A stretch of DNA of 64,000 bases from Thermoplasmatales archaeon SW_10_69_26. GTDB lineage: Archaea; Thermoplasmatota; SW-10-69-26. Below the pieces are notes generated by a model. The model made no database searches. It saw only the letters and a program-made list of their open reading frames with translations, and had not been told where the DNA came from. The translations under genes were made by a program, and so were the position numbers. Numbering within the stretch: position 1 is the stretch's first letter; each line of letters begins with the position of its first letter. Below are positions 1 through 64,000 of this stretch, piece after piece. The stretch lies in assembly GCA_003009755.1 (NCBI GenBank), contig PXUB01000032.1:65408-129407 (forward strand), in the 5' to 3' direction.

Positions 1-161
1 CGGGCGTTGTTGCGGAGCTTGTCGACGTGATCGCGGGAGAGGCCGTCGATCGAACGACCACGCATGTCGATCTCGACCAGTTCCTCGACGGTCTCGATCC
101 CGGTGTCCCGGAGCTTCGTCGCGGCCGAGGCGCCGACCCCTTTGATATCTTCCAGTTCCAT
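1..161 (-). CDS. Helix-hairpin-helix (HhH) DNA-binding domain protein, N-terminal portion; gene runs off the window start
   Basis: Minus-strand frame from ATG (complement of 159-161) reads MELEDIKGVGASAATKLRDTGIETVEELVEIDMRGRSIDGLSRDHVDKLRNNA with the HhH signature IKGVGxxxAxKL; no stop before position 1. Confidence 0.45.
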   Translation of the reverse strand, partial: MELEDIKGVGASAATKLRDTGIETVEELVEIDMRGRSIDGLSRDHVDKLRNNA

Positions 162-266
162 CTGGCCACCACTAACAGCTCCTCGTTCATAGTTGTAAAC
201 CCGAAGAACCGTCCCGTTCCCGTCGGGTTCCAGGGGTCGGCGTTCACGCCGACCAGGTCTGAGCTG

Positions 267-437
267 TCACTCGATGAACGCGGTGTCGTCGGGTCTCCCC
301 TTCGCGAGGATGTCGTGGTCGTCGCAGTAGAAGGTGTCGCCCGCGCGCTTGTACGTCTCTCCGCGCGGCCGTTTGATGTAGGTGGGATCCATCGCCATCC
401 CGCATTCGGGGCACCGCGGTCGCGGTTTGTTCGGCAT
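267..437 (-). CDS. Small zinc-finger protein (CPxCG), 56 aa
   Basis: Minus-strand ORF MPNKPRPRCPECGMAMDPTYIKRPRGETYKRAGDTFYCDDHDILAKGRPDDTAFIE; CPECG and YCDDH metal-ligand-like motifs; below the 60-aa cut-off of the ORF track. Confidence 0.4.
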   Translation of the reverse strand: MPNKPRPRCPECGMAMDPTYIKRPRGETYKRAGDTFYCDDHDILAKGRPDDTAFIE

Positions 438-735
438 GCCGTCGGCTGAAGATATTCATCCTCGGTTATCTGTTTACCGGTTCGACGAGAGCGGAGAAAG
501 GCCGTCTTCGCGATCTCGATCGGACCGACCGTGCGGAGCATCGGGAGCCTGTTGCCGGGTCTCGGCGCCTCCGGCCCGGGATGAGCAGCCAGTCCCCGCA
601 GCCCGACATCGGGGCCCGGACAGCCCGAGAAGGCACCTTGGATCCCTATTGTCCACCGCGGTGAACGTCCGGCCGAGATGTTCGTACGTCCGAGCAGATA
701 CCTGGAGGCCGCCCCTTCCCCCGACTGGGTCCACA

Positions 736-1224
736 ATGCCGATGGACAACATGGAAGCGATGTTCACGCACGAGCTCGAAGACATGTACTCGGCCGAGCA
801 CGAGATCCTCGACGCCCTCGACGAGATGGCCGAGGAGACCGAGGACGAGTCGATCGCGGAGGTGTTCCGCGAACACCGCAACGAGACGGAGGGCCAGATC
901 GACCGTCTCGAGCAGGTCTTCGACGAGCTCGGCCGATCCCCCAACCAGGAGGAGTGCGAAGCCATCGAGGGCCTGATCGCGGAGCACGAGGAGATCAAAC
1001 AGATGGACCCCAACCCCAAGGTCCTGAACGTCGCGAACACGGTGTCGGCCGAGAAGACCGAGCACTACGAGATCGCAGCCTACGGCAACCTCACCAAGCT
1101 CGCCCAGCAGATGGGCATGGACGAGGCCAGCGACCTCCTCGGCCAGAACCTCGAGGAGGAGAAACGCATGCTCGGCCGGCTCGAGGACCTCTCCGAGGAG
1201 TACGACTACGAGTCCATCGCCTGA
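736..1224 (+). CDS. DUF892/YciE-type ferritin-like stress protein
   Basis: MPMDNMEAMFTHELEDMYSAEHEILDALDEMAE... is highly acidic with an all-helical ferritin-like pattern typical of the YciE/DUF892 family; start taken at ATG 736 inside the longer track ORF 382..1224. Confidence 0.75.
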   Translation: MPMDNMEAMFTHELEDMYSAEHEILDALDEMAEETEDESIAEVFREHRNETEGQIDRLEQVFDELGRSPNQEECEAIEGLIAEHEEIKQMDPNPKVLNVANTVSAEKTEHYEIAAYGNLTKLAQQMGMDEASDLLGQNLEEEKRMLGRLEDLSEEYDYESIA

Positions 1225-1343
1225 CCCCGGCGTCCCCGTCGATCCGGTCCCCGGAGATCGCCGGGGGCCGGTCTCCTCTCCTTCTCCGGATCTCGCGGCT
1301 CCGACACCGTTTTGAATGGGGAACGGCTACCGCCGCTGCTACC

Positions 1344-1689
1344 GGGCGGGTAGCCGGGCTTGGATGTTCCTGCGCCCTTCGGGCGTACTCGCTGGGGACC
1401 GGGACGGTCCCTCGCAGGCGACGGCTTTCGGTGCCGAACCGAAGGTTCCATGGCGCCCGTCTCGTTCACACGCCACGCACTCTGGGCGGGTAGCCTAGCT
1501 TGGATATTCGTACGCCCTTCGGGCGTACTCGACCGAGACCGCCTCCGGCGCGCTCGGTCAGGCGACGGCCTTCGGAGCCGACCGAAGGCCGTATCAAGGA
1601 CCACACGATACGCACCTTCACCCTGGGCGACGGCCTTCGGAGCCGACCGAAGGCCGTATCAAGGACCACACGATACGCACCTTCACCCT
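1344..1689 (+). repeat. Tandem array of three units (about 140, 141 and 65 bp) upstream of tRNA-Arg; units carry copies of the tRNA 5' part and anticodon arm interleaved with UUCG-type hairpins
   Basis: Units start at 1344, 1484 and 1625 with GGGCGGGTAGCC(T/G)GGCTTGGAT, which matches tRNA-Arg nt 1-22. Each continues with AGGCGACGGCCTTCGGAGCC (anticodon arm) extended to an 11-bp palindrome ACGGCCTTCGG/CCGAAGGCCGT. Inserted hairpins differ between units but keep their pairing, e.g. gtacgccc-ttcg-ggcgtac. Confidence 0.8.
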
Positions 1690-1764
1690 GGGCGGGTAGC
1701 CTAGCTTGGATAAGGCGACGGCCTTCGGAGCCGTAGATCAGGGGTTCGAATCCCTTCCCGCCCG
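1690..1764 (+). tRNA. tRNA-Arg (anticodon TCG)
   Basis: Cloverleaf folded by hand: acceptor GGGCGGG/CCCGCCC, D-arm GCCT..AGGC, anticodon stem ACGGC/GCCGT with loop CTTCGGA (anticodon TCG), T-arm AGGGG-TTCGAAT-CCCTT, discriminator G; no encoded CCA. Confidence 0.85.
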
Positions 1765-2123
1765 TACCGCGAAGAGGAAGGGATGAGAACCCCCTGGGGT
1801 TCGTGCTGAGATCCGGTGGAGATCGCTCGGATCTCAGCAGAGTACGAGGCGAGCAGAGCGAGCCTCGTACGGAAATCCCTTCCCGCCCGTACCGCGAAGA
1901 GGAAGGGATGAGAACCCTTGGGTTCGTCCCGAGAGACGATTCAACCGTGCGTCTCTCGGGAGAGGACGGATCTCTGATCCGTCCGGAAATCCCTTCCCGC
2001 CCGTACCGCGAAGAGGAAGGGATGAGAACCCTTGGGTTCGTGCTGAGGCGCGGTGGAGATGGTCGCGTCTCAGGAGACCCCGGATCTCTGATGCGGGCGG
2101 AGGTCCCCTTCCCGCCCGCTTCC
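1748..2123 (+). repeat. About 3.3 tandem units of ~118 bp downstream of tRNA-Arg; each starts with the tRNA 3' end (T-loop and acceptor 3' strand), then 38 bp of conserved flank and two variable hairpins
   Basis: Unit starts at 1748, 1872 and 1987, with a partial at 2105. Constant part: AATCCCTTCCCGCCCG-TACCGCGAAGAGGAAGGGATGAGAACCCTTGGGTTCGT, containing CCCTTCC/GGAAGGG and GAACCC/GGGTTC stems. Variable part: two hairpins per unit whose sequences differ but stay palindromic, e.g. gctgagatccg..cggatctcagc versus cccgagagacg..cgtctctcggg. Confidence 0.8.
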
Positions 2124-4040
2124 TCAGCTATCCTCGTCGTCTCGCACGATCGCGCTGACGAGCGTGAGGGCGGACAACGCGGCGAACACGCCGACGACCG
2201 CCCAGCTCGCCACGCCGAGCTGCAGACCCTCGATCGGCCCGTCGGTGTGGTCCTCACGGTCGTCGGCTTGGGGATCGACGAACCGCGAGGGCTGGGGGTC
2301 TTCCTCGACCGTGAGGACCGAGGACAGGCCGGCCAGCGTGTTGGCCGTCCGGTAGAAGCGGACCGCCGTCGACGGGTTCTCGCTGGTGCTGGCGAACTCG
2401 AACATCGCCACCGGCAGGATCGGCTCGACGTCCAGGCCGCGAGCCTCCTGGATGCTGAGGGCGGCTTGCTGGCGGCTGGCGTTCACCTTCGCGGGGGAGG
2501 GCTCGCCGTTGCGTTGCTCGAGCGTCAGCGAGGCCAGCACCTGGGCCTCGGCTGCCTCGATGATCGCGGCGGCATGGAACCCACGCTCGCGGTCCTTGTT
2601 GGCCTCCTGCAGGGCGTCCTTCGCCGGCTGCGGGTCGCCAGTGTCGCCGCGGACCGAGCTGCTGTAGGCGATCAGTTCGCGCGCCAGGTTCGCGAACTCG
2701 TTGGCCAGGCGCTCGGGATCCTCGGGCAGCGGCGGCTCGTCGCTGAACGGCTGGGACAGATCCAGCCACCAGTGGACGGTGTTGGACCGCTCGAAGGCCC
2801 AGGCCGACTGCAACAGAACCTGATCCACGGAGCCGGTCCCTTGCAGCGCTTCGCGAGCCTGCTGGAGGCGGCGTTCGGCGTCGGAGACGCGCTCTTGGCC
2901 GGCGCCGACCGTGTAGAGGGTGTGCAGACCCTCGACCTCGGCCTCGCTCGCGGTCTCGCGCGCCTCGCGGACGCTCTCGGCGGCGTGCTCGACCGTGGCC
3001 TCGAGGAAGTCGTCGCTGGCGCCGCGCTCGTAGTAGGTCGCCAGCAGGCGAGCGTGGCGTTCCCGGATCGCCGACTGGAAGGCCTTGCTCGCTGCGCTGT
3101 AGAACCGCTCGTCGGACCACAGCGCCTCGGCCTCCTCGTGCGAGGCGACGGCCGCCTCGATCGCCGACCGGGCGCGCTCCTCGGCGCGGTCCGGCATCTC
3201 GGTGGTGTTCACCTTGTCCCAGGTCTCGTACACGCGCTCGCTGCGGTCGACGATGTCACGCGTTCGCGGGCCCAGGATGTCGGCGTACTGCGCCGTCGTC
3301 GGCGGTTCGCCGAGCTCGGGCTGGGGCAGCTCGCGGTCGGTGGCGACCTCGACCAGCTCCTCGATCGCGGCCACCGATCGGCACGTGATGTTCAGCTCCT
3401 CCTCGCAGAACGAGGGCACGTGGACGGGGGCCTCGCCGTACTCCTCCTGCTCGGGGGGCAGCCGGGGCGTGTAGTTGGCTTCCCCGTCGGGGACGAGGAA
3501 GATGCTGGCGCCCGCGTCCTCGGCAGCCTTGGCCTTCTCGAGGATGCCGCCCACCGGCCCGATCGAACCGTCGGGGTTGATCGTGCCCGTGGCCATCACG
3601 TCCTCGCGGATCTGCCAGGGATCCTCGCCCTCCGCCAGGTGGGCGTTCTGCATCGCGACCGTCGCCGCCAACGTCATCACGGCGCCCGCCGAGGGGCCCG
3701 AGATGATCGGCGAATCGCTACGCACCGTGTAGAACAGATCGTGGCTGGCCAAGCCCTGCCCGGCGAGCCCGGCGGCCACGCGCGAGGCGATGCGGGCCGA
3801 GCCCTGGAGGTCGGTCCCCGACAGGGGTCGGGTGTCCATGAACACGTGACCCGATCCGTCGGATGAGGCGCGGACCTCGATCGAGGCGTTGGCGCCGACG
3901 AGTTCGCCCGTCTCGTTCAACGACACCGCCAGCGCGGTGACGCGGGCTGGCTGGGTCAGGTTCATCGGCGTGGCGCCCACCGGGGCCGACAGCGCCGGTC
4001 CCAGGAGCACGACCACCGCGAGCAGGCGGGCGACGGACAC
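2124..4040 (-). CDS. Secreted, membrane-anchored S16 (Lon-like proteolytic domain) serine peptidase
   Basis: N-terminal signal peptide MSVARLLAVVVLLGPALSA. Lon proteolytic-domain motifs GPSAGAVMTLAATVAMQ...TGTINPDGSIGPVGGILEKAKAAEDAGASIFLVP follow. A long helical region and a C-terminal TM helix plus acidic tail (VVGVFAALSALTLVSAIVRDDEDS) complete the protein. Confidence 0.7.
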   Translation of the reverse strand: MSVARLLAVVVLLGPALSAPVGATPMNLTQPARVTALAVSLNETGELVGANASIEVRASSDGSGHVFMDTRPLSGTDLQGSARIASRVAAGLAGQGLASHDLFYTVRSDSPIISGPSAGAVMTLAATVAMQNAHLAEGEDPWQIREDVMATGTINPDGSIGPVGGILEKAKAAEDAGASIFLVPDGEANYTPRLPPEQEEYGEAPVHVPSFCEEELNITCRSVAAIEELVEVATDRELPQPELGEPPTTAQYADILGPRTRDIVDRSERVYETWDKVNTTEMPDRAEERARSAIEAAVASHEEAEALWSDERFYSAASKAFQSAIRERHARLLATYYERGASDDFLEATVEHAAESVREARETASEAEVEGLHTLYTVGAGQERVSDAERRLQQAREALQGTGSVDQVLLQSAWAFERSNTVHWWLDLSQPFSDEPPLPEDPERLANEFANLARELIAYSSSVRGDTGDPQPAKDALQEANKDRERGFHAAAIIEAAEAQVLASLTLEQRNGEPSPAKVNASRQQAALSIQEARGLDVEPILPVAMFEFASTSENPSTAVRFYRTANTLAGLSSVLTVEEDPQPSRFVDPQADDREDHTDGPIEGLQLGVASWAVVGVFAALSALTLVSAIVRDDEDS

Positions 4041-4195
4041 GCGAGGCGAACCCCCGAGGTGGGAAAGAAGCTTGCGGCTGGCCGGGATCCGCCGGCCGGC
4101 ACGTCAGGTCGTGCCGCGAACCCTCCCCGCTTATATACGACCTCTGTTATCGCGTAGCGATTCTGTCGGCAGCCGTACAGCTTTGGTGACCTCAC

Positions 4196-6409
<2,214 letters not shown>

Positions 6410-6415
6410 TCGCGC

Positions 6416-7129
6416 ATGTATTGGCTTGCTGAGATCGAGGACACGGTCCGCATCCCGCCCGACGAGCTCTCCGAGGACCCGGACGACGTCGTCCAAGAGC
6501 TCGTGTGGCGGACCTTCGAGGGACGCCTCTCGAAGGAACGCGGCTTCCTCGTCATGGCGACCGACGTCGAGCGTCTGGGCCCCGGACGAGTGATCCACGG
6601 CGACGGAGGCGTCTACCAGCGCGTCCGCTTCAAGGCGCTCACGTTCAAACCGGAGGTCAGCGAACTCGTCGAAGGCAAGGTCTGCGAGGTCGCCGAGTTC
6701 GGCGCCTTCCTGCGCTTCGGCCCGCTCGACGGCCTGCTGCACATGTCCCAGATTCTGAACGACTACCTCAACGTCGACATGGGCAACCAGCGGCTGGTCG
6801 GCAAGGAGTCCGACCGCACGCTCGGCGTCGGCGACAAGGTCCGCGCCCGCCTGGTGACCGTCAGCCTCAACGAGTCCAGCCCGCGCGAGAGCCGGATCGG
6901 GCTCACGATGCGCCAAGACGGCCTGGGTAAGTTCGAGTGGCTCGAGGAGGAGATCGGGGCCCCCATCGATCGCCCGGTCGGCAAGACCGAGATCGAGGAC
7001 GAGCTGGACTACGCCGAGCCCGAGGACGACGAGTCCGACGAGGCGGACGCCGAGGAGGAGGCCGACGAAGAGACCGAGGCCGAGGACGAGGAGGAAGCCG
7101 AGGCCGCAGCCGGGGAGGCCCAAGCGTGA
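6416..7129 (+). CDS. rpoE: DNA-directed RNA polymerase subunit E' (Rpo7), with acidic C-terminal tail
   Basis: MYWLAEIEDTVRIPPDEL...GKVCEVAEFGAFLRFGPLDGLLHMSQI... shows the S1/OB fold of archaeal Rpo7. Followed by spt4 with 4-bp overlap. The D/E-rich tail is typical of halophiles. Confidence 0.9.
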   Translation: MYWLAEIEDTVRIPPDELSEDPDDVVQELVWRTFEGRLSKERGFLVMATDVERLGPGRVIHGDGGVYQRVRFKALTFKPEVSELVEGKVCEVAEFGAFLRFGPLDGLLHMSQILNDYLNVDMGNQRLVGKESDRTLGVGDKVRARLVTVSLNESSPRESRIGLTMRQDGLGKFEWLEEEIGAPIDRPVGKTEIEDELDYAEPEDDESDEADAEEEADEETEAEDEEEAEAAAGEAQA

Positions 7130-7320
7130 GCCGCAAGAAGGAGAAGGCCTGCCGCGAGTGCCACTCGATCACGACCGAGGACGAGTGCCAGGTCTGCCAC
7201 AGCAACGACGTCTCCACCGACTACCTCGGCTACGTCATCGTGATGGACCCGGAGACGTCGATCATCGCCCGCAAGATGCAGATCGACCGCGCGGGCAAGT
7301 ACGCGCTCAAGGTGCGCTGA
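7126..7320 (+). CDS. spt4: Transcription elongation factor Spt4 (RpoE'')
   Basis: (V)SRKKEKACRECHSITTEDECQVCHSNDVSTDYLGYVIVMDPETSIIARKMQ... is a C4 zinc ribbon of the Spt4 type. GTG start overlaps the rpoE stop, the conserved gene order. Confidence 0.8.
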   Translation: MSRKKEKACRECHSITTEDECQVCHSNDVSTDYLGYVIVMDPETSIIARKMQIDRAGKYALKVR

Positions 7321-7808
7321 TGTACGTCTTGCCTGAGTCCCTCCGCGAGGAGCTCAAGGACCCGTTCGGTCCCGTCGTATCCGATGCTCTGAGCGGACAC
7401 TTGGGCGATGGTCCGATCGCTACCGTCGGCGACGTCGTGACGTCGGAGGCCCTCGACGAGGGCATCCTGCCGCAACTGATGGTCGTCGACGGCCATACCA
7501 AGCGCACCGAGGATCCCGGGGTCCCGGACTTCCCCGACGAGGTCAACGAGATCCCCGTCGAGAACGACGCCGGGGAGATCACCGACGAGCTCTGGCAGGC
7601 GGTCGCCACCGCCTACGCCGGCTCGAGCTGTACGCTCATCCGCATCGACGGCGAGGAGGATCTGGCTGCTCTCCCCGCCATCGTTCACGCTCCGAAAGGC
7701 GCCAACGTCGTCTACGGTCAACCCGACGATGGCGCCGTCATCGTTACCGTCGATCAGACCACCCGAGAGCGAGCCCTGGATATCCTCGCTCGGATGGAGG
7801 TCGTCTGA
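7320..7808 (+). CDS. DUF359-family GTP-dependent dephospho-CoA kinase
   Basis: [20 protein letters not shown]...[26 protein letters not shown]... is the DUF359 protein conserved between spt4 and rps24e in archaea. ATG overlaps the spt4 stop. Confidence 0.8.
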
Positions 7809-7810
7809 TT

Positions 7811-8110
7811 ATGGATATGGAAACCGTCGCGAAACGAGAGAACCCGCTCATGCGTCGGGTGGAACTGGAGTTCGAGATCCACCACCCCGGCGAAGAGACG
7901 CCCGAGCGGGACAGCGTCCGTGCCCTCGCTGCCGACCAGATCGGCGGCGAGAAGGCCAGCACCGTGATCGACCACCTCGACACCGATTTCGGGCGCGCCT
8001 CGACGAAGGGCTACGCCAAGATCTACGACTCCCAGGCGGCCGCGCGCCAGGCCGAGCCCGAGCACCTGCTCGAGCGGAACGACCTCGCCGTCGCCGAGGA
8101 GGGATCGTGA
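7811..8110 (+). CDS. rps24e: 30S ribosomal protein S24e
   Basis: [45 protein letters not shown]... matches the S24e family at the conserved position. Confidence 0.9.
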
Positions 8111-8262
8111 TGACGACGAAGCGCGATCTCTACGAGGTCGATGGCGACGAGCTCGTCCGCAAGCGCAAGCCTTGCCCGAAGTGCGGCGACGGCGTGTTCC
8201 TCGCCGAACACGACGACCGCCTGGCTTGCGGCAACTGCGGCTACACCGAGTTCAACGAGTAG
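8110..8262 (+). CDS. rps27ae: 30S ribosomal protein S27ae
   Basis: [50 protein letters not shown], a C4 zinc ribbon; ATG overlaps the S24e stop. Confidence 0.9.
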
Positions 8263-8340
8263 AACATTTTCTTTCTCAGAGGGGCCTCGACCCCTCCCGA
8301 CCCCCGGAAAAAGAAAATCTTCGGCAAGAAGATGCGAGGG
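8263..8340 (+). terminator. Nested stem-loop with T/A-rich arms immediately after the ribosomal-protein operon; likely transcription terminator
   Basis: TTTTCTTTCTC-agaggggcctcgacccctc-...-GAAAAAGAAAA with an inner GAGGGG/CCCCTC stem, followed by ATCTTC-ggca-AGAAGAT; starts right after the rps27ae stop. Confidence 0.45.
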
Positions 8341-8951
8341 TTCGCCTGGCGGCAGGAACCCTCGCAATCCGGCCGAAGCGGAGCTTCGGCCTCTCCGGAG
8401 ACCGAACGGTGTCGCCGGTCTCCGGAAGAAAACGGGGGTCGGGAGCGTCCGAAGGCGCCGGTGCCGACCGTCTGGCGCCTCCGGAGAGGACGGATCTTCC
8501 ATCCGTCCGAAACGCAGGCCCCCTCGGCGCTGATCTTGGGCGCGGTTGGATCTTCGCGTTGGGCTATCTTTGCTTGACGGGCAGCGACGCGTTCGTGGTG
8601 TGGCTGCAGGTCCGGTCGGCACCGCCGGCGGGGCCGGTGGGCAACGCGGCGTCTCCGCAGACCACGCCGGAGGTCACGCAAGCGCCTGTTGCTCTCCTTG
8701 GAACCCGTGCAGGCAGCGTGCAGAGTCCGTCCTCGTCCTCCTCGTCTCTGACCGTCCTTGGGTCTCCTGACATCGCTTCTCTCCCCTCTGTGCCCCCGTG
8801 CCTCTGTGGCTCTGTGTGATCACCGCCAACCGCGCTCGCGGCCCCGCCGATGCGACAGCATCGCACATTTCGACGCTTGTTGAAAGCTTCGAGAGCTCTG
8901 AGAAATCCTTCAAGTCCCTCGCGGCGAACGGTGGCGGTGGTGAGACAGACG

Positions 8952-10007
8952 ATGCGACCCGCGATCGCCGTGCTGATGACCTGTGCCCTGATGCTCGCTC
9001 CCGCGAGCGCCATCGCCCAAAGCGAAGCCGACGACCGTTCCTACGATCTCACGGTCTCGGACGACCGGGCCGAGATCCAGATGCCGCACAAGGTCGACGA
9101 CCGAGCCGCGGAGACCGGGGTCGTCTTCGACACGAGGGAAGGCCAACTGAGCGGCTCCTTCGCGTTCGCCGAGGCGGACGCGAGCGAGGAGCGCCTCGAC
9201 GTCCTCCTGCACCAGCTCGTCGAGTTCGAGGACACCAACGACGACGACGCGCTGGACGACGAGGACGAGGTCCGCTCCGCCTGGCGGCTGTCCAACGCGT
9301 CCCGCAACGTCACGATGGAAGCCAACGACACCGTCGAGTGGCGCTCCATGGAGACGGTGAACGTCACCTCCGACGACGGCGTCGACGGCACGACGGTGCA
9401 GGCCGTCGCCGAGTTCCCCGAGCAGGACCCCGTCGCAGGCGTGCTCGGCGAGCTCGGTCAGGGCGAGAACCGCACGGTCACGTTCAACGTGACCGTGTTC
9501 GACGAGTCGGCCGAGATCGACGGGACCCAGGTCCCCGCCTCCCACGCCCACGTCGACTGGACGGTCGACAACTTCCCGTACACGGCCGAGGACACCCAGC
9601 TGGCGCTCGTCGCCGGCGCCCTCGGCACCGGCGAGCTCCAGGTCGCCGACGGTGACAACACCACCGAGATCGCCAACCGTGCCGCCGTGGACGGCTACGG
9701 CATCGGCGTGGCCGCCCAAATCGCCGACCAGGCGACCGTCGACGACGAGGCCTCCGACGTGAACGCCTCCGCGGTCGAGACCGACGAGGCCGCCGAGGAC
9801 GCCGAGGAGGGCGAGCAGGTGCTCGCGCTGAGCTACGAGCGCGGTGACACCGTCGAGCACGAGCTCGTGCTCGGCGCCAGCGCCGCGTCGACCGACGACG
9901 GGCTCGTCGACGCGGCCGACGACGAGGTCTCCGCCGTCCCGTCCGTCGGCGCCGTCGCCGCCCTCGGCCTGCTGGCGACCGCCGCCCTCATGACCAAGCG
10001 GCGCTGA
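8952..10007 (+). CDS. Secreted acidic cell-surface protein with PGF-CTERM-like C-terminal anchor
   Basis: Signal peptide MRPAIAVLMTCALMLAPASAIAQS; highly acidic body; C-terminus AVPSVGAVAALGLLATAALMTKRR (hydrophobic helix plus basic tail). Confidence 0.6.
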   Translation: MRPAIAVLMTCALMLAPASAIAQSEADDRSYDLTVSDDRAEIQMPHKVDDRAAETGVVFDTREGQLSGSFAFAEADASEERLDVLLHQLVEFEDTNDDDALDDEDEVRSAWRLSNASRNVTMEANDTVEWRSMETVNVTSDDGVDGTTVQAVAEFPEQDPVAGVLGELGQGENRTVTFNVTVFDESAEIDGTQVPASHAHVDWTVDNFPYTAEDTQLALVAGALGTGELQVADGDNTTEIANRAAVDGYGIGVAAQIADQATVDDEASDVNASAVETDEAAEDAEEGEQVLALSYERGDTVEHELVLGASAASTDDGLVDAADDEVSAVPSVGAVAALGLLATAALMTKRR

Positions 10008-10092
10008 TCGCCGCCCACGTCGACACCGTGCCCCGCCGGATCCGCCGGCGGGGCCTTCCTCTTCTCCCTTGTCTGCTCGCGTCGGGTCCGCG

Positions 10093-11151
10093 TCAGATGA
10101 CGCGGAACCGCCGCAGCGTCTTCTCGTCGTCGCCGAGCAGCGCGTCGACCACGCGAGCCGTGTACTCGTAGCGGGCGTTCGTCGTCCGCTCGTCGTAGGC
10201 GGCCAGGTGCGGGGTCAGCATGACGCGGTCGTGCCCTGAGAACAGCTCGAGATCGGGCGGGTCGGGTTCGCCGGGCAGCACGTCGGCGGCGTAGCCGGCG
10301 AGCTGCTCCTCCCCGAGCGCATCCGCCACCGCTTGCTGGTCGACGATGCCGCCCCGAGCCGTGTTCACGAGCACGGCTCCCTCGGGCAGCTTGTTCAGCT
10401 CCCGCTCGCCGATCAACTCCTCCGTCGTCTCGTCCAGCGGGACGTGCACCGTGAGGACGTCGCTGTCCCGCAGCAGGTCCTCGAGGCCGTCGGCGTACGC
10501 GAACCCCGGGCGCTGCTCGAGCGAGGAGTCGGGATCGATGTCGTGGCCCCGGACCCGTGCCCCGAACGTGGACAGGATCTCGACCACGCGAGAGCCGATC
10601 TTGCCGGTCCCGAGCACGCCGATCGTGGCGTCCTGGAGGTGACGGTTCATCAACGTCGACCGGTCCCACCCGGCGTCCTCGTCGAGGGTCATCGCCATCC
10701 CCTCCGGCACGCGCCGGAGCGAGGCGAGGATGAACGTCATCGCGTGGTGGGCCACGCTCTCGGTGGCGTAGTCGTCCAGGTGGAAGCCCTGCACGTCGTT
10801 GGATCGCATCCACTCGCTGGGCAGGTGGTCGTAGCCGTCCGAGCGCGTCACGATCGCGTCCAGGTCCTCGAAGATCTCCAACGTCTCGACGGTGACCGGG
10901 TCGTGGATCATCGGGCTGAGGATGGACACCTCGGCGTGCTCGCGGGCGAGCTCGGGCGACAGCTCGCGGCGCTCGATCCGTGCACCGTCCAGGTGGTCGC
11001 GGGCGAAGGACCGCTCCTGTTCGGGCACGCTCGTCAACAGGGCATCGTCCCGGGGATCGGACACACAGGCCGAACACGAGGCCCCAGCAAAGGCCTTCTG
11101 GCTTCGAGAGCCCCGATCCAACGCCGGCTCGTCGTCGGAGAGGTTGGCCAC
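10093..11151 (-). CDS. D-isomer-specific 2-hydroxyacid dehydrogenase (phosphoglycerate/glyoxylate reductase family)
   Basis: NAD-binding motif VLGTGKIGSRVVEILSTFGARV plus catalytic-domain pattern ...VNTARGGIVDQQAL... and ...LTPHLAAY. The N-terminus is about 35 aa longer than typical, so the true start may be internal. Confidence 0.8.
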   Translation of the reverse strand: MANLSDDEPALDRGSRSQKAFAGASCSACVSDPRDDALLTSVPEQERSFARDHLDGARIERRELSPELAREHAEVSILSPMIHDPVTVETLEIFEDLDAIVTRSDGYDHLPSEWMRSNDVQGFHLDDYATESVAHHAMTFILASLRRVPEGMAMTLDEDAGWDRSTLMNRHLQDATIGVLGTGKIGSRVVEILSTFGARVRGHDIDPDSSLEQRPGFAYADGLEDLLRDSDVLTVHVPLDETTEELIGERELNKLPEGAVLVNTARGGIVDQQAVADALGEEQLAGYAADVLPGEPDPPDLELFSGHDRVMLTPHLAAYDERTTNARYEYTARVVDALLGDDEKTLRRFRVI

Positions 11152-11200
11152 CGCGGTCTCGATCGCTTCCTCGTCGCCCGGCGATCCCTTTTCCCTTGGC

Positions 11201-11902
11201 CTACCGCTCGTCAGCGCGGATCAGCGATCCCTCGTCCAGCTCGGGCACGACGGCGTACCGATCGTAGGCCAGACACACATCCACGTCGTCCCCCTTTCCG
11301 GCCTCGCGCAGCTTGCGGGCCGAGGTCGATCGCTCCAGCTCCTCGGCCGTCGACGCCGGATCCGGGTTGCCGCCGGTGCAAAGCTCCGCCAGGAACGTGC
11401 AGCAGACGTCGTCGTCCTCCGCGCGGGCCCCCTGCCAGCCTGCCGCGACCAACGCCACGTCCTCCCCAGCCACGGCTCGGCGGAGCGCCTCGGCGTTGGC
11501 CATGCAGCCGACCAGCACGCGGCCGGCACCTTGCGAGGCGAGCAGGGCGCGGGTCCCGTTCGTCGTCGTGAGGACGACCGGGCGCCCGTCCACGTCCTCG
11601 CGGGCGACCTGAGCCGGCGAGTTGTCGACGAACCCGTCCAGCGACCCCCGGGCACGCTCGCCGACGAGGACCGGGTCCTCGAACCGCTGAGCCACCTCGC
11701 GCGCTTGGTCGGGGGTCTCGACCGGCACGACCTCGCGGGCGCCGCCGGCGACCGCGACCGTGATCGTCGTCGAGGCGCGCAACACGTCCACCACGATCGC
11801 CGTCTCGTCCTCCGCCAACTGCTCGGCCTCGCTGGCCTGCAGCGTCCTCAGGTTCGCGACCGTCGCATCGTCGGCTGTCCCACCGCTCACATCCCAGCCC
11901 AA
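11201..11902 (-). CDS. comB: 2-phosphosulfolactate phosphatase (ComB family)
   Basis: 233-aa protein with ComB-family pattern ...VVDVLRASTTITVAVAGGAREVVPV...VLTTTNGTRAL... Confidence 0.75.
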   Translation of the reverse strand: MGWDVSGGTADDATVANLRTLQASEAEQLAEDETAIVVDVLRASTTITVAVAGGAREVVPVETPDQAREVAQRFEDPVLVGERARGSLDGFVDNSPAQVAREDVDGRPVVLTTTNGTRALLASQGAGRVLVGCMANAEALRRAVAGEDVALVAAGWQGARAEDDDVCCTFLAELCTGGNPDPASTAEELERSTSARKLREAGKGDDVDVCLAYDRYAVVPELDEGSLIRADER

Positions 11903-11971
11903 CCGGTCGCCGCCGGGAAAACCTGACCCTCGGGACCTCCCCGAGGGTACCCCGCAAACCCCTTATGCAGC

Positions 11972-14680
11972 ATGCCGCGTAGCTCCGTGTTCGTGACCGG
12001 GGACACCGGCGAGGGCCGTATCCGTGAAGCGACGGCGGCCAGCGAAGAGGAGATCCGAGAGATCCTCGAACCCGAGGTCGCCGACTGGTTCACCGACCGG
12101 TTCGACAGCTTCACCCCACCCCAGCGGTACGCGCTCCAACACCTTCACGACCGGCACAACGTGCTCGTCTCCAGCCCCACCGGCACCGGCAAGACGCTGT
12201 CCGCGTTCCTGGCCGGGATCAACGAGCTCGTGCACGAAGCCAAGGACGGCGGGCTGGAGGACCGCGTCTACATCCTGTACGTCTCCCCGCTGAAGGCGCT
12301 GAACAACGACATCGAGCGCAACCTCGAGGCCCCGCTCGATGGCGTGGCCGACAAGCTGGCCGAGGCCGGCCACCCCGACCCCGGCATCCGCGTGGGCGTC
12401 CGCACCGGGGACACGCCCAAAAGCGAGCGGCAGAAGATGACCCGCACGCCGCCACACATCCTGATCACGACGCCCGAGAGCCTCGGCATCCTGCTCAACT
12501 CGCCGACGTTCAGCGACCACCTGACCGAGACCGGCTGGGTCATCGTCGACGAGGTCCACTCCCTGGCCGAGGGCAAACGCGGCACGCACCTCATGCTCTC
12601 CCTCGAACGGCTCGAGGCGATGATCGAACGCGAGGCCGACGAGCAGGCCGGCCAGCGACCCGAGCCCCCACCCCAGCGACCGCCGGCCGAGCGCGGGCCC
12701 GTGCGCATCGGTCTCTCGGCCACGATCCACCCGCTGGACGAGATCGCCGGCTTCCTCGTCGGCCGCGACGCGGAGGGGCGCTCGCGGCCCTGCCAGGTCG
12801 TCGACGTGACCTACGCCAAGGACGTCGAGGTCGACGTCTTCTGCCCGACCGACGACATCCTGGCCACCGGCCGGGCCGAGGTCACCGACGAGCTGTACGA
12901 GACCCTCGACGAGCAGATCCGCCAACACGACACCACCCTTGTCTTCACGAACACCCGCGCCGGGACCGAGCGCGTCGTGCACCGCTTGATCGAACGCGAC
13001 CCCGGCCGCTTTGAGGGCACGATCGGCGCCCACCACGGCTCCCTCTCCAAGCAGCGCCGCCACGAGGTCGAGGACGCGCTCCGCGAGGGCGAGATGGACG
13101 CCGTCGTCACGAGCACGAGCCTCGAGCTCGGCATCGACATCGGCTCGATCGACCTCGTCGTGCTGTTGTCCTCGCCGCGTGGCGTCTCCCGGGCTCTGCA
13201 ACGCATCGGCCGCTCCGGGCACAAGCTGGGCGCCAAGAGCCAGGGCCTGCTCGTCGCGCTCGACCACGACGACCTCGTCGAGTGCACCGTGATCGCCGAG
13301 AACGCCCGCGAGGGCAAGCTCGACCCCCTCTCGATCCCCGATAAGCCCCTGGACGTCCTCTGCCAGCACGTCGTCGGCATGGCCCTCACCCGCGTGTGGG
13401 ACACCGACGAAGCCCTGCAACGCATCCGCCAGGCCTACCCCTACCGCGATCTCTCGCGCGAGGACTACGAGGCCTGCCTGGCGTACCTGGAGGGCCCCGA
13501 CGAGCTCGAGGACCAACGCGTCTACGGCAAGATCTGGTGGGACGAGGAGGACCAGACCTTCGGACGGCGCGGCAAGAAGACCCGCCCGATCTACTACACG
13601 AACATCGGCACGATCCCCGACAGCACCCAGCTGTCCGTGCGCTTCGACGACGAGACCGTCGGCACGGTCGACGAGGAGTTCGTCGAGACCCTGTCCAAGG
13701 GCGACGTGTTCGTGCTCGGCGGCAACGCCTGGGAGTACCGCGGTGCCAGCCCCGTCAAGGCCCGCGTCTCGCCCGCCCGAACCCAGCGTCCGACCGTGCC
13801 TCGGTGGGTGTCCGAGACGCTGCCCTTGTCCTTCGAGATGGCCCAACGCGTGGCCCGGTTCCGCAAGGACCTGGCGACCACGATCCGTCAGGACGGCGTC
13901 CAGGCGGCCCGCCGCGTGCTCGAGACCGAGCACGAGCTGGCCCCCGAGGCCGCCGAGAGCCTCGCCACGTTCCTGCGCGACCAGGCGCTGTACGCCGGCG
14001 TCCCCGGGCCCGACGAGGCCCTCGTCGAGGAGCACTCCACCCAGGAGGGCCGCACCCGCATGGTGTTCCACACGCCGATCGGGCGGCGAGGCTGCGAGGG
14101 ACTGGCCCGGGCCTTCGCCCACCGCGTCGAGGCCACGAAGGACTGCTCGGTGTCGTGGATGAACAACGACTACGGGTTCGTGCTCACGCTGCCCGAGCAC
14201 CGCAAGGTCACCCGGCAAGAGCTGCGGTCGCTTTTCCTCATCGACCTCGACGACGTGCTCTACGAGGCGATCGACGACGCCGAGCTGCTGCGCCGGCGCT
14301 TCCGCTACGTCGCCGGGCGCGCGCTGATGATCTTGCGCAACTACCTCGGCACCGACATCAGCGTCGGCCGCCAGAACGCGAAGGCCCGCCGCCTGCTGCG
14401 CCACCTGCAACGCGAGCGCCCGAACTCGCCCGTGCTCGCGGAGACCTACCGCGAGATCCTGACCGACGCGCTGGACTACCCGAACGCCGAGGACTACCTG
14501 TTCCGGTTCGTGTCCCGGCAGGCCTCGGTCCGCTTCGAACGCGACCTCCCGGGGCCGAGCCCGCTGGCGTTCAACCTCGTCGCCGCCACGAGCGCCGCCG
14601 GCGTCCTCAACGAGGACGCCAGCTCGCGGCTCGAGCGCTTCCACGAGGACGTGCAGGACGCGATCGCGGCCTCGCCGTGA
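11972..14680 (+). CDS. lhr: Lhr-type ATP-dependent DEAD/DEAH-box helicase
   Basis: 902 aa. Walker A SSPTGTGKTLSAFLAG, DEVH box VIVDEVHSLAE, helicase C motifs and an Lhr-core-like C-terminal extension. Confidence 0.85.
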   Translation: MPRSSVFVTGDTGEGRIREATAASEEEIREILEPEVADWFTDRFDSFTPPQRYALQHLHDRHNVLVSSPTGTGKTLSAFLAGINELVHEAKDGGLEDRVYILYVSPLKALNNDIERNLEAPLDGVADKLAEAGHPDPGIRVGVRTGDTPKSERQKMTRTPPHILITTPESLGILLNSPTFSDHLTETGWVIVDEVHSLAEGKRGTHLMLSLERLEAMIEREADEQAGQRPEPPPQRPPAERGPVRIGLSATIHPLDEIAGFLVGRDAEGRSRPCQVVDVTYAKDVEVDVFCPTDDILATGRAEVTDELYETLDEQIRQHDTTLVFTNTRAGTERVVHRLIERDPGRFEGTIGAHHGSLSKQRRHEVEDALREGEMDAVVTSTSLELGIDIGSIDLVVLLSSPRGVSRALQRIGRSGHKLGAKSQGLLVALDHDDLVECTVIAENAREGKLDPLSIPDKPLDVLCQHVVGMALTRVWDTDEALQRIRQAYPYRDLSREDYEACLAYLEGPDELEDQRVYGKIWWDEEDQTFGRRGKKTRPIYYTNIGTIPDSTQLSVRFDDETVGTVDEEFVETLSKGDVFVLGGNAWEYRGASPVKARVSPARTQRPTVPRWVSETLPLSFEMAQRVARFRKDLATTIRQDGVQAARRVLETEHELAPEAAESLATFLRDQALYAGVPGPDEALVEEHSTQEGRTRMVFHTPIGRRGCEGLARAFAHRVEATKDCSVSWMNNDYGFVLTLPEHRKVTRQELRSLFLIDLDDVLYEAIDDAELLRRRFRYVAGRALMILRNYLGTDISVGRQNAKARRLLRHLQRERPNSPVLAETYREILTDALDYPNAEDYLFRFVSRQASVRFERDLPGPSPLAFNLVAATSAAGVLNEDASSRLERFHEDVQDAIAASP

Positions 14681-14683
14681 GGC

Positions 14684-15217
14684 TCACGTCTCGACCTGCC
14701 AGACGACGAGATCGAGCCGGTACTCGATCTGGGGGTGATCGCATCCGGGCGCCAGCGCGAAGGGCAGGCAGATCGTGGAGCCCTGCTCGGCCTCGACCGT
14801 GACCGTGTAGTTGCCGGTCGGGACGTCGGGAGCGAGCAAGGTCACGTGCCCGTCGTCGCATCCGTCGTAGACCCGCTCGAAGCCGGGCCCGTCGATCCGC
14901 AGATCGAGGTCGTTGGCCTTCGGGCACGGCCCGGTCGATGCGACCGGTCCCGTGTTGTAGCGCAGATCGATCTCCAACCGGTTGGACGCCGGCTCCACGG
15001 GGACCTCGTACGCCTTGAACGTCCCCGCGTCGACGTCCTGCCCCAGTAGGGTCTGGTCCACGCGAGCGTCGACGACGCCGCTGGGGTCGCCGACGAACAG
15101 CGCGTCCTCGTCTTGGACGTTCACCGTCGTCCGGTCGGCGACGGCAGGGATCGAGGCGGCCACGAGAACCATCGCGGCAGCGATGGGAAGCCACGTCGAA
15201 CGGCTACCCCAGAGCAT
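14684..15217 (-). CDS. Secreted protein with pre-peptidase-C-terminal-like beta domain
   Basis: Start chosen at internal MLWGSRSTWLPIAAAMVLVAASIPAVA (signal peptide) rather than track start 15649; paired Cys and the PDVPTGNYTVTVEAE beta pattern. Confidence 0.5.
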   Translation of the reverse strand: MLWGSRSTWLPIAAAMVLVAASIPAVADRTTVNVQDEDALFVGDPSGVVDARVDQTLLGQDVDAGTFKAYEVPVEPASNRLEIDLRYNTGPVASTGPCPKANDLDLRIDGPGFERVYDGCDDGHVTLLAPDVPTGNYTVTVEAEQGSTICLPFALAPGCDHPQIEYRLDLVVWQVET

Positions 15218-15303
15218 GCTACCGTCAGTAGCACGCTGGGCCTTCAAACGTGTGTAGCCACCGAGGGAGACAACAGCCCGTCGGCCGAGCTCGAAGCAGG
15301 CCG

Positions 15304-15510
15304 TCAGTCGAGCTCGAAGGCGACCTTGACCTTGACCTGGTACTCCCTGACGTTGCCGTCGGAGACCGAGCCGCGCTCCTCCTCGACCTCGAACCACGAG
15401 AGGTCGTTGAGGGTCTGGTCGGCGCGAGCGATCGCGTTGTCCACGGCGTCGGAGAAGGACTCCTCCGAGATCCCGACGAGCTCGATGATCTTGTACGTAC
15501 GGTCGGCCAT
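15304..15510 (-). CDS. Dodecin (flavin-binding, 68 aa)
   Basis: MADRTYKIIELVGISEESFSDAVDNAIARADQTLNDLSWFEVEEERGSVSDGNVREYQVKVKVAFELD has dodecin length and its conserved beta-alpha-beta-beta pattern. Confidence 0.85.
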   Translation of the reverse strand: MADRTYKIIELVGISEESFSDAVDNAIARADQTLNDLSWFEVEEERGSVSDGNVREYQVKVKVAFELD

Positions 15511-15658
15511 ACACGTTCAGACGCCCGACGGCCTCAAAGGGCTTACGTTGAAGGGCCGGTCGGAGCTGCCGCTCGCGGCGACCTCGGGCCAGCAGCGGCC
15601 GAGGAAGCAGACGCGCCTGTGGGGCGCGATCCCGGCTCCGAGCGTCCACCGCGCTGGG

Positions 15659-16638
15659 CTACCCCACCGGCCGCCACTTCAACCCGTAGCGGGTCTGGCC
15701 CTCCATCGAGAACAGGCGGCGCAGCACCGGCCGCACGCGGTCGCCGATCGACAGCTCGCCCTCGAGGGCCGCCTGCCCGATCTCGCGGCCGCCCTCGTCG
15801 AGGCTCACGATGACGACGTCGTAGGGGCCATCGGCGTCGTGCTGGCGGGCGAACTCGCCCGGCGGCCCGGCCTCGATCGTCGTCGTCGCGGCGACCTCGC
15901 CCCCGCCGCGGGCTCGGGCCCCGTAGCGGCGCTCGGGGTCGGCATCGTAGACCTCGCGGGACACGTAGGCTCCCTGCGAGGCCTCGCTCCACGGCTCGGC
16001 CTCGGCCTGCTCGCGGCGCCGGTAGATGTCCACGGTCAGCTCCTCGGCCGGGGTGGCCAGGCCGTCGACGGCGATCGCGGGGCCCTCGAGGCGGACGACG
16101 TGGGCCTGCCCGTCGCCGACGTCCCCGACCAGGACCGGGCCCTCGGCCTCGGTCGACCGCTCGAGGATCTCCAGGCCCGCGCCCGCCGGCCCGGCGCGGC
16201 CCACGGACCACCCAACGGCGCCCTCGCTGGCCGTCGAAGCGGTTGCCGGCGGGGCCAGCCGGGGCACGGTCTCGTCGGGGTCGAGCTCGGCGAAGGCCCG
16301 CTGGAGGGCCGCCTCGTCCCCGCCGCCGAGCGGGGCCGCCTCGACGCTGGCCGCGCCCGTGAGGCAGGCGCCCTCGTCGGGGCTCACGCGAACGGCGACC
16401 CCGGCGCCGCCAAGCCGACCTGCTCGCTGGGGTCCTCGAGGAAGACGCGGATCCGGTCCAGGCCTTCGAGGGCCTCGTCGGGGAGATGGAGGCCGGCCTC
16501 GACCGCCATCGTGAGCCCGTCCTCGTCCCATCCCGGGACGCGCAGCGCCTCGAACCCGCGGGCGAGACCGGCTTGCCGGGCGCGCTTGCCCTCGATCCGG
16601 TGCACGGGCAGGTGGACACCGCCAGCGGTGATCGCCAC
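15659..16638 (-). CDS. Thiolase-associated HMG-CoA-synthase-like / DUF35 OB-fold protein, interrupted by an apparent +/-1 frameshift near 16380-16400
   Basis: Frame 1 from ATG 16638 reads MAITAGGVHLPVHRIEGK...GLTMAVEAGL... (HMGCS N-terminal pattern) and stops at 16384. The next frame continues ...VSPDEGACLTGAASVEAA... (Cys-loop-like) and ends with the OB-fold-like YDVVIVSLDEGGREIGQAALEGELSIGDRVRPVL. The start abuts the thiolase stop. Confidence 0.45.
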
Positions 16639-16639
16639 C

Positions 16640-17803
16640 TCAGGTCCCCCCTCGCTCGAGCACGTGCACCGCGCACGTCGCCCCCGAGCCGCCGACGTTG
16701 TGCGTCAGCCCGGTCTCGGCGTCCGCGATCTGGCGGTCGCCGGCGCGAGAGAGCAACTGGTCGTGGATCTCGGCCACCTGGGCGACGCCGGTCGCGCCCA
16801 GCGGGTGGCCTTTGCCCTTGAGGCCGCCGCTGGGGTTGACCACGCAGGCCCCGCCGCGATCGGTGCGGCCCTCCGCCGTCGCGGGTCCGCCCTCGCCCTT
16901 GCCGGCCAGGCCCAGATCCTCGATCGCCAGGATCTCGGCGATCGTGAAGCAATCGTGCACCTCGGCCAGGTCGACCTCCTCGATCGAGCGCCCCGCCTCC
17001 CTCAGGGCCTCCTCGCCGGCGGTCCGCGTGGCGGAGAGCTCGGTCAGGCTCGGCCGTTCGTGCAGCGCCAGGTGGTCGCTGGCGGCGCCCGCTCCGGTGA
17101 TCGTGGTGGCTTCGGCATCGATCTGGTCGGCCCTCGCGGCCGAGGTGAGCACGAGCGCGGCGGCTCCATCCGTGGTGCCGCAGCAGTCGAACAGGCGCAG
17201 GGGGTCGGCCACGGTCGGCGAATCCATCACCCGCTCGAGGCCGACCTCCTTGCTGAACTGGGCGTTGGGGTTGTCGGCGGCGAAGCGGTGGTTCTTCACC
17301 GCGACCTGGGCCAGCTGCTCGCGCGTGGTGCCGTGTTCGTGGGCGTGGCGGGAGGCCATCAGGCCGTAGACGCCGGGGAACGTGGTGCCGGCCATGCGCT
17401 CCCAGGGCGTCTCGCCGGAGACGCCCAGCCAGTACCCGCTGCGGTGGCTGGGCTGGTCGTTCATGCGCTCGAACCCGACGACGAGCGCCACCTCGCATCG
17501 ACCCGCCTCGATCGCTTGCAGCGCCGAGCGGACCGCATAGCCGCCGCTTGCGCAGGCGTTCTCGACCCGGTGGGCGGCTACGCCCTGCAGGCCCTCGATC
17601 CCGTTGACCAGAGCGGCCGGGTTGCCCAACTGGCCGCCGCCGAACGCCAGCGAGGCCCACCAGGCCTCGTCGACGTCCTCGGCCGCCAACCCTGCATCTC
17701 GCAACGCATCGTCGACGACGGACTCGACGCGAGGGAACGCATCGCCGCTGTACGCACCGAAGTTCGACATCCCGCAGCCGACCACGGCCACCTCGGGGCT
17801 CAT
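16640..17803 (-). CDS. Acetyl-CoA C-acyltransferase (archaeal thiolase)
   Basis: MSPEVAVVGCGMSNFG... with thiolase active-site Cys regions and C-terminal ...NPSGGLKGKGHPLGATGVAQVAEI...NVGGSGATCAVHVLE. Confidence 0.9.
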   Translation of the reverse strand: MSPEVAVVGCGMSNFGAYSGDAFPRVESVVDDALRDAGLAAEDVDEAWWASLAFGGGQLGNPAALVNGIEGLQGVAAHRVENACASGGYAVRSALQAIEAGRCEVALVVGFERMNDQPSHRSGYWLGVSGETPWERMAGTTFPGVYGLMASRHAHEHGTTREQLAQVAVKNHRFAADNPNAQFSKEVGLERVMDSPTVADPLRLFDCCGTTDGAAALVLTSAARADQIDAEATTITGAGAASDHLALHERPSLTELSATRTAGEEALREAGRSIEEVDLAEVHDCFTIAEILAIEDLGLAGKGEGGPATAEGRTDRGGACVVNPSGGLKGKGHPLGATGVAQVAEIHDQLLSRAGDRQIADAETGLTHNVGGSGATCAVHVLERGGT

Positions 17804-17833
17804 CTCGGCCGACCATGCGGGACGGGGCCCTTA

Positions 17834-18258
17834 GACTGCCGGTCTTGTTTTGCTTACGCTCTCGCGCCGGCCTCCCGAGAGGACGAGCCCGGAAGCTCGT
17901 GCGAGGGAGCGTGGCAAAATCGCGGAGCCTGAGGAACGCAACCCTCGGGCGTGATCTCCGGGCACGACAACGAGGGGGCCCGCCTTAGACCGGCGCACCA
18001 GAACATTTCCGGTCCCACGGTCTCCCCCTACAAGCGGTTGGCCAGGAGAAGTTCACCGGATCGAGGGGGAGCGGTCTCCGTGACCCCCCTCACGGCGAGG
18101 CCGCCCTCAGGCCGGTGACGACGCGAGGTCCCCACGTCCGCGGGTTGCAAGCGTTGTCGCCGTCGACCTCGAAAGGCCTGTGGGCCTTCCGTCGTCTCGG
18201 CTCCGCGCTTTCACCGCCTGAGGGCGGCGAGAGCCTAACCCAAGCATCGCCGGCAGTC
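17834..18258. mobile_element. MITE (425 bp) derived from the IS630-family element at 24140-25267, flanked by TA
   Basis: Termini GACTGCCGG...CCGGCAGTC match the IS terminal inverted repeats, flanked by TA at 17832-17833 and 18259-18260. No ORF. Internal sequence is homologous in inverted orientation to the second copy at 41192-41562. Confidence 0.7.
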
Positions 18259-18286
18259 TAGCTTGACGGCCCGGCGGAAGACGCGA

Positions 18287-18975
18287 TCAGCGTCGGCGCA
18301 AGGCGACGGCGCCGGCCACGAGGGCAAGCGGAGCGACCCAGGGACCGAACGGGATGCCGTTGCCGTCCCCGCCGCCGTCCTCGCCACCGTCGGTGGTGCC
18401 GTTGCCGCCGCTGCTGCCCCCGGTCGTCTCGTCGCCATCCGTGGCACCGCCGTCGGTGGTGCCGGCGTCGCTGGAGGCGACCGTGACGGGCAGGCTCGTC
18501 GTTCCCTCGGCGGAGGGGAACTCGCCGTTGCAGCTTCCCTCGGGCGGGCCGTAGTTGCCGCCGGGGAAGGTGCCCGTGACCGTGACCTCGCGGTCGCCGC
18601 CGGAAGCGGTGTTGGCGGCCTGCACGGTGACGGTGGTCTCCTGGGAGTTGTTGTAGCCGCCGGCCGCCGTCCCCGAGTTGTGGATCCCTTGCGTGTCCGA
18701 GAACACGAGCTCGGAGGGATCGGCCAGACCGGTGACGCCGTTCGGGTTGGAGACGCTCACGTTGACCGGGAGCTCCTCGTTCTCGGCGCAACTGAAGTTG
18801 TCACCCGTCAACCGGACCAGCACCGTGACGTCCTTGGACTCGCCCGGCGACAGCTCGCCGGCTTCGTCTTGCGGTTCGAGCTCCACCGAGAAAGAGGGCT
18901 GCTGAGCAGCCGCCAGGCCAGCGATGGCAAGCAGCGCGGCGACCGTCAAAGCCCCGATCGTTCGTGAACCCACGG
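18287..18975 (-). CDS. Secreted Thr/Gly-rich surface protein with PGF-CTERM-like anchor
   Basis: Signal-like (V)GSRTIGALTVAALLAIAGLAAAQQ; C-terminus GIPFGPWVAPLALVAGAVALRRR. Track ORF extends to 19045; a GTG start near 18975 is preferred but uncertain. Confidence 0.55.
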
Positions 18976-19214
18976 AGTCACACCCACGCTGGTGGACGAG
19001 GTTCCGGCCCTTGACGATTGTGGATTCGGCCTCGAACACTCTCACCCACGGGTGTGGTCTGGGCCCCGGCCGACGTCCGGCCCCTCATCCCCCGCAAGGT
19101 CGCCAACCACGACCGTGACGTTGCTCTCTGCGATCGCTCGCGGCCTCGTCCGCCAGCGCCGGGTCAGGCAGCTGCTCGAGGCCCAGGACGATCCCGGCGA
19201 CCTCGAACGCGGCT

Positions 19215-19583
19215 TCACGCCGGCTGGGACCGCTCGAGCTGGATCTGAGCAGCCCCCATCGTCCCGCTGATCGGTGGGTTGGGCTTGCGGACGCGGACGA
19301 CGCACCGCCGCCAGTGCAGGCCCTCGAGCGCGTCGAGGATCTCCTCGGCCAGTCCCTCCAACAGCGGGTGCTCGTCCTCCGAGATGACGCGGTCGATGCG
19401 ATCGTGGACCTCGCGGTAGTCGATCGTGCGATCCAACGAGTGAACCGAGCCCTCACCCATGGGGATCTCCAAGTCCACGTCCACCTCGACGTGCGTGCCG
19501 ACGGTGCGTTCCTCCTCGGTGTGGCCGATGCGGCCGAAGAAGCGCATCTCGTCGAGGCTCATCAGCGCGACGTCGTCGCTCAT
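19215..19583 (-). CDS. folB: Dihydroneopterin aldolase (FolB family)
   Basis: MSDDVALMSLDEMRFFGRIGHTEEERTVGTHVEVDVDLEIP... and ...VVRVRKPNPPI match the FolB fold pattern (FGYHG-like and KPxAP-like motifs); overlaps the folP stop. Confidence 0.7.
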   Translation of the reverse strand: MSDDVALMSLDEMRFFGRIGHTEEERTVGTHVEVDVDLEIPMGEGSVHSLDRTIDYREVHDRIDRVISEDEHPLLEGLAEEILDALEGLHWRRCVVRVRKPNPPISGTMGAAQIQLERSQPA

Positions 19584-20407
19584 CGTGGATCCAACGCCTC
19601 CGCCGTCCGCACCGCGTCCAGGGTCTCGGGTACATCGTGCACCCGAACGATGGCGGCCCCGTCGCGGGCCGCCAACGTCGCCACGGCCAGCGAGCCGGGC
19701 AACCGCTCGTCCACCTCGCGGTCCAGCAGGTCGGCGAACATCGACTTGCGGGACACGCCGACGAGGAGGGGGTAACCGAGACCGGCCAGCGAGGAGGTGG
19801 CGCGCAACAGCTCGAGGTTGTGCGCGAGCCGCTTGCCGAACCCGATCCCTGGATCGAGCGTGATCGCATCCCGCTCGATGCCGGCCGCTCGCGCGGCCTC
19901 GGCTCGCTCCAGCAGGAACGCGGCGACCTCGGCGCGCACGTTCTCGTAGGAGGGATCGGCCTGCATGACGTCGGGCGTGCCCTGCCGATGCATGAGCACG
20001 ATGTCGGCCCCGTGGTCGGCGACCACGTCGAACATGCGCTCGTCGTCGCGCCCGGCGCTGACGTCGTTCACGATCGCCGCCCCGGCCTCCAGGGCGCGAT
20101 CGGCCACCGCGGCCCGGCGGGTGTCGACGCTGATCGGCACGTCGACCACGTCGTCGATCGCCTCGACGGCGGGCACGACGCGCTCGAGCTCGTCCCTCTC
20201 GGGAACCGGATCGGCGCCCGGTCGGGTGCTTTCGCCGCCGACGTCGAGCACGTCGGCGCCCTGCTCGGCCATCCGGCGGGCCCGCCGGACGGCGTCCTCG
20301 GCCTCGGGGGCGCGGCTGTCGGCGTAGAAGCTGTCGGGGGTGACGTTCACGACGCCCATGACGAGCGGGCGCCCGGCCTGCGCGAACCGGTCGCGGATCG
20401 GGCCCAT
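19580..20407 (-). CDS. folP: Dihydropteroate synthase
   Basis: GVVNVTPDSFYADSRAP...GADVLDVGGESTRPGA...ISVDTRR...IVNDVSAG... are classic DHPS pterin-binding motifs. Confidence 0.9.
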   Translation of the reverse strand: MGPIRDRFAQAGRPLVMGVVNVTPDSFYADSRAPEAEDAVRRARRMAEQGADVLDVGGESTRPGADPVPERDELERVVPAVEAIDDVVDVPISVDTRRAAVADRALEAGAAIVNDVSAGRDDERMFDVVADHGADIVLMHRQGTPDVMQADPSYENVRAEVAAFLLERAEAARAAGIERDAITLDPGIGFGKRLAHNLELLRATSSLAGLGYPLLVGVSRKSMFADLLDREVDERLPGSLAVATLAARDGAAIVRVHDVPETLDAVRTAEALDPR

Positions 20408-20408
20408 C

Positions 20409-21698
20409 TCAGCCGACCAGGTCCGGCGCGATGTCGAGCACGCGGCCGGCGAGATAGAAGGAACCGAACACGACCACGGCGTCCTCCGGGTTGGCGGTGC
20501 CGAGCATCGTCTTCAGCGCCGTGTGGATGTTGTGGACGGTGCGAACCCGCGAGCAGTGGCGCTCGGCCTCGCCGGCCAGCGCCTTCGCGTTCAGGCCGCG
20601 GTCGCCGCTTCCGGGCGGCTTGGTGACGAACACCTCGCGGCTCTCCGGCGCCATGATCTCCATCATGGAGCCGTAGTCCTTGTCGCGAAGCGCGCCGAAC
20701 ATGATGAAGTAGCGCTCGAACTCCCTCTCCTGCAGGAAGGACCGCAGCGTCTTCACCGCGTCCGGGTTGTGGGCACCGTCGATGATGAACGCCGGCTCCT
20801 TCTGCGCGACGTCCATGCGGCCCGGCAGATCGGTGGCTTCGATCCCGGCGGGCACGCCGGCGTCCTCGGCCTCGAGATCCGTCTCCTCCCGCAGCAGCTG
20901 GAAGGTGTGCGCGGCGAGGGCGGCGTTCTCGGCCATGTGCTCGCCCGGCATCGAGGAATGCAGTTCCCCCCAGGGCGAGTCGGGGATGGTGAACCGGACG
21001 CCGTCGAGGTCGTTGGCCTGGATCTGCGGGGAGCCCAGCGAGCGAAGCACCTTCAGCGGCGCGCGTCGCTTCGCGGCCTCGCTCCACACGGACTTGAGTG
21101 CGAGCCCGTCGGCGCCGGTGACGACCGGCACACCTTTGCGCAGGATGCCGGCCTTCTCGCGGGCGATCTGCTCGTCGCTGGAGCCCAGGTGCTCGGCGTG
21201 CTCGATCCCGACGTTCGTGATGACGGTCGCCTCGGGGTCCCGGAGAACGTTCGTGGCGTCCTTCCTGCCGCCGAGCCCGACCTCGATCACGGCGTAGTCC
21301 ACGTCGGCCTCGGCGAAGTGCACCAGCGCCATGGCCGTCAGGGTCTCGAAGAACGTCGGCTCGAGGCCGGCGTCCTCGGCCTGATCCATGACGCGCTGGG
21401 CGACGTCGGCGAACGTGTCCTCGTCGACGTTCTCCTCGTCGACGCGGATCCGTTCGGTGACGGTGTGGACGTGCGGGCTGGCGTACGTGCCGACGCGCTG
21501 CCCGGCCGAGACGAGCATGTTCGAGAGGAACGCGCACACCGACCCCTTGCCGTTGGTGCCGGCCACGTGCACCGACTCGAACTGGTCCTGGGGGTTGCCC
21601 AGCGCGTCCAGCAGGTTCTCGATCGTGTCGAGCTCGAGGTTGATCTCTCGCTCGCGCAGGGCCTCCAGCCGTTCCATCGTGGACTCTGCCTCAGCCAT
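20409..21698 (-). CDS. folC: Folylpolyglutamate synthase / dihydrofolate synthase
   Basis: Mur-ligase P-loop HVAGTNGKGSVCAF at the expected position; start chosen at MAEAESTMERLEALRE... (21698) rather than the 511-aa track ORF; start/stop overlaps with purN and folP. Confidence 0.85.
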   Translation of the reverse strand: MAEAESTMERLEALREREINLELDTIENLLDALGNPQDQFESVHVAGTNGKGSVCAFLSNMLVSAGQRVGTYASPHVHTVTERIRVDEENVDEDTFADVAQRVMDQAEDAGLEPTFFETLTAMALVHFAEADVDYAVIEVGLGGRKDATNVLRDPEATVITNVGIEHAEHLGSSDEQIAREKAGILRKGVPVVTGADGLALKSVWSEAAKRRAPLKVLRSLGSPQIQANDLDGVRFTIPDSPWGELHSSMPGEHMAENAALAAHTFQLLREETDLEAEDAGVPAGIEATDLPGRMDVAQKEPAFIIDGAHNPDAVKTLRSFLQEREFERYFIMFGALRDKDYGSMMEIMAPESREVFVTKPPGSGDRGLNAKALAGEAERHCSRVRTVHNIHTALKTMLGTANPEDAVVVFGSFYLAGRVLDIAPDLVG

Positions 21699-22344
21699 CG
21701 TCAGCCACCTCCGGTACGATCCTCCCCTCGATGTCGACGTCTCCCTTGATGTGCACCCGTCCGTCCTCGATCGACAGCCGCCCCTCGGCGAACAGGCGGA
21801 CGCTGGCGGGCAGGATCTCGTGCTCGGTCGCGAGGATCCGCTGGCTGAGCTGCTCCCGATCGTCGTCGGGGCGTACCGGGACCGCCGACTGGAGGATGAT
21901 CGGGCCCGCGTCCACCTCTTCGGTGACGAAATGCGTCGTCGCACCAGCGACGCGGACGCCGGCGTCGAGGGCCTGGTGTTGGGCGTCCGTGCCGCGGAAG
22001 GAAGGCAAAAGCGCCGGGTGGATGTTGATCACGCGTTGCGGGAACGCAGAGAGGAACGTGGACGTGAGAATCCGCATGAAGCCGGCCAAGACCACGAGGT
22101 CGACATCGCGGTCCTCGAGCGCGTCGGCCAGCTCGGCGTCGTAGGCCTCGCGGTCCCTGCCGTCGGGGTCGAGGACCATCGTTTCCACGTCGAAGTGTCG
22201 CGCTCGCTCGAGCGCTCGAGCGTCGTCCTGATCGGAGACGACCACCTCGATGGACGCCGGCCCCAACCGGTCCCCCTGCTCGGCTTCGAGCAGGGCTCGG
22301 AGGTTGGTTCCGCGTCCGGAGGCGAGCACGGCGACGGAGAGCAT
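21691..22344 (-). CDS. purN: Phosphoribosylglycinamide formyltransferase
   Basis: MLSVAVLASGRGTNLRALLEAE...INIHPALLPSFRGTDAQHQALDAGVRVAGATTHFVTEEVDAGPII... are PurN motifs. Confidence 0.85.
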   Translation of the reverse strand: MLSVAVLASGRGTNLRALLEAEQGDRLGPASIEVVVSDQDDARALERARHFDVETMVLDPDGRDREAYDAELADALEDRDVDLVVLAGFMRILTSTFLSAFPQRVINIHPALLPSFRGTDAQHQALDAGVRVAGATTHFVTEEVDAGPIILQSAVPVRPDDDREQLSQRILATEHEILPASVRLFAEGRLSIEDGRVHIKGDVDIEGRIVPEVADDG

Positions 22345-22652
22345 CGTGGATAGACCTTCCTCAGTACGTGCCTTAGGCTTGGCGGGTGGTTATACATTTC
22401 CCTCCGAGGGCGCGCAGGCGACCGCTATCCGTGGTAGGACGTGCCTAGGGACGTTCTCGGCGACCGGGAGCCTGGCATGGGTCTCCGGGGCGAGCGCGTT
22501 CGCGGTTCCTGGTGCAAGGGTTATACGGAACCGTCGGGCTCCCAGGCCGCGTGGGTCACGACCAGGTCGACCTCGACACGTTCCTGGAGGAGGGCATCCC
22601 CGAGCCCGCGGACCCGGGCGCGACCGGTGAGCCTTCCTACGTCAGCCACCCG

Positions 22653-24140
22653 ATGGTGGAGCCCGAGACGCTCGAGGAGCGCCCCTACCAGACCGAGCTG
22701 GCCGAGCAGGCCCACGGCCGTCGAACGCTGGTCGTGCTCCCGACCGGGCTCGGCAAGACGATGGTGGCGGCGTTGCTGGCCGCCGAGGTCCTGCAGAACC
22801 GCGAGGGCAAGGTCGTGTTCCTCGCCCCGACCCGGCCGCTGGTCCAACAGCACGAGGAGACCTTCGAGGAGCTGTTGCGCGCCCGGGACCAGGTCGCGCT
22901 CAGCGGCTCGGTCCCCGCCCAGCGTCGGGCCGAGCTCTTCGCGGAGAACCGGGTCATCTTCTCCACGCCCCAGGGCCTGCGCAACGATCTCGAGGCTGGG
23001 CTCGTCGACATCGACGACGTCGGCCTGCTGGTCTTCGACGAGGCCCACCGCGCCGTCGGCGACTACGCCTACGTCGACATCGGGCAACGCTACCGCTACG
23101 CCTGTCCCGAGGGCACCGTCCTCGGTCTCACCGCCTCCCCCGGCGGCGACGAGGAGCGCATCCAGGAGGTCGTCGACAACCTCGGCATCCACGAGATCCT
23201 CAGTCGCGACGCCGAGGACCCCAGCGTCAAGCCCTACGTCAAGGAGACGAAGGTCCGCTGGGTCAAGCTGCAGCTCACGCCTGTGATGGAGGCCGTGCAA
23301 GCCCGGCTGCAGAACGTCGTCGACGAGCGTGCCAAGCCCCTGAAAGAGGCCCGCTACCTCGAGCCCAAGCCCTACGTCTCCCGGACCGACGCGATCGAGG
23401 CCGGCAAGAAGATCCGGGCCGAGCTCGACGACGCCGAGAACAAGGGGCCGCTGTTCGGCATGTTGTTAAACCAGGGCGTCGTCATGCAGGCCCTGCACTG
23501 CCTCGAGCTCGTCGAGACGCAGGGTGTCGAGCCGTTGCAGACGTACCTCGCCCGCCTCATGCAGGACGAGGATCCCTCCCGCAGCGCGGAGGCCTTCGCC
23601 AAGGACCCCCAGGTCACGGACGTCTGGGCCCGCATCCAGGACTGGCCCCACCCCAGCCATCCCAAGATCGAGGCCTTGATCGAGACGTTGACCCGCGAGC
23701 TGGCCGACAACCCCGATGGCCTCGTCATCGTGTTCGCCCAGTACCGGGACACGATCAACTCGATCCTCGAAGCCCTCGAGGACGAGGGCATCGACGCCGA
23801 GAAGTTCGTCGGCCAGTCCGACCGCGACGGCGACGAGGGCATGAGTCAGGACGAGCAAAAGGAGGTGCTCGACCGCATGCGCGCCGGCGAGTTCCGCGTG
23901 CTCGTCGCCTCCAGCGTCGCCGAGGAGGGGCTGGACATCCCCAGCGTGGACCTCGTCGTGTTCTACGAGCCCGTGCCCAGCGAGATCCGGCTCATCCAGC
24001 GCCGCGGCCGCACCGGCCGCCAAAGCGTGGGCCGCATGGTCGTCCTCATCACCGAGGACACCCGCGACGAAGCCTTCATGCACGCCGCCATGAGCCGGGA
24101 GAAGAAGATGCGCCGCCTGGTCAAGGATCTGGGCGACTAG
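22653..24140 (+). CDS. Hef/FANCM-family DEAH-box helicase (helicase domains only)
   Basis: RPYQTELAEQA...LVVLPTGLGKTMVAALLAAE..., DEAH box FDEAHRAVGDYAY and helicase C (QRRGRTGRQ). Start at ATG 22653 by alignment to Hef N-termini; track ORF begins 22512. Confidence 0.75.
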   Translation: MVEPETLEERPYQTELAEQAHGRRTLVVLPTGLGKTMVAALLAAEVLQNREGKVVFLAPTRPLVQQHEETFEELLRARDQVALSGSVPAQRRAELFAENRVIFSTPQGLRNDLEAGLVDIDDVGLLVFDEAHRAVGDYAYVDIGQRYRYACPEGTVLGLTASPGGDEERIQEVVDNLGIHEILSRDAEDPSVKPYVKETKVRWVKLQLTPVMEAVQARLQNVVDERAKPLKEARYLEPKPYVSRTDAIEAGKKIRAELDDAENKGPLFGMLLNQGVVMQALHCLELVETQGVEPLQTYLARLMQDEDPSRSAEAFAKDPQVTDVWARIQDWPHPSHPKIEALIETLTRELADNPDGLVIVFAQYRDTINSILEALEDEGIDAEKFVGQSDRDGDEGMSQDEQKEVLDRMRAGEFRVLVASSVAEEGLDIPSVDLVVFYEPVPSEIRLIQRRGRTGRQSVGRMVVLITEDTRDEAFMHAAMSREKKMRRLVKDLGD

Positions 24141-24155
24141 ACTGCCGGACAGAAT

Positions 24156-24683
24156 GTGCGTAACTTATCGTGGCGTCCGATACTAACTCAAATAGGGGTG
24201 GGATGCCCTGTCAGCCTTGACGCTGACCCCGACCAAAAGGAACAACGACGCCTCGCCGCAGGCCAAGATCTACTGGACGGCAAACGCCAAGCCGACATCG
24301 CCGAAGGCTACGGCGCCACCCGCACCACCGCCCACCGCTGGGCGCACACCGTCGGAACCGAAGGCCTCGACGGCCTGAAAAGCACACGCACCAACGCCGG
24401 ACGACCCCCGAAACTCGACGCCGAGAACAAACAACGCCTCGCCGAACTTCTCCAACGAGGCGCCCAAGCCCACGGCTGGGACACCGATCTGTGGACCCGC
24501 AAACGTGTGGCCCAGCTGATCGACCGGGCGTTCGACGTCGACTACTCTCCCCGACACTGCTCGCGGATTCTGCACGAGATCGGGTTCCGCCCGGTCAAAC
24601 CCAAGCGCGTGGCCAACGAAAAGGACGAGGCCGAAAAACAGCGCTGGCTGGCCGAGGAGGCTGGAGAGCTGAAAAAAACCTAG
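24156..24683 (+). CDS. IS630-family transposase, N-terminal HTH part (orfA)
   Basis: Helix-turn-helix DNA-binding region ...GKRQADIAEGYGATRTTAHRWAH...; ends at TAG just after GCTGAAAAAAACC. Confidence 0.8.
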   Translation: MRNLSWRPILTQIGVGCPVSLDADPDQKEQRRLAAGQDLLDGKRQADIAEGYGATRTTAHRWAHTVGTEGLDGLKSTRTNAGRPPKLDAENKQRLAELLQRGAQAHGWDTDLWTRKRVAQLIDRAFDVDYSPRHCSRILHEIGFRPVKPKRVANEKDEAEKQRWLAEEAGELKKT

Positions 24684-25255
24684 CCGACGGTGCAACCGTC
24701 CTGTTCCCGGACGAGAGCACCTACCGCTTCACCCCCGTCCGCCAGCGCGGCTGGGCGCCCTACGGACAGCGACCGACCGTCGAGCACACCTACGGGGACT
24801 GGTGGACGGTGAGCGCGATCAGCGCCTTGGCGATCTGGATCGAGCCCGATGGCTCGTTAGGCACGAAGGTCTTCTTCCGGTTGTACCCGAAGGAGAGCGT
24901 GAACAGTCGACACCTCCGGGATTTCCTGCACCAGGTTCGCTACCAGCGCGAGGGCGAGATCAGCGTGGTGTGGGATCGCGCCAGCCATCACCGCGCCCGG
25001 CGGGTGCAGCGGTTCTTCGCTTCCTACGAGCGGTTCAGCTCGGTGTTGTTGCCGGCATATTGTCCAGAGTTGAACTCGGACGAGGGGGTGTGGAATTGGT
25101 CGAAGACCAAGGATCTGGCCAACGCCTGTCCGAAGGATGTGGATGCCCTGGTGTCGGGGGTTCGAGGGCCCTTGCGTCGGCTCCAGCATCGACCGAGTGC
25201 GCAGTGGTGGTGTGTGCACGACTCCGAGTTCCCGATCGAAGAGTTACTCACATAA
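24683..25255 (+). CDS. IS630-family transposase, DDE catalytic part (orfB, expressed by -1 frameshift at the A7 run 24672-24678)
   Basis: Frame continuing from the A7 run reads ...DESTYRFTPVRQRGWAPYGQRP...VVWDRASHHRARRVQRF...LLPAYCPELNSDEGVWNW... (DDE motif block of IS630/Tc1). Confidence 0.75.
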   Translation, partial: ADGATVLFPDESTYRFTPVRQRGWAPYGQRPTVEHTYGDWWTVSAISALAIWIEPDGSLGTKVFFRLYPKESVNSRHLRDFLHQVRYQREGEISVVWDRASHHRARRVQRFFASYERFSSVLLPAYCPELNSDEGVWNWSKTKDLANACPKDVDALVSGVRGPLRRLQHRPSAQWWCVHDSEFPIEELLT

Positions 25256-25266
25256 TGACCGGCAGT

Positions 25267-27048
25267 CTAACCGCTTTCGGTGGCGACCGAGAGGTCGCGG
25301 TCGAGCATCGCCCCCCACACCCCCCGCGGTGTCCGGCTGCAATCCGTGCACGCGAGATCGGGATCCTCGTACCGGTCACCGGTCCCGTCCCCGTCGACCA
25401 GCAACCCGTTCTCGCCGTTCCAGTCACCGTGCATGCAGGGGTCATCGCAGGCGAGGTCCTCCCCCACGGCGGCCCGGTAGGCGTCCACGCCCCCGAGGTC
25501 CACCAGCGAGGACCCCCAGCCGGCGGTCGCTCCACCGTTGGTCCCCCAAACGCCCGGGTAGGTCTCGCAGCGGGCTTGGCACAGCGCGTGGACGTCGACG
25601 CCGGCCTCGTAGACGTCATCGCCGCCGGCGTCCACCAGGCGTCCGACACCGAGGTGCCCTCCCCCGTTGGCCCCATGCCCTCCGGCGATGCTCAGGCATC
25701 GGCTGAGATGGGAGGCGTCGCCCAGACACTCGGTCGTGGCGTTCGTCCCGGCCTGGTACACGTCGTCGCCGTCCGAGGAGACGAGACTGCCCGAGCCGGA
25801 ATAGCCGCCGCCGTTCACGCCTAGGCCTCCGGCCACCGCCGAGCACTTGGACCCCTCGCAGGTGACCGATGCGTTGACGCCGGCGAGGAACGCGTCCTCG
25901 CCCCCGCCGTCGATCAGCGAACCAACGCCGACGTGGGCGCCGCCGTTGACGCCTGCGCTGCCGGCGCGGGCCACACAGAACTCCGCCTCGCACCGCTCCT
26001 CCGCCTCGTGCCCGGCGAGGTAGCGGTCGGTTCCCTCGCCTGCGTCGACGAGTAAGCCGATCCCGTTGTCCGCTCCGCCGTTGACGCCGCGTGCGTTCGC
26101 GTGGTAGGTGTCGTTGCCGGTGGCGTCCACGAGCACGCCCGTGCCCTCGAACCCGCCGCCGTTGACGCCACAGCACCGCGGATCGCTTGGCTGGCCGTAC
26201 GTGTCGTCGCCGCCGAGGTCCACGACCGCCGCGGCGGGGAACGTTGCGCCGGTGCCGCCGGCGTTGTTCTCGTACTCGTCGTCGCCTCCGAAGCTCACGA
26301 TGAGCGCGCAGTCGTTCGCAAACGTGCGGCTCTCGTCACTGGTGTCGAGGGCGACGGCAGGGCATGCGTCGACGGCCGGACGAGCCGCGGAGGTCGAAGA
26401 TTCCGCTACCATGGCCAAGTTCTCCACCGCATTCAGGAAAGCGGACCGAGCGGCGAAGACGTCGGCGAGTTCGCCGCCCTCGACGTGGGGGAAGGGATCG
26501 AGGCCCCCGTCGAAACCAGGAACCGCCCCCGTCCCGGCAGCTGGTGAAAGGCGAGCAGGGGAGGCTTGGTCGTCGGTGAGCTTTTTGGCCACGCTGGTAT
26601 CCGACACGGCCTCGAGCCGGAGGAACGTCGTGACGAGGTCGGCAAGCGCGTCCGCGAGACCCGGGGACCGTTGCTCGACGATCTGGGCGGCGAGGCGATC
26701 CCCGAGGTCGAGGATCGTCGCGTGGCGGTGGGTCAGGGATTCGAGGGCCGCGAACAAGGACGACGCCGAGCCCGTTGTCGGAGGTTCGTCCGACGGGATG
26801 CCGAGATCCCCGCTCTGCTGACGAGCCACGGCCTCGGCCACGTCCAGCGATGCAACAGCTGGAATCTCATCTTCGGTATCCGACGCGCCCTCGTCCGCGA
26901 TCCCGGCTCCGTGGGCGTCGCTCACCCTTTCCGGAACGAGGGTACCGGCCGCACTCGCCGCGGGAGCGAGGATCATCACAACAGCGAGGGCGACCGAAAC
27001 GCCCCTCAGCCGCCGAGCACGTTGGCCGAAAGAGAGGATATCCGTCAC
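25267..27048 (-). CDS. Secreted beta-solenoid repeat protein with about eight ~30-aa GVNGG repeats
   Basis: Signal peptide ...VSVALAVVMILAPAASAAG; repeats of form GVNGGxxxGxGxLVDxxGxDxYxAG; many Cys pairs; stop codon overlaps the TA target of the IS630 element. Confidence 0.65.
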   Translation of the reverse strand: MTDILSFGQRARRLRGVSVALAVVMILAPAASAAGTLVPERVSDAHGAGIADEGASDTEDEIPAVASLDVAEAVARQQSGDLGIPSDEPPTTGSASSLFAALESLTHRHATILDLGDRLAAQIVEQRSPGLADALADLVTTFLRLEAVSDTSVAKKLTDDQASPARLSPAAGTGAVPGFDGGLDPFPHVEGGELADVFAARSAFLNAVENLAMVAESSTSAARPAVDACPAVALDTSDESRTFANDCALIVSFGGDDEYENNAGGTGATFPAAAVVDLGGDDTYGQPSDPRCCGVNGGGFEGTGVLVDATGNDTYHANARGVNGGADNGIGLLVDAGEGTDRYLAGHEAEERCEAEFCVARAGSAGVNGGAHVGVGSLIDGGGEDAFLAGVNASVTCEGSKCSAVAGGLGVNGGGYSGSGSLVSSDGDDVYQAGTNATTECLGDASHLSRCLSIAGGHGANGGGHLGVGRLVDAGGDDVYEAGVDVHALCQARCETYPGVWGTNGGATAGWGSSLVDLGGVDAYRAAVGEDLACDDPCMHGDWNGENGLLVDGDGTGDRYEDPDLACTDCSRTPRGVWGAMLDRDLSVATESG

Positions 27049-27319
27049 GTCACCCAGCCTCGTTGCGGTGGTTGGGATGCAGCCCTTTCAAGGCTTCGTT
27101 GTCACAGCCCGAGGGGGAATCGCGTGCCGTCATCGAATGCGCTGGCGCACCCGCCATCCGGGCAGGGACGGTTCCGGGACGGCGTGTCCGCCGCCGACCA
27201 AGGCCGGGACAGCGGGGGCGATCATCAACAGGCCAACCAGGACGGCGCGGACCCTGACGAACATCGAGCAAGAAGGCTTAGCCGGACCCTATCAGGGTTC
27301 TCCGAGTGCGCCTAAACCG

Positions 27320-28705
27320 TCACTCTTCTCGTCCCTCGCCGCCGGGCACGTCCTCGGGCCCGATACCCAACAACCGCGGCAATGGATCGAACAGCGCCCG
27401 CTCAACCGTCGCCTGATCCACGGCCGCCTCCGAGGAACTACGCGTCCCGTTGTCCCGATGATCGTTGACCCCGTAGACACGGTACTCGTCATCCCCCGTG
27501 AGCTCGAAGCTCGTCCGCCAGGACGTCACACTCGGGTCCAGGTGCGCCACGGGTTGCCACGGGCTCGGGGCCTCGAACGTCGCGTTGGACCGGCGTTCGA
27601 CCACGTACCCCGTCAACACCGAATACGAGGTGGGTTTGGGCGGATCCCACGTGACCTCCGTGCTGAACGCATCGCCCTCGCGAACCGGTTCGACATCCAA
27701 ATCTCGGGGCGCGTTCGGCTCCAACGAGTAATGCACGATCTCCGCCAAATCCCCCCGCTCGAACGCCTGGGACCCGCCAAGCAGGATCGCTTGCCGGCCG
27801 GTCCACACGGCGGTCGCCTGGTCACGACCCGTGGGCAACCGGCTATCCATGAACCGGATCTCCTCCTCCCCCGGATCGACCCGCAGGATCGAGGCCTTGC
27901 TCACCCCGTCGTTGATCCCCCCAAGCACGAACGCGTGATGCCCATCCCACACGGCGCTCGGGGCCCGCAACGAAACGTTGAGCTTCACGTCCTGCAACTG
28001 AAGGGTGTCTGTATCGGGGTCGAAGCGCCAGATATCATCGCACTCGCCCGGGCAGCCAGTCCCCCCGAACAGGTAGGCCTCCTCGCCCGTCCACACCGAC
28101 GCCATCCTTTCACGCGGACCGGGGAAGCTCTCCTCCAGCTTCGTTACCGTATCGTTCACCGGATCATAGCGCAAAATCTGGTCCAGGGGAGTGAACGCGT
28201 CCCGGCCACCGAAGATGTAGGCGCGATCGCCGGTCCAGACCGTCGTCGCATCTATCGGATCGTTCGGTAGCGTGGCGTTCATTTCCTCGACCGTGTCCGT
28301 GGACGGGTCATACCGGGTCACGGTGTCCGTCCAGAACACGTACGCACAACCCTCGGGACAGCCTGCCTCCGGCCGCGAGCGATCATCCCACACCGCGGTC
28401 GCACTCGATCCCGTCCAGGGCAACCGGGCATCCATCACCGTCGCGTTGCCCGTATCCGGTTCGTAGCGAACGATCTCGTCACTGAAATCGCTGGACCCAC
28501 CAGTCCGGTTCAAACCCCCGAACACGTACACCGCCTCTCCCGTCCACACGGACGACGGGTTCTTCAACCCCTGCGGCAACTCGGCTTCGACGCTGGCCGT
28601 GTCCGCGCTCGCCGACGGCGCGATGAGGGCGACCACGGCCACGGCAGCCAACAAACCGACGCCGCCAGCGATCCAGGCACCTCCCATCGGTTCTCCCTCG
28701 AACAT
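27320..28705 (-). CDS. Secreted Kelch-repeat beta-propeller protein with C-terminal fibronectin-III-like domain
   Basis: Start chosen at MFEGEPMGGAWIAGGVGLLAAVAVVALIAPSASA; six Kelch-like repeats (VWTGxxAYVFGG pattern); C-terminal FN3-like ...PRDLDVEPVREGDAFSTEVTWDPP...YRVYGVND... Confidence 0.7.
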   Translation of the reverse strand: MFEGEPMGGAWIAGGVGLLAAVAVVALIAPSASADTASVEAELPQGLKNPSSVWTGEAVYVFGGLNRTGGSSDFSDEIVRYEPDTGNATVMDARLPWTGSSATAVWDDRSRPEAGCPEGCAYVFWTDTVTRYDPSTDTVEEMNATLPNDPIDATTVWTGDRAYIFGGRDAFTPLDQILRYDPVNDTVTKLEESFPGPRERMASVWTGEEAYLFGGTGCPGECDDIWRFDPDTDTLQLQDVKLNVSLRAPSAVWDGHHAFVLGGINDGVSKASILRVDPGEEEIRFMDSRLPTGRDQATAVWTGRQAILLGGSQAFERGDLAEIVHYSLEPNAPRDLDVEPVREGDAFSTEVTWDPPKPTSYSVLTGYVVERRSNATFEAPSPWQPVAHLDPSVTSWRTSFELTGDDEYRVYGVNDHRDNGTRSSSEAAVDQATVERALFDPLPRLLGIGPEDVPGGEGREE

Positions 28706-28855
28706 CGGCCAGGAGCCGCATAGACCCCCGCCTGTCACGTCCAATCGTAACACCGCCCTTGGCCAAAGGCATTCTCCAAGCGCGTGTGAACCGTCATCGA
28801 AGCCAAACCAAGCCCGAAGACAACTTATCACCAACTCAATTGGTCAATCGGGCTT

Positions 28856-29960
28856 GCACATAAACTCAGTTCTGACCTGACCGAGCGTCCCATCAATCCA
28901 ACAACCGAACGTTGTGCACGATCTCCCGCGCCAACACCGTGTTCCGCCGACTGGTCCGCAGCCGGCAGCGGAGACGATCGCCGAACAGCAGCTTGACCGT
29001 GGCAAACCGGGACTCCGCGGTCACCCGGCGACGGTACACGTCCTGAAACCGATTGGGGAAGTTGAGCGCGTATCGGGTCTTCTTCTCGAACGGATCGGAA
29101 GGGAACCGCCACCAGCGAGCGTTGCTCTTCGGCTTGAAGTAGGGCTGCAACCCGGCGTCTTTGACGAGCTGGCAGTTGTCCCGGGTCCAATACGCCTTGT
29201 CGCCCAACACGGCGTGGACGGCTGCTTCGTCAGGCACCTCGTCGATCAGCTCGGGCAGCTCTTGGCTGTCGTGCCGGTGCCCGGGCGTCAACGAGACAGC
29301 CAACGTGGCCCGGGTCTTGACGCCGTTGAGCACGTGCGTTTTGGCGTACTGGCGAGGCTCAGCGTCGTGTTCTCGCGCATGCCAGGCACCTTGTCCGGTG
29401 AGCACGAGACCCGAGGCATCCACGCTGGCGTTCTCTTCGAGGCTCCAGAAGGGCTGAGCGGTCTCCGCCAGCACTCGCTGAAGCGTGTTCGTGATCCCCG
29501 TTCTTGGTTGTACTGGCACAGCGTGTTGAAATGGGGCACGTGCTCGATGTCCAGATGGGGCTTGAGCAGGTAAAGCAGGCCTTCGGTGCGGCGGAAGCTG
29601 AGATCGAAGTACGCCCGGACCAGCAAGCCCAAGATGACGGTGCGGCGCGGGATCCGGGGCCGGCCGGTGTTGTAGGACCAGTTGTGGATGCAGCTGGCAT
29701 CCACGAGGTCTCGGAGACGGTGCACCACGCGCACCATCTCGCGGGCTTGCCACGTGTTGTATGTGCTCCAGTCGAAGCCGTTGTCGGTGGGTTCAAGCGT
29801 GTGCTGTTCTTCTGTTGTCACTCGGGCATCCATCCCAGCTCGATGGCTCTCGAGCGGGCTTCTCAGGGATGCCCCGTTTTGTCAACGGCAGTGGTTTGTA
29901 TCGCGTCAGCTGGGCTCGTAGCCCACTTTATGTGCGAGCCCCGGCCGAAGGCTGAGTTTC
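28856..29960 (-). mobile_element. IS4/IS5-superfamily insertion sequence, ends approximate
   Basis: DDE_Tnp_1-type transposase between short matching termini (left GCACATAAACTCAG at 28856-28869; right carries TTTATGTGC at 29926-29934 and CTGAGTTT at 29952-29959). The exact ends could not be resolved by eye. Confidence 0.55.
28893..29833 (-). pseudogene. IS4/IS5-superfamily DDE transposase split over two frames (frameshift near 29530-29600)
   Basis: N-terminal frame MDARVTTEEQHTLEPTDNGFDWSTYNTWQAREMVRVVHRL... ends about 29530. The C-terminal frame carries ...GDKAYWTRDNCQLVKDAGLQPYF...VYRRRVTAESRFATVKLLFG... (DDE and YRRR/ExxF signature). Confidence 0.7.
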
Positions 29961-30588
29961 AGGGATCGAACCCGACGGTGTAGCCCTTCTGTTCCAAGAT
30001 CTCCATCGCTTCGCTGGCGAGTTCTCGAGCCTCTTGCTCGTTTGGGACACCGTCGGCAAGCTGGGCATCCCATTCTTCTTGGACGCGCTCCCAGGAGATC
30101 AGGCCTTGGTCGAGAAGCGTCTGGAGATCCTCGATGTCGCGGTCGGGGGTATCCCGCCAGCGGCCGGTCACGCTCTTGAGCAAGAACACGGCGTTGGCTG
30201 GGGCTAGCTCGACGGTCAGGTTGCCCTCGGTGAACCACTCGTCTGTTGCCTCCGCCATGCGCTGGGAGAACTGCAGGCAACCGAAGATCCGTCCGGGCGG
30301 GAACAGATCCATGCTCATCACGTTCTCGCGCTCGCAGTAGATCCACATGTCGAAGGAATCGGTTAGCGGGATCTCCTCGGCCGGCTGGTAACCCACCCGA
30401 CCTAGCTCTTCGATGAGGGTGTGGATGGCCCGGTCGTGGTCGACGACGGCGTCCACGTCCTTGGTGGTGTCCTTGATGCCGCGGGCACTCATGCAGCAGC
30501 CGCCGAAGAGGATGAACCGCGTCGGTGCCTGGATGACCTCGCCGATCCGTTCGAGCTCGGTGCGGATCGTGGCGCGGTCAACGGGCAA
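29959..30588 (-). CDS. Polymerase-beta-superfamily nucleotidyltransferase (AbiEii-like motif), 209 aa
   Basis: NTase signature FILFGGCCMSARGIKDTTKDVDAVVD (hGG...G...T.DhDhhh) followed by a ~100-aa helical C-terminal extension; start overlaps the upstream wHTH gene by 11 bp; stop sits in the IS right end. Confidence 0.65.
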   Translation of the reverse strand: MPVDRATIRTELERIGEVIQAPTRFILFGGCCMSARGIKDTTKDVDAVVDHDRAIHTLIEELGRVGYQPAEEIPLTDSFDMWIYCERENVMSMDLFPPGRIFGCLQFSQRMAEATDEWFTEGNLTVELAPANAVFLLKSVTGRWRDTPDRDIEDLQTLLDQGLISWERVQEEWDAQLADGVPNEQEARELASEAMEILEQKGYTVGFDP

Positions 30589-31597
30589 GGCTGCCCTCCT
30601 CGACGCCGAAGTCCTCTCGGAACCGCTGGATCTCCTCCTCGAGGGGGTGCTCTCCGGTTTCGACGAACACCTTGGCTTCGTCCAAGAGCCCGCCGAGCTG
30701 GTAGAAGAACGCGCGATCGAAGAAGCTCTCGTGTCGGAGCAAGCGGTGGTCCACTGCAGCCAGGAAGAACGCCTTGGCTCTCAGGGCAACATCGTCGGCG
30801 CTGGAACCGGATGGATCCCGGCGGGGGGTTGCCTGGGCACGACAGTAGAGGAACATGTGATCCCAGGGGTCGAGCTCTCGGGGGCCCAGGTAGCCGTAGG
30901 TTGCCTCGCTCGCAATCGGGGAGAAGAGATCCAGATCCGAGGATGGACCCACGAGTTGGATCGGTGGTTCGAGATCGGCGTTGTTGAAGCGCCAGGCCAC
31001 CTCGAGGCCGCGCTGGTGGATGGGATGGTGAGCGAAGACTGCAGCTCGAACCGGGCCTTCCTGTTCTTCCAGCCCTCCCGGGTGGACCGCCTCGCTGGGC
31101 GGTCGGCGGTAGAGGTCGGCGTACTCCTCGATGAGCCATTGCAAACCGCTCAGGCGCGGGTTCGGTTCGAGGCCGCCCTCCGAGGAGAGCAGGAGGTTGC
31201 GGGAGCGCAGGTGGTCGATGGCGTCCTGCCAGGTCGACTTGTGGACGCCGACCAACTCGCGGGCGTCGGGATCACGGTGAGGATAGGGGAAGACGGTGAG
31301 CGCGGCCAAGTGGGTGGGTGCGGAGAGCTCATCCTCGAGGTTGGGTCGCTCGCTGAGGGCGTCCGCACATGCACTCGCCAGGTCGGCGTGGCGGGCGGTG
31401 AAGGTACGGTTGCGTTTGGCTCTCGATGCTTCCAGCAGGTTCAGCTCCTCGAGCTTGCGTACCCGCCGGTCGAGCGTCGACCGGGGGAGGAACTCGAGGT
31501 CCCGCAGCTGGAACCCGTCCGGGTCCGCTGCGGCGAGGATCCGGAGATCGCGGCCGTCGAGTGAGAAACGAACGGGGTTTCGCTTATCACTTGTCAC
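30578..31597 (-). CDS. Winged-helix DNA-binding protein with extended C-terminal domain (AbiEi-like partner of the nucleotidyltransferase)
   Basis: N-terminal wHTH ...LRILAAADPDGFQLRDLEFLPRSTLDRRVRKLEELNLLEA..., then a second predicted wH (...VHKSTWQDAIDHLRSRNLLL...) and a ~150-aa C-terminal domain; 3' end overlaps the NTase start. Confidence 0.6.
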   Translation of the reverse strand: MTSDKRNPVRFSLDGRDLRILAAADPDGFQLRDLEFLPRSTLDRRVRKLEELNLLEASRAKRNRTFTARHADLASACADALSERPNLEDELSAPTHLAALTVFPYPHRDPDARELVGVHKSTWQDAIDHLRSRNLLLSSEGGLEPNPRLSGLQWLIEEYADLYRRPPSEAVHPGGLEEQEGPVRAAVFAHHPIHQRGLEVAWRFNNADLEPPIQLVGPSSDLDLFSPIASEATYGYLGPRELDPWDHMFLYCRAQATPRRDPSGSSADDVALRAKAFFLAAVDHRLLRHESFFDRAFFYQLGGLLDEAKVFVETGEHPLEEEIQRFREDFGVEEGSLAR

Positions 31598-31856
31598 CGG
31601 TTGTTTCCAATCTCGATCAAAGACACTTAAGAGTTCCTCTGATTGGGTGCTTCACAAACGGGTTCACAGACGGTACCGGGAGAGGCGAGGTTCGCCTTTG
31701 GCGACACGCATCGGCGTAGTTCTCTGGATCTGCTTGCAGACGAAGCGGAGACAAGGTGAGTCCCACCTGCATCGTCGAGTAGCTCACGGCACGTAGCCGC
31801 ACCCGGCCTGGCTGGGGAAGAACGACATCTGCGATCCTGGGGGGAATCTTGGAGTC

Positions 31857-34800
31857 TCACGGTTCTGCGGCGTCCGCGGGCTCGGTCAACCACGGCAGGA
31901 TGTGGGCGCGACCGATGACGTCGTCGCAACCCGGGCTCGATGGACCCTGGGCACAACCCCACCAGTTCCGCCTCGCTTCGCCGCCCCCGACGAACCCGGC
32001 CTTCTCATTGCCAGCGATGTTGGAGTTCACTGCCTCCAGGTCGGAACCTCTTGCGTCGACGCCGACCGTGTTGTTGGAGATCTGCATGTGCTGCAGCTCG
32101 GGCTCCAGGATGCTCTGGTCGTTCTCGACCCCGGTAGCGAAACCTTCCACCTTGGTCTCGGTTACGGTGGTCAGCGTGGTTCCGGGGAGCGCGATCCCCG
32201 TTCGCCCGGTCCCGGAGACGACGGTCCCGTGGATCGAGGAGGAGTCCTGGAAGATGATCCCTGTGACGCCTTCGTAGACGATCCCCTGGCGAGCGTCGTC
32301 GATGTGGCTGTTCGAGACATCGATGTTGACCGTAGCCGCCGCTCGGAGGCCGACCTCTCCCTCTTTCACGGTGACGTTAGAGATCGACACGTGTTGGCCG
32401 CCGAGGACCTGGACGCCGACCCCGGTTTCCTCCAGCTCGATGTCCTCGACGATCGTGCGGTTGGTGTTCGCCAGGATGACCTGCCCTGGTGGGACTGGTT
32501 CGCCCTTGGACGTCGTCGGTGGCGGCACGAGGTTCCCGTCGCTGTCGCACCACACCTGTGGGATCACGGCATCTTGGGCGTCTTGACAGAAGAGGACGGG
32601 ACGGTCGTTGACGGTGTTGGCCCGCGTGATCGCCACGTCCGGGACATTCCAGCTGTCCGGCTCGAAGAAGATTCCCCCCTTCGTCATCGCGTTCGCGTCG
32701 ATCCTCGCTTGCTCGACGTCCTGGATCGCGATCGCCTTGGGGAACCCGTCGATGCCGTTCACCGCGATGGTGACGTTGTGGCTCCGTTCTGCTTGGAGTC
32801 CTCCGTCCTCGACCACGGGATACAGGGGGCTGTCAGATTCGTCCGCTGTTCGGTGGATCTCGTTTCCGCGGACGAGGACGTCCTCGGTTCGCTCCAGGGA
32901 CAGCCCTGTCCGTTGAGCCCGGAGGACGTTGTCCTCGACGTGGGCAGCGTCGACGTTCTCGAGGGCTACGGCGGTGCGGCCCTCGAGGTTGGTTCCCTCG
33001 AGGCGGACGTCCTGGCTGTCGACGATCTGGATGGGTACAGCTCCATCCTCGATCTGGAGCCCCCTCACGGTGACGTTCTCGGTACCTTCGAGCACGACCT
33101 GACCGTAACCGGGACGGACGGTTCGGTTGTCCTCGCCGGCCAGGTAGGCGACGGGGCGTCCGCGGACCGTGTTGGAGCGGTCGATATCGTGACCGTTCTC
33201 CGCATGCCCCCAGAGACCGTCCTCGATGCGGAACCCGGCGTCGGTAAGGCGGTTCCGTTGAAGTTGGAGCTGGTCCCCGTCGAGCATGATCCCGGTCTCG
33301 TTCGCCTCGACCGTGTTCTCTCGGACGGCGTACTGCTCGCCGCCGAGAAGCATCCCGACGTGGGAACCATCGACCAAGTTGTCGACGGCGCGACTCCGTT
33401 CGCCCGCGAGGAGCACGATCCCGTGAGTGCCTCCCTGGACGGAGGTGTTCGCGACCGTGACGTTGCGGCCAACGGCTAGGACGCCGCCCAGGGGATCCCC
33501 TTCCCCGGGCATGCGAACATCAGCACTGCGGATAGAGCCCCGCTGGTCCGGGGCGTCGCCAGCGACGCCTACGGCTGGTTGAAGGACACCGCCGATACCG
33601 TGCAGGAGGCGGATCCCGAGATCCGAGACGTTGATCTCGACATTCACGAACTCCACGCCATCACCGCCGATGGCGCTCAGGCCTCGCCAACCGCCGGTGA
33701 CGCTGACGTTGCGGACGGTCACGTTGTCGGTTTTGAAGGTCTGCACGCCGACCGTGGTGGGGCCGAGCTCGCGGTTCTCGATGACGGTGTCCGAGACGTT
33801 GACGAGGATGATCTGGCCGGCTGGCCCCTCCGGGCTCGCCGAGCTTGTGTCGGTGACGTAGCGGATGGGATCGCCGTTGACGGTGTTCGAGGGAGGGATC
33901 TCGTGGGACCCCGCCGAGCGGTACCCCTCGAGATGGACACCGGTTTCCTGGAACTCGTTCCGGTAGAGCGAGGCGTTGTCCGCCGAGGAGAGCCGAAGCC
34001 CGACGTCGGCGCCGCGGAGCCGGTTGTCCTTCAAGACGATCCCGTCGGACGAGGTGTGAATCCCGACCTCGGTCGCCTCGATCGTGTTGTTGTGGATTTT
34101 GGGGGTGTCCGTCCCCCGCAGCTGGATCCCGTGACGGGCCTCGAGGATTTTGTTCCGACTCAAGGACGTACCGGGAGAGGGCCAGACGAGGTCCACCCCC
34201 TGGTCGACGTTCTCGATGGTGTTCCCCTCGGCCTTCATTGTGGCGTCCCTCGCTCTCAACCCGACCGACCAGTTGACCAGCTGGTTCGCCTCGAACACCG
34301 CGGTTGCACCAACGGCGACACTGAGGGCTGTCCCCGAGGGGAACCCACGGTCGGGGGGAGAACGGCCCAAGAGCGTGTTGTTCTTGGCCACGAGCGTGGC
34401 GGAGCCTCCAGCAGCGAGGCCGTCTTCCTTCCACCCCGGGCGGATCTCGGTGCCGGTCACGATCGCTTCGCTGGCTCCGATGGAGATGGGGCCGTCGACC
34501 CGGCTTCGAGTGACGTTGAGCGAGGAGTCCGTGGTGACGATAGCTCCTTCCGCCTTCACGGCTGTCAGGTTCACCGAGGCCTGTGTTGCGGTGATGCCCG
34601 CAGAGAACGAGCCGGCCACGCTGTCGAGGGAGGCGTTGGTGACGGAGACCGAGGTCCGCGTCCGCTCGTCGGTCCATCCGTCGAGGACGATGCTGCCGCC
34701 GCCGTGAACGCGCAGGCCCTCGTGGGCGTCGCCCACCTTGTTGTCGGTGAGCTCGGCGGAGGCGTCCGTTTCGAGAGCGGTACGGGCGGAGCGGATCTGG

Positions 34801-35810
34801 TTCTGAGTGAACGCTCGGATCTCCGAGTCGAGGATGCGGAATCCGTCGGGGCCGGGGCGGTGGGGAAGCGGCGTTCCGACAAGGTTGGCCTGGACGTCCA
34901 GTCCGTTGATGCGTTGGAGGTCCATGGCCACGGCTGGGTCCTCGCCGTAGCAACACAGGGTGGTCGGGTAGGACACCGTGTTCGCTTCGATTATCACGTT
35001 CGAAGCGTTCGTGACCGAGAGGGCCTGGAAGCTCCGCTCGAACCTGTTGTCGGCGACGTGGAGGTGATCGCTTCCTTCTGCCTCCAGGCTAGGCGGTGGT
35101 GGCGTATCACGAGCGGCGAAGTCGTCGACGGACCCTGGCAGGGGGGAAAACGCCATCTCGTCCTGGGGGAGGATACGGTTATCCTGGATCGTGATGTTCG
35201 TGGCGTTGGCGAGGAACACCGTCGTCGGTCGGGCCTTGCGGCCGGCATCCTCGGGTGAAGGTTCGCCGCCGATGCGATTGTCTTGGAGGACGACGTGGGC
35301 GTCCGTGTCCTCGACCCTGATGCTCGTCACGTTCCAGCCCGCGATCAGATAGGGATCCTCGGAGGTGCCCTCGCCGTCGACCACGCCCGAGCCAGGCCGG
35401 TAGGTGGATTCCCCGGTGAGCGGTTCGCGGAGCTCGAATCCCTGTCGAGGCTGGTCGCCATCGATTGTGATGGGTGGATGATGGGGTCGCTGGGCGTGAT
35501 CAACGGGCTTAGTTCCTGCTTCGTCCGCGCCGAGGCTGGAGGGACAGCGTGCGGGAGGCTCGCATCGGTTGAAGGTGTGGGCCGAGGCGGGCTCCTCTCT
35601 GGGGAGAGCCTCGAAGTTGGGGGATGGTTGGGTGTCGATGCGGTCCTCCGTGTGGAGGATGCCACGTTCTGCTTGATCGAGGGTGGGAAAGCCCGCTGCC
35701 GCGTTCTGTAGGAAGAGACCGAAGGCGAGGAGGGCCCCCATGCAGGCGAGCGAAGCGGGGATCGGTCGTGTACGCCTGGGGAAACACATGGCCACGGGCG
35801 GCTGGCTCAC
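31857..35810 (-). CDS. Giant secreted right-handed parallel beta-helix (PbH1/NosD-like) repeat protein, 1317 aa
   Basis: Signal peptide ...MGALLAFGLFLQNAAAG; dozens of ~22-aa repeats of the pattern NxIxxNxxxGIxL / VxNNTIxxxxxG across the whole length; acidic C-terminus. Confidence 0.75.
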   Translation of the reverse strand: MSQPPVAMCFPRRTRPIPASLACMGALLAFGLFLQNAAAGFPTLDQAERGILHTEDRIDTQPSPNFEALPREEPASAHTFNRCEPPARCPSSLGADEAGTKPVDHAQRPHHPPITIDGDQPRQGFELREPLTGESTYRPGSGVVDGEGTSEDPYLIAGWNVTSIRVEDTDAHVVLQDNRIGGEPSPEDAGRKARPTTVFLANATNITIQDNRILPQDEMAFSPLPGSVDDFAARDTPPPPSLEAEGSDHLHVADNRFERSFQALSVTNASNVIIEANTVSYPTTLCCYGEDPAVAMDLQRINGLDVQANLVGTPLPHRPGPDGFRILDSEIRAFTQNQIRSARTALETDASAELTDNKVGDAHEGLRVHGGGSIVLDGWTDERTRTSVSVTNASLDSVAGSFSAGITATQASVNLTAVKAEGAIVTTDSSLNVTRSRVDGPISIGASEAIVTGTEIRPGWKEDGLAAGGSATLVAKNNTLLGRSPPDRGFPSGTALSVAVGATAVFEANQLVNWSVGLRARDATMKAEGNTIENVDQGVDLVWPSPGTSLSRNKILEARHGIQLRGTDTPKIHNNTIEATEVGIHTSSDGIVLKDNRLRGADVGLRLSSADNASLYRNEFQETGVHLEGYRSAGSHEIPPSNTVNGDPIRYVTDTSSASPEGPAGQIILVNVSDTVIENRELGPTTVGVQTFKTDNVTVRNVSVTGGWRGLSAIGGDGVEFVNVEINVSDLGIRLLHGIGGVLQPAVGVAGDAPDQRGSIRSADVRMPGEGDPLGGVLAVGRNVTVANTSVQGGTHGIVLLAGERSRAVDNLVDGSHVGMLLGGEQYAVRENTVEANETGIMLDGDQLQLQRNRLTDAGFRIEDGLWGHAENGHDIDRSNTVRGRPVAYLAGEDNRTVRPGYGQVVLEGTENVTVRGLQIEDGAVPIQIVDSQDVRLEGTNLEGRTAVALENVDAAHVEDNVLRAQRTGLSLERTEDVLVRGNEIHRTADESDSPLYPVVEDGGLQAERSHNVTIAVNGIDGFPKAIAIQDVEQARIDANAMTKGGIFFEPDSWNVPDVAITRANTVNDRPVLFCQDAQDAVIPQVWCDSDGNLVPPPTTSKGEPVPPGQVILANTNRTIVEDIELEETGVGVQVLGGQHVSISNVTVKEGEVGLRAAATVNIDVSNSHIDDARQGIVYEGVTGIIFQDSSSIHGTVVSGTGRTGIALPGTTLTTVTETKVEGFATGVENDQSILEPELQHMQISNNTVGVDARGSDLEAVNSNIAGNEKAGFVGGGEARRNWWGCAQGPSSPGCDDVIGRAHILPWLTEPADAAEP

Positions 35811-36049
35811 GGTTCCGCCTCCGAGTCGGGCTCGGCCAACCCTGATTCGACCAAGACGTTCCCCTCGATACCGTCTCCGCTGGTCGAGAGACCGTTCACG
35901 GAGGCCAGCCCTGTGCTGGGAACCGGAATCAGGGTGATGGCAACGGTGAGCGTCAGGCTGCGCAGCTCCTCCTGCCTCGGACGTCCAATCGTGACAGCCG
36001 ACTCAAAAGCGTGTGGATAGAACCGAAGGGGTAGAACCGGCTCGGACAC
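35807..36049 (-). CDS. Hypothetical small protein (80 aa) overlapping the start of the giant beta-helix gene by 4 bp
   Basis: ORF MSEPVLPLRFYPHAFESAVTIGRPRQEEL...AEPDSEAEP; ATGA overlap suggests coupling but there is no recognisable domain. Confidence 0.25.
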   Translation of the reverse strand: MSEPVLPLRFYPHAFESAVTIGRPRQEELRSLTLTVAITLIPVPSTGLASVNGLSTSGDGIEGNVLVESGLAEPDSEAEP

Positions 36050-36119
36050 CGTACGACGGTCGCCGACGGTATGCGAGAGGTCGGCTGCCCTCGCCCTCCT
36101 CCAGCGGGTGTTACACCAG

Positions 36120-37345
36120 CCTAGTGCTTCTCAGCTTGTGTCAGTAGTACCGGGCCACTCCGAACTGAACTCACATCCCGGGGTTCTGTAGCTGTCTCAG
36201 CCAGACGGAGCCCATTTGGTCTTCAAGGCCTCTAGCGGCTATCTCCGGCCCCTTCATCGCTTCAGCCGTCACGATCGCTTCGAGCGACAAAAGTCCGTGG
36301 TGGAGGGCCTTGTTGTCGCTAGTTCCTCTCCCAACTGAGAGACGTTTAGAACCTCGCCCACACCCCTCCACCGCCCGTCTCCCTGGGCATGACCGATGAG
36401 TTGCCCAGCCTGACCGAATTCGTCAACACCCACCCCACCGAAGACGACTGCCGGCAATACTCCGCGAGAAACGCTGGGGCGAGGACGGCTTTGAATGCCT
36501 ACACTGCGGAGAAGACGAACACTGGGGCTTCATCGAAACGCGCCACCTGTTCCAGTGCCACGAGTGCGGCAAGCAAACCAGTGTGACCGCGGGCACGATC
36601 CTGCAGGACACCAAGCTCGACCTGCAGACCTGGTTTTTGGCGATCTACCACGTCATCAAAACCAAGAAGGGCATCACGGAGCCCGAGCTCGCCCGCACGC
36701 TCGGCGTGCACGCGGAGACCGCGCACAACATCCGCCAGAAGATCTACCGCATCCTGAGACGCGCGCAACACCGGCCGTTAACCGGCGTGGTCGAGGCCGA
36801 TGAAACCTACGTCGGCGGCAAGCGCCCCGACGATCCCAGCGGCCGGGGCACCACGAAACAGTGCGTGGTCGCCCTCGTCGAGAACAAAGACGAGGAAGCC
36901 GGCAACCTGCACCTGCAATGCGTGCCCGGCGCCGGCGGCGAGAACCTGGCCCCCACCGTGCGAGCCCGCGTGCAGGAAGGCTCGATGTTGTGGACGGACA
37001 ACGGGGACGGCTACAACGGGCTTGCGGCCTACGAGCGCGAGGTTCGCCAACCCGACGACGATCAGGAGATGCACGACGTGCTGCCGTGGAGTCACCGGTG
37101 TTCAGCAACCTCAAACGCGTGCTGTACGGGGTGCACGCCTACGTGGAGAACTGGAACGTGCAGCCGTACTTGGACGCGTTCACGTTCCGCTTCAACCACC
37201 GCCCGTTCCTCGGCAAGGCCCTCGAGAAGGCCTTGCAAGGCATCGTTGAGACTCTTCCTCGACCGAACGATCGGCTCAAACGATCCGGGCAGCTGGGGGC
37301 AGCGGCGTAGAGGGGGTTACTGAGACACCCCGAGAAGCACTTAGC
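36120..37345 (+). mobile_element. IS1595-family insertion sequence (about 1.2 kb)
   Basis: Terminal IRs CTAGTGCTTCTCAGCTTGTGTCAGTAGTACC (36120-) and the reverse complement of ...GGTTACTGAGACACCCCGAGAAGCACTTAG (-37345); encloses an IS1595-type transposase. Confidence 0.6.
36389..37310 (+). pseudogene. IS1595-family transposase with two frameshifts (near 36465 and 37085)
   Basis: Zn-ribbon region RWGEDGFECLHCGEDEHWGFIETRHLFQCHECGKQTSVTAGTILQDTKL... and the C-terminal signature ...FSNLKRVLYGVHAYVENWNVQPYLDAFTFRFNHR... are found in three different frames. Confidence 0.7.
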
Positions 37346-37471
37346 CCGGAAGGCCGCTAGCGCCTCCCGGGGGCCGATCGCTGGGCGCGACACCGCGTCG
37401 CACCGGCCGGGCAACGCTTTTATCCTGGACCAGGGTTGGAGACGTTGCCGCGATTCTGCGGCGCTCACCGT

Positions 37472-37544
37472 GGCCCGCGTAGGGTAGTGGTCATCCTCAC
37501 GGCTTGTGGAGCCGTGGAGGCGGGTTCGACTCTCGCCGCGGGCC
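37472..37544 (+). tRNA. tRNA-His (anticodon GTG) with encoded G-1
   Basis: Hand-folded: G-1 then acceptor GCCCGCG/CGCGGGC, anticodon stem CACGGC/GCCGTG with loop TTGTGGA (GTG), T-arm GCGGG-TTCGACT-CTCGC, discriminator C pairing with G-1. Confidence 0.8.
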
Positions 37545-37774
37545 CTCACTTCGACCCTCCGCAGGTTCTCCCATCGATCGAGCTCCGAACAGAGGGCCTC
37601 AGGGTCGTGCTCTGAGGGGAGGCGACCGGAACCTGAGCGCGTCTCGGCGAGCCGACCGGCTCGGCCGGCGGGCGCGTTGCTCGGCGTAGGGGTCCGCGTG
37701 GGCACGAAGGAACGGGTTGCCCAGCGATCGCTGGCGGTGGGCGCTCGACGCGTTCATCGTCGCTCCCCAGCTCC

Positions 37775-37978
37775 TCACGTCCGCGCGAACACGACCGTCG
37801 TCTCCCCGTCCCGGTGGAGCGGGACGGGCGCGTAGTCGCTCGGGTCGAAGGCGTAGCCACCGCCCCTGCCGGCGTCGACGTGGTCGCAGATGCGCAGCCG
37901 CAACCAGGCCTTGCGGACGTGGTCGACGGCGGCCTCCGCGTCGACGGTGGGCTCGCGGTCGTCGCGGGTATCGATCAT
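37775..37978 (-). CDS. Hypothetical small acidic protein (67 aa); a tandem paralogue lies upstream but is disrupted
   Basis: MIDTRDDREPTVDAEAAVDHVRKAWLRLRICDHVDAGRGGGYAFDPSDYAPVPLHRDGETTVVFART. An upstream copy (about 38037-38171) with the same DHVRxxWLRxR...RGGG...P.P...DGET pattern needs a frameshift in a C5 run and ends at an in-frame TAG. Confidence 0.3.
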   Translation of the reverse strand: MIDTRDDREPTVDAEAAVDHVRKAWLRLRICDHVDAGRGGGYAFDPSDYAPVPLHRDGETTVVFART

Positions 37979-38324
37979 CGTCGGCTCACCATCCCCCTCG
38001 TGAACCTCGGAGACCTTGAAGCACCTCTAGCGATCCTCGAAGACGCTGGCCTTCCTCCCGCTGATCTTCGCGAAGGCGAACCCGGTCTCGCCGTCCTCCT
38101 CGACGGGGATCGGCTGGTACTCGCAGATCCCAGCCACAACCCCCGCCGCGCTCCGTCTCGAGCATCGACATCACCCGGTCACGCAGCCACGTGCGCCGGA
38201 CGTGATCGCCCCCGTCGGGGCTGGGAGGCTCGGAGAGGGGGCCGCGGGGCTCGTCACCGGACGCCGGCGGGTCGGGCGCGCGCTCATCGTGACCACACGA
38301 GGGTCTCCTCGCCCAGGCACTTGA

Positions 38325-40493
<2,169 letters not shown>

Positions 40494-40499
40494 GTTGCT

Positions 40500-40640
40500 C
40501 GGCTGATCCGGAAGTCCGCTCGCTCCACCGCTTCGGGGGTCGCTTGCGTCCTTCCGGATGCCGGACGAACGCTCGACGTTGCGGGTCTCGCGTTCGTCCT
40601 CTCCGCAGACCGGCCTCTCCAGCGGCATGCCGGTCTGCGG
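40500..40640 (+). other. Three consecutive perfect stem-loops between the gyrB stop and the gyrB 3' remnant
   Basis: TCCGGAAG...CTTCCGGA, GGACGAACGC...GCGTTCGTCC and CCGCAGACCGG...CCGGTCTGCGG, each 8-11 bp stems. Confidence 0.55.
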
Positions 40641-40641
40641 A

Positions 40642-40744
40642 CCAAGCCGAGCAGCTGTTCGACGTGCTCATGGGTGACGAGGTGGAGCCTCGCCGCGAGT
40701 TCATCATGGAGCACGCGGATGAGGTCCAGGTGCTGGACGTTTGA
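40642..40744 (+). pseudogene. Diverged duplicate of the last 34 codons of gyrB (3' gene remnant)
   Basis: Encodes [33 protein letters not shown] versus gyrB ...[33 protein letters not shown]. The first 33 nt are identical; after that mostly synonymous substitutions (about 88% nt identity). Confidence 0.8.
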
Positions 40745-40820
40745 CGACTGAACCTCATCCGATGCATCCGCGCAGGCTGGAGCCCGAAGCCTCAAGCCGG
40801 TCGGAGGGCCTCGCGAGTCC

Positions 40821-41192
40821 ATGGATCGTCGCCGGGGCCTCGTGGCCCTCGGCGTCGGCCTCGTCGTGTCGTTGGCCGTCGTCTGGGCCTTCTTCGCCAC
40901 GCTGCTCCCGTTTGCGGGGCCCAGCACTGGTCATCCGTGGCGAGGCGGCGTCCCGTTCGTCGCCGTCGTCTTCGCCGGCTTCGGTCTCGCCCGGCGGATC
41001 GAGGGATCCGGGCGGCGGATCGGCGTCCTCGTGGGGCTCCCGGGCGCTGCGATCGGCGGCGTGCTGGGCGTGCTCGCCGCCCTGCGCAGGGCCCACCTGC
41101 TCGCTGTTGCAGGCCTCGTCGTCGTCTACCTGGCGTCGGCGAGCCTCGGGGGCTGGCTCGGGGGTCGGCGCGGGATGGTGGCCGGCCGCTAG
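40821..41192 (+). CDS. Hypothetical small membrane protein (123 aa, about 4 TM)
   Basis: MDRRRGLVALGVGLVVSLAVVWAFFATLLPFAG...; the TAG stop is formed by the TA target plus the first G of the MITE. Confidence 0.4.
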   Translation: MDRRRGLVALGVGLVVSLAVVWAFFATLLPFAGPSTGHPWRGGVPFVAVVFAGFGLARRIEGSGRRIGVLVGLPGAAIGGVLGVLAALRRAHLLAVAGLVVVYLASASLGGWLGGRRGMVAGR

Positions 41193-41562
41193 ACTGCCGG
41201 CTGTGCTTGGGTTAAGCTCTCGCTCGGCCTCAGGCGGTGAAAGCGCGGAGCCGAGACGAAGGAGTAGCCGGAGGCTACTTCGATGTCGGAGACCGTGGGA
41301 CCGGAAATGTTCTGGTGCGCCGGTCTGAGGCGGGCAATCTCGTTGTCGCCCCCTGAGATCTCGCCCGTCCGAGCGATCTCAGGCACGCCCGGATCTCTGA
41401 TCCGGGCAGTGTCCGTCGAAAACCCACAGGGGGTTTCCTTCCTCGGGCTCCGCGACCTTGCCTCGCTCCCTCGCACGAGCCCTCCGGGCTCGTACTCTCG
41501 GCAGACCGTGCCCGGTCTCCCGAGACCGGCGCGAGAGCTTAAGCAAAACACGTCCGGCAGTT
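41192..41562. mobile_element. MITE (371 bp) of the same IS630-derived family as 17834-18258, in inverted orientation, flanked by TA
   Basis: Left end TA-GACTGCCGGCTGTGCTTGGGTTAAGCTCTCGC... is the reverse complement of the right end of the first MITE; the right end ...CGTCCGGCAGTT-TA is degenerate; no ORF. Confidence 0.7.
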
Positions 41563-42137
41563 TAGTCCTTCTTGTACGGCGGCTCGGTCATCGCTTCCTC
41601 GGTCCCGTTGGCAGCATCCGAGCTGGTGATCTCCTTCAGCCTGCGGATGCCGTCGACCTCGCCGACGATGCGAGCCACGGGATCAGGTACCAGATCCTTC
41701 CAAGTCTGCCTGTCCTGATGCATGAGCTGGCGGATTTGGGTCGCCTCGTAGCGCTCGCGGTCGACGAGATCGAACTCCCGGACCTCGTAGCCGGCCTCGT
41801 GGAACAACCGCTTCGGCAGCGGGTTGTTCATGTAGCAGACGTCGAAGGGCGGGCAGAACGTCTCGACGTGGCTCACCCACAGCGAGTTGCGGTGGATGTC
41901 CGGCACCGGGATGATCGTCGCGTGGATGTCTCGCTCGACGAGGCTCTCGTCCAGCATCCACACCCGCTCGCCGGCCGTGAACGGATTCTCCTTCGTGTGC
42001 GAGTACTGGCTGGAGCCGACCACGATCACCAGGCGGTCCACGTCGGCCACGATCTCCTCGATCACGGAGAGGTGGCCAAGGTGGGGCGGCTGGAACCGAC
42101 CCAGGAACATGCCACGCGTGGGCATCAAGCCGGTCAA
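41562..42137 (-). CDS. nadM: Nicotinamide-nucleotide adenylyltransferase (archaeal NadM)
   Basis: MTGLMPTRGMFLGRFQPPHLGHLSVIEEI... carries the (H/T)xGH nucleotidyltransferase motif and the NadM family pattern; stop codon overlaps the MITE TA flank. Confidence 0.85.
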   Translation of the reverse strand: MTGLMPTRGMFLGRFQPPHLGHLSVIEEIVADVDRLVIVVGSSQYSHTKENPFTAGERVWMLDESLVERDIHATIIPVPDIHRNSLWVSHVETFCPPFDVCYMNNPLPKRLFHEAGYEVREFDLVDRERYEATQIRQLMHQDRQTWKDLVPDPVARIVGEVDGIRRLKEITSSDAANGTEEAMTEPPYKKD

Positions 42138-42255
42138 CGCCCGGGGTCTTTAAGATGATGCGGTCGAGGGTGCCAGCGCCGGCCAACCGCCAGCCAGCGC
42201 TGGGGGAGAACGGATGCCGGCCCCCCTCGCGGAGGCCGGAGACCTCGGGACGGGA

Positions 42256-44298
42256 TCAGGCGCCGGCTGGGGTGCCTTGGCCGAGGCTCTCGCCGCTTTC
42301 GCCGGTGGACTTGGTGATCGCCTTCGCCAGCCGGGCGAGCAGCGAATCCTTCTCGTCGCCGACGAGGGCGTGCTCGAGCACCTCGTCGAGCGTCTCGACG
42401 GGCACGACCTCGATCTCGTCGGCGTACTTGTCCTCGAGCAGGACGTCGTCCTCGTTGGCCTTCGGGATGATCGCCTTGCGGATGCCCGCCTCGGCAGCGG
42501 ACTCGATCTTGGGCGTGACACCGCCGACGGGCAGCACCTCGCCGCGCACCGACAGGGACCCGGTCATGGCGACCGACTGGTCGATCCCCAGCTCCTCGAG
42601 CGCGCTGATCACGGCGGCTGCGACGCTGATCGACGCCGAGTCGCCCTCCACGCCCTCGTAGGTGCCGATGAACTGGATGTGCACGTCGAGCGTGCTCATG
42701 TCCACGCCGGTGTACTTCTTCACGAGCGCGGACACGTTCTGCACGGCCTCCTCGGCGATCTCGCCGAGCTTCCCGGTCGCGATGACGCGACCCTCGGACT
42801 TGCTCTGCGCCGGCGTGACCTCGGCCACGATCGGCAACATCAGTCCGCTGGGTTCGCCGACGTCGTCGCCGCCCATGACGGCGAGGCCGTTCACGCGACC
42901 GATGGCCTCACCCTGCCGCTCGAAGGAGCGGTACTCCTGGCGGCGGTTGATCACGTTGTCGGCGATCTGCTGCTCGAGCGAGCGAGCCACGCGCTTGGCG
43001 CGGACCACGTGCTCGGCGGTGACGATCGGGGCCTTCTCCTCGATCGCGACGTCGCCGGCGACGCGGACGAGGCCACCGAGCTCGCGCAGGCGCAGCGTCA
43101 GGCGTCCCCGACGGCCGGAGCGGCGTTGGCCCTCGCGGAGGACCTCGGCGATCGCCGACCGGTCGAAGTGCGGGATCTTGCCGTCCTTGGCGACCTCCTG
43201 CGCGATGAAGCGGACGATCTTGCGCCGGTTCTCGTCCGTGTCCGGCATGTCCTCGTTCATGTACACCTCGTACCCGTACCCGCGGATGCGGGAGCGGAGG
43301 GCCGGGTGCATGCCTTGGTCGAGCGGGTTGCCCTGTTGGCCCTTGATGGCGTCGAGGTTCCCGCTGGCCACGAGCACGAAGTCGCAGGGCACGGGCTCGG
43401 TCTTCACCATCGCGCCGCTGGAGCGCTCGCTTTGCCCCATGATGGGGTACTCCTTCTCCTGGAGGGCCGTCAGCAGCTGCTGCTGGCTCTCCTGACGCAG
43501 CGTGTTGATCTCGTCGATGAACAACACGCCCTTGTGCGCCTTGTGGATCGCGCCGGCCTCGACCCGCTCGTGGGCGGGCGTCTCGAGACCACCGGACTGG
43601 AACGGGTCGTGGCGCACGTCGCCCAGCAGCGCGCCGGCGTGGGCACCGGTCGCGTCCTCGAACGGCGGCTGAGTGCGCTCGTCGTTGGCGACGAGCAGCT
43701 TGGGCACCAGAGCGGTCTCGCGGTTGCCCATCTGCCGCATCACCATGAACAAGATCGCGGCCGCGATCACGCCGACGAGCAGCACGGTCACGTCACGCGT
43801 CTGCAGGAAGTACAGGAACGCGAACGCGCCGATGGCCAGCATGATGAACAGCTGCAGCGTGGCCTTGCGCTCTTGGCGCTTCTCGGCCTCGGCCTTCTGG
43901 GCGTTGACGATCTCGCGCCCCTTGCCGGAGGGGACGACCCGGATGCGGGGAGTGTGCTCGTCGTCCTGGTTGGGGTAGACGATGATGTCCTCGAGTTCCT
44001 CCGGGGGGAGGAGGTTGGACATCGCTTGCGCGAGCATCGACTTCCCCGTGCCGGGCGGGCCGATCATCATCGCGTGGCGGCGCTGCTCGGCCGCCTTCTT
44101 GATGACCTCGACCGCCAGATCCTGGCCGATGACCTGGTCGACCAAGCGATCGGGGATATCCACGTCGTTCGTGGATTCGATCGGCTGACCCCGGACCCAG
44201 TCAGCGACGGGGATCTCGAGGATCGGTTCCTCCTCCTCGTCGTCCGCGTCGGGGGGAGGGGGCGATTCGTCGTCGATCGGTGAAGTCGTCGGGGACAT
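42256..44298 (-). CDS. lonB: Archaeal membrane-bound Lon protease (LonB)
   Basis: AAA+ Walker A MMIGPPGTGKSMLAQAM, Walker B VLFIDEINTL, two TM helices inserted in the ATPase domain (LFIMLAIGAFAFLYF.., LLVGVIAAAILFMVM), C-terminal S16 proteolytic domain (MTGSLSVRGEVLPVGGV). Start at ATG 44298. Confidence 0.9.
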   Translation of the reverse strand: MSPTTSPIDDESPPPPDADDEEEEPILEIPVADWVRGQPIESTNDVDIPDRLVDQVIGQDLAVEVIKKAAEQRRHAMMIGPPGTGKSMLAQAMSNLLPPEELEDIIVYPNQDDEHTPRIRVVPSGKGREIVNAQKAEAEKRQERKATLQLFIMLAIGAFAFLYFLQTRDVTVLLVGVIAAAILFMVMRQMGNRETALVPKLLVANDERTQPPFEDATGAHAGALLGDVRHDPFQSGGLETPAHERVEAGAIHKAHKGVLFIDEINTLRQESQQQLLTALQEKEYPIMGQSERSSGAMVKTEPVPCDFVLVASGNLDAIKGQQGNPLDQGMHPALRSRIRGYGYEVYMNEDMPDTDENRRKIVRFIAQEVAKDGKIPHFDRSAIAEVLREGQRRSGRRGRLTLRLRELGGLVRVAGDVAIEEKAPIVTAEHVVRAKRVARSLEQQIADNVINRRQEYRSFERQGEAIGRVNGLAVMGGDDVGEPSGLMLPIVAEVTPAQSKSEGRVIATGKLGEIAEEAVQNVSALVKKYTGVDMSTLDVHIQFIGTYEGVEGDSASISVAAAVISALEELGIDQSVAMTGSLSVRGEVLPVGGVTPKIESAAEAGIRKAIIPKANEDDVLLEDKYADEIEVVPVETLDEVLEHALVGDEKDSLLARLAKAITKSTGESGESLGQGTPAGA

Positions 44299-44482
44299 CG
44301 AGAGCCTCGATCGGGCAAGCACCCACCCGCCCGTTCGACCCAAGCTTGCGTTCCCTCGGGTATCAACGTTTGGGTGAGCGCGCACCAGCGCGTAGGGCGG
44401 AACCCCTTAAAAGCCTTCCACGAAGCCTCCCACGGGAGCCAGCTCCCGATAGCCCCTCCGGTGTGCGCGAGCGTCCCACCCC

Positions 44483-45385
44483 ATGGACGAGTTTAAGCCA
44501 CCGACGTCCCTGGACGGGTTGATGATCGTCGCGACGGCCCCGCAGCGCAGCGCGATGGGCGAGAGCCTCGCCCGCGAGCTGGGCGTCCGCTACGTCGAAC
44601 TCACCGCCGAGCGGTTCCCCGACGGCGAGTACCATGCTCGCGTGCCTGAACGGATCGACGGGACCGCGGTCCTCGTCGGCGATCTCCGTCCCGACGAACG
44701 CATCCTCGAGACCGTGGTCGGCGCCGACGCCCTGCGGGAGGCCGGAGCCGACGAGATCGTCCTGGCCGCTCCCTACCTCGCCTACGGCCGCCAGGACCGA
44801 GCCTTCGAGCCCGGGGAGGGCGTCAGCGCTCGCGCGCTCTTGCGGGCTCTGTCGGCCAACGCCGACGCTTTCGCGACGGTCGACCCCCACACCGACGGCG
44901 TGCTCGACCACTTCGACGGAGCCACGAGCGCGGCTACGGCCGCCCAAGAGATCGCCACGCACCTGGCCGACGAGGGCGTCGACCTCGTGCTCGCTCCCGA
45001 CGCCGGGGCCCGCGACCGGGCCGAGCAGGTCGCCGACCACCTCGGCTGCCCGTTCGATCACCTCGAGAAGCACCGCAAGTCCGCGCACGAGGTCGAGATC
45101 GAACCCCACGATGCCGACGTGACGGGGCAGACCGTGCTCGTCGTCGACGACATCGTGGCCACGGGCGGGACCATGTCCACCGCGACCCGGCAACTGCTGG
45201 ACGCCGGGGCCGGCCGCGTCCTGTTGGCGGCCACGCACGGCGTGTTCGCCGACGGCGCTCTCAAGCGGTTGGACGACGCCGGGGCCGAGACGATCCTCGC
45301 GACGGACGCGATCCCGTCGTCGGCGTCGGCGATCAGTCTAGCGCCCGCGCTCGCCCGAGCCGCGCGGCGAGCCCGATCAGGCTGA
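44483..45385 (+). CDS. prs: Ribose-phosphate pyrophosphokinase
   Basis: ...RFPDGEYHARV..., PRPP-binding loop LVVDDIVATGGTMS; alternative start at 44522. Confidence 0.85.
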   Translation: MDEFKPPTSLDGLMIVATAPQRSAMGESLARELGVRYVELTAERFPDGEYHARVPERIDGTAVLVGDLRPDERILETVVGADALREAGADEIVLAAPYLAYGRQDRAFEPGEGVSARALLRALSANADAFATVDPHTDGVLDHFDGATSAATAAQEIATHLADEGVDLVLAPDAGARDRAEQVADHLGCPFDHLEKHRKSAHEVEIEPHDADVTGQTVLVVDDIVATGGTMSTATRQLLDAGAGRVLLAATHGVFADGALKRLDDAGAETILATDAIPSSASAISLAPALARAARRARSG

Positions 45386-47273
45386 TCACGGCGGCCAGCC
45401 CCGGCAGCGGAGCCTCGCTGGGCACAGGCTCGCTCACGGTGAACGTCTCCTGCCCCAGCTCGCCCTGGGGGCCGAGGACGCGGACCTCGTGCGGGCCGGC
45501 GGTCAACGGGCCCGTCGTGGCGGACACCGTGCGCACCTGGCCGGCGGCGATGTCGACGTCGCGTTCGACGATCGCTTGCCCGTCCAGCTCCACGGTCACC
45601 GGGGCACGGTAGGGGGCCTGGCCGGCGTTCGCGATGCGGGCACCCACGGTCACGTTGTCCTCGGTCACCGGGTCGGGCGGCCACAGCGTCACGTTCACGC
45701 TCGGATCCGCGGGCGAGAGGACCTCGATCGTGCGCGAGGCGCCCTGGATCGCCAGCTCGTAGCTGCCGCGGTCCAGCGCCTCCACCTGCGCCGACGCTCG
45801 GGCCGAGGCGCCGGCGTCCAGCGTCGCCGTCAGCCGGCCGCGCCGGGTGCCGTCGACCTCGACGGGCACCTCGATGCTCGTCTGCTGGGTGTCGAGGTTC
45901 GTGACCTGCACCTCGAGCTCGAAGGGCTCCCCGGCCACCGGCGGCGAGGGGTCCAACCCGAGGATCCGGATCGCCACCTCGCCCGGGAACACCGATCCCA
46001 GCTGGGGCACGTCGGAGTCGTAGACGTAGTTGTGGAAGAACGGGGCGGCGTCGTGGCCGGTGACCTCGGCGATGACGTCGACGACCTGGTTCGTCTGGAT
46101 GCGGAACCCGTCGTCGGCCGCGCCGCGCCGGTTCAGCTCCCTGAGGATGTCGGACAACGTGTACTGGTTGCCCGTATCCTGCCGGATCCGGTCGTCGAGC
46201 GCCGTGGTCACGACGGCGCCCTTCGTGTAGGCGGCCTGCTCGTTGCCGCTCCCGTACACGGCCGAGGTCAACGCAACCGCGTGCTCCTCCTCGGCGCGCT
46301 CCTGGCGCTGCTGGAGGAAGTCCCGCGCCTCCTGACGCGTCTTCACGTCGGCGGCGACCTCGAGCAAGACGCCGTGGGCGACCGCCGTGCCCTCGGCCAC
46401 CCAGATCGTGGCCTCGCCGGGGTCGCGCGAGAACCGGAAGCCCTGGTAGGCGTGCACCATCTCGTGGGCGACGACGTTGGCGTCGGCGTCGTCGTGCAAG
46501 AACACGCCGGCCGGGCTACCGAGCCCGCCGCGGAACATCGGCGAGGGTGCGACGACGATGAACCGCTCGTGCGCGGTCTCGCCGTAGATGCCGCCGAGGA
46601 ACGAGCGCGCCTCGAGCAGGATGCGCTCGGTCGTGTCGTCCTCCTGGGCCCCGGCGACGCGCACGATGCGGTAGCCGTCCTCGCCGCTGCCCAGCGTGCC
46701 CTCCTCGAGCCCGGGCCCGCCGGCCAGGAACCCGCGCGGCAGCGGCCGGTCGAGCTGGAAGCTGGTGCCTGAGGTCGGCCAGGGGCCCTTGAACGTCCAG
46801 CTGTCGGGGCCCTCGACCGTGAGCTCGCTGTCGAAGGTGGGCGCATCGCCGCGGTAGCTGTACCGGATGCCGGGCACCATGTCGCCGGCCTTGACGACGG
46901 TGAACTCCTCGTCGAGGTACGTCGTGTGGCCTTCCCCCTCGAGCGTTTGCGCGCGGATGCGGGCGTCGCTCGTCCACGTGGCACTGGCCTGCGGCGTCTC
47001 CTCGAGGTCGGCGACGTACACCCCATCCTCCTTGCGCCACTCGCCGTCGAGCTGCGGGCTGCCCTCCAGCGTGGACAGCTCGCCCAGCCGGAGCTGAACC
47101 GTCGTCAACGGGCCCGGATCTTGGACCTCGAAGACCACGTCCACCGTCCCGTCGGCTGGAGCCAGCTGGAAGGTGAGATCCAGTTCCACCGCCGAGGACG
47201 TCTGCGCGGCGCTCGGCGCGGCCAGACCCACGGCCACGGCGAGCAGGACCACGATCAGCGTACGGGTCCGCAC
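45333..47273 (-). CDS. Secreted HExxH zinc metallopeptidase with PGF-CTERM-like anchor
   Basis: Signal peptide MRTRTLIVVLLAVAVGLAAPSAAQ; HEMVHAYQ zinc motif; C-terminal Ig-like region and ...APLPGLAAVISLIGLAARLGRARALD. Confidence 0.7.
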   Translation of the reverse strand: MRTRTLIVVLLAVAVGLAAPSAAQTSSAVELDLTFQLAPADGTVDVVFEVQDPGPLTTVQLRLGELSTLEGSPQLDGEWRKEDGVYVADLEETPQASATWTSDARIRAQTLEGEGHTTYLDEEFTVVKAGDMVPGIRYSYRGDAPTFDSELTVEGPDSWTFKGPWPTSGTSFQLDRPLPRGFLAGGPGLEEGTLGSGEDGYRIVRVAGAQEDDTTERILLEARSFLGGIYGETAHERFIVVAPSPMFRGGLGSPAGVFLHDDADANVVAHEMVHAYQGFRFSRDPGEATIWVAEGTAVAHGVLLEVAADVKTRQEARDFLQQRQERAEEEHAVALTSAVYGSGNEQAAYTKGAVVTTALDDRIRQDTGNQYTLSDILRELNRRGAADDGFRIQTNQVVDVIAEVTGHDAAPFFHNYVYDSDVPQLGSVFPGEVAIRILGLDPSPPVAGEPFELEVQVTNLDTQQTSIEVPVEVDGTRRGRLTATLDAGASARASAQVEALDRGSYELAIQGASRTIEVLSPADPSVNVTLWPPDPVTEDNVTVGARIANAGQAPYRAPVTVELDGQAIVERDVDIAAGQVRTVSATTGPLTAGPHEVRVLGPQGELGQETFTVSEPVPSEAPLPGLAAVISLIGLAARLGRARALD

Positions 47274-47447
47274 AACTCCAAGCAGACGGCCAGCTGTGAA
47301 AAGGCTTGTGAAGGCGCCATCCGTCCGGCTTGGCCCTCACGGCGCGGGCATGGGGCGGCTCGGCAAGCCCACAATGGCCTAATAGGAGGAGTATCATCGC
47401 CGGCCGCCCCCGATTCTCAGGAAGGGGTGCTTAGGTGACACTGCGAA

Positions 47448-50400
47448 ATGGACACGGCGCGGAAACGGGTCCTCACGATCTCGCTCCTCGTCTTGACGGT
47501 GATGTCAGGGTTCGCCCTGCGCACGGTCATGAACGTGGATCAGGCTCAGACCGAGGACGGGGAGTTCCTCCTCTCAGGGAACGATCCGTACTATCACAAG
47601 CACGCCGTGGACCATATCGTGGAGAACGGGGAGACGCTGGAAAACGACGCGATGCTGAACTACCCCGCCGGGTCCGTCAACCCGAACCCGCCGTTATACG
47701 AGTGGAGCATCGCGGTCGGATCCGACCTGGCGGAACCGTTCACCGGGTCGACCGAAGAGGCCACCTGGTGGTCGGCGCTCGTCTCGCCCGCGATCTGGGG
47801 CACCCTCACCATCGTTCCCGTCTTCCTGATCGCCCGCATGTTCGCCGGGAACTGGGGCGGCCTGCTGGCGGCGTTCCTCATGGCGACCGCCCCCGAGCAC
47901 ATGAGCCGCTCGAGCTTGGGCTTCGCCGACCACGACGCGATCGTGTTGTTCTTCGTCGTCACAGGGTTCTACTTCCTGCTCAAAGCGATCGAAGCGACGG
48001 GGAAACCGACGGACAGAGCGCAATTATCCGAGCTCGGCGGCGCCTACAAGGACTGGTGGATGAACGAGCGGTACGCAGCCGGTAGCACGCTGGCTGCCGG
48101 AGCCTCGTTCGGCGCCATCGGTCTCTCGTGGAAGGGCTTCCCCTACGTCTTCGGCATCGTGCTCGCCTACGCCGGCCTCCAGTACCTGATCAACCATTAC
48201 CAGGACCGCGACATCGCGCGTCCGTTCTTCATCACCGGCACCGCGTTGCTCGTGGCGGCGCTGATGTCGATGCCGTACTACCTCTCCTTCGACCTGGTGC
48301 ACTTCTGGCAGCCATCGATCTTCCTGGTGGCTGCGCTCGTGGCGTTGAGCTTGTACTTCATCGCCGTGCAGCGCTATCCGAGCGTGCTCGTGTTGCCAGG
48401 GTTGCTCGTCATCCTCGGCATCTTCGCCGCCGTCATGTTCATCGTGTTCCCGAGCCTCAGCCGCGCCCTCCTGGGTCGGCTGATCTACTTCCGCGGGAAC
48501 GTGCTCTACGAGACGATCGCCGAGGCCCGCCCAGCGGGGCTGTCGAACCTCTCCTTCGCCGTCGGCCCGATCCCGTTCTTCATGTACGTGGGCGGGATCG
48601 TGGCGCTGATCTGGCAGACGTGGCAGGAGCAAAAGCCCGCGATCATGTTCTTCCTCACGTGGGCGGCCGTCGACCTCGTGTTGGGCATCTCCGCCATCCG
48701 CTTCCTGTCGCTGATCGTCCCCTCGATCGCGATCCTGGCCGCCGTGGCCACCATCTGGCTGCTCGACATGGTGGATCTGCCGAGCTTGACGCAAGCCTAC
48801 GACCGCACGGGCGGGCGCATCTTCCGGTCGTTCAACCCGCTGTACGGCGTCGTCGGCGCGGTCATCGCGATCATCTCCGTCGGGCTCGTCATCGCCGGCG
48901 GACTGGCCTTCTCCATCCTGGCCGGCGTGCTGGTGTACGGGTTCGTCCACTTCCTGATCAACGACTCGCTCGGCCTCGAGGCGGGGCAGAACGCGATCTA
49001 CATCGCGATCGTGCTCTTCCTCGGCCTCCTCGTGATCGGACCCAACGCCGCGCTCGGCATGGACGCGGCCGTCCCGGCCGGCCTGGAGAACGAGCGCGTG
49101 CAGAACGCTCGCGCCCAAGCGCTGGAGGACGTCACCCAGGAGGCGCGCGAGCTCGACGCCTCCGAGGAGAACGTGCAAGAGTTCCAGTCCATCGTCAACG
49201 AGAGCCAGAGCAAGGACGACTTCCGCTCCCGGCTGCAGGATGCCCAGATTCGGTTGGGCCTCAGCGACGAGACCGTGGACCGCATCTACGAAGCCGGCGC
49301 CGACGAGATGGGCACCGTGTCCTTCTACCGCATGCGCATGGGCGCCTTCGGTCAAAGCTTCATGCCCAGCGGTTGGCACGATGCCCTGACCTGGCTCTCC
49401 GAGCAAGACCGAGACAAGCCGCCGGCCGAGCGGCCGGCCCAGATCGCCTGGTGGGACTACGGCCACTGGACGATCTCCGAGGGCAAGCACCCGGCCGTGG
49501 CCGACAACTTCCAGAACGGGTACAAGGAGTCCGGTCGCTGGTTGGTCGCTCAAAACGAGACCCGTTCCATCCAGATGATGGGCGCCCGCCAGATCGGCTA
49601 CTTCGCCAACGAGCTCTCGATCGACCGATACGAGGAGACGCTCACGGACATGGGCATCTCCGAGGACCGGGCCCAGAGCCTGAGGGAGGGCTTCCAGACC
49701 AAGGACTACCCATTCATCGAGTTCTCCACCGATCCGCAGGAGAACAAGCAGATGAGCATCGAGTGGGTCGACAACCTGGAGGAGATCTCGGGCAAGCAGA
49801 TCCGCTACGGGGCCGTCGACAACCGGATGCTCCCGATCGACGATCCGAACACGCCGCGCATCGAGCGGCCGTCGATCTTCTACGCCCCGGTCACCCTCGC
49901 CGAGGAGGACCCCGACGACTTCGTGGAGACGCAGACCGTCGACATGGACTCGGGTGAGGAGCTGACCGAGGAGGAGATCCGCCAGCTCCGCCAACAGAGT
50001 CAGGACCAGCAGCCGAACATCGGTCGCCAGCTCAAGTACAAGGAGCCGTTCTTCGAGTCTATGTACTACCGGGCCTTCATGGGCCTGCCCGTCAAGGAGC
50101 CCCAGCAGTTCCGCGGGCAGTCGATCCCGCAGCCGTTCAGCCTGCAGGGCTTCGAGGAGTTCTACCGCAAGGGCGAGCCGATGCTGATGGGCAGCGGACC
50201 CCTCACGGGTACCGCGCTCCTGCGGCAACCCGCTGCGCCCGGCTTCGGGCTCGACCATCACCGCCTGGTGCAGGCCAACGAGGAGGTCCGCATCCTCCGC
50301 TACTTCCCCGGCGCTCAGGTCGACGGCACCGTGACCGTCGCCGGCGAACCCGCCGAGGGGCTGCGCGTCACCGCGTTCGACGACGCTGGCGACCTCGTGC

Positions 50401-51314
50401 TGAACGCCAGCCGCGGCGACCGAAGCGAGGCCAACGCCAGCGACTTCGACGTCCCGCACGACAGCGCCGCCACCGGCGCCGACGGGAGCTACGATATCGT
50501 CGCCCCGTTCAGCACCACCGATCGCGGCGTCGAGATCCGGGTGACCCAGAACGAGGGCACCGGCGCGCCGGCCGGCCTGTTCGGCGGTGGCCAGCAGTCC
50601 ACGTTCACGATCGCCAACGAGACGCTGGACATCTCCATCGAGGAGGCTGAAGAACGAGCCGAGTTCTCGGTCGACTTCGACATCCAGCCGGCGACCGTGT
50701 CGGGCATCGCCTACCACGACGCCAACGGCGACGGCGCTGTGAACGACACCGAGGAACGCATCAGCAACGCCACGATCACGATCTCGGGCGAGACGGCCGA
50801 GACCGATTCCGAGGGTCGCTACGAGGTCACGAACGTGACCCCCGGCACCCGCTCGGTCTCCGCCGAAGCCGAGGGCTACCAGGTCCGCGGCGCACCGCAG
50901 CTGGAGCTGCGCAGCGGCGACCAGGTCCCCCGCAACGTCAGCTTCCAGTACGAGCCCGTGCCGGTGAACGCGACCGTGCAGGACGAGCGCGGCTCCGGTG
51001 TCCCGAACGTGCGGACCCAGTTCACGGCCGTCGAGGACAGCCAGACCGCCGAGGACACCTCGGCGATCAGCCGGCGCAACGGCTCGCTGGCGGCTCAGGG
51101 TCCCCAGGGCCGACCGACGGACCTGACGCTGCAACCCGGCGAGTACGAGATCTCCGGCAACGGCACGGACCCGCGCACCGAGGAGACCTACGAGATCACC
51201 GGGTTCGCGGTGACCGGCGGCTCCGGTGTCGAGAAGACCGAGGACGACACCCTCGTGATCGACCGCCAGGCCAGCGACGTCGAGCTGACGATCCGCGTCC
51301 AGGCTCAGGGGTAA
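47448..51314 (+). CDS. aglB: Archaeal oligosaccharyltransferase AglB (STT3 homologue), long form
   Basis: 13-TM N-terminal domain, WWDYGHW catalytic motif at the expected position, long C-terminal beta-rich extension with carboxypeptidase-regulatory-like repeats. Confidence 0.9.
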   Translation: MDTARKRVLTISLLVLTVMSGFALRTVMNVDQAQTEDGEFLLSGNDPYYHKHAVDHIVENGETLENDAMLNYPAGSVNPNPPLYEWSIAVGSDLAEPFTGSTEEATWWSALVSPAIWGTLTIVPVFLIARMFAGNWGGLLAAFLMATAPEHMSRSSLGFADHDAIVLFFVVTGFYFLLKAIEATGKPTDRAQLSELGGAYKDWWMNERYAAGSTLAAGASFGAIGLSWKGFPYVFGIVLAYAGLQYLINHYQDRDIARPFFITGTALLVAALMSMPYYLSFDLVHFWQPSIFLVAALVALSLYFIAVQRYPSVLVLPGLLVILGIFAAVMFIVFPSLSRALLGRLIYFRGNVLYETIAEARPAGLSNLSFAVGPIPFFMYVGGIVALIWQTWQEQKPAIMFFLTWAAVDLVLGISAIRFLSLIVPSIAILAAVATIWLLDMVDLPSLTQAYDRTGGRIFRSFNPLYGVVGAVIAIISVGLVIAGGLAFSILAGVLVYGFVHFLINDSLGLEAGQNAIYIAIVLFLGLLVIGPNAALGMDAAVPAGLENERVQNARAQALEDVTQEARELDASEENVQEFQSIVNESQSKDDFRSRLQDAQIRLGLSDETVDRIYEAGADEMGTVSFYRMRMGAFGQSFMPSGWHDALTWLSEQDRDKPPAERPAQIAWWDYGHWTISEGKHPAVADNFQNGYKESGRWLVAQNETRSIQMMGARQIGYFANELSIDRYEETLTDMGISEDRAQSLREGFQTKDYPFIEFSTDPQENKQMSIEWVDNLEEISGKQIRYGAVDNRMLPIDDPNTPRIERPSIFYAPVTLAEEDPDDFVETQTVDMDSGEELTEEEIRQLRQQSQDQQPNIGRQLKYKEPFFESMYYRAFMGLPVKEPQQFRGQSIPQPFSLQGFEEFYRKGEPMLMGSGPLTGTALLRQPAAPGFGLDHHRLVQANEEVRILRYFPGAQVDGTVTVAGEPAEGLRVTAFDDAGDLVLNASRGDRSEANASDFDVPHDSAATGADGSYDIVAPFSTTDRGVEIRVTQNEGTGAPAGLFGGGQQSTFTIANETLDISIEEAEERAEFSVDFDIQPATVSGIAYHDANGDGAVNDTEERISNATITISGETAETDSEGRYEVTNVTPGTRSVSAEAEGYQVRGAPQLELRSGDQVPRNVSFQYEPVPVNATVQDERGSGVPNVRTQFTAVEDSQTAEDTSAISRRNGSLAAQGPQGRPTDLTLQPGEYEISGNGTDPRTEETYEITGFAVTGGSGVEKTEDDTLVIDRQASDVELTIRVQAQG

Positions 51315-51455
51315 CCCGACACTCCCGGGCCTGGCGGGCCCGACGGCGATCGCGCGTCGATGCGGTCCCTCGGGCCTGCGGCTTGCTTTCGCGAGCCCGG
51401 TCCTTGCCTGCTCGGCCAGCGACCGGTCGGCCCCTGCTTGCCCGTTCGGGGTCCG

Positions 51456-52520
51456 CTACCGGCGTCGGTCGGCCAGCTCGCGGATCGTCGCCAACGCTTC
51501 GTCCACGTCCGCGTCGTCCACGTCGCGGTGCGTGACGGCGCGGACCCGGTGCTCGGCCATCATGCCGTCCAGGCCCAGGTCTGCTTCTGCCGCGTGCGCG
51601 GCGAAGGTCTCGGCGTCCACGCCGAGGCCCTGCACATCGAAGAACACGATGTTCGTGTCGACCCGGCCGAGGTCGACCTCGATCCCGTCGGTGTCGGCCA
51701 GCCCCTCCGCCAGCTCCCGGGCTCGCCGGTGGTCCTCGGCCAAGCGCCTGGGACCCTCCTTCAGGGCGAGCAGGCCGGCCGCCGCGAGGTGGCCGGATTG
51801 GCGCATGCCGCCGCCGAGCAACGCCTTGGCGCGGCGGGCTCGCTGGACGAACGCCTCGGGGCCGGCCAGCACGCTGCCCACGGGTGCTCCCAGGCCCTTC
51901 GTCAAGGCGAGCATGATGCTGTCTCCGTGGTCGGCGACCTCGGCCGGTTCCACGTCGAGAGCCGTCGCCGCGTTCAGTGCGCGGGCCCCGTCGATGTGCA
52001 CTGGGACGTCGGCCGAGCGAGCGATCGCCGCGATCTCGGCCAGGTGGTCGAGCGGGACGGCGACCCCGCCGGCGTGGTTGTGCGTTTGCTCGAGGCACAC
52101 CAACGCCGTCCGCGGCTTGATCGTCGGACCCCCCTCGGGACGGAGCTGGGCTCGGACCGTCTGTGGATCCATGCGGCCCGCGTGGCCCTCGATCGGCCGA
52201 GCCTGGGCGTGGGCGACGCGAGCGATCGAGCTGGACTCGTACAGCAGGATGTGGGAGGTCGACTCGGCGATGACCTCCGCGCGTTCGACGTCCTGTGTCC
52301 AGGCGACGAGCGCCGCGAGGTTCGCCATCGTCCCGCTGGGCATGAAGACGGCGGCGTCCTTGCCGAAGGTCTGGGCGGCCTCGTCCTCGAGCTCGTCCAC
52401 CGTGGGGTCCTCGCCGAGCGCGCTGTTGCCGACGTCGGCCTCGGCCATCGCTTGGCGCATCGCGTCCGTCGGGCGGGTCACCGTGTCCGAGCGGAGATCG
52501 ATCGCCGGTTCTTGGGCCAT
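51456..52520 (-). CDS. ltaE: Low-specificity L-threonine aldolase
   Basis: MAQEPAIDLRSDTVTRPTDAMRQAMAEADVGN...GTMANLAAL...; PLP-fold pattern and conserved Lys region ...TKGLGAPVGSVLAG. Confidence 0.85.
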   Translation of the reverse strand: MAQEPAIDLRSDTVTRPTDAMRQAMAEADVGNSALGEDPTVDELEDEAAQTFGKDAAVFMPSGTMANLAALVAWTQDVERAEVIAESTSHILLYESSSIARVAHAQARPIEGHAGRMDPQTVRAQLRPEGGPTIKPRTALVCLEQTHNHAGGVAVPLDHLAEIAAIARSADVPVHIDGARALNAATALDVEPAEVADHGDSIMLALTKGLGAPVGSVLAGPEAFVQRARRAKALLGGGMRQSGHLAAAGLLALKEGPRRLAEDHRRARELAEGLADTDGIEVDLGRVDTNIVFFDVQGLGVDAETFAAHAAEADLGLDGMMAEHRVRAVTHRDVDDADVDEALATIRELADRRR

Positions 52521-52561
52521 CGTGGCGAGCCAGGGGCCGGCTCGTCAAGAAGGTTCCCGCC

Positions 52562-53416
52562 TCAGCCCTCGGCCTGGATGGCGCGGGCGTCGGCGACGTC
52601 CTGCTCGCCGAACCGCCAGGGGACCTCGCCGCCCTCGCCGATCTCCCGGATGTCGGCGGCGCTGTCGAGCTGCCACCACATGACCGAGGATTCGTTCGAC
52701 GAGTGCGAGCGGTTCTCCTGGGCCGGCGTGTCCGGCTCGGGGTCCTCGCTCATCTCGTGGTCTTGCACCATCGGCAGCGGGCTGTTCACGAGCCCGAGGA
52801 GGTGGCCGGCCTCGTGGATGCCGACGGCTCGGGTCACCTTCCACTCGCGTGTGGCCGGCGTCGCTTTCCGCTCGCAGACGACCTCGTCGTCCGGGCAGGG
52901 CAGCTGGCACACGGGGGCGTCGTTCTCGCACGTCGAGTCCCGGATCTCCCCCTTGAACAACGCGAAGGCTCGCGTGTCGAAGGAGAGGCCGAGGGTGCCC
53001 TCTTGCGCGAACCGCCCGTCGAGGAAGAGGACGTGCATGACCTCGGTGTCGTTGGCGACCTCGGTGTCCTGCCGCTCGGCGTGCAGGTCCCGCAGCTCGC
53101 CGAGAGCGTAGGCGTAGTCCTCGCCTTGCTCGGGCAGTTCCTCGTCCACGCGGATCTCGATCTCGGCGGCGGTGACGCGCTCGAGCTCGTCGACGAACTG
53201 CTCCTCGGCCGGCGTGTCCTCGTCCCAAAGGGCGCCGGGCGCGTGGTCGATCTCGACGACGACCGTCTCGGCCTCGGCCAGGTAGCTGTCGTAGGCCGCG
53301 CCGGGGCCCCGTGCCTGCACGTTGGGGCCCAAGGCGTCGAGGAAGGTGCACCCGGAGCTGGCCACGAGGACGAGAAGGGTTATGCCTAGAGCCTTGCGCG
53401 CCATCTGGGACCCCAT
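52562..53416 (-). CDS. Lipoprotein zinc metalloprotease (HExxHxxG)
   Basis: Lipobox LLVLVASSGC; metzincin-like HEAGHLLGL motif; acidic. Confidence 0.6.
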   Translation of the reverse strand: MGSQMARKALGITLLVLVASSGCTFLDALGPNVQARGPGAAYDSYLAEAETVVVEIDHAPGALWDEDTPAEEQFVDELERVTAAEIEIRVDEELPEQGEDYAYALGELRDLHAERQDTEVANDTEVMHVLFLDGRFAQEGTLGLSFDTRAFALFKGEIRDSTCENDAPVCQLPCPDDEVVCERKATPATREWKVTRAVGIHEAGHLLGLVNSPLPMVQDHEMSEDPEPDTPAQENRSHSSNESSVMWWQLDSAADIREIGEGGEVPWRFGEQDVADARAIQAEG

Positions 53417-53456
53417 GGCCGCTTGGGGCCTTCTAAGGTTTCCGTTCGTGGACCGG

Positions 53457-54737
53457 TCAGGCCCGTTCGAGCGCGAGCTGGGCGACGTGTTCCCCGAACG
53501 GCAGCGAGCAGGTCAACCCCGGCGAGACGGCGTTCAGCACGTGCACCGTGTTGCCCTGCTCGCGAACGACCAGGTCCATCACGAGCTCGCCCTCGCGGGA
53601 GACCATCTGGGCCCGGTTGCCGGCGTAGCTGTCCACGAGGTCGACGGCCTCGATCTCTGGGACGAGGCGTCGGGCCTCGGCGGCCATCGCTTTCAGCGAC
53701 AAGCTCTTGTGCACCTCGTCGCCGATCAGGGAGCGGATCTTGGCGTCGCCCAGCAGACGGTAGAAGCCCGGCCACGACAGCGTGTCCAACAGATCGCGGC
53801 CGTCGGCCCCCCAGAACGAGTAGGCCTCGCGTCCGAAGGCCAGCATCGCGCCCGGTCCGACGATCAACCGGCCGTCGGCGCGCTTGGATAAGTGCACCCC
53901 GAGGAACGGCAGCTCCGGGTCCGGGGCCGGGTAGACGTGGCCCTCGACCATGTCCCGCTTGTCCGCGACGACCTCGGCGTAGTAGCCGCGGAAGGGCACG
54001 ATCCGCATGTCCGGGCACACGTCCTGGCCCAACCGGTCGGCCTGCAGCCCGGCCGCGTTGACGGCCCCGCCCGCCTCGAGGGTGCCCTTGCTGGTGTGCA
54101 CGCGCACGCCGCGGCCCGTGTCCTCGATCGCCTCGACCGTCGTGTCGTAGAGGAACTCGGCCCCGGCCGTCATCGCCTCGCCGGTCAGCGAGTGCACGTA
54201 GGCCCGGGCGTCGAAGCTGGCGTAGGCGGGCACGCGGAGCCCGGCCCGGCCGCGGGCCGCCGGCTCGACCTGCTGGATCTCCTCGGGCTCGAGCATCCGG
54301 GCTTCGATGCCGTTGGTCTGCGAGCGTCGGTGGGCTTCCTCGAGGTAACCGATCTCGGTCTCGTTTTGCGCGACGACGAGCAGCCCGTTCTGGCGCAGCG
54401 GGATGTCCCGCTCCCGGCAGTAGGCGATCAGCCGGCGGGCGCCCTCTCTCGCGAACCTCGCCTTCGTCGAGCCCGGCTCGTACTGGTAGCCGGCGTGCAC
54501 GACACCGCTGTTGCGGCCGCTTTGATGCAGCGCGGGCCCGGTCTCCTTGTCGAGCACGACGACCTCGTGCCCGTCCTTGGCCAGCCACCGCGCCACCGAG
54601 GAACCGATCGCGCCTGCGCCGACGACGGCGACGTCCGCGTCCACGGGGGCCGAACGCGGGAGGGGGCTTTCAGCGTTGGCGAAGACGGTGGCACGAGCGC
54701 TGGAGGGAAACGCAGAGGAGCGGAGGAGAGCGGACAC
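53457..54737 (-). CDS. FAD-dependent oxidoreductase of the L-2-hydroxyglutarate oxidase/dehydrogenase family
   Basis: Rossmann VAVVGAGAIGSSVARWLAKDGHEVVVLDK; family pattern ...SGRNSGVVHAGYQY...; C-terminal ...GNTVHVLNAVSPGLTCSL. Confidence 0.75.
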   Translation of the reverse strand: MSALLRSSAFPSSARATVFANAESPLPRSAPVDADVAVVGAGAIGSSVARWLAKDGHEVVVLDKETGPALHQSGRNSGVVHAGYQYEPGSTKARFAREGARRLIAYCRERDIPLRQNGLLVVAQNETEIGYLEEAHRRSQTNGIEARMLEPEEIQQVEPAARGRAGLRVPAYASFDARAYVHSLTGEAMTAGAEFLYDTTVEAIEDTGRGVRVHTSKGTLEAGGAVNAAGLQADRLGQDVCPDMRIVPFRGYYAEVVADKRDMVEGHVYPAPDPELPFLGVHLSKRADGRLIVGPGAMLAFGREAYSFWGADGRDLLDTLSWPGFYRLLGDAKIRSLIGDEVHKSLSLKAMAAEARRLVPEIEAVDLVDSYAGNRAQMVSREGELVMDLVVREQGNTVHVLNAVSPGLTCSLPFGEHVAQLALERA

Positions 54738-54914
54738 GGGAAGCAGGACGCGGCTTGCGGCGGCGGGAAAGCCCCAGACACGAAGCCCCGAAGCCAGGGA
54801 CCAGCCGTGTCCGGCGGCCGGCGGGACCGCGGCGGGCGGAGGGATCGCTGGCGAGCGGTGTTGCGGCTGTACTTCCGCTGACCGGCCCCAGCGGGCCTGC
54901 CGCCGCGCTGGCCC

Positions 54915-55415
54915 TCACCAGCCCGACGACGAGCGCGATGGAGACGATGGGTGCACCCATCGTCGATGCAGGGCGAGGTAGCCTGGAGAGATCACCCTGT
55001 CGGGCCGCTCGATCGGCGACCCGAGGGACGAGGAACGCGAGGCCTTGGCCTTCTCTTTCATCTTCTTCGAGCGTTCCTTGGCCGTGTAGCCGGTGGCGCC
55101 CTGGAGGAAGTCGTTCCACGCCTCGCGGGTCTCCTCGACGGTGTCCATCTCCTCCTCGAAGTCGATGTCCTTGGGGTCCTTCTGGTCGTTGATGACCCAC
55201 AGGGTGCTCTTCTTGTAGTAGCGGGCCTCGACGTTGTTGATGTGGCCGAAGGAGGCCTGGTACCACTCGTCGGGGTCGTGCTTGGCTTCGCGGTCGGGGA
55301 TCTCGTTGGCCTCCTCGAAGGCCTCTTCCATGACCTCGCCGAGATCCGTCTCGGCCTTGTGACCGCGCTTCACGGGGTAGGCTTGGGCTTCCTCGGGCGG
55401 CTCCTCGACGACCAT
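54915..55415 (-). CDS. Hypothetical acidic protein with lysine-rich tail
   Basis: Start chosen at MVVEEPPEEAQAYPVKRGHKAETDLGEVMEEAFEEANEIPDREAKHDPDEWYQASFGHINN...; the track ORF begins 55538 with an R/P-rich stretch that looks non-coding. Confidence 0.45.
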   Translation of the reverse strand: MVVEEPPEEAQAYPVKRGHKAETDLGEVMEEAFEEANEIPDREAKHDPDEWYQASFGHINNVEARYYKKSTLWVINDQKDPKDIDFEEEMDTVEETREAWNDFLQGATGYTAKERSKKMKEKAKASRSSSLGSPIERPDRVISPGYLALHRRWVHPSSPSRSSSGW

Positions 55416-55447
55416 CGCTGTTCGTCGACCACAACGCGTGGCCCCTC

Positions 55448-55942
55448 TTGGCTCTGTCGAAGCCGCCGGGCGTGAGGGTGGCCGCCGAGAGGCATCGCGA
55501 GAACCGAGGCGGCGGGCGAGACGTCGGGCTGCTCGCAATCGCCGCCCTCGGCCTGCTCGTGTCCACGTACTTCACGGCCGTGACCTACCAGTGGGTGCGG
55601 CCGGACGCCTCGTGGATCCCGCAGGTCTGCCGGATGGACGAGAAGACGTGCGCCCGCATCGTGGACACGGGCTACGGGCAGGCCTTCGGTGCGCCGAACT
55701 CCGTGTTCGGCATCGCCTGGTACCTCGCCGTCGCCGGCGTCACGCTGTACCGCTGGACCGGCGACCCGTTGCTGCCCTGCTCGGTGTTGATTCTGCTCGC
55801 GGCGGGCGTCGTCGCTTTCAGCGTGTACCTCGCCTGGGCGCTCGTCCAGCGCTTGGGCGTGCACTGCCCGCTTTGCTACCTCTCCCACACCCTCAACGTC
55901 GGCGTGCTCGTCGGCTTCGTCGGCCTGTGCGCGATCGGTTGA
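55448..55942 (+). CDS. Vitamin K epoxide reductase (VKOR)-family membrane protein
   Basis: 4-5 TM helices; CxxC redox motif in the last TM region (LGVHCPLCYLSH) and a Cys pair in the first loop (QVCRMDEKTCARI). Confidence 0.6.
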   Translation: MALSKPPGVRVAAERHRENRGGGRDVGLLAIAALGLLVSTYFTAVTYQWVRPDASWIPQVCRMDEKTCARIVDTGYGQAFGAPNSVFGIAWYLAVAGVTLYRWTGDPLLPCSVLILLAAGVVAFSVYLAWALVQRLGVHCPLCYLSHTLNVGVLVGFVGLCAIG

Positions 55943-55973
55943 CTGGACGAACATCCTTTTCGGCACGCCATCC

Positions 55974-57716
55974 ATGGTGACCCGTCCCATGCCCTCGTCC
56001 AGCGTGATCGATCCTCGACCCGGGGACGACGAGAACTGGTACCGCGAGGACCCGCCCTTGCAGCAGCTGCTGGCTCTACACGTTGACGAGGCCACGCTGG
56101 GAGCCGCCGAGCACCGGCTCGACGACCTCGGCGAGCTGGCGCCGGCCGACCTGGACCGGTGGGCGCGCGAGGCCGACCGCCACGAACCGACGCTCGAGCG
56201 CCGATCCCCGACGGGCGAACGCGTGGACCGCGTCGACTTCCATCCCGCCTACGAGAACCTGCGGCTGGCCGCGCGCATCAACGGCGTGTTCACCGCCAGC
56301 TGGCACGAGATGGGCGAGGCCGAGCGCGCCCCGCGAGCGCTCACGTTCGCGCTGGGCTACCTCTACGCGCAGGCCGAAGCCGGCTACTACTGCCCGGCCT
56401 GCATGACCGACGGGGCCGCCTTCGTGCTCGACCGCCACGCCCCCGAGCCGCTGGCCGAGCGCTTCGTCCCCCGCCTGGTCAGCCGGGACCCCGACGAGGG
56501 GATCGAGGGCGCCATGTACCTGACGGAGAAGGAGGGGGGTTCCGACGTGGGCGCCAGCACGCGCACCCGAGCCCGGCAGGCCGAGGACGGCACCTGGCGC
56601 CTGACCGGCGAGAAGTGGTTCGCCTCCAACTGCACCGCCGAGGTCGCCATGGCCCTGGCGCGCATGCCCGACGGCGAGGAGGGCACCGAAGGGCTGGGCC
56701 TGTTCCTCGTTCCGCGGCACCTGTCCAACGGCTCCCCCAACCCCGGCCTCCACCTCGAGCGGCTCAAGGACAAGCTCGGCGTCCAGAGCATGCCCACCGG
56801 CGAGATCGTGCTCGACGAGGCCCACGCCCACCTCGTCCAGGGCGCCGGCTCCGGGTTCAAGGCGATGGCCGAGATGGTGAACCTCTCCCGCCTGTACAAC
56901 GCCGTCGCCAGCGTCGCGGTGGCCCGCCGGGCCCTGCGCGAGGGCCAACGCGCCGGCCGCCAACGCGAGACCTTCGGCCAGCCCCTGCACGAGCACGCGC
57001 TGTTCCTGCGCGACCTCGTCGAGCTCACCGTCGACGTCGAGGGCGGCCTCGCCTTCACGCTCGACCAGGCCGAGGTCTTCGACCGCTGGGCCGAGGGCGA
57101 GGAAGACGCCCGCGCCCCGCTGCGGATCCTGACCCCGTGCGCGAAGGCGATGACCGCCAAGCTCGGCGTCGCGGCCGCCAGCGAGGGCTGCGAGCTGCTG
57201 GGCGGGCAAGGCTACATCGAGGAGTACGTGACCCCGCGCCTTTTGCGCGACGCCCAGGTCTTGCCGATCTGGGAGGGCACGACGAACATCCAGGCGCTGG
57301 ATCTGCTGCGCGCCGTCGCCCGGGACCGGGCGCTGCCCGGCTTCCTCGCCCACAGCTCGGCCCGGTTGGCCGAGGCCGAGGCCGAGGGCCACGAGGGGCT
57401 CGAACCCGCGATCGCTCGCGTCCGCGAGGGGTACGAGCGGATCGAGCAGGCCGGCGAGCGGCTGGCCTCCGTCGACCGCGATACAGCGGAGGCGATGGCC
57501 ATCGATCTCACGCGGGACGCCTACCACGTCCACGCCGCCGCGCTGCTGGCCCGCCGAGCCGCCCACCACCCGGACGACGATCGAGCGCGCGAGGTGGCCC
57601 ACCTGTATGCGGCCCGCCACGTCGCCGAGGACCGCAGCCTCGGCCGACGCGCGGTCCGGCAGGCGCTGGCCGACCACGGGACCGAGATCGCATACCCAGC
57701 CACGTCACACAGCTAG
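55974..57716 (+). CDS. AidB-like acyl-CoA dehydrogenase
   Basis: 580 aa; ACAD fold patterns ...YYCPACMTDGAAFVL..., ...GAMYLTEKEGGSDVGA..., ...GGQGYIEEYVTPRLLRDAQVLPIWEGTTNIQALD. Confidence 0.85.
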   Translation: MVTRPMPSSSVIDPRPGDDENWYREDPPLQQLLALHVDEATLGAAEHRLDDLGELAPADLDRWAREADRHEPTLERRSPTGERVDRVDFHPAYENLRLAARINGVFTASWHEMGEAERAPRALTFALGYLYAQAEAGYYCPACMTDGAAFVLDRHAPEPLAERFVPRLVSRDPDEGIEGAMYLTEKEGGSDVGASTRTRARQAEDGTWRLTGEKWFASNCTAEVAMALARMPDGEEGTEGLGLFLVPRHLSNGSPNPGLHLERLKDKLGVQSMPTGEIVLDEAHAHLVQGAGSGFKAMAEMVNLSRLYNAVASVAVARRALREGQRAGRQRETFGQPLHEHALFLRDLVELTVDVEGGLAFTLDQAEVFDRWAEGEEDARAPLRILTPCAKAMTAKLGVAAASEGCELLGGQGYIEEYVTPRLLRDAQVLPIWEGTTNIQALDLLRAVARDRALPGFLAHSSARLAEAEAEGHEGLEPAIARVREGYERIEQAGERLASVDRDTAEAMAIDLTRDAYHVHAAALLARRAAHHPDDDRAREVAHLYAARHVAEDRSLGRRAVRQALADHGTEIAYPATSHS

Positions 57717-57835
57717 GCGGACAGGGAGCCTCAGCCCGGCCACGAGGGCCAACCCAGCGACCGGGGCGCGCAGAGGCAGCGCTGCCTCGCATCGGTCCCC
57801 TGCGTCCTCGTGAGGGCCTGACCGTTGCCGTTCGG

Positions 57836-58531
57836 TCAGGTGACGACCGGGTCGGCGTCGCCGGGGGCGGTCTCGCCCGCGGTGCGTGTGGCCCGCTCGT
57901 AGTAGGCCGCCCAGGAGGTGGCGATCCACGCGATCGCCGGGATCGCGCCCACGATCAGCAAGATCAAGCCGCCGACGAGGATCAACAAGGACACCATCAG
58001 CAGGCCGAACAGCGACCACGCGTACCCGCCGGTGGCCGCCCAGCTGGCCCGCAACGCGTCGAGAGGATCCAGCTCGCGGTCGACGATGATGTAGGGCGTG
58101 AACGACAGGCGCACCATCGCGACCAGGCCGGGCACGACGAAGAGGACGAGACCGACCGTGACCGCCAACCCGTAGAGGAGCATCCCGCCCGCGGCCGCGA
58201 CGTAGCGGCGGAAGCCGGCCAGCAGGTCGTCCAGCTCGGGCTCGAAGCCGCGCACCGCGCGCAGCGACAGGTAGGCGAGGCCGACGACGAGCGGTCCGGT
58301 GACCAGGATCGACCCCAGGGGGCTGATCACGGACACCACCTGCTGGGGGCCGCCGGGGCCGGGAGGGACGGAGAAGACGTTCGAGAGGGACTCGACGGCC
58401 ACGTAGATCAAGACGGCCACGATCAGCGTCCAGACGTGGGCCGTCAGCGTGTGCCAACCCTCCTCCAGCGCGGATCGCACGCTGGGCCGTGCGCGTTCGA
58501 CCCTGTCGTCGGAGGGCGGCATCGCCGGCAT
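57836..58531 (-). CDS. Hypothetical integral membrane protein (6 TM)
   Basis: Hydrophobic helices throughout; no assignable motif. Confidence 0.5.
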   Translation of the reverse strand: MPAMPPSDDRVERARPSVRSALEEGWHTLTAHVWTLIVAVLIYVAVESLSNVFSVPPGPGGPQQVVSVISPLGSILVTGPLVVGLAYLSLRAVRGFEPELDDLLAGFRRYVAAAGGMLLYGLAVTVGLVLFVVPGLVAMVRLSFTPYIIVDRELDPLDALRASWAATGGYAWSLFGLLMVSLLILVGGLILLIVGAIPAIAWIATSWAAYYERATRTAGETAPGDADPVVT

Positions 58532-58552
58532 GGCGCGGCCTCTTGGACGAGC

Positions 58553-58849
58553 CTAAACGAGATCGCGCTTGCGCAGGACGTCGGTGATGGAGCTGGCCAG
58601 CTCCTCGTCGCGATCGCTGAGGCCGCCGATGTCGTGGCTCCAGGAGGTGATGCGGACCTGGTTGTACTCCTCGATGTGGAAGTCCGGGTGGTGCATCTGG
58701 TCCTCGGCGATCTCGGCCAGCTCGTTGAACAGATCGACGGCCTCGATGAAGTCCTCCGTCTCGATCTCGATCTCGATCATCTTGCCGTCGTCGGTGACCG
58801 TCCAACCCTCGGGGACCTCGATGTCGACGTCGTGTTCGTGGTGGGCCAT
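58553..58849 (-). CDS. Pterin-4a-carbinolamine dehydratase (PCD/DCoH)
   Basis: MAHHEHDVDIEVPEGWTVTDDGKMIEIEIETEDFIEAVDLFNELAEIAEDQMHHPDFHIEEYNQVRITSWSHDIGGLS has the [EDKH]-x(3)-H-[HN]-P-x(5,6)-[YW]-x(12)-H-[DE] signature. Confidence 0.85.
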   Translation of the reverse strand: MAHHEHDVDIEVPEGWTVTDDGKMIEIEIETEDFIEAVDLFNELAEIAEDQMHHPDFHIEEYNQVRITSWSHDIGGLSDRDEELASSITDVLRKRDLV

Positions 58850-58955
58850 CGTTCACCAGCTCGACGACCGAAGGGAGCCTGGCGGGATGAAAGTGACGCA
58901 GGCCACGATGCGGCCCCGAGGGTCCCCAAGCGGTCTCGAGGACGAACAGCTTGCC

Positions 58956-59176
58956 GCGTCGACGCGCCCGAGAAGGCCAAGGCCGACAGCCGAACGTTCG
59001 CCGCGCGGCTGACGCGCGAGGTGGGCGTCACCGGTGTCGCCGGTGGCAGCTTCCACCACGAGGAGGGCACGGGCGAGGACCTGAGCCGGTTCCCCTTCGC
59101 CGCCAGCGACGACCGCGTGGACGAGGCCGAGGCCAACCTGCGCGAGGGTTTGACCGCCGACAGGGGACAAGGTTGA
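58956..59176 (+). pseudogene. 3'-terminal remnant of a class I/II aminotransferase gene
   Basis: Frame reads ...APEKAKADSRTFAARLTREVGVTGVAGGSFHHEEGTGEDLSRFPFAASDDRVDEAEANLREGL*, the typical aminotransferase C-terminus, with no upstream catalytic domain. Confidence 0.45.
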
Positions 59177-59221
59177 AACGACAGATGGGCCTGCGCCCCT
59201 GACTCCACGCAGGTGAGATAA

Positions 59222-61033
59222 GTGGCAGGATCGGCGCTCTTCCAGGTTGCCGTCATCAGCGTCCTCGGCATCGGGGCCTCGTGGATCGCCTCGCGCCTAG
59301 GGCTACCCTCGATCCTGCTCCTGCTCTTCGCCGGGTTCCTCGCCGGTCCGATCACCGGCTGGGTGAAACCCGGTGTCCTCTTCGGCGACCTCCTGTCACC
59401 GTTCGTGGGGCTGAGCGTCGCCATCATCCTCTTCGAGGGCGGGTTGTCCTTGCGCGCCGTCGAGCTCGACGACATCGGGACCCCCGTGCGGAACCTGGTC
59501 ACGCTCGGCGTCCTGGTGACGTGGGCGATCCTCGCCGCCGCGGCCTACCTCTTCGTCCAGCTTCCGCTCAACGTCGCGCTCCTGCTGGGCGCGATCCTCA
59601 CGGTGACCGGACCGACGGTCATCATCCCCCTGTTGCGCCAGATCCGCCCCAAGCAACCCGTCGGCAACCTCCTCAAGTGGGAGGGGATCTTGATCGACCC
59701 GATCGGGGTCATCCTGGCCGTCCTCGTGTTCGAGGCGATCCTCGCTGGCGGGTTCCAGGAGGCTACGCAGGTCGTCGCGATCACGATCGGCCAATCGCTG
59801 ATCGCCGGCTTCGTGATCGGCGGGATCGGCGCTTTCGCCACCTACCTCCTCCTGAAACGTCACTGGGTCGACGACCACCTCGAGAGCCCCGTCACGCTCG
59901 GCATGGTGGTCGCCGTGTTCACGGCCTGCGAGCTCATCCAGGTCGAAAGCGGGCTCGTCGGCGCCACCGTCATGGGCGCCGTGCTCGCGAACCAGGGCGA
60001 CGTCGCCAAGCGCCACATCGTCGAGTTCAAGGAGAACCTCCGCGTCCTCCTGATCTCGTTCCTCTTCATCGTGCTCGCGGCTCGACTGGAGCCGAGCGCG
60101 CTCGAGATCGTCGGGCCCGGAAGCCTGGCGTTCCTCGTCGTGCTGTTCGTCGTCGCTCGCCCGGTCGCGGTCCTGTTGTCGACGATCGGCACCGATCTCG
60201 ACTGGTCGCAGCGGGCGTTCCTCTCCTCGATGGCCCCCCGCGGCATCGTGGCGGCCTCGATCGCCAGCGTGTTCGCCCTCGAGCTCGAGGAGGCTGGCGT
60301 CCCCGGCGGCGACGAGCTCGTGTCGCTGGCCTTCCTCGCCATCGTCGCCACCGTCGGCGTCTACGGTCTCGCCGCCGGCCCGCTGTCCCGCTGGCTGGAC
60401 ATCGGCGACCCCGACCCGCAAGGGATCTTGATCGTCGGCGCCCACGAATGGAGCCGGGACCTCGCCCTCGAGCTCCGCAAGACCGGCATCCCGGTGCTCC
60501 TGATGGACTCCAACGAACGGCGACTGCGGGTCGCCCGCGAGATGGGGCTCGACACCGTGTACGGCCAAAGCGTCACCGAGCACGTCCTCGAGGAGACCGA
60601 CTTCTCCGGCATCGGGCACTTCCTCGCGATGACACCCAACGACGAGACCAACCAGCTCACCGTGCTGAACTTCCGGGAGGTCTTCGACCGCTCGCGCACC
60701 TTCCAGCTGGCCCCCGAGACCGACCCGGGCGACCTCGCGACCGATCTGACGGGTCGCATCCTGTTCGCGGACGACCTCACCTACACGGAGTTCGAGCGCC
60801 TCCTCGACGAGGGTTGGGAGATCCAGACGACCCAGGTCCCCCCTGACGCCGGTCAGGGGATGCTGGAGGCGATCCGCGACAACGGTCATCGCCCACTGAT
60901 CGTGGTCGACAACGAGGGGCGAACGCATCCGCTCACCCCCGAGGAGCCCTTCAGCCCGGAACCCGGTGATTGGATCGTGCACATCGCTCCCGGTGGGGCG
61001 GAGATCGTGAACCCCTCTGCGGGCCAAACCTGA
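59222..61033 (+). CDS. CPA-type cation:proton antiporter with C-terminal RCK/TrkA-N domain
   Basis: 11-12 TM Na+/H+-exchanger core (…ILFEGGLSLRAVEL…); cytoplasmic Rossmann-like ILIVGAHEWSRDLALELRKTGIPVLLMDSNERRLRVARE; GTG start. Confidence 0.85.
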   Translation: MAGSALFQVAVISVLGIGASWIASRLGLPSILLLLFAGFLAGPITGWVKPGVLFGDLLSPFVGLSVAIILFEGGLSLRAVELDDIGTPVRNLVTLGVLVTWAILAAAAYLFVQLPLNVALLLGAILTVTGPTVIIPLLRQIRPKQPVGNLLKWEGILIDPIGVILAVLVFEAILAGGFQEATQVVAITIGQSLIAGFVIGGIGAFATYLLLKRHWVDDHLESPVTLGMVVAVFTACELIQVESGLVGATVMGAVLANQGDVAKRHIVEFKENLRVLLISFLFIVLAARLEPSALEIVGPGSLAFLVVLFVVARPVAVLLSTIGTDLDWSQRAFLSSMAPRGIVAASIASVFALELEEAGVPGGDELVSLAFLAIVATVGVYGLAAGPLSRWLDIGDPDPQGILIVGAHEWSRDLALELRKTGIPVLLMDSNERRLRVAREMGLDTVYGQSVTEHVLEETDFSGIGHFLAMTPNDETNQLTVLNFREVFDRSRTFQLAPETDPGDLATDLTGRILFADDLTYTEFERLLDEGWEIQTTQVPPDAGQGMLEAIRDNGHRPLIVVDNEGRTHPLTPEEPFSPEPGDWIVHIAPGGAEIVNPSAGQT

Positions 61034-61072
61034 AACGACGAGGCTGCCTGACGCCGCTGGTCGGCACCACCG

Positions 61073-62854
61073 ATGGCCGGCGATCTGCTCGTCTCCCTGG
61101 TTTTGATCCTCGTCGCCGGCGTCGGAGCCTCGTGGCTGGCCTGGCGGCTCGAGCTCCCCTCGATCCTGCTGCTCCTCGTCACGGGGTTCCTGATCGGCCC
61201 CGTCGCGGGCTGGCTGCACCCCGACCAACTGTTCGGGGATCTGTTGTTGCCGGTCGTCTCGTTCTCGGTCGCCGTCATCCTCTTCGAAGGCGGGCTCACC
61301 CTCCAGACGATCGAGCTCGAGGAGGTCGGCAGCGTCGTCCGCAACCTCGTCACCGTCGGCGTCCTCGTCACCTGGGCCGTGACCACGGCGGGCGCCTACC
61401 TGTTGCTCGACCTCGGGTTGAACCTCTCCCTGCTCCTGGGAGCGATCCTCGTCGTGACGGGACCCACCGTCATCATCCCGCTTTTGCGCCATCTGCGCCC
61501 GAAGGCCAACGTCTCGACCACGCTCAAGTGGGAGGGGATCTTGATCGACCCGATCGGGGTCATCCTGAGCGTCGGGGTGTTCCGGGCGATCCTCGCCGGC
61601 GGCCTCACGGCGTCCGGCTTCGCCCTCGTCTACACGATCGCGAAAGCGCTCGCCATCGGGGTGGTTTTCGGCATCGGGGGAGCCATCCTGACCTACGTGG
61701 CCCTCAAGCGGAACTGGGTTCCCGACGTCCTGCACAGCCCGATGACGCTGGCCGTCGTCGGCGTGGTGTTCGTGAGCGCCGAGACCCTCCAACCCGAGGC
61801 GGGCCTGGTGGCCGCGACCGTCATGGGGGCCGTGCTCGCCAATCGCGAGGACTTCGCCAAGCGTCACATCATGGAGTTCAAGGAGACGCTGCGCACCCTG
61901 CTCATCGGGTTCCTGTTCATCGTGCTCGCGGCCCGACTGGACCTGTCCGACCTCAGCGTCGTCGGGCCCTCATCGCTTGTGTTCCTCGCCGTCCTGTTCT
62001 TCCTCGCCCGGCCGCTGGCCGTCTGGGTGTCCACGATCGGATCCGATCTCGACTGGCGCGAGCGGACGTTCCTGACCACGATGGCGCCCCGCGGCATCGT
62101 GGCCGCCGCCATCGCGTCGGTGTTCGCTCTCCAGCTCGTGGAACGGGGCTATCCTGGGGCCGACCGGTTGGTCGCGATCACGTTCCTCGTCATCGTGGCG
62201 ACCGTCGGCGTTTACGGGTTCGTCGCCGGCCCGATCGGACGCCGGCTGGGCGTGGCGGAGCCGAACCCGCAGGGCGTGTTGATCGTCGGTGCCCAGCGGT
62301 GGGCCCGCGAGATGGCCACCACGCTGCAGGGCCTCGGGTTGCGCATCCTCTTGGTGGACACGAACCGGCACAACTTGCGGGCCGCCCGCAGCAAAGGGCT
62401 GGACACGCACGCCGGCAACAGCCTCGACCGCGGCATGCTGGACGACGTCGACTTCGCGGGCCTCGGGCACTTGCTCGCGGTCACGCCCAACGACGAGGTG
62501 AACTCCTTGACGGTCCTCCACTTCCAGGAGATCTTCGAGCGGTCGAACACCTACCAGCTGACCGCCAGCGAGGCCGAGGAACGCGATGCCCACGTTCCGC
62601 TGAAGCTCCGTGGCCGTGTCCTCTTCGACGAGACGGTCACCGGCGAGGGTCTGCGCGACCTCGTGCGCGAGGGCTGGACGTTCCACGCCCGGGAGGTCGA
62701 GGAGAGCGAGGAGCTGGAGGGCTTCGGGACCGGACCCTATCCGCTGTTCGTCTACACCGCCGACGGGCGCCTTCGCCCGATCACGTCCGACAACACCCCC
62801 ACGCCCGAAGCCGGCGACCGCGTGATCGAGCTCCGGTCCCCCGACGATCAGTAG
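61073..62854 (+). CDS. Second CPA antiporter with RCK domain; tandem paralogue of 59222-61033
   Basis: Same architecture and roughly half identical residues (…ILFEGGLTLQTIEL…, VLIVGAQRWAREMATTLQGLGLRILLVDTNRHNLRAARS). Confidence 0.85.
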   Translation: MAGDLLVSLVLILVAGVGASWLAWRLELPSILLLLVTGFLIGPVAGWLHPDQLFGDLLLPVVSFSVAVILFEGGLTLQTIELEEVGSVVRNLVTVGVLVTWAVTTAGAYLLLDLGLNLSLLLGAILVVTGPTVIIPLLRHLRPKANVSTTLKWEGILIDPIGVILSVGVFRAILAGGLTASGFALVYTIAKALAIGVVFGIGGAILTYVALKRNWVPDVLHSPMTLAVVGVVFVSAETLQPEAGLVAATVMGAVLANREDFAKRHIMEFKETLRTLLIGFLFIVLAARLDLSDLSVVGPSSLVFLAVLFFLARPLAVWVSTIGSDLDWRERTFLTTMAPRGIVAAAIASVFALQLVERGYPGADRLVAITFLVIVATVGVYGFVAGPIGRRLGVAEPNPQGVLIVGAQRWAREMATTLQGLGLRILLVDTNRHNLRAARSKGLDTHAGNSLDRGMLDDVDFAGLGHLLAVTPNDEVNSLTVLHFQEIFERSNTYQLTASEAEERDAHVPLKLRGRVLFDETVTGEGLRDLVREGWTFHAREVEESEELEGFGTGPYPLFVYTADGRLRPITSDNTPTPEAGDRVIELRSPDDQ

Positions 62855-64000
62855 GCCAACCGCTCGAAGATCCGCCGGACGAACCCGGCCTCGCGGTCGC
62901 CCGAGTCGACGATCAACAGCGGCGCATCGATCTGGCGGATCTGATCGCTCGAGAGGTTCTCGATCCCGGCGCTGAACCCCGACGTGCGGCGTGAGCCGAT
63001 GACGAGCGAGGCCTCCTTGATCGCGTCCGGGAGCTCGGTCCAGTCCTCGTCCACGCGCACGATCCGCGTGTCGGTCGAGACCTCGCAGAGGTCGGCCAGC
63101 TCGTCACCGTAGGCGTACAGCGAGGCCTCGCGCTGCTCGGCGAGCTCGTCCTCGGCGACGAGCAGGAACCGGATCGAGGCGCCGGTGGACTTCGCGATCG
63201 CGTTCGCCATCTGCACCTTCGTCGGATCGAGCGGTCCTCGGCCGGTGACCACCTCGACCAGCTCGAGGTCCGGCCAGCTGTCGCCGGGCCCGTGGCGGAG
63301 GAGGATCGTGTTCACCGAGCGAGCCTCGCCGTCGTACGTCCAGCTCACGATCGGGTTCCGGCCGCGGTCGTCGGCCTCGGCCACCACGAGCCCGATGTTG
63401 TGACTCTCGACGTAGTTCCGTAGCGCCCGACGCCGGTCGTGGCTGACGACCTCGCCGATGGTGACGTCGATCTCCCTCCCCTCGGCGATGCGCCCCACCC
63501 GCTCCTCGAAGGCGATGTCCTCCGGCGTCTGGTCGCGCGCGGCCAGATCCAGCGACAGCTGATCGGGCACCTCTTCGAACGCGAGGATCCGGATGTCCGT
63601 CTCGGCACCGTCTCGCACGTCGTGGGCCAGCTGGAGGAGATCTTTTAACCGCTGGTCGGGGATCGTCTCCTCCACCGCGATCAGGACCTCGGCCGGCCGC
63701 TGGGCCGATATCTCCGTCTCGGCCTCCTCCAGGTGGATCGAGCGTGCCCCCCGGCGGATGGCGTCCCGACCCACGCCCTCGCGCTTGGTGCGATCGCGAG
63801 CGTAGAACTGGTAGTAGGCGGTCCCGGCGAGGATCAGGCCGACGGCGCCGACGAACGGGACGACGCCCATCTGGGTCAGCAGGACGATCCCGCCGACGAT
63901 CCCGACGAGCTGGACCCACGGGTACAACGGGGAGCGGAAGCTGGGTTCGTACCACTCGGCCTCGCCTTCCCGCATCGCGATCAGCGCGACGTTGATGAAC
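62848..64000 (-). CDS. C-terminal part of a transporter (last TM helices) fused to two universal-stress-protein (UspA) domains; gene continues beyond window end
   Basis: ...FINVALIAMREGEAEWYEPSFRSPLYPWVQLVGIVGGIVLLTQMGVVPFVGAVGLILAGTAYYQF... then two Usp-like alpha/beta units (...LLIVDSGDREAGFVRRIF...); open at 64000. Confidence 0.65.
   Translation of the reverse strand, partial: FINVALIAMREGEAEWYEPSFRSPLYPWVQLVGIVGGIVLLTQMGVVPFVGAVGLILAGTAYYQFYARDRTKREGVGRDAIRRGARSIHLEEAETEISAQRPAEVLIAVEETIPDQRLKDLLQLAHDVRDGAETDIRILAFEEVPDQLSLDLAARDQTPEDIAFEERVGRIAEGREIDVTIGEVVSHDRRRALRNYVESHNIGLVVAEADDRGRNPIVSWTYDGEARSVNTILLRHGPGDSWPDLELVEVVTGRGPLDPTKVQMANAIAKSTGASIRFLLVAEDELAEQREASLYAYGDELADLCEVSTDTRIVRVDEDWTELPDAIKEASLVIGSRRTSGFSAGIENLSSDQIRQIDAPLLIVDSGDREAGFVRRIFERLAY

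Follow-up and report, generated by a model that had tools for sequence, protein, structure and literature searches.

One of the closest known counterparts of a tRNA gene followed by repeats of its own end is the tyrT-linked repeat array of E. coli with its rtT RNA, in which tandem units lie 3' of a tRNA and each carries the 3'-terminal nucleotides of that tRNA. Here we analyse a comparable arrangement in a 64-kb window, that is, the whole stretch of DNA under study, from 'Thermoplasmatales archaeon SW_10_69_26', a halophilic Thermoplasmatales MAG with 68% G+C that the original prediction had taken for a haloarchaeon. At this locus the 16-nt 3' end of a tRNA-Arg occurs at 1749, 1874 and 1988 and, as with rtT, the units probably originated through unequal recombination and may be transcribed together with the tRNA. 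The resemblance to rtT, which had been put forward as the closest analogy, does not extend to membership in that family: the match to RF00391 at 1762-1892 (+) has only 17.8 bits (E 1.8), where the gathering score is 45, and a scan of Rfam at the gathering threshold returned no RtT match. The locus further differs from rtT in its archaeal host, in having arrays on both sides of the gene, in the lack of sequence or structure homology, and in that its variable part is a dispersed repeat also found far from any tRNA.

In this dispersal the variable part resembles REP, BIME and REPIN sequences, which are short G+C-rich extragenic palindromes present in many copies on both strands and located after gene ends, and which form clusters with fixed short linkers, inverted pairs and copy numbers that differ among strains. 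REP and BIME sequences are known to promote tandem duplications (PMC2817692, PMC3733652), and computational work has described REP-like palindromes in archaea (PMC12306157). Dispersed palindromes of this type are present within the 64-kb window. Those at 8366-8429 (-) and 8445-8513 (+) are inverted relative to each other, and the copies keep the GA and GGA linkers, but the array downstream of the tRNA is arranged head-to-tail. Unlike the REPs of one genome, which are near-identical, the stems found here vary widely with their structure kept, and the repeated module consists of two unlike hairpins in fixed order. The modules carry no GTAG/CGTC tag, and scanning of 14 ORFs turned up no RAYT-type transposase.

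The two-hairpin plan is shared with the double-hairpin and repetitive hairpin-forming elements of mitochondria and with the GC clusters of yeast, in which two adjacent hairpins have conserved stems and variable loops. Mitochondrial double-hairpin elements are dispersed between genes, are inserted in the loops of structural-RNA genes and are suspected to be mobile by an unknown mechanism; those of Allomyces have no flanking target duplication (PMC2800124, PMC4478555). Unlike the present module they belong to the organelle genomes of eukaryotes, there is no sequence relationship, and an association with partial duplicates of the target gene has not been described for them. MITEs, too, are small, non-coding and dispersed and show insertion polymorphism between strains. 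At the one site where module boundaries could be read, neither terminal inverted repeats nor a target-site duplication were present, and the modules showed no similarity to IS elements in the window.

A tRNA-Arg(TCG) gene between partial copies of itself

A single tRNA-Arg(TCG) was called at 1689/1690-1764/1765 by both ARAGORN and Rfam (RF00005, 66.7 bits), and the gene at 1690-1764 (+) is the sole functional tRNA of the locus. Its sequence is identical in the related lineage L005 and differs at 2 nt in L032. In agreement with the earlier view that the gene is neither split nor intron-containing, this intact copy alone was found by ARAGORN and by the Rfam tRNA model, even at E<=10. The upstream units have no T arm, the downstream units have no nt 1-52, and inspection of the module ends by eye revealed no bulge-helix-bulge motif. 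Pattern searches placed tRNA nt 1-22 at three positions (1344, 1484 and 1690), the anticodon-arm segment at four (1417, 1561, 1626 and 1714) and CCCTTCCCGCCCG at four positions of the locus, and a 44-nt segment made up of the 16-nt tRNA 3' end and 28 nt of flank is present in three exact copies (1749, 1874 and 1988). Shuffled controls yielded between about 0 and 0.5 copies of such pieces, which bears out the claim that the intact gene stands amid its own 5' and 3' fragments. The repeat periods are 140 nt and 65 nt upstream and 125/114/115 nt downstream. An assembly artefact is ruled out, since upstream units U1 and U2 with the tRNA were recovered in the independent assembly L001, and downstream units B and C with the terminal fragment in L003 and L004. 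A matching architecture is found in independent assemblies of other lineages (L005, L006 and L032).

The neighbours of the locus are DUF892, a Lon_C-like protease, an H+-PPase and an rpoE-spt4-S24e-S27ae cluster. The short-read contigs L001, L002, L003-L006 and L031 all terminate within the tRNA locus.

The upstream units (1344-1689) are composed of promoter/leader sequence and tRNA nt 1-44, their spacers aligning with promoter/leader sequences. A promoter-like motif, CCGTTTTGAATGGGG, at 1307-1321 (+), followed by a leader that extends to 1343, has homologues, leader included, directly 5' of an uninterrupted tRNA-Arg in L031 and L032. From this homology we infer that 1307-1321 was the ancestral position of the tRNA promoter, with a putative promoter function. 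Unit U1 (1344-1483, +) comprises a decayed copy of tRNA nt 1-23 (1344-1366), a double-hairpin module in inverse orientation (1367-1415), tRNA nt 24-44 (1416-1436) and, beyond these, a palindrome extension that has degenerated and a leader-like spacer. Unit U2 (1484-1625, +) has the same parts in better condition: tRNA nt 1-23 occupies 1484-1506 and nt 24-44 occupies 1560-1580, with an inverted module between them (1507-1559), followed by an extension that completes an 11+6+11 palindrome (1565-1592) and by a leader-like spacer (1593-1624). With the module removed, U1 matches the tRNA at 39/44 nt and U2 at 44/44 nt, the modules being placed exactly between tRNA nt 23/24, in the D loop. Between strains, U1 diverges faster than U2. 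Unit U3 (1626-1690, +) repeats the preceding 65 bp (1561-1625) in tandem without a single difference (TRF: 100% identity, 2.1 copies). Of the three upstream units that were each expected to carry tRNA nt 1-22, U1 and U2 do so and the third does not; likewise, the 11-bp palindrome expected in every upstream unit is perfect in U2 and U3 only and degenerate in U1. The 'UUCG hairpins' noted between the upstream pieces correspond to the double-hairpin module in inverse orientation.

The three downstream units (1765-2118) are each composed of 3' flank and tRNA nt 60-75, with which they end. Unit A (1765-1889, +) opens with an 11-nt trailer, an inverted T-arm copy (1776-1793) and a direct copy of tRNA nt 53-59, continues with module A (1804-1873) and closes with tRNA nt 60-75, repeated at 1874-1889, so that T-arm sequence runs in the order direct-inverted-direct (1741-1758, 1776-1793, 1796-1803). 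Unit B (1890-2003, +) contains module B (1927-1987) and a tRNA 3' fragment (1988-2003). Unit C (2004-2118, +), the orthologue of the single downstream unit of L005, contains a decaying module C (2041-2101) and a degenerate terminal tRNA 3' fragment (2102-2118) with a 13-nt core at 2106. The downstream modules are in forward orientation, opposite to the upstream ones, and lie exactly between tRNA nt 59/60, in the T loop; module deletion restores 23/23 nt of the tRNA in units A and B. All three units share one lineage-specific 11-nt trailer, which argues for a local origin of the downstream array. The array is not a CRISPR, as had been judged: its 'spacers' show homology among themselves and with copies elsewhere, and its repeat is a tRNA end with flank.

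Direct repeats of tRNA ends beside an intact tRNA recall displaced att or CIME-like fragments, where the intact gene carries the newest end and the oldest ends lie outermost. The pieces could accordingly be scars of serial tRNA-anchored insertions (by att accretion, or by homology-anchored DNA from related lineages), each of which would bring in a fresh tRNA end and displace the previous one outward. The ancestral promoter does lie on the outermost 5' fragment, and the outermost 3' fragment is the most decayed. The break points fall in or beside the anticodon arm and the T loop, which are sublocations used by tRNA-targeting integrases. The 84-nt tail of U2 is identical to that of L005 at 83/84 positions, compared with 83.5% identity in the adjacent coding DNA, and a similar displacement is seen at gyrB (below), where the functional last 108 nt and a hairpin cluster would be the new DNA and the old 3' end the displaced one. 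However, a mere 98-125 nt separate the repeats, with no element or attP counterpart between or around them, and no integrase is annotated among the neighbours within ~4-6 kb on either side. Searches of phages and plasmids by blastn gave whole-tRNA matches only, none of four exact scans of viral contigs yielded a relevant match, and flank and palindrome had no phage, plasmid or viral-contig matches. Unlike att scars, the fragments here have a repeat lodged within them, the spacers of the upstream units are the gene's own leader copied in diverged form, and the 65-bp unit is a plain tandem duplication; the common trailer of the downstream units also speaks for an origin in place. We therefore regard serial insertion as unlikely.

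Architecture and covariation of the double-hairpin module

The module is ~50-70 nt long and consists of a first hairpin (HP1; 11-13-bp stem, 11-14-nt loop), a GA linker, a second hairpin (HP2; 8-9-bp stem) and a GGA/GAA tail. The hairpins had been described as differing almost completely between units. This overstates their divergence, since the copies share a stem base (T-S-C-N-GAG / CTC-N-S-A), the GA linker and the GGA tail, HP1 of unit A is similar to HP1 of unit C, and HP2 of unit B is similar to HP2 of unit C. Nor are the hairpins perfect 8-11-bp palindromes throughout: the stems are perfect in units A and B (12-bp and 9-bp), whereas unit C carries G.G, C.C and G.T mismatches. More generally, distal units (U1, C and the last modules of L032) accumulate mismatches.

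The proposal that structure is conserved through compensatory variation is supported. Across 13 module copies, pairing holds in 95.3% of cells and both partners have changed in 17/21 pairs, values reached in 0/500 shuffles, and slid controls pair at <=45.5%. Between HP1 of A and HP1 of C, the compensatory replacement is block-wise and involves 4 consecutive pairs. Plus- and minus-strand folding energies are similar, and mismatches (G.T 7 vs A.C 4) have no strand bias; nothing here points to RNA-level selection on the tRNA strand. In addition, units with 100% identical 44-54-nt flanks carry modules that differ by 30-100%, which simple duplication followed by point mutation does not explain and which needs either turnover of modules or concerted evolution of flanks.

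Some parts of the downstream array are conserved beyond this. Three lineages with no more than 67-84% identity in coding DNA share the 26-nt inverted T-arm segment GGAAGGGATGAGAACCCTTGGGTTCG without any difference. An A-type module also adjoins the tRNA in L032, with stems nearly unchanged relative to the window (one compensatory pair change and one G.U). These two features look like purifying selection, i.e. function.

Dispersed copies and differences between strains

A covariance model (R1) trained solely on units A, B and C and on L005 found further copies in the window as well as in the relatives L032, L006 and L001. In total the window contains 9 modules, of which 5 belong to the tRNA locus and 4 lie elsewhere; both strands are represented, and every copy is intergenic. 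The inverted module of U2 was matched on the minus strand (1562-1505) with 18.9 bits (E 1e-3), and its counterpart in L001 with 22.2 bits. The four copies away from the tRNA were outside the training set and have E values of 7e-14 to 3e-6. Two lie downstream of S27ae: one at 8366-8429 (-; 53.5 bits, E 7e-14), in the loop of an older hairpin, and one at 8445-8513 (+; 37.3 bits, E 4e-9), a clean insertion of ~64 nt. A third (40558-40644, -; 30.6 bits, E 4e-7) lies between the gyrB stop codon and a displaced gyrB 3' end, and the fourth (41349-41412, +; 27.6 bits, E 3e-6) lies in a long structured non-coding region, where the R1 match spans 41320-41412 and the HP1 and HP2 stems occupy 41352-41407. 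HP2 of unit B (GGACGGATC..GATCCGTCC) is found again at 8487-8508 and the HP2 type of unit C at 41387-41407. In L006 and L032, modules occur in tandem with no intervening tRNA fragment, and in L007 a two-hairpin insert lies within the terminal loop of a conserved helix. The window as a whole contains 29 perfect hairpins of >=9 bp, compared with 3-10 in shuffles, and by a crude gene map 17/29 are in non-coding DNA.

Both modules downstream of S27ae are missing in the related strains L039-L042. For the copy at 8445-8513, the single site at which exact boundaries were obtained from a filled-versus-empty comparison, the empty site reads GGCAGCG^ACGCAGG and the filled site GAGCG[TCCGAAGG...GTCCGA(A)]ACGCAGG; the target is not duplicated, nor do the two ends form inverted repeats. 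An enzyme that moves the module was not identified: the 14 ORFs scanned included a DDE transposase of IS4/IS5 type and an HTH protein resembling that of IS630, and no Y1 transposase. At the tRNA locus itself, upstream units are present in the window, L001 and L005 and absent from L031 and L032, the number of downstream units varies by whole units (1 in L005, 2 in L032, 3 in the window), and the exact 65-bp duplication that forms U3 is missing from the sister strain L001. The suggestion that the locus is a hotspot of slippage and recombination fits these observations.

The gyrB gene provides a parallel. Its old 3' end has been displaced, and relatives have no such duplication; the functional last 108 nt differ from the displaced copy at 11 sites, 9/11 of them third codon positions, and the relative L044 agrees with the displaced copy at 8/11 sites. 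This parallel duplication hints at a more general process.

The dispersal of the module bears directly on whether the hairpins serve the tRNA. Structured small RNAs in the manner of rtT would be produced if the units were co-transcribed with the tRNA and freed by tRNA-processing enzymes recognising the tRNA-end fragments, with selection acting on the hairpins as RNA. There is no oligo-T run within 1344-2125, so read-through from the promoter-like motif is possible; each downstream unit, A included, folds into a closing stem and three hairpins; and the strong covariation, the C(UUCG)G loops and several G.T pairs on the + strand, the conservation of the 26-nt segment and A-type stems across lineages, and the weak RtT match would all suit such RNAs. 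Yet the module occurs in both orientations and at unrelated loci, lies antisense to the tRNA transcript in U1 and U2, and is missing at the orthologous site in related strains, so that the hairpins do not appear to be the tRNA-specific device originally envisaged. Folding energies have no strand asymmetry, a TTTT run directly follows the tRNA in L032, unit C and the distal L032 modules are decaying, and the RtT score falls far short of its gathering score. This account strikes us as distinctly improbable. Because the module is also found elsewhere in the genome, we see the locus as a duplication and insertion hotspot and not as a dedicated tRNA-linked RNA device.

A purely local replication artefact, in which fold-back and template-switch synthesis at the palindromic arms of the tRNA gives rise to inverted and direct copies and to palindromes de novo, and templated repair from the opposite arm keeps stems perfect, with no mobile element and no selection, would account for the direct-inverted-direct order of the T-arm copies, the extension of the anticodon arm to a perfect 11+6+11 palindrome, the block-wise replacement of 4 consecutive pairs and the lack of strand bias in mismatches. 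De novo palindromes would not, however, resemble unlinked copies in sequence and architecture (E down to 7e-14), and one module is a discrete indel bounded as in the family consensus. We give this explanation very little weight.

A proposed history of the locus and its implications

With moderate confidence, we favour the interpretation that one working tRNA-Arg stands amid non-functional partial tandem duplications of itself, which have been colonised by a dispersed, lineage-specific, REP/BIME-like double-hairpin repeat. The truncated tRNA copies would have arisen by slippage or unequal recombination at short similarities, candidates being GGCTCCG (1297-1303) with GGAGCCG of the tRNA, and GGCG for the 65-bp copy. 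The module would then have entered the dispensable tRNA copies, preferring the loops of pre-existing hairpins, and unequal crossing-over between the direct repeats of 44-54 nt would later have amplified some whole units and removed others. The arms may stay complementary because propagation or retention acts on a folded single strand, or because each arm can serve as the repair template for its partner; a need for a tRNA-specific small RNA would not be the cause. Should the units be co-transcribed with the tRNA, the hairpins would form a structured leader and trailer cut off by RNase P and tRNase Z. Several observations weigh against this interpretation: no enzyme that would move the module was identified among the ORFs scanned, exact boundaries come from a single filled-versus-empty site, modules differ between units whose flanks are identical, and the 26-nt segment, the A-type stems and the 84-nt tail of U2 are conserved between lineages. 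The precision of insertion in the D and T loops could likewise reflect RNA selection instead of a preference of the insertion mechanism.

A bolder interpretation, which we consider a minority possibility, is that halophilic Thermoplasmatota may carry in this module a novel kind of non-autonomous mobile element, one that has no terminal inverted repeats or target duplication and enters hairpin loops, including those of structural-RNA genes. Its spread would be coupled to an end-duplication that saves the invaded gene, and GGAAGGGATGAGAACCCTTGGGTTCG would be machinery, not debris. Candidate cases of invaded genes would be the tRNA-Arg, at either end, and gyrB in its last 108 nt, where the functional end resembles a diverged allele.

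If confirmed, these observations would add to the archaea, in which hairpin repeats of this kind have barely been described so far, a repeat family that is structurally conserved, variable in sequence and apparently mobile. Tandem tRNA fragments can arise without integrases, which calls for caution in calling every tRNA fragment an att site. For assembly, the locus matters in that short-read contigs of these organisms break at this tRNA-Arg. Modules and unit counts differ among close strains and are therefore possible strain markers in hypersaline metagenomes. Finally, a mechanism common to gyrB and the tRNA, should there be one, would constitute a route by which essential genes tolerate invasion.

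Organization of the tRNA-Arg(TCG) array

The window has a G+C content of 68% and encodes a Lon-like protein with a 100% identical match in the metagenome-assembled genome "Thermoplasmatales archaeon SW_10_69_26". The host is therefore an uncultured halophilic member of Thermoplasmatota, and not the haloarchaeon assumed in the original prediction. The intact tRNA-Arg(TCG) gene proposed there, together with a check by tRNA finders, was borne out: ARAGORN and Rfam each give one such gene, at 1690-1764 (+). The array built around it has a DUF892 gene (736-1224, +) on its upstream side and, downstream, the gene of a Lon_C-like S16 protease (2124-4040, -). Elsewhere, an ARAGORN "tRNA-???" with a 2-nt anticodon (57053-57148) is missed by the Rfam tRNA model and is almost certainly a false positive; it falls within a long high-GC3 ORF (55791-57716, +).

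The proposed tandem repetition of tRNA pieces and hairpins was confirmed with corrections, and counts of tRNA-piece patterns far exceed the shuffled expectation in pattern searches. Upstream lie the 140-nt unit U1 (1344-1483, +) and the unit U2 (1484-1625, +), with a 140-nt period, while what had been taken for a third unit is a plain, exact repeat (1626-1690, +) of the last 65 bp of U2. Three units, A, B and C, follow downstream of the tRNA with start-to-start spacings of 125, 114 and 115 nt, and the array terminates in a last tRNA-end fragment (2102-2118, +). In the linear numbering of the 75-nt gene, U2 consists of tRNA nt 1-23, a 53-nt insert, tRNA nt 24-44, a 12-nt extension that makes the anticodon arm an 11+6+11 palindrome, and a 32-nt spacer. 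Each downstream unit comprises an 11-nt trailer, an 18-nt copy of the T arm that is inverted except for its central GA, a direct copy of tRNA nt 53-59, an insert of 61-70 nt with two hairpins (HP1 and HP2), and tRNA nt 60-75. Removing the inserts in silico restores exact tRNA sequence in U2 (44/44 nt) and in units A and B (23/23 nt), and these two downstream units are predicted to fold as three hairpins inside a closing stem, GGAAGGGAT/ATCCCTTCC. An assembly artefact can be ruled out, because other lineages share the array architecture and parts of the array recur in assemblies made independently from other samples.

The T arm and 3' end of the tRNA are also able to pair with the trailer over 18 bp (1741-1793) with a central tandem G.A/A.G mismatch, and in the minimum-energy fold of the tRNA plus unit A this pairing replaces the T arm. 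The same tandem mismatch is present in HP1 of L006, a locus from a related lineage.

A dispersed double-hairpin module

In a scan of the whole window, 29 perfect hairpins with 9 bp or more were counted, where shuffled sequence gives 3-10; pairs of hairpins like those of the array lie at 8333-8508, 40602-40641 and 41352-41407. We trained a covariance model only on HP1-GA-HP2 of units A, B and C and of the one unit in the related locus L005, and searched the whole window with filters off. Four module copies outside the training set were recovered, at 8429-8366 (-; 53.5 bits, E 7e-14), 8445-8513 (+; 37.3 bits, E 4e-9), 40644-40558 (-; 30.6 bits, E 4e-7) and 41320-41412 (+; 27.6 bits, E 3e-6). The U2 insert, likewise outside the training set, was matched on the minus strand (1562-1505; 18.9 bits, E 1e-3; 22.2 bits for the allele of sister strain L001). 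The UUCG-closed hairpins reported upstream are therefore present, but they are the downstream module in inverse orientation rather than a separate element. Module orientation is unambiguous, as the 53.5-bit copy scores 15.9 bits on the reverse strand. Tests of strand-specific constraint at the RNA level gave 7 G.T versus 4 A.C mismatches in module stems, a difference below 5% between plus- and minus-strand MFE of whole regions, and, in per-module folding of non-independent copies, the module strand as the more stable one in 10/15.

Across 13 module copies, 95.3% of alignment cells are paired and 17 of 21 pairs show two-sided changes, a result equalled by none of 500 shuffles, while slid registers reach at most 45.5% pairing. 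This alignment was fitted to the covariance model, which favours structure, although 9 of the 13 copies lie outside the training set. The compensatory change claimed for the hairpins thus stands, but the hairpins are not specific to the tRNA, as the module occurs at four other sites in the window. Near-invariant positions (HP1 pair 3 C-G, HP1 pair 7 G-C, HP2 pair 4 C-G and the GA linker) show that the copies are homologous, beyond likeness of shape. In addition, the HP2 hairpin of unit B is found again at 8487-8508 and the one shared by unit C and L005 at 41387-41407.

In its behaviour the module comes closest to REP/BIME elements (PMC2817692, PMC3733652, PMC12306157), from which it differs in having no defining tag, uniform consensus or known transposase. 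Fungal and sponge mitochondria have elements of similar kind, known as double-hairpin and repetitive hairpin-forming elements; mitochondrial double-hairpin elements lack target duplications and are located in RNA-gene loops (PMC2800124). The analogy drawn with the E. coli tyrT/rtT repeats holds for the tandem repetition of tRNA-end fragments, but an Rfam search does not place the array in the rtT family. The exclusions made from sequence were upheld: the array does not test as a CRISPR, the locus does not test as a split or intron-containing tRNA, and there is no element, integrase or attP that would point to att scars. Other identities were rejected as well, namely a MITE (no terminal inverted repeats or target duplication), guide RNAs of the C/D-box or H/ACA type (the stems are perfect, a pocket is missing and the boxes are approximate at best), a casposon-type insertion (a 16-nt repeat is present, terminal inverted repeats are absent), integron attC-like cassettes (neither cassettes nor integrase) and IS200/IS605-derived elements (two dissimilar hairpins, no conserved flanking tetranucleotide).

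Lon-like protein patterns and a 35-nt tRNA piece had no match in a species-representative genome collection in which this lineage is out of reach, and a metagenome scan with GGAAATCCCTTCCCGCCCG alone gave 23 loci, all chance matches in unrelated, mostly coding DNA. Four exact scans of viral contigs yielded either no match or one chance match at a ribosome-binding site, blastn against phages and plasmids found nothing beyond generic tRNA-Arg matches, and Rfam at permissive E-values produced only sub-threshold chance matches for the array and the other hairpin clusters.

Related loci and the history of the array

Loci from relatives differ in architecture. L032 (Lon-like protein 52% identical to that of the window) lacks upstream units and has a promoter motif, a leader and the tRNA, followed by two downstream units of the window's design, the first with an A-type module; its tRNA lies 1.2 kb from the Lon gene. 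In L031 (69%), a window-like promoter/leader abuts an uninterrupted tRNA 5' half, and at 2128-2267 the tRNA-Arg points the opposite way with respect to the Lon-like gene, which means that the locus was inverted or rearranged in one lineage. L005 (74%; 83.5% nucleotide identity to the window over 6.1 kb of coding DNA) carries the U2 tail, the tRNA, one C-type downstream unit and the terminal fragment, while L006 (74%) has a single T-loop insert with at least 3 hairpins. The 65-bp copy is missing from sister strain L001, where U1 is far more diverged than U2. Six further relatives (L007 and L033-L037; Lon at most about 52%) have other synteny and no tRNA adjoining the Lon gene.

The upstream spacers can be aligned with promoter/leader sequences, so an upstream unit is promoter/leader plus tRNA nt 1-44. 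The unit junction falls at a short similarity (GGCTCCG, 1297-1303, versus GGAGCCG in the tRNA), and U1 occupies the ancestral promoter position. Decay is greatest in the outermost copies, namely U1, unit C, the terminal fragment and the last modules of L032. Together, the relatives' architectures, leader-like spacers and decayed outer copies indicate that the truncated tRNA copies would have arisen by local partial duplications, with whole units gained and lost and modules probably inserted into the dispensable copies.

Conservation within the array is uneven. The window, L005 and L032 share the 26-nt segment GGAAGGGATGAGAACCCTTGGGTTCG without any difference, but not the 11 nt that precede it; between the window and L032, the A-type module shows one compensatory pair change (U-A to G-C), a single G.U and otherwise only loop changes; the U2 tail matches that of L005 at 83/84 positions; and units with identical flanks contain modules that differ by 30-100%. 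To explain these patterns, one needs selection, module turnover, inter-lineage exchange or evolution in concert with the tRNA.

Four related strains (L039-L042) encode an S27ae protein identical to that of the window, and their alignable downstream DNA lacks both modules that the window has there. One site is a clean ~64-nt indel without target duplication (empty, GGCAGCG^ACGCAGG; filled in the window, GAGCG[TCCGAAGG...GTCCGA(A)]ACGCAGG), and the other cluster of modules occupies the loop of a hairpin that L039-L042 already possess. The intergenic region concerned (8263-8951, after the rpoE-spt4-DUF359-S24e-S27ae cluster) is unusually long (~690 nt). The hairpin modules make it exceed its counterpart in related strains by about 176 nt, and the predicted fold of the first 270 nt has an energy of -156 kcal/mol. 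In L007, two HP2-type hairpins are inserted in the terminal loop of helix GGAGTAGCC/GGCTACTTC, which is uninterrupted in the window (about 41265-41285), and L006 and L032 have tandem modules with no intervening tRNA piece.

Among IS genes, the window contains a DDE_Tnp_1 (IS4/IS5-type) transposase (28893-29753, -) and an IS630-like HTH_33/HTH_32 protein (24156-24683, +), neither with sequence similarity to the modules. An IS1595-like DDE transposase fragment (L032 4125-4448, -) directly follows the last, decayed modules of the L032 tRNA-Arg array.

Duplication of the gyrB 3' end

The last 108 nt (40386-40493) of gyrB (38433-40493) are repeated at 40637-40744 with 88% identity, and the intervening 143 nt (40494-40636) consist of hairpins, one module among them. 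The duplication is absent from relatives (L044, L045 and L046), including ones with GyrB 85% and 92% identical; their gyrB stop codon and the sequence flanking it match the downstream copy in the window, so the functional end plus hairpins are the newly gained DNA. The two copies differ mostly at third codon positions (9/11), and at 8 of the 11 sites L044 sides with the displaced copy, which makes the functional end look more like a diverged allele than a copy altered in place. This keeps alive the alternative that gene ends are replaced by incoming DNA. The gyrB duplication follows the same logic as the tRNA-Arg locus.

About 1 kb after gyrB (40494-41561) holds no convincing gene, gyrA being absent there; L044 and L045 share this gap and its synteny (gyrB, gap, cytidylyltransferase, LonB), with poorly conserved gap sequence. 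It includes a strongly structured non-coding region of ~350 nt (41205-41555; MFE -185 kcal/mol) closed by TTAAGCTCTCGC/GCGAGAGCTTAA, an observation that also takes in L007 11880-12260 and L044 about 3800-4000; its 5' ~90 nt are kept in L007 in a different gene context. With no Rfam match even at permissive thresholds, the region may represent an RNA gene with hairpin inserts that is either undescribed or highly divergent.

On balance, the tRNA-Arg locus is probably a duplication and insertion hotspot, in which one working tRNA gene stands amid truncated tandem self-copies that host a mobile, structure-conserved double-hairpin repeat. The hotspot part of the original prediction is thereby supported, but hairpins peculiar to the tRNA are not, since they belong to the dispersed module. 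The locus would gain in significance if it could be shown by what mechanism the module moves and how this is tied to the duplication of gene ends.

Follow-up and report, generated by a model that had tools for sequence, protein, structure and literature searches.

IS630 of Shigella and E. coli, the IS630-Tc1-mariner elements and the Stowaway-type MITEs are the described systems closest to the elements reported here: they are alike in a DDE_3 domain with an N-terminal HTH, in inverted ends and in duplication of a TA target, and the Stowaway-type MITEs further resemble them as short non-coding derivatives with only the ends in common. Tenzen and Ohtsubo are said to have found that IS630 prefers CTAG targets. 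In Neisseria, the Correia elements are TA-duplicating, hairpin-folding MITEs whose ends and duplicated TA can jointly give rise to promoter elements beside genes. Halophilic archaea have well-described MITEs of optional presence within populations, among them MITEHsal2 and ISH2 of Halobacterium salinarum (PMC7002104). On the promoter side, genome-wide mapping in Haloferax volcanii gave a promoter layout of BRE, TATA box and -10 'WW', leaderless mRNAs being those with a leader of 0-5 nt (PMC4983044).

We analyzed a stretch of 64,000 nt from the metagenome-assembled genome (MAG) SW_10_69_26, called the window below, which is gene-dense and has a G+C content of 68.3%. Its host is a halophilic, uncultured member of the Thermoplasmatota and not a haloarchaeon, and the closest homologues of its thiolase outside the genus come from Thermoplasmatota MAGs; the 'haloarchaeal' setting in which an earlier sequence-only reading had placed a thiolase promoter is thus to be corrected. 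Taken together, our observations make it probable that two short elements of the window are IS630-type MITEs, that one of them recently hit the TATA box of the thiolase gene and that the resulting hybrid promoter still starts near the ATG.

The first short element, MITE 1 (17834-18258, plus strand), is 425 bp long and non-coding, begins with GACTGCCGGTCTTGTTTTGCTTACGCTCTCG and ends in ...CGAGAGCCTAACCCAAGCATCGCCGGCAGTC. One copy of its TA target-site duplication lies on the thiolase-proximal side (17832-17833), at the place of the single TA of empty sites, and the second copy at 18259-18260. MITE 2 (41192-41562, minus strand) measures 371 bp, is inverted relative to MITE 1 and is bordered by TA at 41190-41191 and 41563-41564. 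Together with an insertion sequence (IS) at 24140-25267, both elements are flanked by TA on either side. The 9-mer GACTGCCGG occurs six times in the window, at 17834(+), 18250(-), 24140(+), 25259(-), 41192(+) and 36446, and five of these occurrences are element termini; the remaining terminus, ending at 41562, reads CCGGCAGTT and differs by one mismatch. The occurrence at 36446 was considered as the end of a fourth element and rejected as coincidental, as it lies inside the reading frame of an IS1595-type transposase pseudogene. Two non-coding elements with the termini of the IS630 element and TA flanks had been proposed from the letters alone, and both stand at the coordinates then given.

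MITE 1 and MITE 2 have in common blocks of 80 nt (90% identity), 50 nt (88%), 49 nt (86%), 39 nt (95%) and 36 nt (92%), a similarity far above chance, between which lie indels of 20, 62 and about 130 nt. No similarity was found by BLASTN between the MITE interiors and the 1128-bp IS, so that the earlier statement that the two elements share internal blocks with each other, here of 36-80 nt, and not with the transposase gene is confirmed. Open reading frames differ between the copies and are interrupted by the indels, no frame being conserved, hence the MITEs are non-coding; searches for Pfam or other protein families returned none in them, the sole protein matches being ORFs called inside other copies. 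MITE 1 and MITE 2 are one non-coding family of inverted-end elements, and possess every sequence-level feature of MITEs.

The IS at 24140-25267 (plus strand, 1128 bp, TA at 24138-24139 and 25268-25269) carries an HTH ORF reaching to 24683 and a DDE_3 ORF reaching to 25255, in frames 0 and -1 and joined by an A7 slippery run at 24672-24678. Pfam matches are HTH_33/HTH_32 and DDE_3. Each of the two ORFs matches one half of the NCBIfam IS630 model NF033545, while the conceptual -1 frameshift product (353 aa) matches it in a single stretch covering positions 9-292 of 299 with 202.7 bits, for a cut-off of 100 bits. In GenBank the two halves of this IS630 transposase are annotated as separate 'hypothetical proteins', BRD56_08705 and BRD56_08710. 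Between the two ends of the IS, 26 of the 36 outermost positions agree, among them all of the first 9. Only 15 relatives of the transposase were found at E<=1e-10 and the next nearest proteins are just 30-37% identical, which places it in a small, isolated IS630 clade. Relatives with 72-87% protein identity lie on contigs of about 1.1-1.5 kb, that is, of IS size; the four that were compared show 77-80% nucleotide identity, ends of the form TA|GACTGCCGGAC...CCGGCAGTC|TA and an A6/A7 run at the equivalent position. This conservation of the run at the ORF junction argues for programmed slippage, not decay. The element displays every IS630-family feature tested (HTH and DDE_3, TA/CTAG target, inverted ends).

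How the MITEs relate to this IS can be read from their ends. Over the first 36 positions, 19-28 agree between MITE ends and IS ends, the first 9 nt being the same, and the IS, three MITE copies and three related ISs are all bordered by TA at either end. The best match to the left end of the IS is one end of the third MITE copy described below (GCCTGCCGGACTCGATGTGCGCAACATCTCG, 28/36), while the MITE 2 end AACTGCCGGACGTGTTTT is almost the same as the left end GACTGCCGGACGTGTTTC of a related IS on contig L010; some MITE ends are closer to the ends of a relative than to those of this IS copy. End matches, TA duplications and a CTAG-type target all support the earlier assignment of the MITEs to an IS630-type element. 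The IS at 24140-25267 is a likely source of transposase for them, and mobilization of the MITEs in trans by this transposase or that of close relatives is what the ends suggest. By analogy with the IS630 family, the transposase would be made by a -1 frameshift on the A7 run and would recognize the ends common to IS and MITEs, 5'-GACTGCCGG followed by some 25 nt of related sequence; the element would then be cut and pasted into TA, preferably within CTAG, with duplication of the TA.

The family is not confined to the window. Further copies were located by searching with the ORFs that gene callers had put inside MITEs, and MAG SW_10_69_26 holds at least five copies, MITE 1 included, on four contigs; three further variants are present on JGI and ENA contigs outside the MAG. 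The prospect, raised in the sequence-only reading, that the elements might be unique to this stretch of DNA can be set aside on these counts. At least four GenBank 'hypothetical proteins' of the MAG are in fact spurious ORFs running through MITEs, namely BRD56_08780 (in MITE 2), BRD56_04875, BRD56_06280 and part of BRD56_10750. The last of these looks like a real acidic protein with its C-terminus replaced by MITE sequence. The third copy, behind BRD56_04875, is located after uvrB (L002, 4617-4966; 351 bp) and has the same ends, with interior modules of which some are common to MITE 1 and others to MITE 2; the three copies thus range from 351 to 425 bp. All are made largely of short G+C hairpins, with fold z-scores of -4.8 (copy 1), -7.6 and -3.4, as anticipated by the earlier mention of stable internal hairpins. 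Exact-pattern scans of public genome, metagenome and viral contigs with an internal 20-mer, a degenerate end pattern and a second internal block returned nothing; JGI contig L007 does contain the end pattern, so these negatives say little about the true distribution. BLASTN of MITE and IS against plasmids gave nothing, and an nhmmer profile built from the three copies detected no others, either in the window or in 13 comparison loci. This is a new, unnamed MITE family in a little-studied lineage, with no new principle attached to it.

Several other repeats and rearrangements were observed in the window. A 17-nt exact match links the MITE 1-specific interior (18088-18104) to 14666-14682, in the spacer after an Lhr-type helicase gene, and to L003 4378-4394; it is maybe due to chance or to a shared small hairpin module. 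Ahead of the gene for tRNA-Arg(TCG) (1689-1765) lie a copy of its 5' part (1484-1508) and a 66-nt tandem duplication (1563-1694); behind it come three tandem units of 114-125 nt that contain hairpins and that all open with the same 44 nt of the tRNA 3' end (1749, 1874, 1988). The repeats of 1484-2100 resemble remnants of attachment sites stacked by integrating elements. Units 2 and 3 share the 15-mer CGGATCTCTGATCCG with MITE 2, where it lies at 41390 (3 hits vs 0.43 expected). The final 108 nt of gyrB, which ends at 40493, recur with 88% identity, stop codon included, 144 nt downstream at 40637-40744; this 3'-end repeat (40386-40744) may be an integration or rearrangement scar, and the window has no gyrA behind gyrB. 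The IS630 element and an IS1595-type element enclose about 12 kb (24140-36122) that are missing from the 98%-identical strain L006, and this absence defines a strain-variable island bounded by insertion sequences; in L006 the helicase stop (gac-TAG-ctcc) is followed instead by a different sequence of 1.7 kb, and the island genes have a lower third-position G+C (0.80-0.83). The IS1595-family element itself (36121-37342) has a frameshifted transposase and inverted ends AGTGCTTCTC...TGTCTCAGTA and adjoins tRNA-His (37473-37545), while a 52-nt match to its left end occurs at L006 1518-1569. Finally, two tandem paralogous genes for membrane proteins of about 600 aa (59222-61033 and 61052-62854; 68-70% DNA identity) have similar upstream boxes, TTGAAACGAC and CTGAAACGAC.

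The insertion of MITE 1 can be followed directly, in the manner that the sequence-only reading had proposed, by comparison with strains lacking it. Contigs L003 (JGI 3300046057) and L006 (JGI 3300046063) are 98-99% identical to the window at the nucleotide level over up to 12 kb, and both carry the exact empty site. Between an upstream gene of about 250 aa and the thiolase gene they have a 56-nt spacer, ...GGGCCGTCAAGC-TA-AGGACCCCGTCCCGCATGGTCGGCCGAG-ATG, with a single TA and without the element, the site itself reading ...GTCAAGC-TA-AGGACCCC... The occupied allele was found in the window, in L001 (an ENA contig, 99.96% identical) and in L007, which breaks off within the MITE. An exact empty site in strains of 98-99% identity implies that the MITE 1 insertion is recent and polymorphic.

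We then examined what lies at this site. The thiolase gene (16640-17803, minus strand) encodes an intact protein of 387 aa with Pfam domains Thiolase_N and Thiolase_C_1, and its ATG and N-terminus MSPEVAVVG are conserved in orthologues. We aligned the 60-80 nt before the thiolase ATG in L003, L006, L004, L005, L008 and L009, whose thiolases have 70-99% protein identity; these six loci amount to five independent sequences. Within the 60 nt upstream, the 8-mer richest in A/T is located at -36 to -25 in 5/5 independent loci, the boxes of the orthologues being AAGCTAAG, AAGTTCAA, AAGCTAAA, AAGCTATA and AGCTTAAG, and in all five a AAGCTAAG-like box, the only A/T-rich one, stands 24-28 nt ahead of the ATG. 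All the orthologous regions also show an A/T pair near -11 to -14, and none of the six contains a Shine-Dalgarno motif before the thiolase gene. We infer that the conserved A/T box is the TATA box of a leaderless mRNA, or of one with a leader of a few nucleotides. The arrangement matches the BRE/TATA/-10 'WW' layout of Haloferax volcanii (PMC4983044). A leaderless promoter with its TATA box about 27 nt upstream, as earlier suggested, fits a box at -36 to -25 and no Shine-Dalgarno in five independent loci. Other genes of the window have the same layout, with starts at 42125 (TCTTAAAG), 47273, 55989 and 58531 (TCGTTTAGGC), while a Shine-Dalgarno (GGTGA or GAGGT) with a more distant A/T box was seen at starts 4196, 47448, 59222, 38517 and 37978. 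Of the gene starts of the window that could be read clearly, about half have a Shine-Dalgarno, which, like the non-haloarchaeal host, counts against the reading proposed here; the host uses both leaderless-looking and Shine-Dalgarno-led starts.

MITE 1 ends exactly 30 nt before the thiolase ATG (17804-17833, TA included), the very distance read earlier from the window, and its target TA is the centre of the box AAGC-TA-AG at -34 to -27. The element landed inside the conserved, correctly spaced A/T box. What is left of the native thiolase core promoter (17804-17833, minus strand) comprises TAAGGG, the 3' half-box at -30 to -25, and the A/T at -13/-12, and it has no Shine-Dalgarno. The displaced upstream half of the ancestral promoter (...GGGCCGTCAAGC) lies at 18261-18286 on the same strand, with a short spacer after the stop of the 252-aa gene, and the old BRE and 5' half of the box are now 427 bp further from the thiolase gene. 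On the thiolase-proximal side the occupied allele reads ...GACCGGCAGTC-TA-AGGGCCCC..., so that the junction 8-mer AGTCTAAG (AGTC-TA-AG, -34 to -27) keeps 6/8 bases of the box and the same A/T content as before (5/8), while the MITE end takes up the BRE position. At -25 the occupied allele has in addition G in place of A, which weakens the box; the ancestral box was itself a weak TATA, with 5-6 A/T of 8. In terms of mechanism, MITE 1 would have split a pre-existing TATA box at its TA, the MITE end replacing the old BRE and 5' half-box, and the junction AGTC-TA-AG would serve as a hybrid promoter, half MITE end and half native, with transcription starting at or just before the ATG. We regard this hybrid junction promoter as the most likely outcome, since most of the box is restored at the proper spacing, the thiolase has kept an intact ORF and the allele was assembled in three data sets. 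The earlier view that the promoter is MITE-provided holds for the upstream half-box and the BRE position, which are MITE sequence, and fails for TAAGG and the A/T at -13/-12, which are native.

Other outcomes of the insertion have to be weighed against this one. The richest A/T block of the occupied allele is located in the MITE end, at -53 to -40, and this block (TAAGCAAAACAAGA) could act as a new TATA box in a promoter fully provided by the MITE, with a start about 15-25 nt before the ATG and a short leader. It holds the most A/T-rich 8-mer of the occupied allele (6/8) and recurs in the corresponding end of MITE 2, and bacterial IS and MITE ends with outward-reading promoters, such as those of the Correia elements, are well known. 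However, a leader starting in the MITE end would have no Shine-Dalgarno, the block is missing from the equivalent end of the third copy, and the homologous A/T box of the IS (AACTTATC, 24162-24169) is placed to read inward to the transposase start, not outward; we consider this promoter unlikely. Similarly, we find it improbable that the junction is inactive and that the thiolase is expressed by read-through, either from the upstream gene or from within the MITE, on a long-leader or polycistronic mRNA. The upstream gene (18287-19045, minus strand as the thiolase; 252 aa) codes for a secreted or membrane-anchored protein and is a possible origin of such transcripts. From folC to the dodecin gene all genes lie on the same strand with short gaps, and the sense strand of the MITE contains no T run of 5 or more and a single T4 (17916-17919), so that internal archaeal termination may be weak. 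Yet the TATA-like box keeps its distance in all relatives, which argues for a promoter of the thiolase's own, and a structured leader of 450 nt (z-score -4.8) without Shine-Dalgarno would translate poorly.

A loss of the promoter altogether, with an operon now decaying in this lineage, would agree with the extra A-to-G change in the box and with the state of the second operon gene (15659-16638, minus strand), which encodes a 367-aa protein in relatives and is broken in the window: compared with L001, L003 and L006 it has a frameshifting deletion of 124 nt at 16404-16411, bounded by a short GGC microhomology. This deletion could be a real variant or an assembly error of the MAG. L001 carries the MITE and not the deletion, which shows that the two events are not linked, and the occupied allele is present in three assemblies. 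Moreover, the thiolase ORF is intact and differs from the empty-site alleles by 4-5 amino acids, while the synonymous/non-synonymous ratio over the operon of the MITE allele, from differences too few to carry weight, is no different from that between the two empty-site strains. Decay thus appears quite improbable. As to the nature of this operon, which had been called HMGCS-like, that likeness was not recovered: by sequence, the second gene shows a C-terminal DUF35-type OB fold only, with 25.7 bits to PF01796, below the cut-off, and E=0.038 to 6esq_E by profile, the first 280 residues having no match in family and solved-structure profile searches. A different kind of alternative concerns the elements themselves, which could be structured small-RNA genes with incidental inverted ends. 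Their predicted folds are strong and a few hairpins keep their shape through paired changes (e.g. ACGAGC/GCTCGT vs ACGGGC/GCCCGT), but three sequences do not suffice for covariation, the copies differ by indels of 20-130 nt that make the interior a mosaic, and presence or absence at a TA with duplication is the behaviour of a transposon. Rfam, searched with the element and with the whole window, yielded nothing relevant even at E<=10, only two chance miRNA hits. Small-RNA genes thus look very unlikely indeed, and the idea that the MITEs encode one, put forward earlier, is left with no family match and hairpins of the kind typical of MITEs.

We also asked where the elements had inserted. Flanks read C-TA-G in most cases, for the IS, the MITEs and the related ISs as well as for four further copies deduced from ORFs reading out of them. 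Such sites are scarce: the window contains 619 TA vs 1605 expected and 21 CTAG vs 187 expected. The IS sits at a TA shared by the stop codons of converging genes (22512-24140, plus strand; 25267-27048, minus strand), and MITE 2 likewise (40821-41192, plus strand; 41562-42137, minus strand), while the third copy lies on the TAG stop of uvrB. With G as the first base of the elements and, in most cases, C as the last, TAG is rebuilt on both sides; the last base of MITE 2 is T, giving TAA on one side. Stop-codon TAs received 3/4 of the mapped insertions vs about 8% of the non-disruptive TA sites, for a rough P of about 0.002 that is based on four events and a home-made gene list. The CTAG preference of IS630 combined with selection would give such a pattern. 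In a gene-dense genome of 68% G+C, poor in TA and CTAG, the targets tolerated would be mostly stop-codon TAs (TAG/TAA) and the A/T boxes of promoters. One may go a step further and suppose that the terminal bases TA|G...C|TA of this IS630 clade do more than reflect the CTAG target and repair the site that is hit, stop codons being restored as TAG on both strands, even at a TA common to two converging genes, and the TATA box rebuilt by the end and the duplicated TA; we offer this as a tentative and rather doubtful idea. If it were true, insertions would survive only at stop codons and core promoters of an archaeal genome that is gene-dense and starved of TA, and thousands of natural cells would carry a half-transposon core promoter that could be read in salt-crust metatranscriptomes.

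The clustering at stop codons illustrates how target choice and selection shape the survival of transposons in G+C-rich genomes. The thiolase locus is a natural allele pair, an intact core promoter against a TATA box split by a MITE, and can be used to ask how much sequence an archaeal TATA/BRE needs. Overall, this is ordinary mobile-element biology that leaves current understanding unchanged: the mobile elements of halophilic Thermoplasmatota behave like haloarchaeal ones and are active in natural populations.

Compared with IS630 of Shigella and E. coli, the present system resides in an uncultured halophilic Thermoplasmatota host, belongs to a small isolated clade of transposases and has its transposase gene split by an A7 frameshift site. 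With MITEHsal2 and ISH2 it has in common a size of 400-500 bp, G+C-rich halophilic archaeal hosts in which CTAG is under-represented and an optional presence within populations; those elements differ in belonging to the ISH11 and ISH8 families, with duplications of 5-7 bp or longer and A/T-rich interiors (PMC7002104), whereas the elements described here are G+C-rich, built of hairpins, of IS630 type and flanked by a TA duplication. In the case of the Correia elements, the boxes concerned are the -10 and -35 boxes of bacterial sigma-70, in contrast to the candidate archaeal TATA box of the thiolase gene, which pre-existed, was split and appears to have been partly rebuilt.

Follow-up and report, generated by a model that had tools for sequence, protein, structure and literature searches.

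The window (the whole stretch of 64,000 nucleotides analysed here) carries an insertion sequence (IS) of the IS630 family whose flanking TA dinucleotides and terminal bases together form the stop codons of two convergent genes. A transposase-less element, MITE2, occupies the overlapping stops of a second convergent pair. We regard the two as a neat yet ordinary case, largely explained by a known target taste and by selection: IS630-type targeting of YTAR, combined with selection, probably accounts for the stop-codon landings passively, with no strategy needed. The host, Thermoplasmatales archaeon SW_10_69_26, is an uncultured halophilic Thermoplasmatota MAG with a gene-dense genome of 68% GC in which TA is scarce. 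Coordinates of the features are given in Table 1.

Table 1. Positions in the window of the mobile elements, their parts and the neighbouring genes.
Feature	Coordinates	Strand	Remarks
MITE1	17834..18258		425 bp; TA at 17832-33 and 18259-60; intergenic
Hef/FANCM-like helicase gene	22512..24140	+	without nuclease domain; likely start 22551
Left TA	24138..24139		target duplication; bases 1-2 of helicase TAG stop (24138-24140)
IS630-family element	24140..25267	+	1,128 bp
Left terminal inverted repeat	24140..24169	+	GACTGCCGGACAGAATGTGCGTAACTTATC
Strain-specific variable island	24141..37067		left edge is the IS; ~13 kb; rearranged; IS-rich
Transposase ORFA, DNA-binding part	24156..24683	+	HTH_33, HTH_32, HTH_29, HTH_23, also HTH_28 (Pfam)
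A7 run, ORFA/ORFB overlap	24672..24678	+	A8 or a -1 shift would fuse the frames
Transposase ORFB, catalytic DDE_3 part	24677..25255	+	Pfam; DD35E spacing
Right terminal inverted repeat	25238..25267	-	reverse complement GACTGCCGGTCATTATGTGAGTAACTCTTC
Right TA	25268..25269		bases 1-2 (minus strand) of repeat-protein TAG stop; this gene is convergent with the helicase
Secreted repeat protein, putative beta-solenoid	25267..27048	-	GxNGG repeats; no Pfam match
ORF123, small hydrophobic protein gene	40821..41192	+	ends CGC TAG
MITE2	41192..41562		371 bp; TA at 41190-91 (in the ORF123 stop) and 41563-64 (in the nadM stop)
nadM (nicotinamide-nucleotide adenylyltransferase)	41562..42125	-	ends GAC TAA

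Results

The element and its transposase

The IS reads GACTGCCGG...CCGGCAGTC from its first to its last letters, and 24 of the 30 terminal nucleotides are identical between its left and right ends; the pattern of these terminal inverted repeats (TIRs) has a chance expectation of 0.02 matches in the window. Its length falls within the ~1.0-1.4 kb of TIR-bounded IS630-family elements, and its transposase combines an N-terminal HTH region with a DDE_3-type catalytic part, as in that family. The DDE_3 domain of Pfam covers 24491-25255 (E = 1.8e-22), and the frame-fused protein scores 202.7 bits against the NCBIfam model NF033545 transpos_IS630 (cutoff 100 bits). The catalytic residues are D172, D260 and E296 (numbering of the fused protein), with 35 residues separating the second D from the E. 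These domain matches, together with the TA on either side, bear out the initial annotation of a TA-flanked IS630-family element. Annotated IS630-family transposases match at 34-37% identity in tblastn, mostly as two pieces; the best database protein has 54% identity over partial length, and a search of the GTDB genomes with the single transposase protein found no relatives. Judged by its sequence, the element is a member of the IS630 family without a close transposase relative in the collections searched.

The transposase is divided between two reading frames that overlap at the A7 run, and its stop is an internal TAA (25253-25255). Fusion of the frames, by one added A (A8) or by a -1 shift, reads ELKKNLADG...; the A8 product aligns with its relatives, and two of these (P0121 and P0122) are uninterrupted in a single frame. 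The run may be either a programmed slippage site or the outcome of an A8-to-A7 frameshift mutation that would make the gene a pseudogene, and the two fit equally well. Within the IS630 family both frameshifting and transcriptional realignment have precedents, and a Roseiflexus IS630 element needs homopolymer slippage for its expression (PMC5009743); by analogy the run in the window would act similarly.

Two stop codons at the ends of the IS

The helicase ORF ends GAC TAG, where G is the first base of the IS, and on the opposite strand the repeat-protein ORF ends GGT TAG, with a G that pairs with the final base of the IS. The reading that both stops are built from the target TA plus a terminal base of the element is therefore seen directly in the sequence. 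Removal in silico of the IS and one TA yields, as had been stated, GAC TAA CCG on the plus strand and GGT TAG on the minus strand (predicted junction ...GGCGACTAACCGCTTTCGG). The coding signal is strong in both ORFs (GC3 0.94 and 0.83).

The start of the helicase was recovered from cluster members rather than from the longest ORF; from this start the protein has 529 residues and matches PSG96848.1. Look-ups for identical proteins, made with the longest-ORF starts of the helicase and NadM, gave no match. Three relatives share the helicase at 80-98% nucleotide identity (L001 97.5%, L005 98%, L002 80%). In all three the final residue is identical and the native stop is a TAG within CTAG; the protein ends ...LGD* in the window, L001 and L005 alike. 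By this comparison the C-terminus of the predicted helicase is intact.

The native end of the repeat protein is less firmly anchored, as it has no close homologue that would fix it: the hits obtained comprise the protein itself and matches to the repeat region of at most 50% identity, and a look-up of the protein (P0260) returned no record. The IS might thus have landed in a Tyr codon (TAY, in frame) shortly before the 3' end of a longer gene, its terminal G creating a premature TAG, and at all junctions of this kind a TAG does arise in one of the frames. The distant homologue P0355 (599 residues) nevertheless aligns nearly end to end (query 487/496, subject 597/599); it alone aligns to within nine residues of the C-terminus, and its end lies only a few residues from the equivalent point. 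The three other junction genes, moreover, were verified as intact, and we consider truncation of the repeat protein very unlikely.

The IS at the edge of a variable island

Whether the helicase and repeat-protein genes originally overlapped at CTAA/TTAG, as had been proposed, is unproven. The junction without the IS (GACTAACCGC) is absent from all relatives compared, and a search for the empty site in L001, L002, L005 and L016 did not find it. The more distant L016 is uninformative as an empty site, since its helicase has a TGA stop and overlaps a convergent gene that is unrelated. Homology to L001, L002 and L005 breaks off exactly at 24140, the first base of the IS, and none of the three has the repeat-protein gene beside the helicase. 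Their site reads CTA-G, whereas the right flank in the window continues after TA with A.

These features would fit an IS that marks a rearrangement breakpoint, where the flanks were never adjacent and each goes back to an insertion of its own into the TA of a stop codon. We hold this history to be possible but doubtful. The joining it calls for would be recombination of two IS copies, or intramolecular transposition by which the 13-kb island was acquired or rearranged, and this step we likewise put forward only tentatively. The island, which extends from the IS to about 37067, has a lower GC content and contains genes for surface proteins (Kelch/fn3, Beta_helix/NosD) and two other transposase genes (IS4/5-like and IS1595-like). 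Near its end lies tRNA-His, in the opposite orientation to that in L002, L016 and L017. The TA on both sides of the IS is of no help here; every insertion is TA-flanked, so the pair cannot prove that the flanks were once adjacent. The locus is, however, hypervariable irrespective of the IS: each relative has different DNA beyond the 3' end of the helicase gene, L001 and L005 diverging from one another after ~30 nt, and the end of the helicase is overlapped in L016 by another convergent gene. The IS also appears to be single-copy, two independent assemblies continue straight through it, and a protein look-up has its ORFA on record at the helicase site only. For the IS copy we infer a simple insertion history.

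MITEs with the termini of the IS

MITE1 and MITE2 are short, lack a transposase, have interiors dissimilar to the IS, and share with it the ends GACTGCCGG and the TA duplication. Further copies lie at contig ends in L002 and in L010, L011, L014 and L015, so the family is multicopy. The match between the MITE and IS termini is confined to the outer 9-11 nt; further inward the repeats differ, and what moves the MITEs may thus be another relative of the window transposase. Their mobilization by the window transposase or by a related one would be consistent with these ends. Scans for the MITE-end pattern and the conserved MITE core found no matches in the genome-contig and metagenome-contig collections scanned; the pattern is present in L002, so these collections do not include the populations concerned.

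Comparison of filled with empty sites establishes a precise TA duplication for both MITEs, and the IS copy, for which no empty site was found, has TA on both sides. A 3-bp duplication of TAG was considered for the MITEs and rejected: the flanks of the IS are TAG and TAA, and the family duplicates TA.

MITE1 stands between genes, 27 nt past the TGA stop of the gene at 18287..19045 and 29 nt ahead of the thiolase start at 17803; its empty site in L005 is TTAG. An ORF at 18258..18791 appears to end at the MITE1 junction, but it has a negative coding score; the real gene is the one at 18287..19045.

MITE2 repeats the geometry of the IS, as the initial annotation had observed, and here the predicted empty site was found in three relatives (L007, L008 and L009; GGCCGCTAGTCC). 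The two convergent TAG stops share the CTAG of this site, and each protein terminates at an unchanged residue: NadM ends ...PPYKKD* and ORF123 ...MVAGR* with or without the element. The stop of nadM in the window is TAA because the last base of MITE2 is T, not C. ORF123 is 97% identical to the gene on the empty-site contig L008 and has the identical end. The predicted C-termini of NadM and ORF123 are, by this comparison, intact, and MITE2 is a clean, empty-site-verified case of a transposon inside two overlapping stop codons with neither protein changed.

Target preference and the use of stop codons

A pyrimidine precedes the TA in all eight sequenced half-sites (C in six), a sample that represents five independent insertion events; against the background frequency in the window (0.37-0.41) the bias has p ~4e-4 to 9e-4. 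The targets observed are CTAG, CTAA and TTAG, a CTAG-like set described by YTAR; by definition, each strand of YTAR contains the triplet TAA or TAG. With the elements removed, the census counts 588 TA sites (455 in CDS, 123 intergenic, 10 in stops) and 43 YTAR sites (17 in CDS, 22 intergenic, four in stops).

The initial annotation saw in the stop codons a landing strategy. On such an account the family would have evolved to seek stops, above all the TA common to convergent stops, which would offer a neutral haven, and its G termini would be an adaptation that restores TAG. Stops do hold two of the three insertions in the window and two of five overall, while stop TAs make up 7.5% of the non-disruptive TA sites (p = 0.015 for the window and 0.049 for the five events), and the host proteins are exactly kept in both stop-codon cases. 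Once the YTAR preference is allowed for and disruptive insertions are removed, however, the excess is not significant (p = 0.052 for the window and 0.17 for the five events), and the case was chosen post hoc as striking. The other three of the five insertions, namely MITE1 and two of the MITE copies in relatives, lie between genes, and two of these three stand a short way ahead of a gene start. Moreover, CTAG targeting is an old trait of IS630 relatives across genomes of many compositions. Stop-seeking as an evolved behaviour is thus unlikely, and we find it hard to credit that YTAR and the invariant terminal G were co-adapted for colonizing shared convergent stops in compact, TA-poor archaeal genomes.

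If specialization for stops were real, insertions should be more frequent there than at the remaining non-coding YTAR sites. Two of the four YTAR stops are occupied vs one of the 22 intergenic YTAR sites, a borderline difference (p = 0.052); given this occupancy and the five insertions, there may be some added preference for gene ends.

Discussion

The preferred explanation, passive landing through YTAR targeting and selection, draws its mechanism from ISY100 of Synechocystis, a member of the same family that was shown biochemically to cut and paste almost only into TA, which it duplicates, the TA on either side lying outside the element proper (PMC2170065). The terminal sequences of ISY100 differ from those of the window IS, for which the same mechanism is assumed by analogy. 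The IS would thus be a cut-and-paste element of the IS630/Tc1-mariner family, its HTH and DD35E transposase encoded in two frames joined at A7. It would integrate at TA within a tetranucleotide resembling CTAG, in this case YTAR, and duplicate the TA. The preferred target has the shape of two antiparallel stop codons with a common TA, and a terminal G after each duplicated TA rebuilds TAG on both sides; with stop triplets on both strands of YTAR and G at the terminus, insertion into a stop codon is expected to be silent. Selection would then act as a filter. With TA rare and mostly intragenic, surviving copies should lie in intergenic spacers or TAR stops, and where convergent genes abut, the stop codons would be the sole tolerated target.

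IS630 itself, from Shigella sonnei, targets the TA in 5'-CTAG-3' and duplicates it (Tenzen and Ohtsubo 1990/1991, as cited in PMC2170065). The window IS resembles it in its DDE transposase with N-terminal HTH, its size of ~1.1 kb, its TIRs and its TA duplication, and passes the NCBIfam model of the family; it differs in a transposase ~35% identical to annotated bacterial members and divided at A7, in a target relaxed to YTAR and in its archaeal host. IS870 (Agrobacterium vitis) and ISMt1 likewise target CTAG and, according to PMC13630536 and a reference in PMC6471742, draw their own stop codon from it. There the TAG of the target ends the transposase ORF of the element, whereas in the window the stops of host genes are rebuilt and the stop of the transposase is internal. 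The closest parallels to the MITEs are RUP of Streptococcus pneumoniae and other TA-targeting MITEs of bacteria, short non-autonomous elements with the termini of an IS630-family IS (IS630-Spn1 for RUP) that also insert at TA (PMC2229807); the window MITEs differ from these in being archaeal, in their 371-425 bp, in matching the IS over the outer 9-11 nt only and in having one copy within overlapping stops.

The IS and its MITEs add members from an uncultured halophilic Thermoplasmatota lineage to the IS630 family. They also draw attention to a property of its target: CTAG, or YTAR, is a pair of antiparallel stop triplets, and a genome that is rich in GC and densely packed with genes therefore offers few neutral targets, stop codons being among them.

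TA followed by G yields TAG in one frame at each junction with these termini, so some ORF will always be listed as ending there. For annotation, genes that end exactly at such junctions need comparison with relatives.

Mobile elements and their termini

The window (GC 68%) matches a halophilic Thermoplasmatota MAG. Its Hef/FANCM-like helicase is identical at protein level to PSG96848.1 of 'Thermoplasmatales archaeon SW_10_69_26', and SRR6651951 reassemblies agree with the window at 99.8-100% identity. The IS ends in imperfect inverted repeats (GACTGCCGG...CCGGCAGTC, identity 24/30) and encodes HTH domains and a DDE_3 domain in two overlapping frames. Fusion of the frames at an A7 run (24672-78) gives a 352-aa transposase with the DD35E spacing that scores 202.7 bits against the NCBIfam IS630 model (cutoff 100). 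Because two transposase relatives (P0121 and P0122) are uninterrupted in a single frame at the matching point, the A7 run would be either a site of slippage, which has precedent in the IS630 family (PMC5009743), or a frameshift mutation. The IS classifies by sequence as an IS630-family member, and it and the MITEs appear to belong to an already known kind of element. The IS looks single-copy, as assemblies run through it, whereas the MITE is multi-copy and breaks assemblies, since contigs from related populations stop within its copies (L002 8720-8773, L010 5893, L011 5286, L014 3285, L015 2324 and L006 2739).

Coordinates of the mobile elements and of other features in the window
Feature	Position	Remarks
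IS	24140-25267	1,128 bp; TA at 24138-39 and 25268-69
MITE1	17834-18258	termini common with IS
MITE2	41192-41562	termini common with IS; between ORF123 and nadM
Gene right of MITE1	18287..19045	stop TGA
Transposase gene, island	28893-29471	DDE_Tnp_1 (IS4/IS5-like)
Transposase gene, island	36583-37320	ISXO2/IS1595-like; L001 re-joins window inside it at 37068-37155
tRNA-His	37473-37545	same strand as helicase
tRNA-Arg(TCG)	1689-1765	
gyrB, last 108 nt	40386-40493	
gyrB 3'-end duplicate	40637-40744	251 nt downstream; 88% identity
Paralogous gene pair	59222-62854	tandem; 603 and 593 aa

Stop codons at the insertion sites

At MITE2, ORF123 (a small hydrophobic protein gene) ends in CGC TAG and nadM in GAC TAA. 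The empty site (...GGCCGCTAGTCCTTC...) is found in three contigs of related populations (L007, L008 and L009) as one CTAG whose TA belongs to the TAG stops of both ORF123 and nadM; in these contigs both proteins terminate just where they do in the window. These empty sites directly confirm the initial annotation, which had seen at the second MITE the same stop-codon geometry as at the IS. The nadM stop is TAA instead of TAG because the right terminal base of MITE2 (41562) is T, against C in the rest of the family; the stop codon is kept. Compared with L008, ORF123 shows 97% identity and the adjoining nadM only 89% (against P0140 in L008), an uneven divergence across the shared stop site that may reflect recombination.

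The MITE1 empty site (...GGTCCTTAGCTTGAC...) is present in L005 (98% nucleotide identity) as one TTAG and is intergenic. An ORF ending at the MITE1 junction was rejected as a real gene on its negative coding score.

At the IS, the helicase ends in GAC TAG and the convergent gene, for a 593-aa secreted repeat protein, in GGT TAG; the final G is an IS base in the first and the complement of the last IS base in the second. Both ORFs have a strong coding signal. The proposal that the flanking TAs and terminal IS bases form both stops holds. The further claim that both host frames were preserved stands for the helicase, which ends at the same residue in L001, L005 and L002 with a native TAG within CTAG; for the repeat protein, a single distant homologue (P0355) suggests a similar terminus.

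The CTAA/TTAG overlap proposed as the ancestral state works out arithmetically, but former adjacency of the two genes is unproven, as no empty site was found among the helicase-bearing contigs L001 (97.5%), L005 (98%) and L002 (80%). Their homology to the window breaks off exactly at 24140, the sequence beyond is unrelated to the right flank in the window, and the base after TA is G in the relatives and A in the window. Since L001 matches the window again only from about 37068, the IS marks the left border of a strain-specific island of roughly 13 kb. The island has lower GC, surface-protein genes and two transposase genes besides the IS. Nor is the TA pair proof that the flanks were once contiguous, since every copy of the family has TA flanks. 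An IS-associated rearrangement, instead of simple insertion at abutting genes, is therefore a live alternative, although two observations speak against it: the IS appears single-copy, and the locus downstream of the helicase varies among all relatives. The tRNA-His gene lies on the opposite strand in L002 (8539-8611), L016 (8846-8918) and L017 (8211-8283), which indicates a local inversion in the variable helicase-to-gyrB interval.

Target preference

A pyrimidine precedes TA in all eight sequenced half-sites (6 C, 2 T; p < 0.001 against a background frequency of 0.37-0.41), and the target of the family is therefore YTAR, similar to the CTAG given for IS630 in references cited in PMC2170065. 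Any YTAR carries TAA or TAG on both strands. After removal of the elements, the window holds 588 TA sites (455 in genes, 123 intergenic, 10 in stop codons), 43 of them YTAR (17, 22 and 4, respectively). Among the five independent insertions that make up the census, two are at stops (IS and MITE2) and three in intergenic DNA (MITE1, L002:8720 and L010:5893). Against all non-disruptive TA sites the stop-codon share gives p = 0.015 for the window (2/3) and p = 0.049 overall (2/5). Under the appropriate null of non-disruptive YTAR sites, the excess is not significant for the three window events (p = 0.052) or all five (p = 0.17), the stop-codon case having been picked post hoc. Stop codons as a landing 'strategy' are thus not demonstrated, and the initial interpretation is partly supported: MITE2 fits it in full, and the former state given for the IS site is a proposal. 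Since all family junctions read TA+G, every copy has TAG in one frame, and a real gene end at such a junction is recognisable only by comparison with relatives; helicase, nadM and ORF123 are genuine by this comparison.

The best-supported account has three components. Transposition would be ordinary cut-and-paste of the IS630 type, for which ISY100 biochemistry (PMC2170065) is a model, with a CTAG-like sequence supplying the target TA. The duplicated TA plus terminal G would restore TAG on either side, and insertion in a TAR stop would therefore leave the proteins unaltered. In a genome dense in genes and poor in TA, the copies that survive purifying selection would be those in spacers and in stop codons. 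For the elements themselves, stop codons have already been linked to CTAG targets: IS870 and ISMt1 derive the stop of their own ORF from the target sequence (PMC13630536), whereas here the stops at the junctions are those of host genes. The literature searched gave no description of host stop-codon landing as such, though it may have been described.

Other repeats in the window

The 3' end of tRNA-Arg(TCG) with downstream sequence, 44 nt in total, recurs perfectly at 1874 and 1988 (region 1689-2110). The repeats form tandem units of 114-125 bp, each with a hairpin, and a partial fourth copy lies near 2103; they may have been left behind by successive integrations at the tRNA, or represent a small repeat derived from the tRNA end. 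The two gyrB 3'-end copies are separated by 143 nt rich in hairpins, and the duplication looks like a small insertion bringing a replacement gyrB 3' end. The tandem paralogous genes share about 70% DNA identity at a spacing of 1,851 nt.

Follow-up and report, generated by a model that had tools for sequence, protein, structure and literature searches.

How some 13 kb of DNA with a composition unlike that of the surrounding genes came to lie between a helicase gene and the tRNA-His gene of an uncultured salt-crust Thermoplasmatales archaeon, SW_10_69_26, is the question raised by this locus. In the window (the whole stretch of 64,000 nucleotides that was analysed) the region spans positions 24141-37341 and consists, in order, of an IS630 element, the gene for a 593-aa β-solenoid protein, a Kelch protein gene, an IS5-like element, a wHTH/NTase gene pair, the gene for a 1317-aa NosD-like β-helix protein and an IS1595 element (Table 1). 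All of the features that a preliminary description of the locus had listed are found in the positions given there. The stretch is a real, strain-specific accessory island, and it is probably neither a tRNA-integrated element nor a transposon.

Table 1. Features of the island and its flanks; IS boundaries were set from inverted repeats (IR)
Feature	Position	Strand	Evidence and details
Hef/FANCM-like helicase gene, left core flank	22512..24140	+	Pfam DEAD, Helicase_C, RNA_helicase_helical
IS630-family element	24141..25267 (about)	+	Pfam HTH_33 1.5e-20, DDE_3 1.8e-22; tblastn to annotated IS630 transposases; ORF1 (HTH) 24156-24683, ORF2 (DDE_3) 24491-25255; imperfect 38-nt IR 24133-24170 and 25237-25274
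593-aa predicted secreted protein	25267..27048	-	no Pfam match; signal-like N-terminus with RR
Kelch β-propeller protein, 504-aa ORF	27320..28834	-	Pfam Kelch families 5e-19
IS5-like element	28850..29941	-	Pfam DDE_Tnp_1 1e-16 (28893-29833); tblastn to annotated IS5 transposases; ORFs 28893-29753 and 29288-29833; 15-nt IR 28850-28864 and 29927-29941
Mobile two-gene wHTH/NTase cassette	29936..31609	-	L012 homology; haloarchaeal plasmid layout
209-aa DUF6036-type nucleotidyltransferase	29959-30588	-	Pfam DUF6036 weak (E=0.002)
339-aa double-wHTH protein	30578-31597	-	no Pfam match; AF2 model
1317-aa NosD-like right-handed parallel β-helix protein, predicted secreted	31857..35810	-	Pfam Beta_helix 4e-47, NosD 1e-40
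80-aa ORF upstream of β-helix gene	35807..36049	-	GC3 0.73
IS1595-family element	36123..37341	+	Pfam DDE_Tnp_IS1595 2e-15; tblastn to annotated IS1595 transposases; 24-nt IR 36123-36146 and 37318-37341
Right core flank segment with tRNA-His	37407..37574	+	ARAGORN, blastn
tRNA-His(GTG)	37473-37545	+	ARAGORN; TTTTAT box present
gyrB, core, conserved right-hand neighbour of tRNA-His	38433..40493	+	Pfam; synteny in L008, L010

A foreign cargo at a variable locus

The region is accessory, as the preliminary description had supposed, and its cargo is compositionally foreign. Its GC3 is 0.79-0.83 as against 0.916±0.028 in 33 core genes (Mann-Whitney p=1.4e-5), its codon log-likelihood is lower than that of the core (p=1.4e-5), its tetranucleotide correlation r is 0.88-0.93 as against 0.96-0.99, and the dinucleotide signature deviates too, with a raised delta*. 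All five cargo genes deviate together, in GC3 as well as in oligonucleotide signature, and the gene of the 593-aa protein is the least deviant of them (total GC 0.69).

The helicase has orthologues in relatives at 98, 85, 76 and 69% identity, and the gene order that follows it is not conserved among them. Three more distant relatives lack the cargo at the same helicase–tRNA-His–gyrB locus; their spacer is either short or occupied by other sequence. In L010 the helicase is followed by 90 bp, tRNA-His, a 73-aa gene and gyrB, in L006 by 940 bp and tRNA-His, and the spacers of L008 and L009 contain one unrelated gene each. The strain L007 shares 97.5% DNA identity with the window up to position 24140, the helicase stop codon that forms the left edge of the island, and is unrelated beyond it; its sequence continues with a different β-helix gene set, namely genes of 159, 41 and 498 aa, and an IS1595 fragment. 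Mismatches between the two helicase genes are not enriched close to the island, so that a recombination tract is not visible. None of the cargo proteins was found by tblastn in the L006-L010 loci. As no relative recovered has the same cargo at the same locus, the choice between a gain here and a loss elsewhere depends on composition. On the right-hand side, the segment that holds tRNA-His is kept in every relative with a contig reaching that far, in the same orientation in L010 and reversed in L006, L008 and L009 (blastn). A duplicate of the gyrB 3′ end, about 105 bp long, lies near the locus.

The insertion sequences

The IS630 element lies at the 2-nt overlap of the stop codons of the helicase and 593-aa genes and is flanked on both sides by a duplicated TA, and its excision in silico restores the overlapping stop codons. 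Since it sits inside this junction, it arrived later than the junction formed; judged by its ends, it is a clean and simple secondary insertion at a TA target. Its two ORFs, which stand in a -1 frame relation, share an A7 run (24672-24678) in their overlap, and the element is probably intact and functional through frameshifting at this slippery site. IS630 is evidently native to the lineage, with derived MITEs at 17834-18260 and 41193-41563 in the window and its inverted repeat present in L006 as well. The IS5-like element has no target duplication at its ends, nor is there an 8-bp target duplication at the ends of the IS1595 element, the right end of which is 131 bp from tRNA-His. The transposases of both are frameshifted, and the decay ascribed earlier to the transposases of the island therefore holds for these two and probably not for IS630. 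All three IS elements found fall within these 13 kb, the part of the window that was screened systematically for transposases.

Secreted-type proteins and a mobile cassette

In the 593-aa protein a helical bundle (approximately residues 63-217) is followed by a β-solenoid (225-583) of approximately 27-residue GxNGGG...GxDxY repeats with Cys-pair loops. The protein belongs to a family of at least 850 members; the named matches are mostly from Thermoplasmatota, and two of them are paralogues from separate contigs of the same MAG. With its near-core composition, and a stop codon that overlapped that of the helicase before IS630 arrived, this gene could be an older resident than the rest of the cargo. 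The protein shares 16% sequence identity with region IV of the Marinomonas primoryensis ice-binding adhesin (PDB 3p4g). Its repeat (GxNGGGxxxGxGxLxDxxGxDxYxA) is unlike the RTX nonapeptide of Ca2+-binding β-rolls, and the protein differs from 3p4g and the RTX β-rolls in its Cys-pair loops and N-terminal helical bundle. Any Ca2+ binding by it is putative. The second protein had been described as Kelch plus FN3; the Kelch propeller stands, while the fn3 match is weak (E=0.002, below cutoff) and a C-terminal FN3-like domain is possible. An independent assembly has a gene call of 455 aa for this protein, and its true start likely gives about this length, with the predicted signal peptide MGGAWIAGGVGLLAAVAVVALIAPSASA.

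The 1317-aa protein is composed of three internal modules, recognisable as internal repeats, and a C-terminal NWWG...PWL motif. As in NosD/PbH1 β-helix proteins, several of its modules match Beta_helix and NosD strongly, but its score lies far under the NosD family cutoff (82 versus 300 bits), and unlike other NosD-like proteins it has no close homologue, a search of the protein database returning only itself. Metagenome relatives align at the C-terminal motif only, and the 498-aa β-helix protein of L007 shares the motif and 36% identity over 108 aa. A role as an N2O-reductase maturation factor is ruled out by the lack of nos-gene context. The frame of the upstream 80-aa ORF is open as far as 36130, inside the IS1595 end. 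The ORF has the C-terminus ...AEPDSEAEP, similar to ...TEPADAAEP in the 1317-aa protein, and may be what is left of the 3′ part of a gene that IS1595 interrupted.

N-terminal signal-like segments suggest that the cargo proteins are secreted, and the three secreted-type proteins have no C-terminal membrane anchor. Of the earlier characterisation as three giant secreted β-rich proteins, the signal-like N-termini and the solenoid or propeller folds are borne out, although only one protein exceeds 1000 aa. The PGF-CTERM-like tails attributed to core proteins of the window are present in four as hydrophobic-plus-basic C-termini; they match no PGF-CTERM model in NCBIfam, and so the resemblance is by eye only. 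An 'adhesion' role for the cargo would be a fold-level analogy only.

The wHTH/NTase pair is, from its homologues, a separate mobile cassette. In L012, from another metagenome, 90% DNA identity extends over exactly 29936-31609 between unrelated flanks and ends at the IS5-like inverted repeat; since the cassette occurs alone elsewhere, at least part of the cargo is modular. The two genes overlap by 11 nt, and the AF2 model of the 339-aa protein (pLDDT 88.6) has two wHTH domains. The family of this protein is a rare one, with 15 clusters in a set of 1.84 billion representatives. Homologues of the NTase are annotated as DUF6036 on 59 haloarchaeal plasmids, and in both of the two plasmids inspected an overlapping gene of about 310 aa, annotated 'MarR family', precedes the NTase gene; hhalign relates the 339-aa family to this partner over its full length (87.7% probability, E=3e-6). 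The cassette resembles AbiE (wHTH antitoxin AbiEi, NTase toxin AbiEii) and MenAT in that an upstream wHTH gene overlaps that of a small pol-β-type NTase with a GG-x12-DVD motif, and in being a mobile, plasmid-borne two-gene unit. Unlike in those systems the NTase belongs to DUF6036, and its toxicity is putative. The best PDB sequence match of the NTase is a weak one to the AbiEii/AbiGii-family toxin 8an4 (E=0.19), and the cassette has no AbiEi or AbiEii match in Pfam or PADLOC.

Assembly of the island

The locus is probably a mosaic, replacement-type flexible genomic island in a recombination-prone spacer between the helicase and tRNA-His/gyrB. Its position beside tRNA-His had earlier been read as a sign of horizontal acquisition, which implied entry through the tRNA, and the island does resemble tRNA-associated genomic islands and integrative elements in being tRNA-adjacent, compositionally foreign and missing from relatives. 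It could then be the remains of an integrase-bearing element that arrived at tRNA-His, the integrase and the att sites having been lost afterwards. The inversion of the tRNA segment of about 170 bp between relatives indicates that the site does rearrange, variable DNA lies 3′ of the tRNA in L006, L008 and L009, and the gyrB duplicate hints at an earlier site-specific integration nearby. However, ORFs fill all of the coding space and none encodes an integrase, no stretch of tRNA-His 12 nt or longer is repeated anywhere in the 64 kb, and the left edge is the helicase stop codon rather than an att-like repeat. Unlike tRNA-associated islands, the DNA lies 5′ to the tRNA, which is resident in relatives including three without cargo, and the cargo is a mosaic, as the cassette in L012 attests. 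Such an origin is very improbable and, if weakly, already refuted. Acquisition by IS bracketing, likewise implied earlier, would have the flanking IS elements carry the cargo in as a composite or one-ended transposition unit, or as several such units. It would fit the clustering of the IS elements, the missing target duplications of two of them, the end of the L012 homology at the IS5-like inverted repeat and the IS1595 fragment that likewise terminates the L007 variant. It is nevertheless unlikely, as the three elements are of different families, of which no pair can form a composite transposon, two of three transposases are broken, the island as a whole has no flanking duplication, and IS630, with a TA duplication of its own, is younger than the junction.

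That the region is ancestral and was lost in relatives, its odd composition stemming from low expression or relaxed selection, is quite improbable. The compact junction of overlapping stop codons, the same-genome paralogues of the 593-aa gene and the atypical composition often seen in surface-protein genes would agree with it, but the joint deviation of all cargo genes extends to oligonucleotide signature, a short spacer is common to relatives at 69-85% helicase identity, the 97.5% strain carries different genes rather than a deletion, and the cassette is found independently elsewhere. A chimera made during metagenomic assembly, by joining at IS copies common to its parts, is scarcely credible. 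The MAG source, the IS elements at the edges and the differing composition invite the suspicion, and the MAG contig is the sole source for the helicase–IS630–593-aa gene junction; against it, the independent Logan and ENA assemblies (n=2; matches over 28597-36208 and 27775-38489) agree with 27775-38489 at 100% identity, the IS1595–tRNA-His–gyrB junction included, IS630 is cleanly joined to its flanks with a TA duplication, and the 593-aa paralogues come from further contigs of this MAG.

As a mosaic flexible island, the cargo would have been built up in several steps, with the 593-aa family and the β-helix proteins drawn from the Thermoplasmatota pangenome and the DUF6036 cassette from the hypersaline archaeal mobilome. 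The cargo may have entered through recombination within the conserved flanking regions, or through a rearrangement that was illegitimate or associated with IS elements; with IS-mediated deletion or recombination, the missing target duplications at the IS5-like and IS1595 elements are expected. IS elements would have built up because insertions are tolerated there; IS630 was the last to insert, by ordinary TA-target transposition. The wHTH/NTase pair might stabilise the region as a toxin-antitoxin or defence module resembling AbiE/MenT. The three predicted secreted solenoid and propeller proteins would equip the strain with extracellular proteins of its own for binding or for action on glycans.

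The closest parallels are replacement-type flexible genomic islands in general and, in particular, the flexible island of Haloquadratum walsbyi that is associated with the cell wall, the diversity of which is attributed to homologous recombination and mobile elements (Martin-Cuadrado et al. 2015, PMC4535781). The present island is much smaller at 13 kb, has no S-layer or glycosylation biosynthesis genes, belongs to an uncultured Thermoplasmatales archaeon rather than a haloarchaeon, and has been seen in two versions so far, with a predicted surface location of its proteins. The two share atypical composition and mobile elements and a single locus between conserved genes at which co-occurring strains of a hypersaline archaeon carry varying sets of surface or secreted genes (PMC4535781).

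The helicase–tRNA-His region and its composition

The window has a GC content of 69% and encodes an archaeal LonB, AglB and a Hef-like helicase. Since homologues of the helicase carry Thermoplasmatota names and the 593-aa protein of the island matches BRD56_08715 of Thermoplasmatales archaeon SW_10_69_26 at 100% identity, the contig can be assigned on sequence grounds to an uncultured, hypersaline, high-GC Thermoplasmatota MAG. A GC3-based ORF screen combined with Pfam, run from the helicase gene to tRNA-His, recovered the complete set of features listed in the preliminary description, which had read them as a horizontally acquired cell-surface or adhesion island bracketed by IS elements.

Features between the helicase gene and tRNA-His (window positions; IS element limits set by inverted repeats)
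Feature	Position	Strand	Remarks
Helicase gene	22512-24140		left edge of island
IS630 element	ORFs 24156-25255; element ~24141-25267		HTH and DDE_3
593-aa ORF	25267-27048	-	without known domain
Kelch propeller protein	27320-28834	-	Kelch; fn3 only at E=0.002
IS5-like element	ORFs 28893-29833; element 28850-29941		DDE_Tnp_1, frameshifted
209-aa ORF	29959-30588	-	weak DUF6036 NTase match
339-aa ORF	30578-31597	-	11-nt overlap with 209-aa ORF
1317-aa protein	31857-35810	-	Beta_helix / NosD
80-aa ORF	35807-36049	-	no basis from domains
IS1595 element	36123-37341		DDE_Tnp_IS1595; 131 bp from tRNA-His
tRNA-His	37473-37545	+	

The island proved foreign relative to its flanks in GC content, codon usage and tetranucleotide signature, the three comparisons that had been proposed as checks. 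GC3 of the cargo genes is 0.79-0.83 vs 0.916±0.028 in 33 core genes, and their core-codon likelihood is also lower than that of core genes (Mann-Whitney p=1.4e-5 in both cases). In 4-kb windows the tetranucleotide profile correlates with that of the remainder of the window at 0.88-0.93 within the island vs 0.96-0.99 outside, the dinucleotide delta* is approximately doubled and GC falls to 63-66%, with the 593-aa gene as the least deviant part. Such deviation in GC3, codon usage, and tetra- and dinucleotide signatures is characteristic of a flexible genomic island.

Two assemblies independent of the MAG contig support most of this arrangement. Positions 28597-36208 are 100% identical to a Logan contig from SRR6651951, and positions 27775-38489 to an ENA contig that covers the Kelch gene, the IS5-like element, the 339/209-aa gene pair, the beta-helix gene, IS1595, tRNA-His and the start of gyrB. 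The left junction of the island is seen in the MAG contig alone, and the clean ends of IS630 argue that it is genuine.

Variation of the spacer among relatives

Synteny was traced by a protein search with the helicase, which returned orthologues (98, 85, 76 and 69% identical) on contigs of metagenomes or MAGs, and by inspection of the neighbourhoods on these contigs. A helicase search of genome contigs yielded relatives of 35-40% identity only, useless for synteny, and exact-protein lookups of the helicase and of the paralogue P0122 gave no match; the starts of the gene calls probably differ.

The closest relative, contig L007 (helicase 98% identical as protein and 97.5% as DNA), probably belongs to the same species as the window. 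It is colinear up to the helicase stop at 24140 and then continues with unrelated genes of 159, 41 and 498 aa. The 498-aa gene lies on the opposite strand and encodes a signal-bearing beta-helix protein whose identity to the window's 1317-aa protein is only 36% over 108 aa; common to both are an N-terminal GTSEDPY and a C-terminal NWWG...PWL. L007 terminates in a fragment 90% identical to the interior of the window's IS1595. A recombination tract was sought at the 3' end of its helicase gene, where the mismatches are evenly distributed. Among the more distant contigs, the helicase of L006 (85%) is followed by 940 bp of non-coding DNA, tRNA-His (-), an IS630-type end and the end of the contig, that of L008 and L009 (76%) by one unrelated ORF, tRNA-His (-) and gyrB, and that of L010 (69%) by 90 bp, tRNA-His (+), a 73-aa gene and gyrB. 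The L008/L009 ORF (337/348 aa), the 3' half of which looks out of frame, was considered as a relative of the 593-aa gene and rejected as unrelated.

The cargo proteins of the window are undetectable at all five of these loci, which bears out the accessory nature of the region. A gene order kept without IS elements across relatives, which would speak against an acquired island, was looked for and not encountered. The helicase–tRNA-His spacer is a hotspot, the content of which differs even within a probable single species. A single core-flanked locus with differing gene content in close strains, as seen in L007 and also in L006, L008, L009 and L010, is the hallmark of a replacement island.

The surroundings of the spacer show further peculiarities. 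A segment of about 170 bp comprising tRNA-His and its promoter is oriented alike in the window (37407-37574) and in L010 (11613-11746) and is inverted with respect to helicase and gyrB in L006 (12508-12675), L008 (8815-8981) and L009 (8180-8295); a search of the window for inverted repeats that might explain the inversion found only a weak 18-nt pair of 78% identity. The non-coding 940-bp spacer of L006 (11600-12500) contains direct repeats of about 190 bp (...GACGCGACCGAAGG...GGACCGAGGCAGGATGCCTG...). Downstream of tRNA-His in the window lies a 67-aa gene (37775-37978, -) that is kept in L010 as its 73-aa gene, and an apparently frameshifted second copy (~38030-38290, -) precedes gyrB. The 3' end of gyrB (40389-40493) is followed by a direct duplicate of about 105 bp (40640-40744), approximately 90% identical, including a stop codon and located about 150 bp beyond the genuine stop of gyrB, which looks like a scar of past site-specific integration or gene-end duplication. 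In the window (38433-41562), L008 and L010 gyrB is followed by a cytidylyltransferase-like gene and LonB instead of gyrA. Elsewhere in the window ARAGORN called a 96-nt 'tRNA-???' with a 2-nt anticodon (57053-57148) inside a 580-aa ORF (55974-57716) whose GC3 (0.94) resembles that of core genes; the call probably represents either a false positive or an odd tRNA, intron-bearing and overlapping an artefactual ORF.

Acquisition and the insertion sequences

Its position next to tRNA-His raises the possibility that the island is a tRNA-targeting integrative element. Such an element is expected 3' of an intact tRNA, together with a gene for a tyrosine or serine integrase at one end and an attL/attR repeat. 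The island lies 5' of tRNA-His, at lower coordinates, and no integrase gene is present among the ORFs of at least 140 aa in 24100-37600, which were listed and the plausible ones scanned. The partial tRNA-His direct repeat proposed for the far end was sought on both strands of the 64-kb window, where no fragment of 12 nt or longer recurs and only three chance 11-mers occur. Furthermore, tRNA-His and about 65 bp upstream of it, including a TTTTAT box, are fixed in the spacer of three relatives that lack the cargo, so that the tRNA is resident without the island. Taken together, these findings reject a tRNA-targeting element. The flanking IS630 and IS1595 might alternatively define a composite transposon, in which two copies of one IS surround the cargo and a target duplication surrounds the whole unit. 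The ISs belong to three families, with the IS5-like element inside the island; IS630 has its own TA duplication and no target duplication encloses the whole island, so a composite transposon is also rejected. The suggested acquisition by way of the tRNA or the ISs is thus unproven or contradicted, and tRNA adjacency and IS elements are insufficient to infer integrase- or transposon-mediated acquisition.

The presence of three different IS families held up in Pfam and in tblastn against annotated plasmids. IS630 has all the features of its family, with an HTH and DDE_3 transposase, terminal inverted repeats and a TA target duplication. When IS630 is removed in silico the sequence reads ...GAC TAA CCGC..., and the stop codons of the helicase (TAA) and of the 593-aa gene (TAG, on the other strand) share two bases. 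IS630 therefore entered a pre-existing helicase/593-aa junction and is no marker of the island's origin. An A7 run (24672-24678) sits exactly at the overlap of its two ORFs, which are in a -1 relation, and its transposase probably arises through transcriptional slippage or a programmed frameshift. Non-coding, TA-flanked elements of about 370-430 bp occur at two places (17834-18260 and 41193-41563); they carry IS630 terminal inverted repeats (TAGACTGCCGG...) and look like IS630-derived MITEs, and an IS630 terminus also follows tRNA-His at the contig end of L006 (12718-12773). On the evidence of the A7 run with its -1 ORFs, the MITE-like copies and the L006 terminus, IS630 is native to the lineage and probably active.

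IS1595 elements are characterised by an ISXO2-like DDE transposase, inverted repeats and an 8-bp target duplication, and IS5 elements by a DDE_Tnp_1 transposase, short inverted repeats and a 3-4 bp target duplication. The IS1595 copy retains the domain and 24-nt inverted repeats, its transposase is frameshifted and its flanks (ACCAGCCT vs TAGCCCGG) do not match as a target duplication would. Likewise, the IS5-like element has the domain, 15-nt inverted repeats and a transposase in two frames, and no target duplication is visible around it. The description of the transposases as decayed is right for these two, but probably not for IS630. The reading frame of the 80-aa ORF is open to the very end of the adjoining IS1595; this, the broken transposases and the missing duplications would fit a deletion or rearrangement that the ISs underwent once inserted.

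The cargo and its place among known systems

All three large cargo proteins have hydrophobic, signal-like N-termini, preceded by RR in two, and acidic, non-hydrophobic C-terminal tails. Four core proteins of the window end in a hydrophobic helix and a basic tail. The preliminary description had contrasted the cargo with core proteins bearing PGF-CTERM-like tails; the cargo indeed lacks such a tail, but PGF-CTERM models match neither the cargo nor the core proteins with these tails. The cargo, with its signal-like segments and adhesin- or lyase-like beta-solenoid folds, may encode exposed structures, at the surface or secreted. PADLOC and PHROGs returned only generic Kelch matches for the cargo.

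The 593-aa family comprises at least 850 homologues, those with names mostly from Thermoplasmatota, and includes two paralogues elsewhere in the same MAG (46% and 33% identity). Its repeat, GxNGGGxxxGxGxLxDxxGxDxYxA, is covered by no Pfam domain in the homologues. The AlphaFold model (pLDDT 83, pTM 0.85) shows a helical bundle and, after it, a long beta-solenoid, and thus the label of a GVNGG-repeat beta-solenoid was right. For Ca2+ binding and adhesion there are no more than analogies. The family may represent a new Ca2+-type beta-solenoid exoprotein family without a Pfam entry. The second protein is a beta-propeller as described, but its FN3 domain is doubtful. Several NosD-like modules of parallel beta-helix make up the 1317-aa protein, which matched only itself in a word-indexed protein search and gave only C-terminal NWWG-motif matches in a metagenome scan. 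NosD itself, which acts in N2O reductase maturation, was rejected (TIGR04247 82 bits vs a cutoff of 300; no nos genes nearby).

The 339-aa double-wHTH protein and the 209-aa NTase form a pair that recurs on L012, a 2-kb contig from another metagenome with 90% DNA identity to window positions 29936-31609. Since the match begins 12 bp before the start of the 339-aa gene and ends 23 bp beyond the stop of the 209-aa gene, and the flanks are unrelated, the pair is a self-contained mobile cassette. On L012 (1139-1758) the NTase gene is frameshifted (two tblastn segments; called as 165 aa), and this copy may be inactivated. The 209-aa protein carries the pol-beta NTase signature FGG-x12-DVD in its translation and shows a sub-threshold Pfam match to DUF6036 (E=0.002) and a weak match to the AbiEii/AbiGii-family toxin structure PDB 8an4 (E=0.19). 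In tblastn it resembles DUF6036-annotated genes of 59 haloarchaeal plasmids over its full length (30-37% identity, 94-98% coverage), which places it in DUF6036, a family that the literature searched does not mention. In the two plasmids inspected the DUF6036 gene is preceded by an overlapping 'MarR family' gene of about 310 aa. The 339-aa family is rare (15 clusters among 1.84 billion representatives); no Pfam family was found in any of its 15 members, and viral and metagenome scans gave no match to the 339-aa protein. A confident model of the 339-aa protein (pLDDT 88.6) comprises two winged helices and a C-terminal alpha/beta domain, and in hhalign the profile of its family matches the haloarchaeal partner protein along the entire length (87.7%, E=3e-6). 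The wHTH–DUF6036 pair appears to be common to Halobacteria plasmids and Thermoplasmatota chromosomes.

In operons of the AbiE type IV toxin-antitoxin, a wHTH regulator gene stands upstream of, and overlaps, the gene of a pol-beta NTase with a catalytic G[GS]...DxD; the pair has this arrangement, with an 11-nt overlap, wHTH folds and the FGG-x12-DVD motif. The pair parallels AbiE/MenAT toxin-antitoxin modules in architecture but is no member of the AbiE family, as no Pfam, NCBIfam or PADLOC match to AbiEi/AbiEii (DUF1814) was obtained. Within the hypersaline archaeal mobilome it may constitute a new type of module, serving as toxin-antitoxin or in defence. That this pair and the 593-aa family are undescribed systems in their own right, not passengers, is a tentative proposal and rather doubtful.

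Overall, the region is most likely a flexible genomic island of the replacement type, small and mosaic in content, in a spacer prone to rearrangement. It is proposed that the genes of the putatively secreted beta-solenoid and propeller proteins would have been drawn from the Thermoplasmatota accessory gene pool and the putatively stabilising TA-like cassette from the hypersaline archaeal mobilome, and that the ISs would have colonised the island afterwards. The reading of the region as accessory and foreign stands; entry mediated by the tRNA or ISs and adhesion as the role of the cargo are unproven or contradicted. The cargo would encode extracellular proteins particular to the strain, with binding or glycan-acting roles and possibly diversified under pressure from viruses; strain-level turnover would mark the 593-aa family as a target of virus- or environment-driven selection. 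Two by-products may be of use in annotation, a structure-based assignment for a large repeat family that Pfam lacks and a conserved wHTH–DUF6036 gene pair in common with haloarchaeal plasmids.

Strain-level turnover of exposed proteins is known in Haloquadratum and in marine bacteria. The same turnover, of putatively exposed proteins, is now documented for an uncultured high-GC salt-crust member of the Thermoplasmatales, with the hotspot pinned to a defined spacer between the helicase gene, tRNA-His and gyrB. Of the systems described so far, the cell-wall-associated island of Haloquadratum walsbyi comes closest; there, recombination and mobile elements have given different strains different sets of surface proteins at one locus (PMC4535781).
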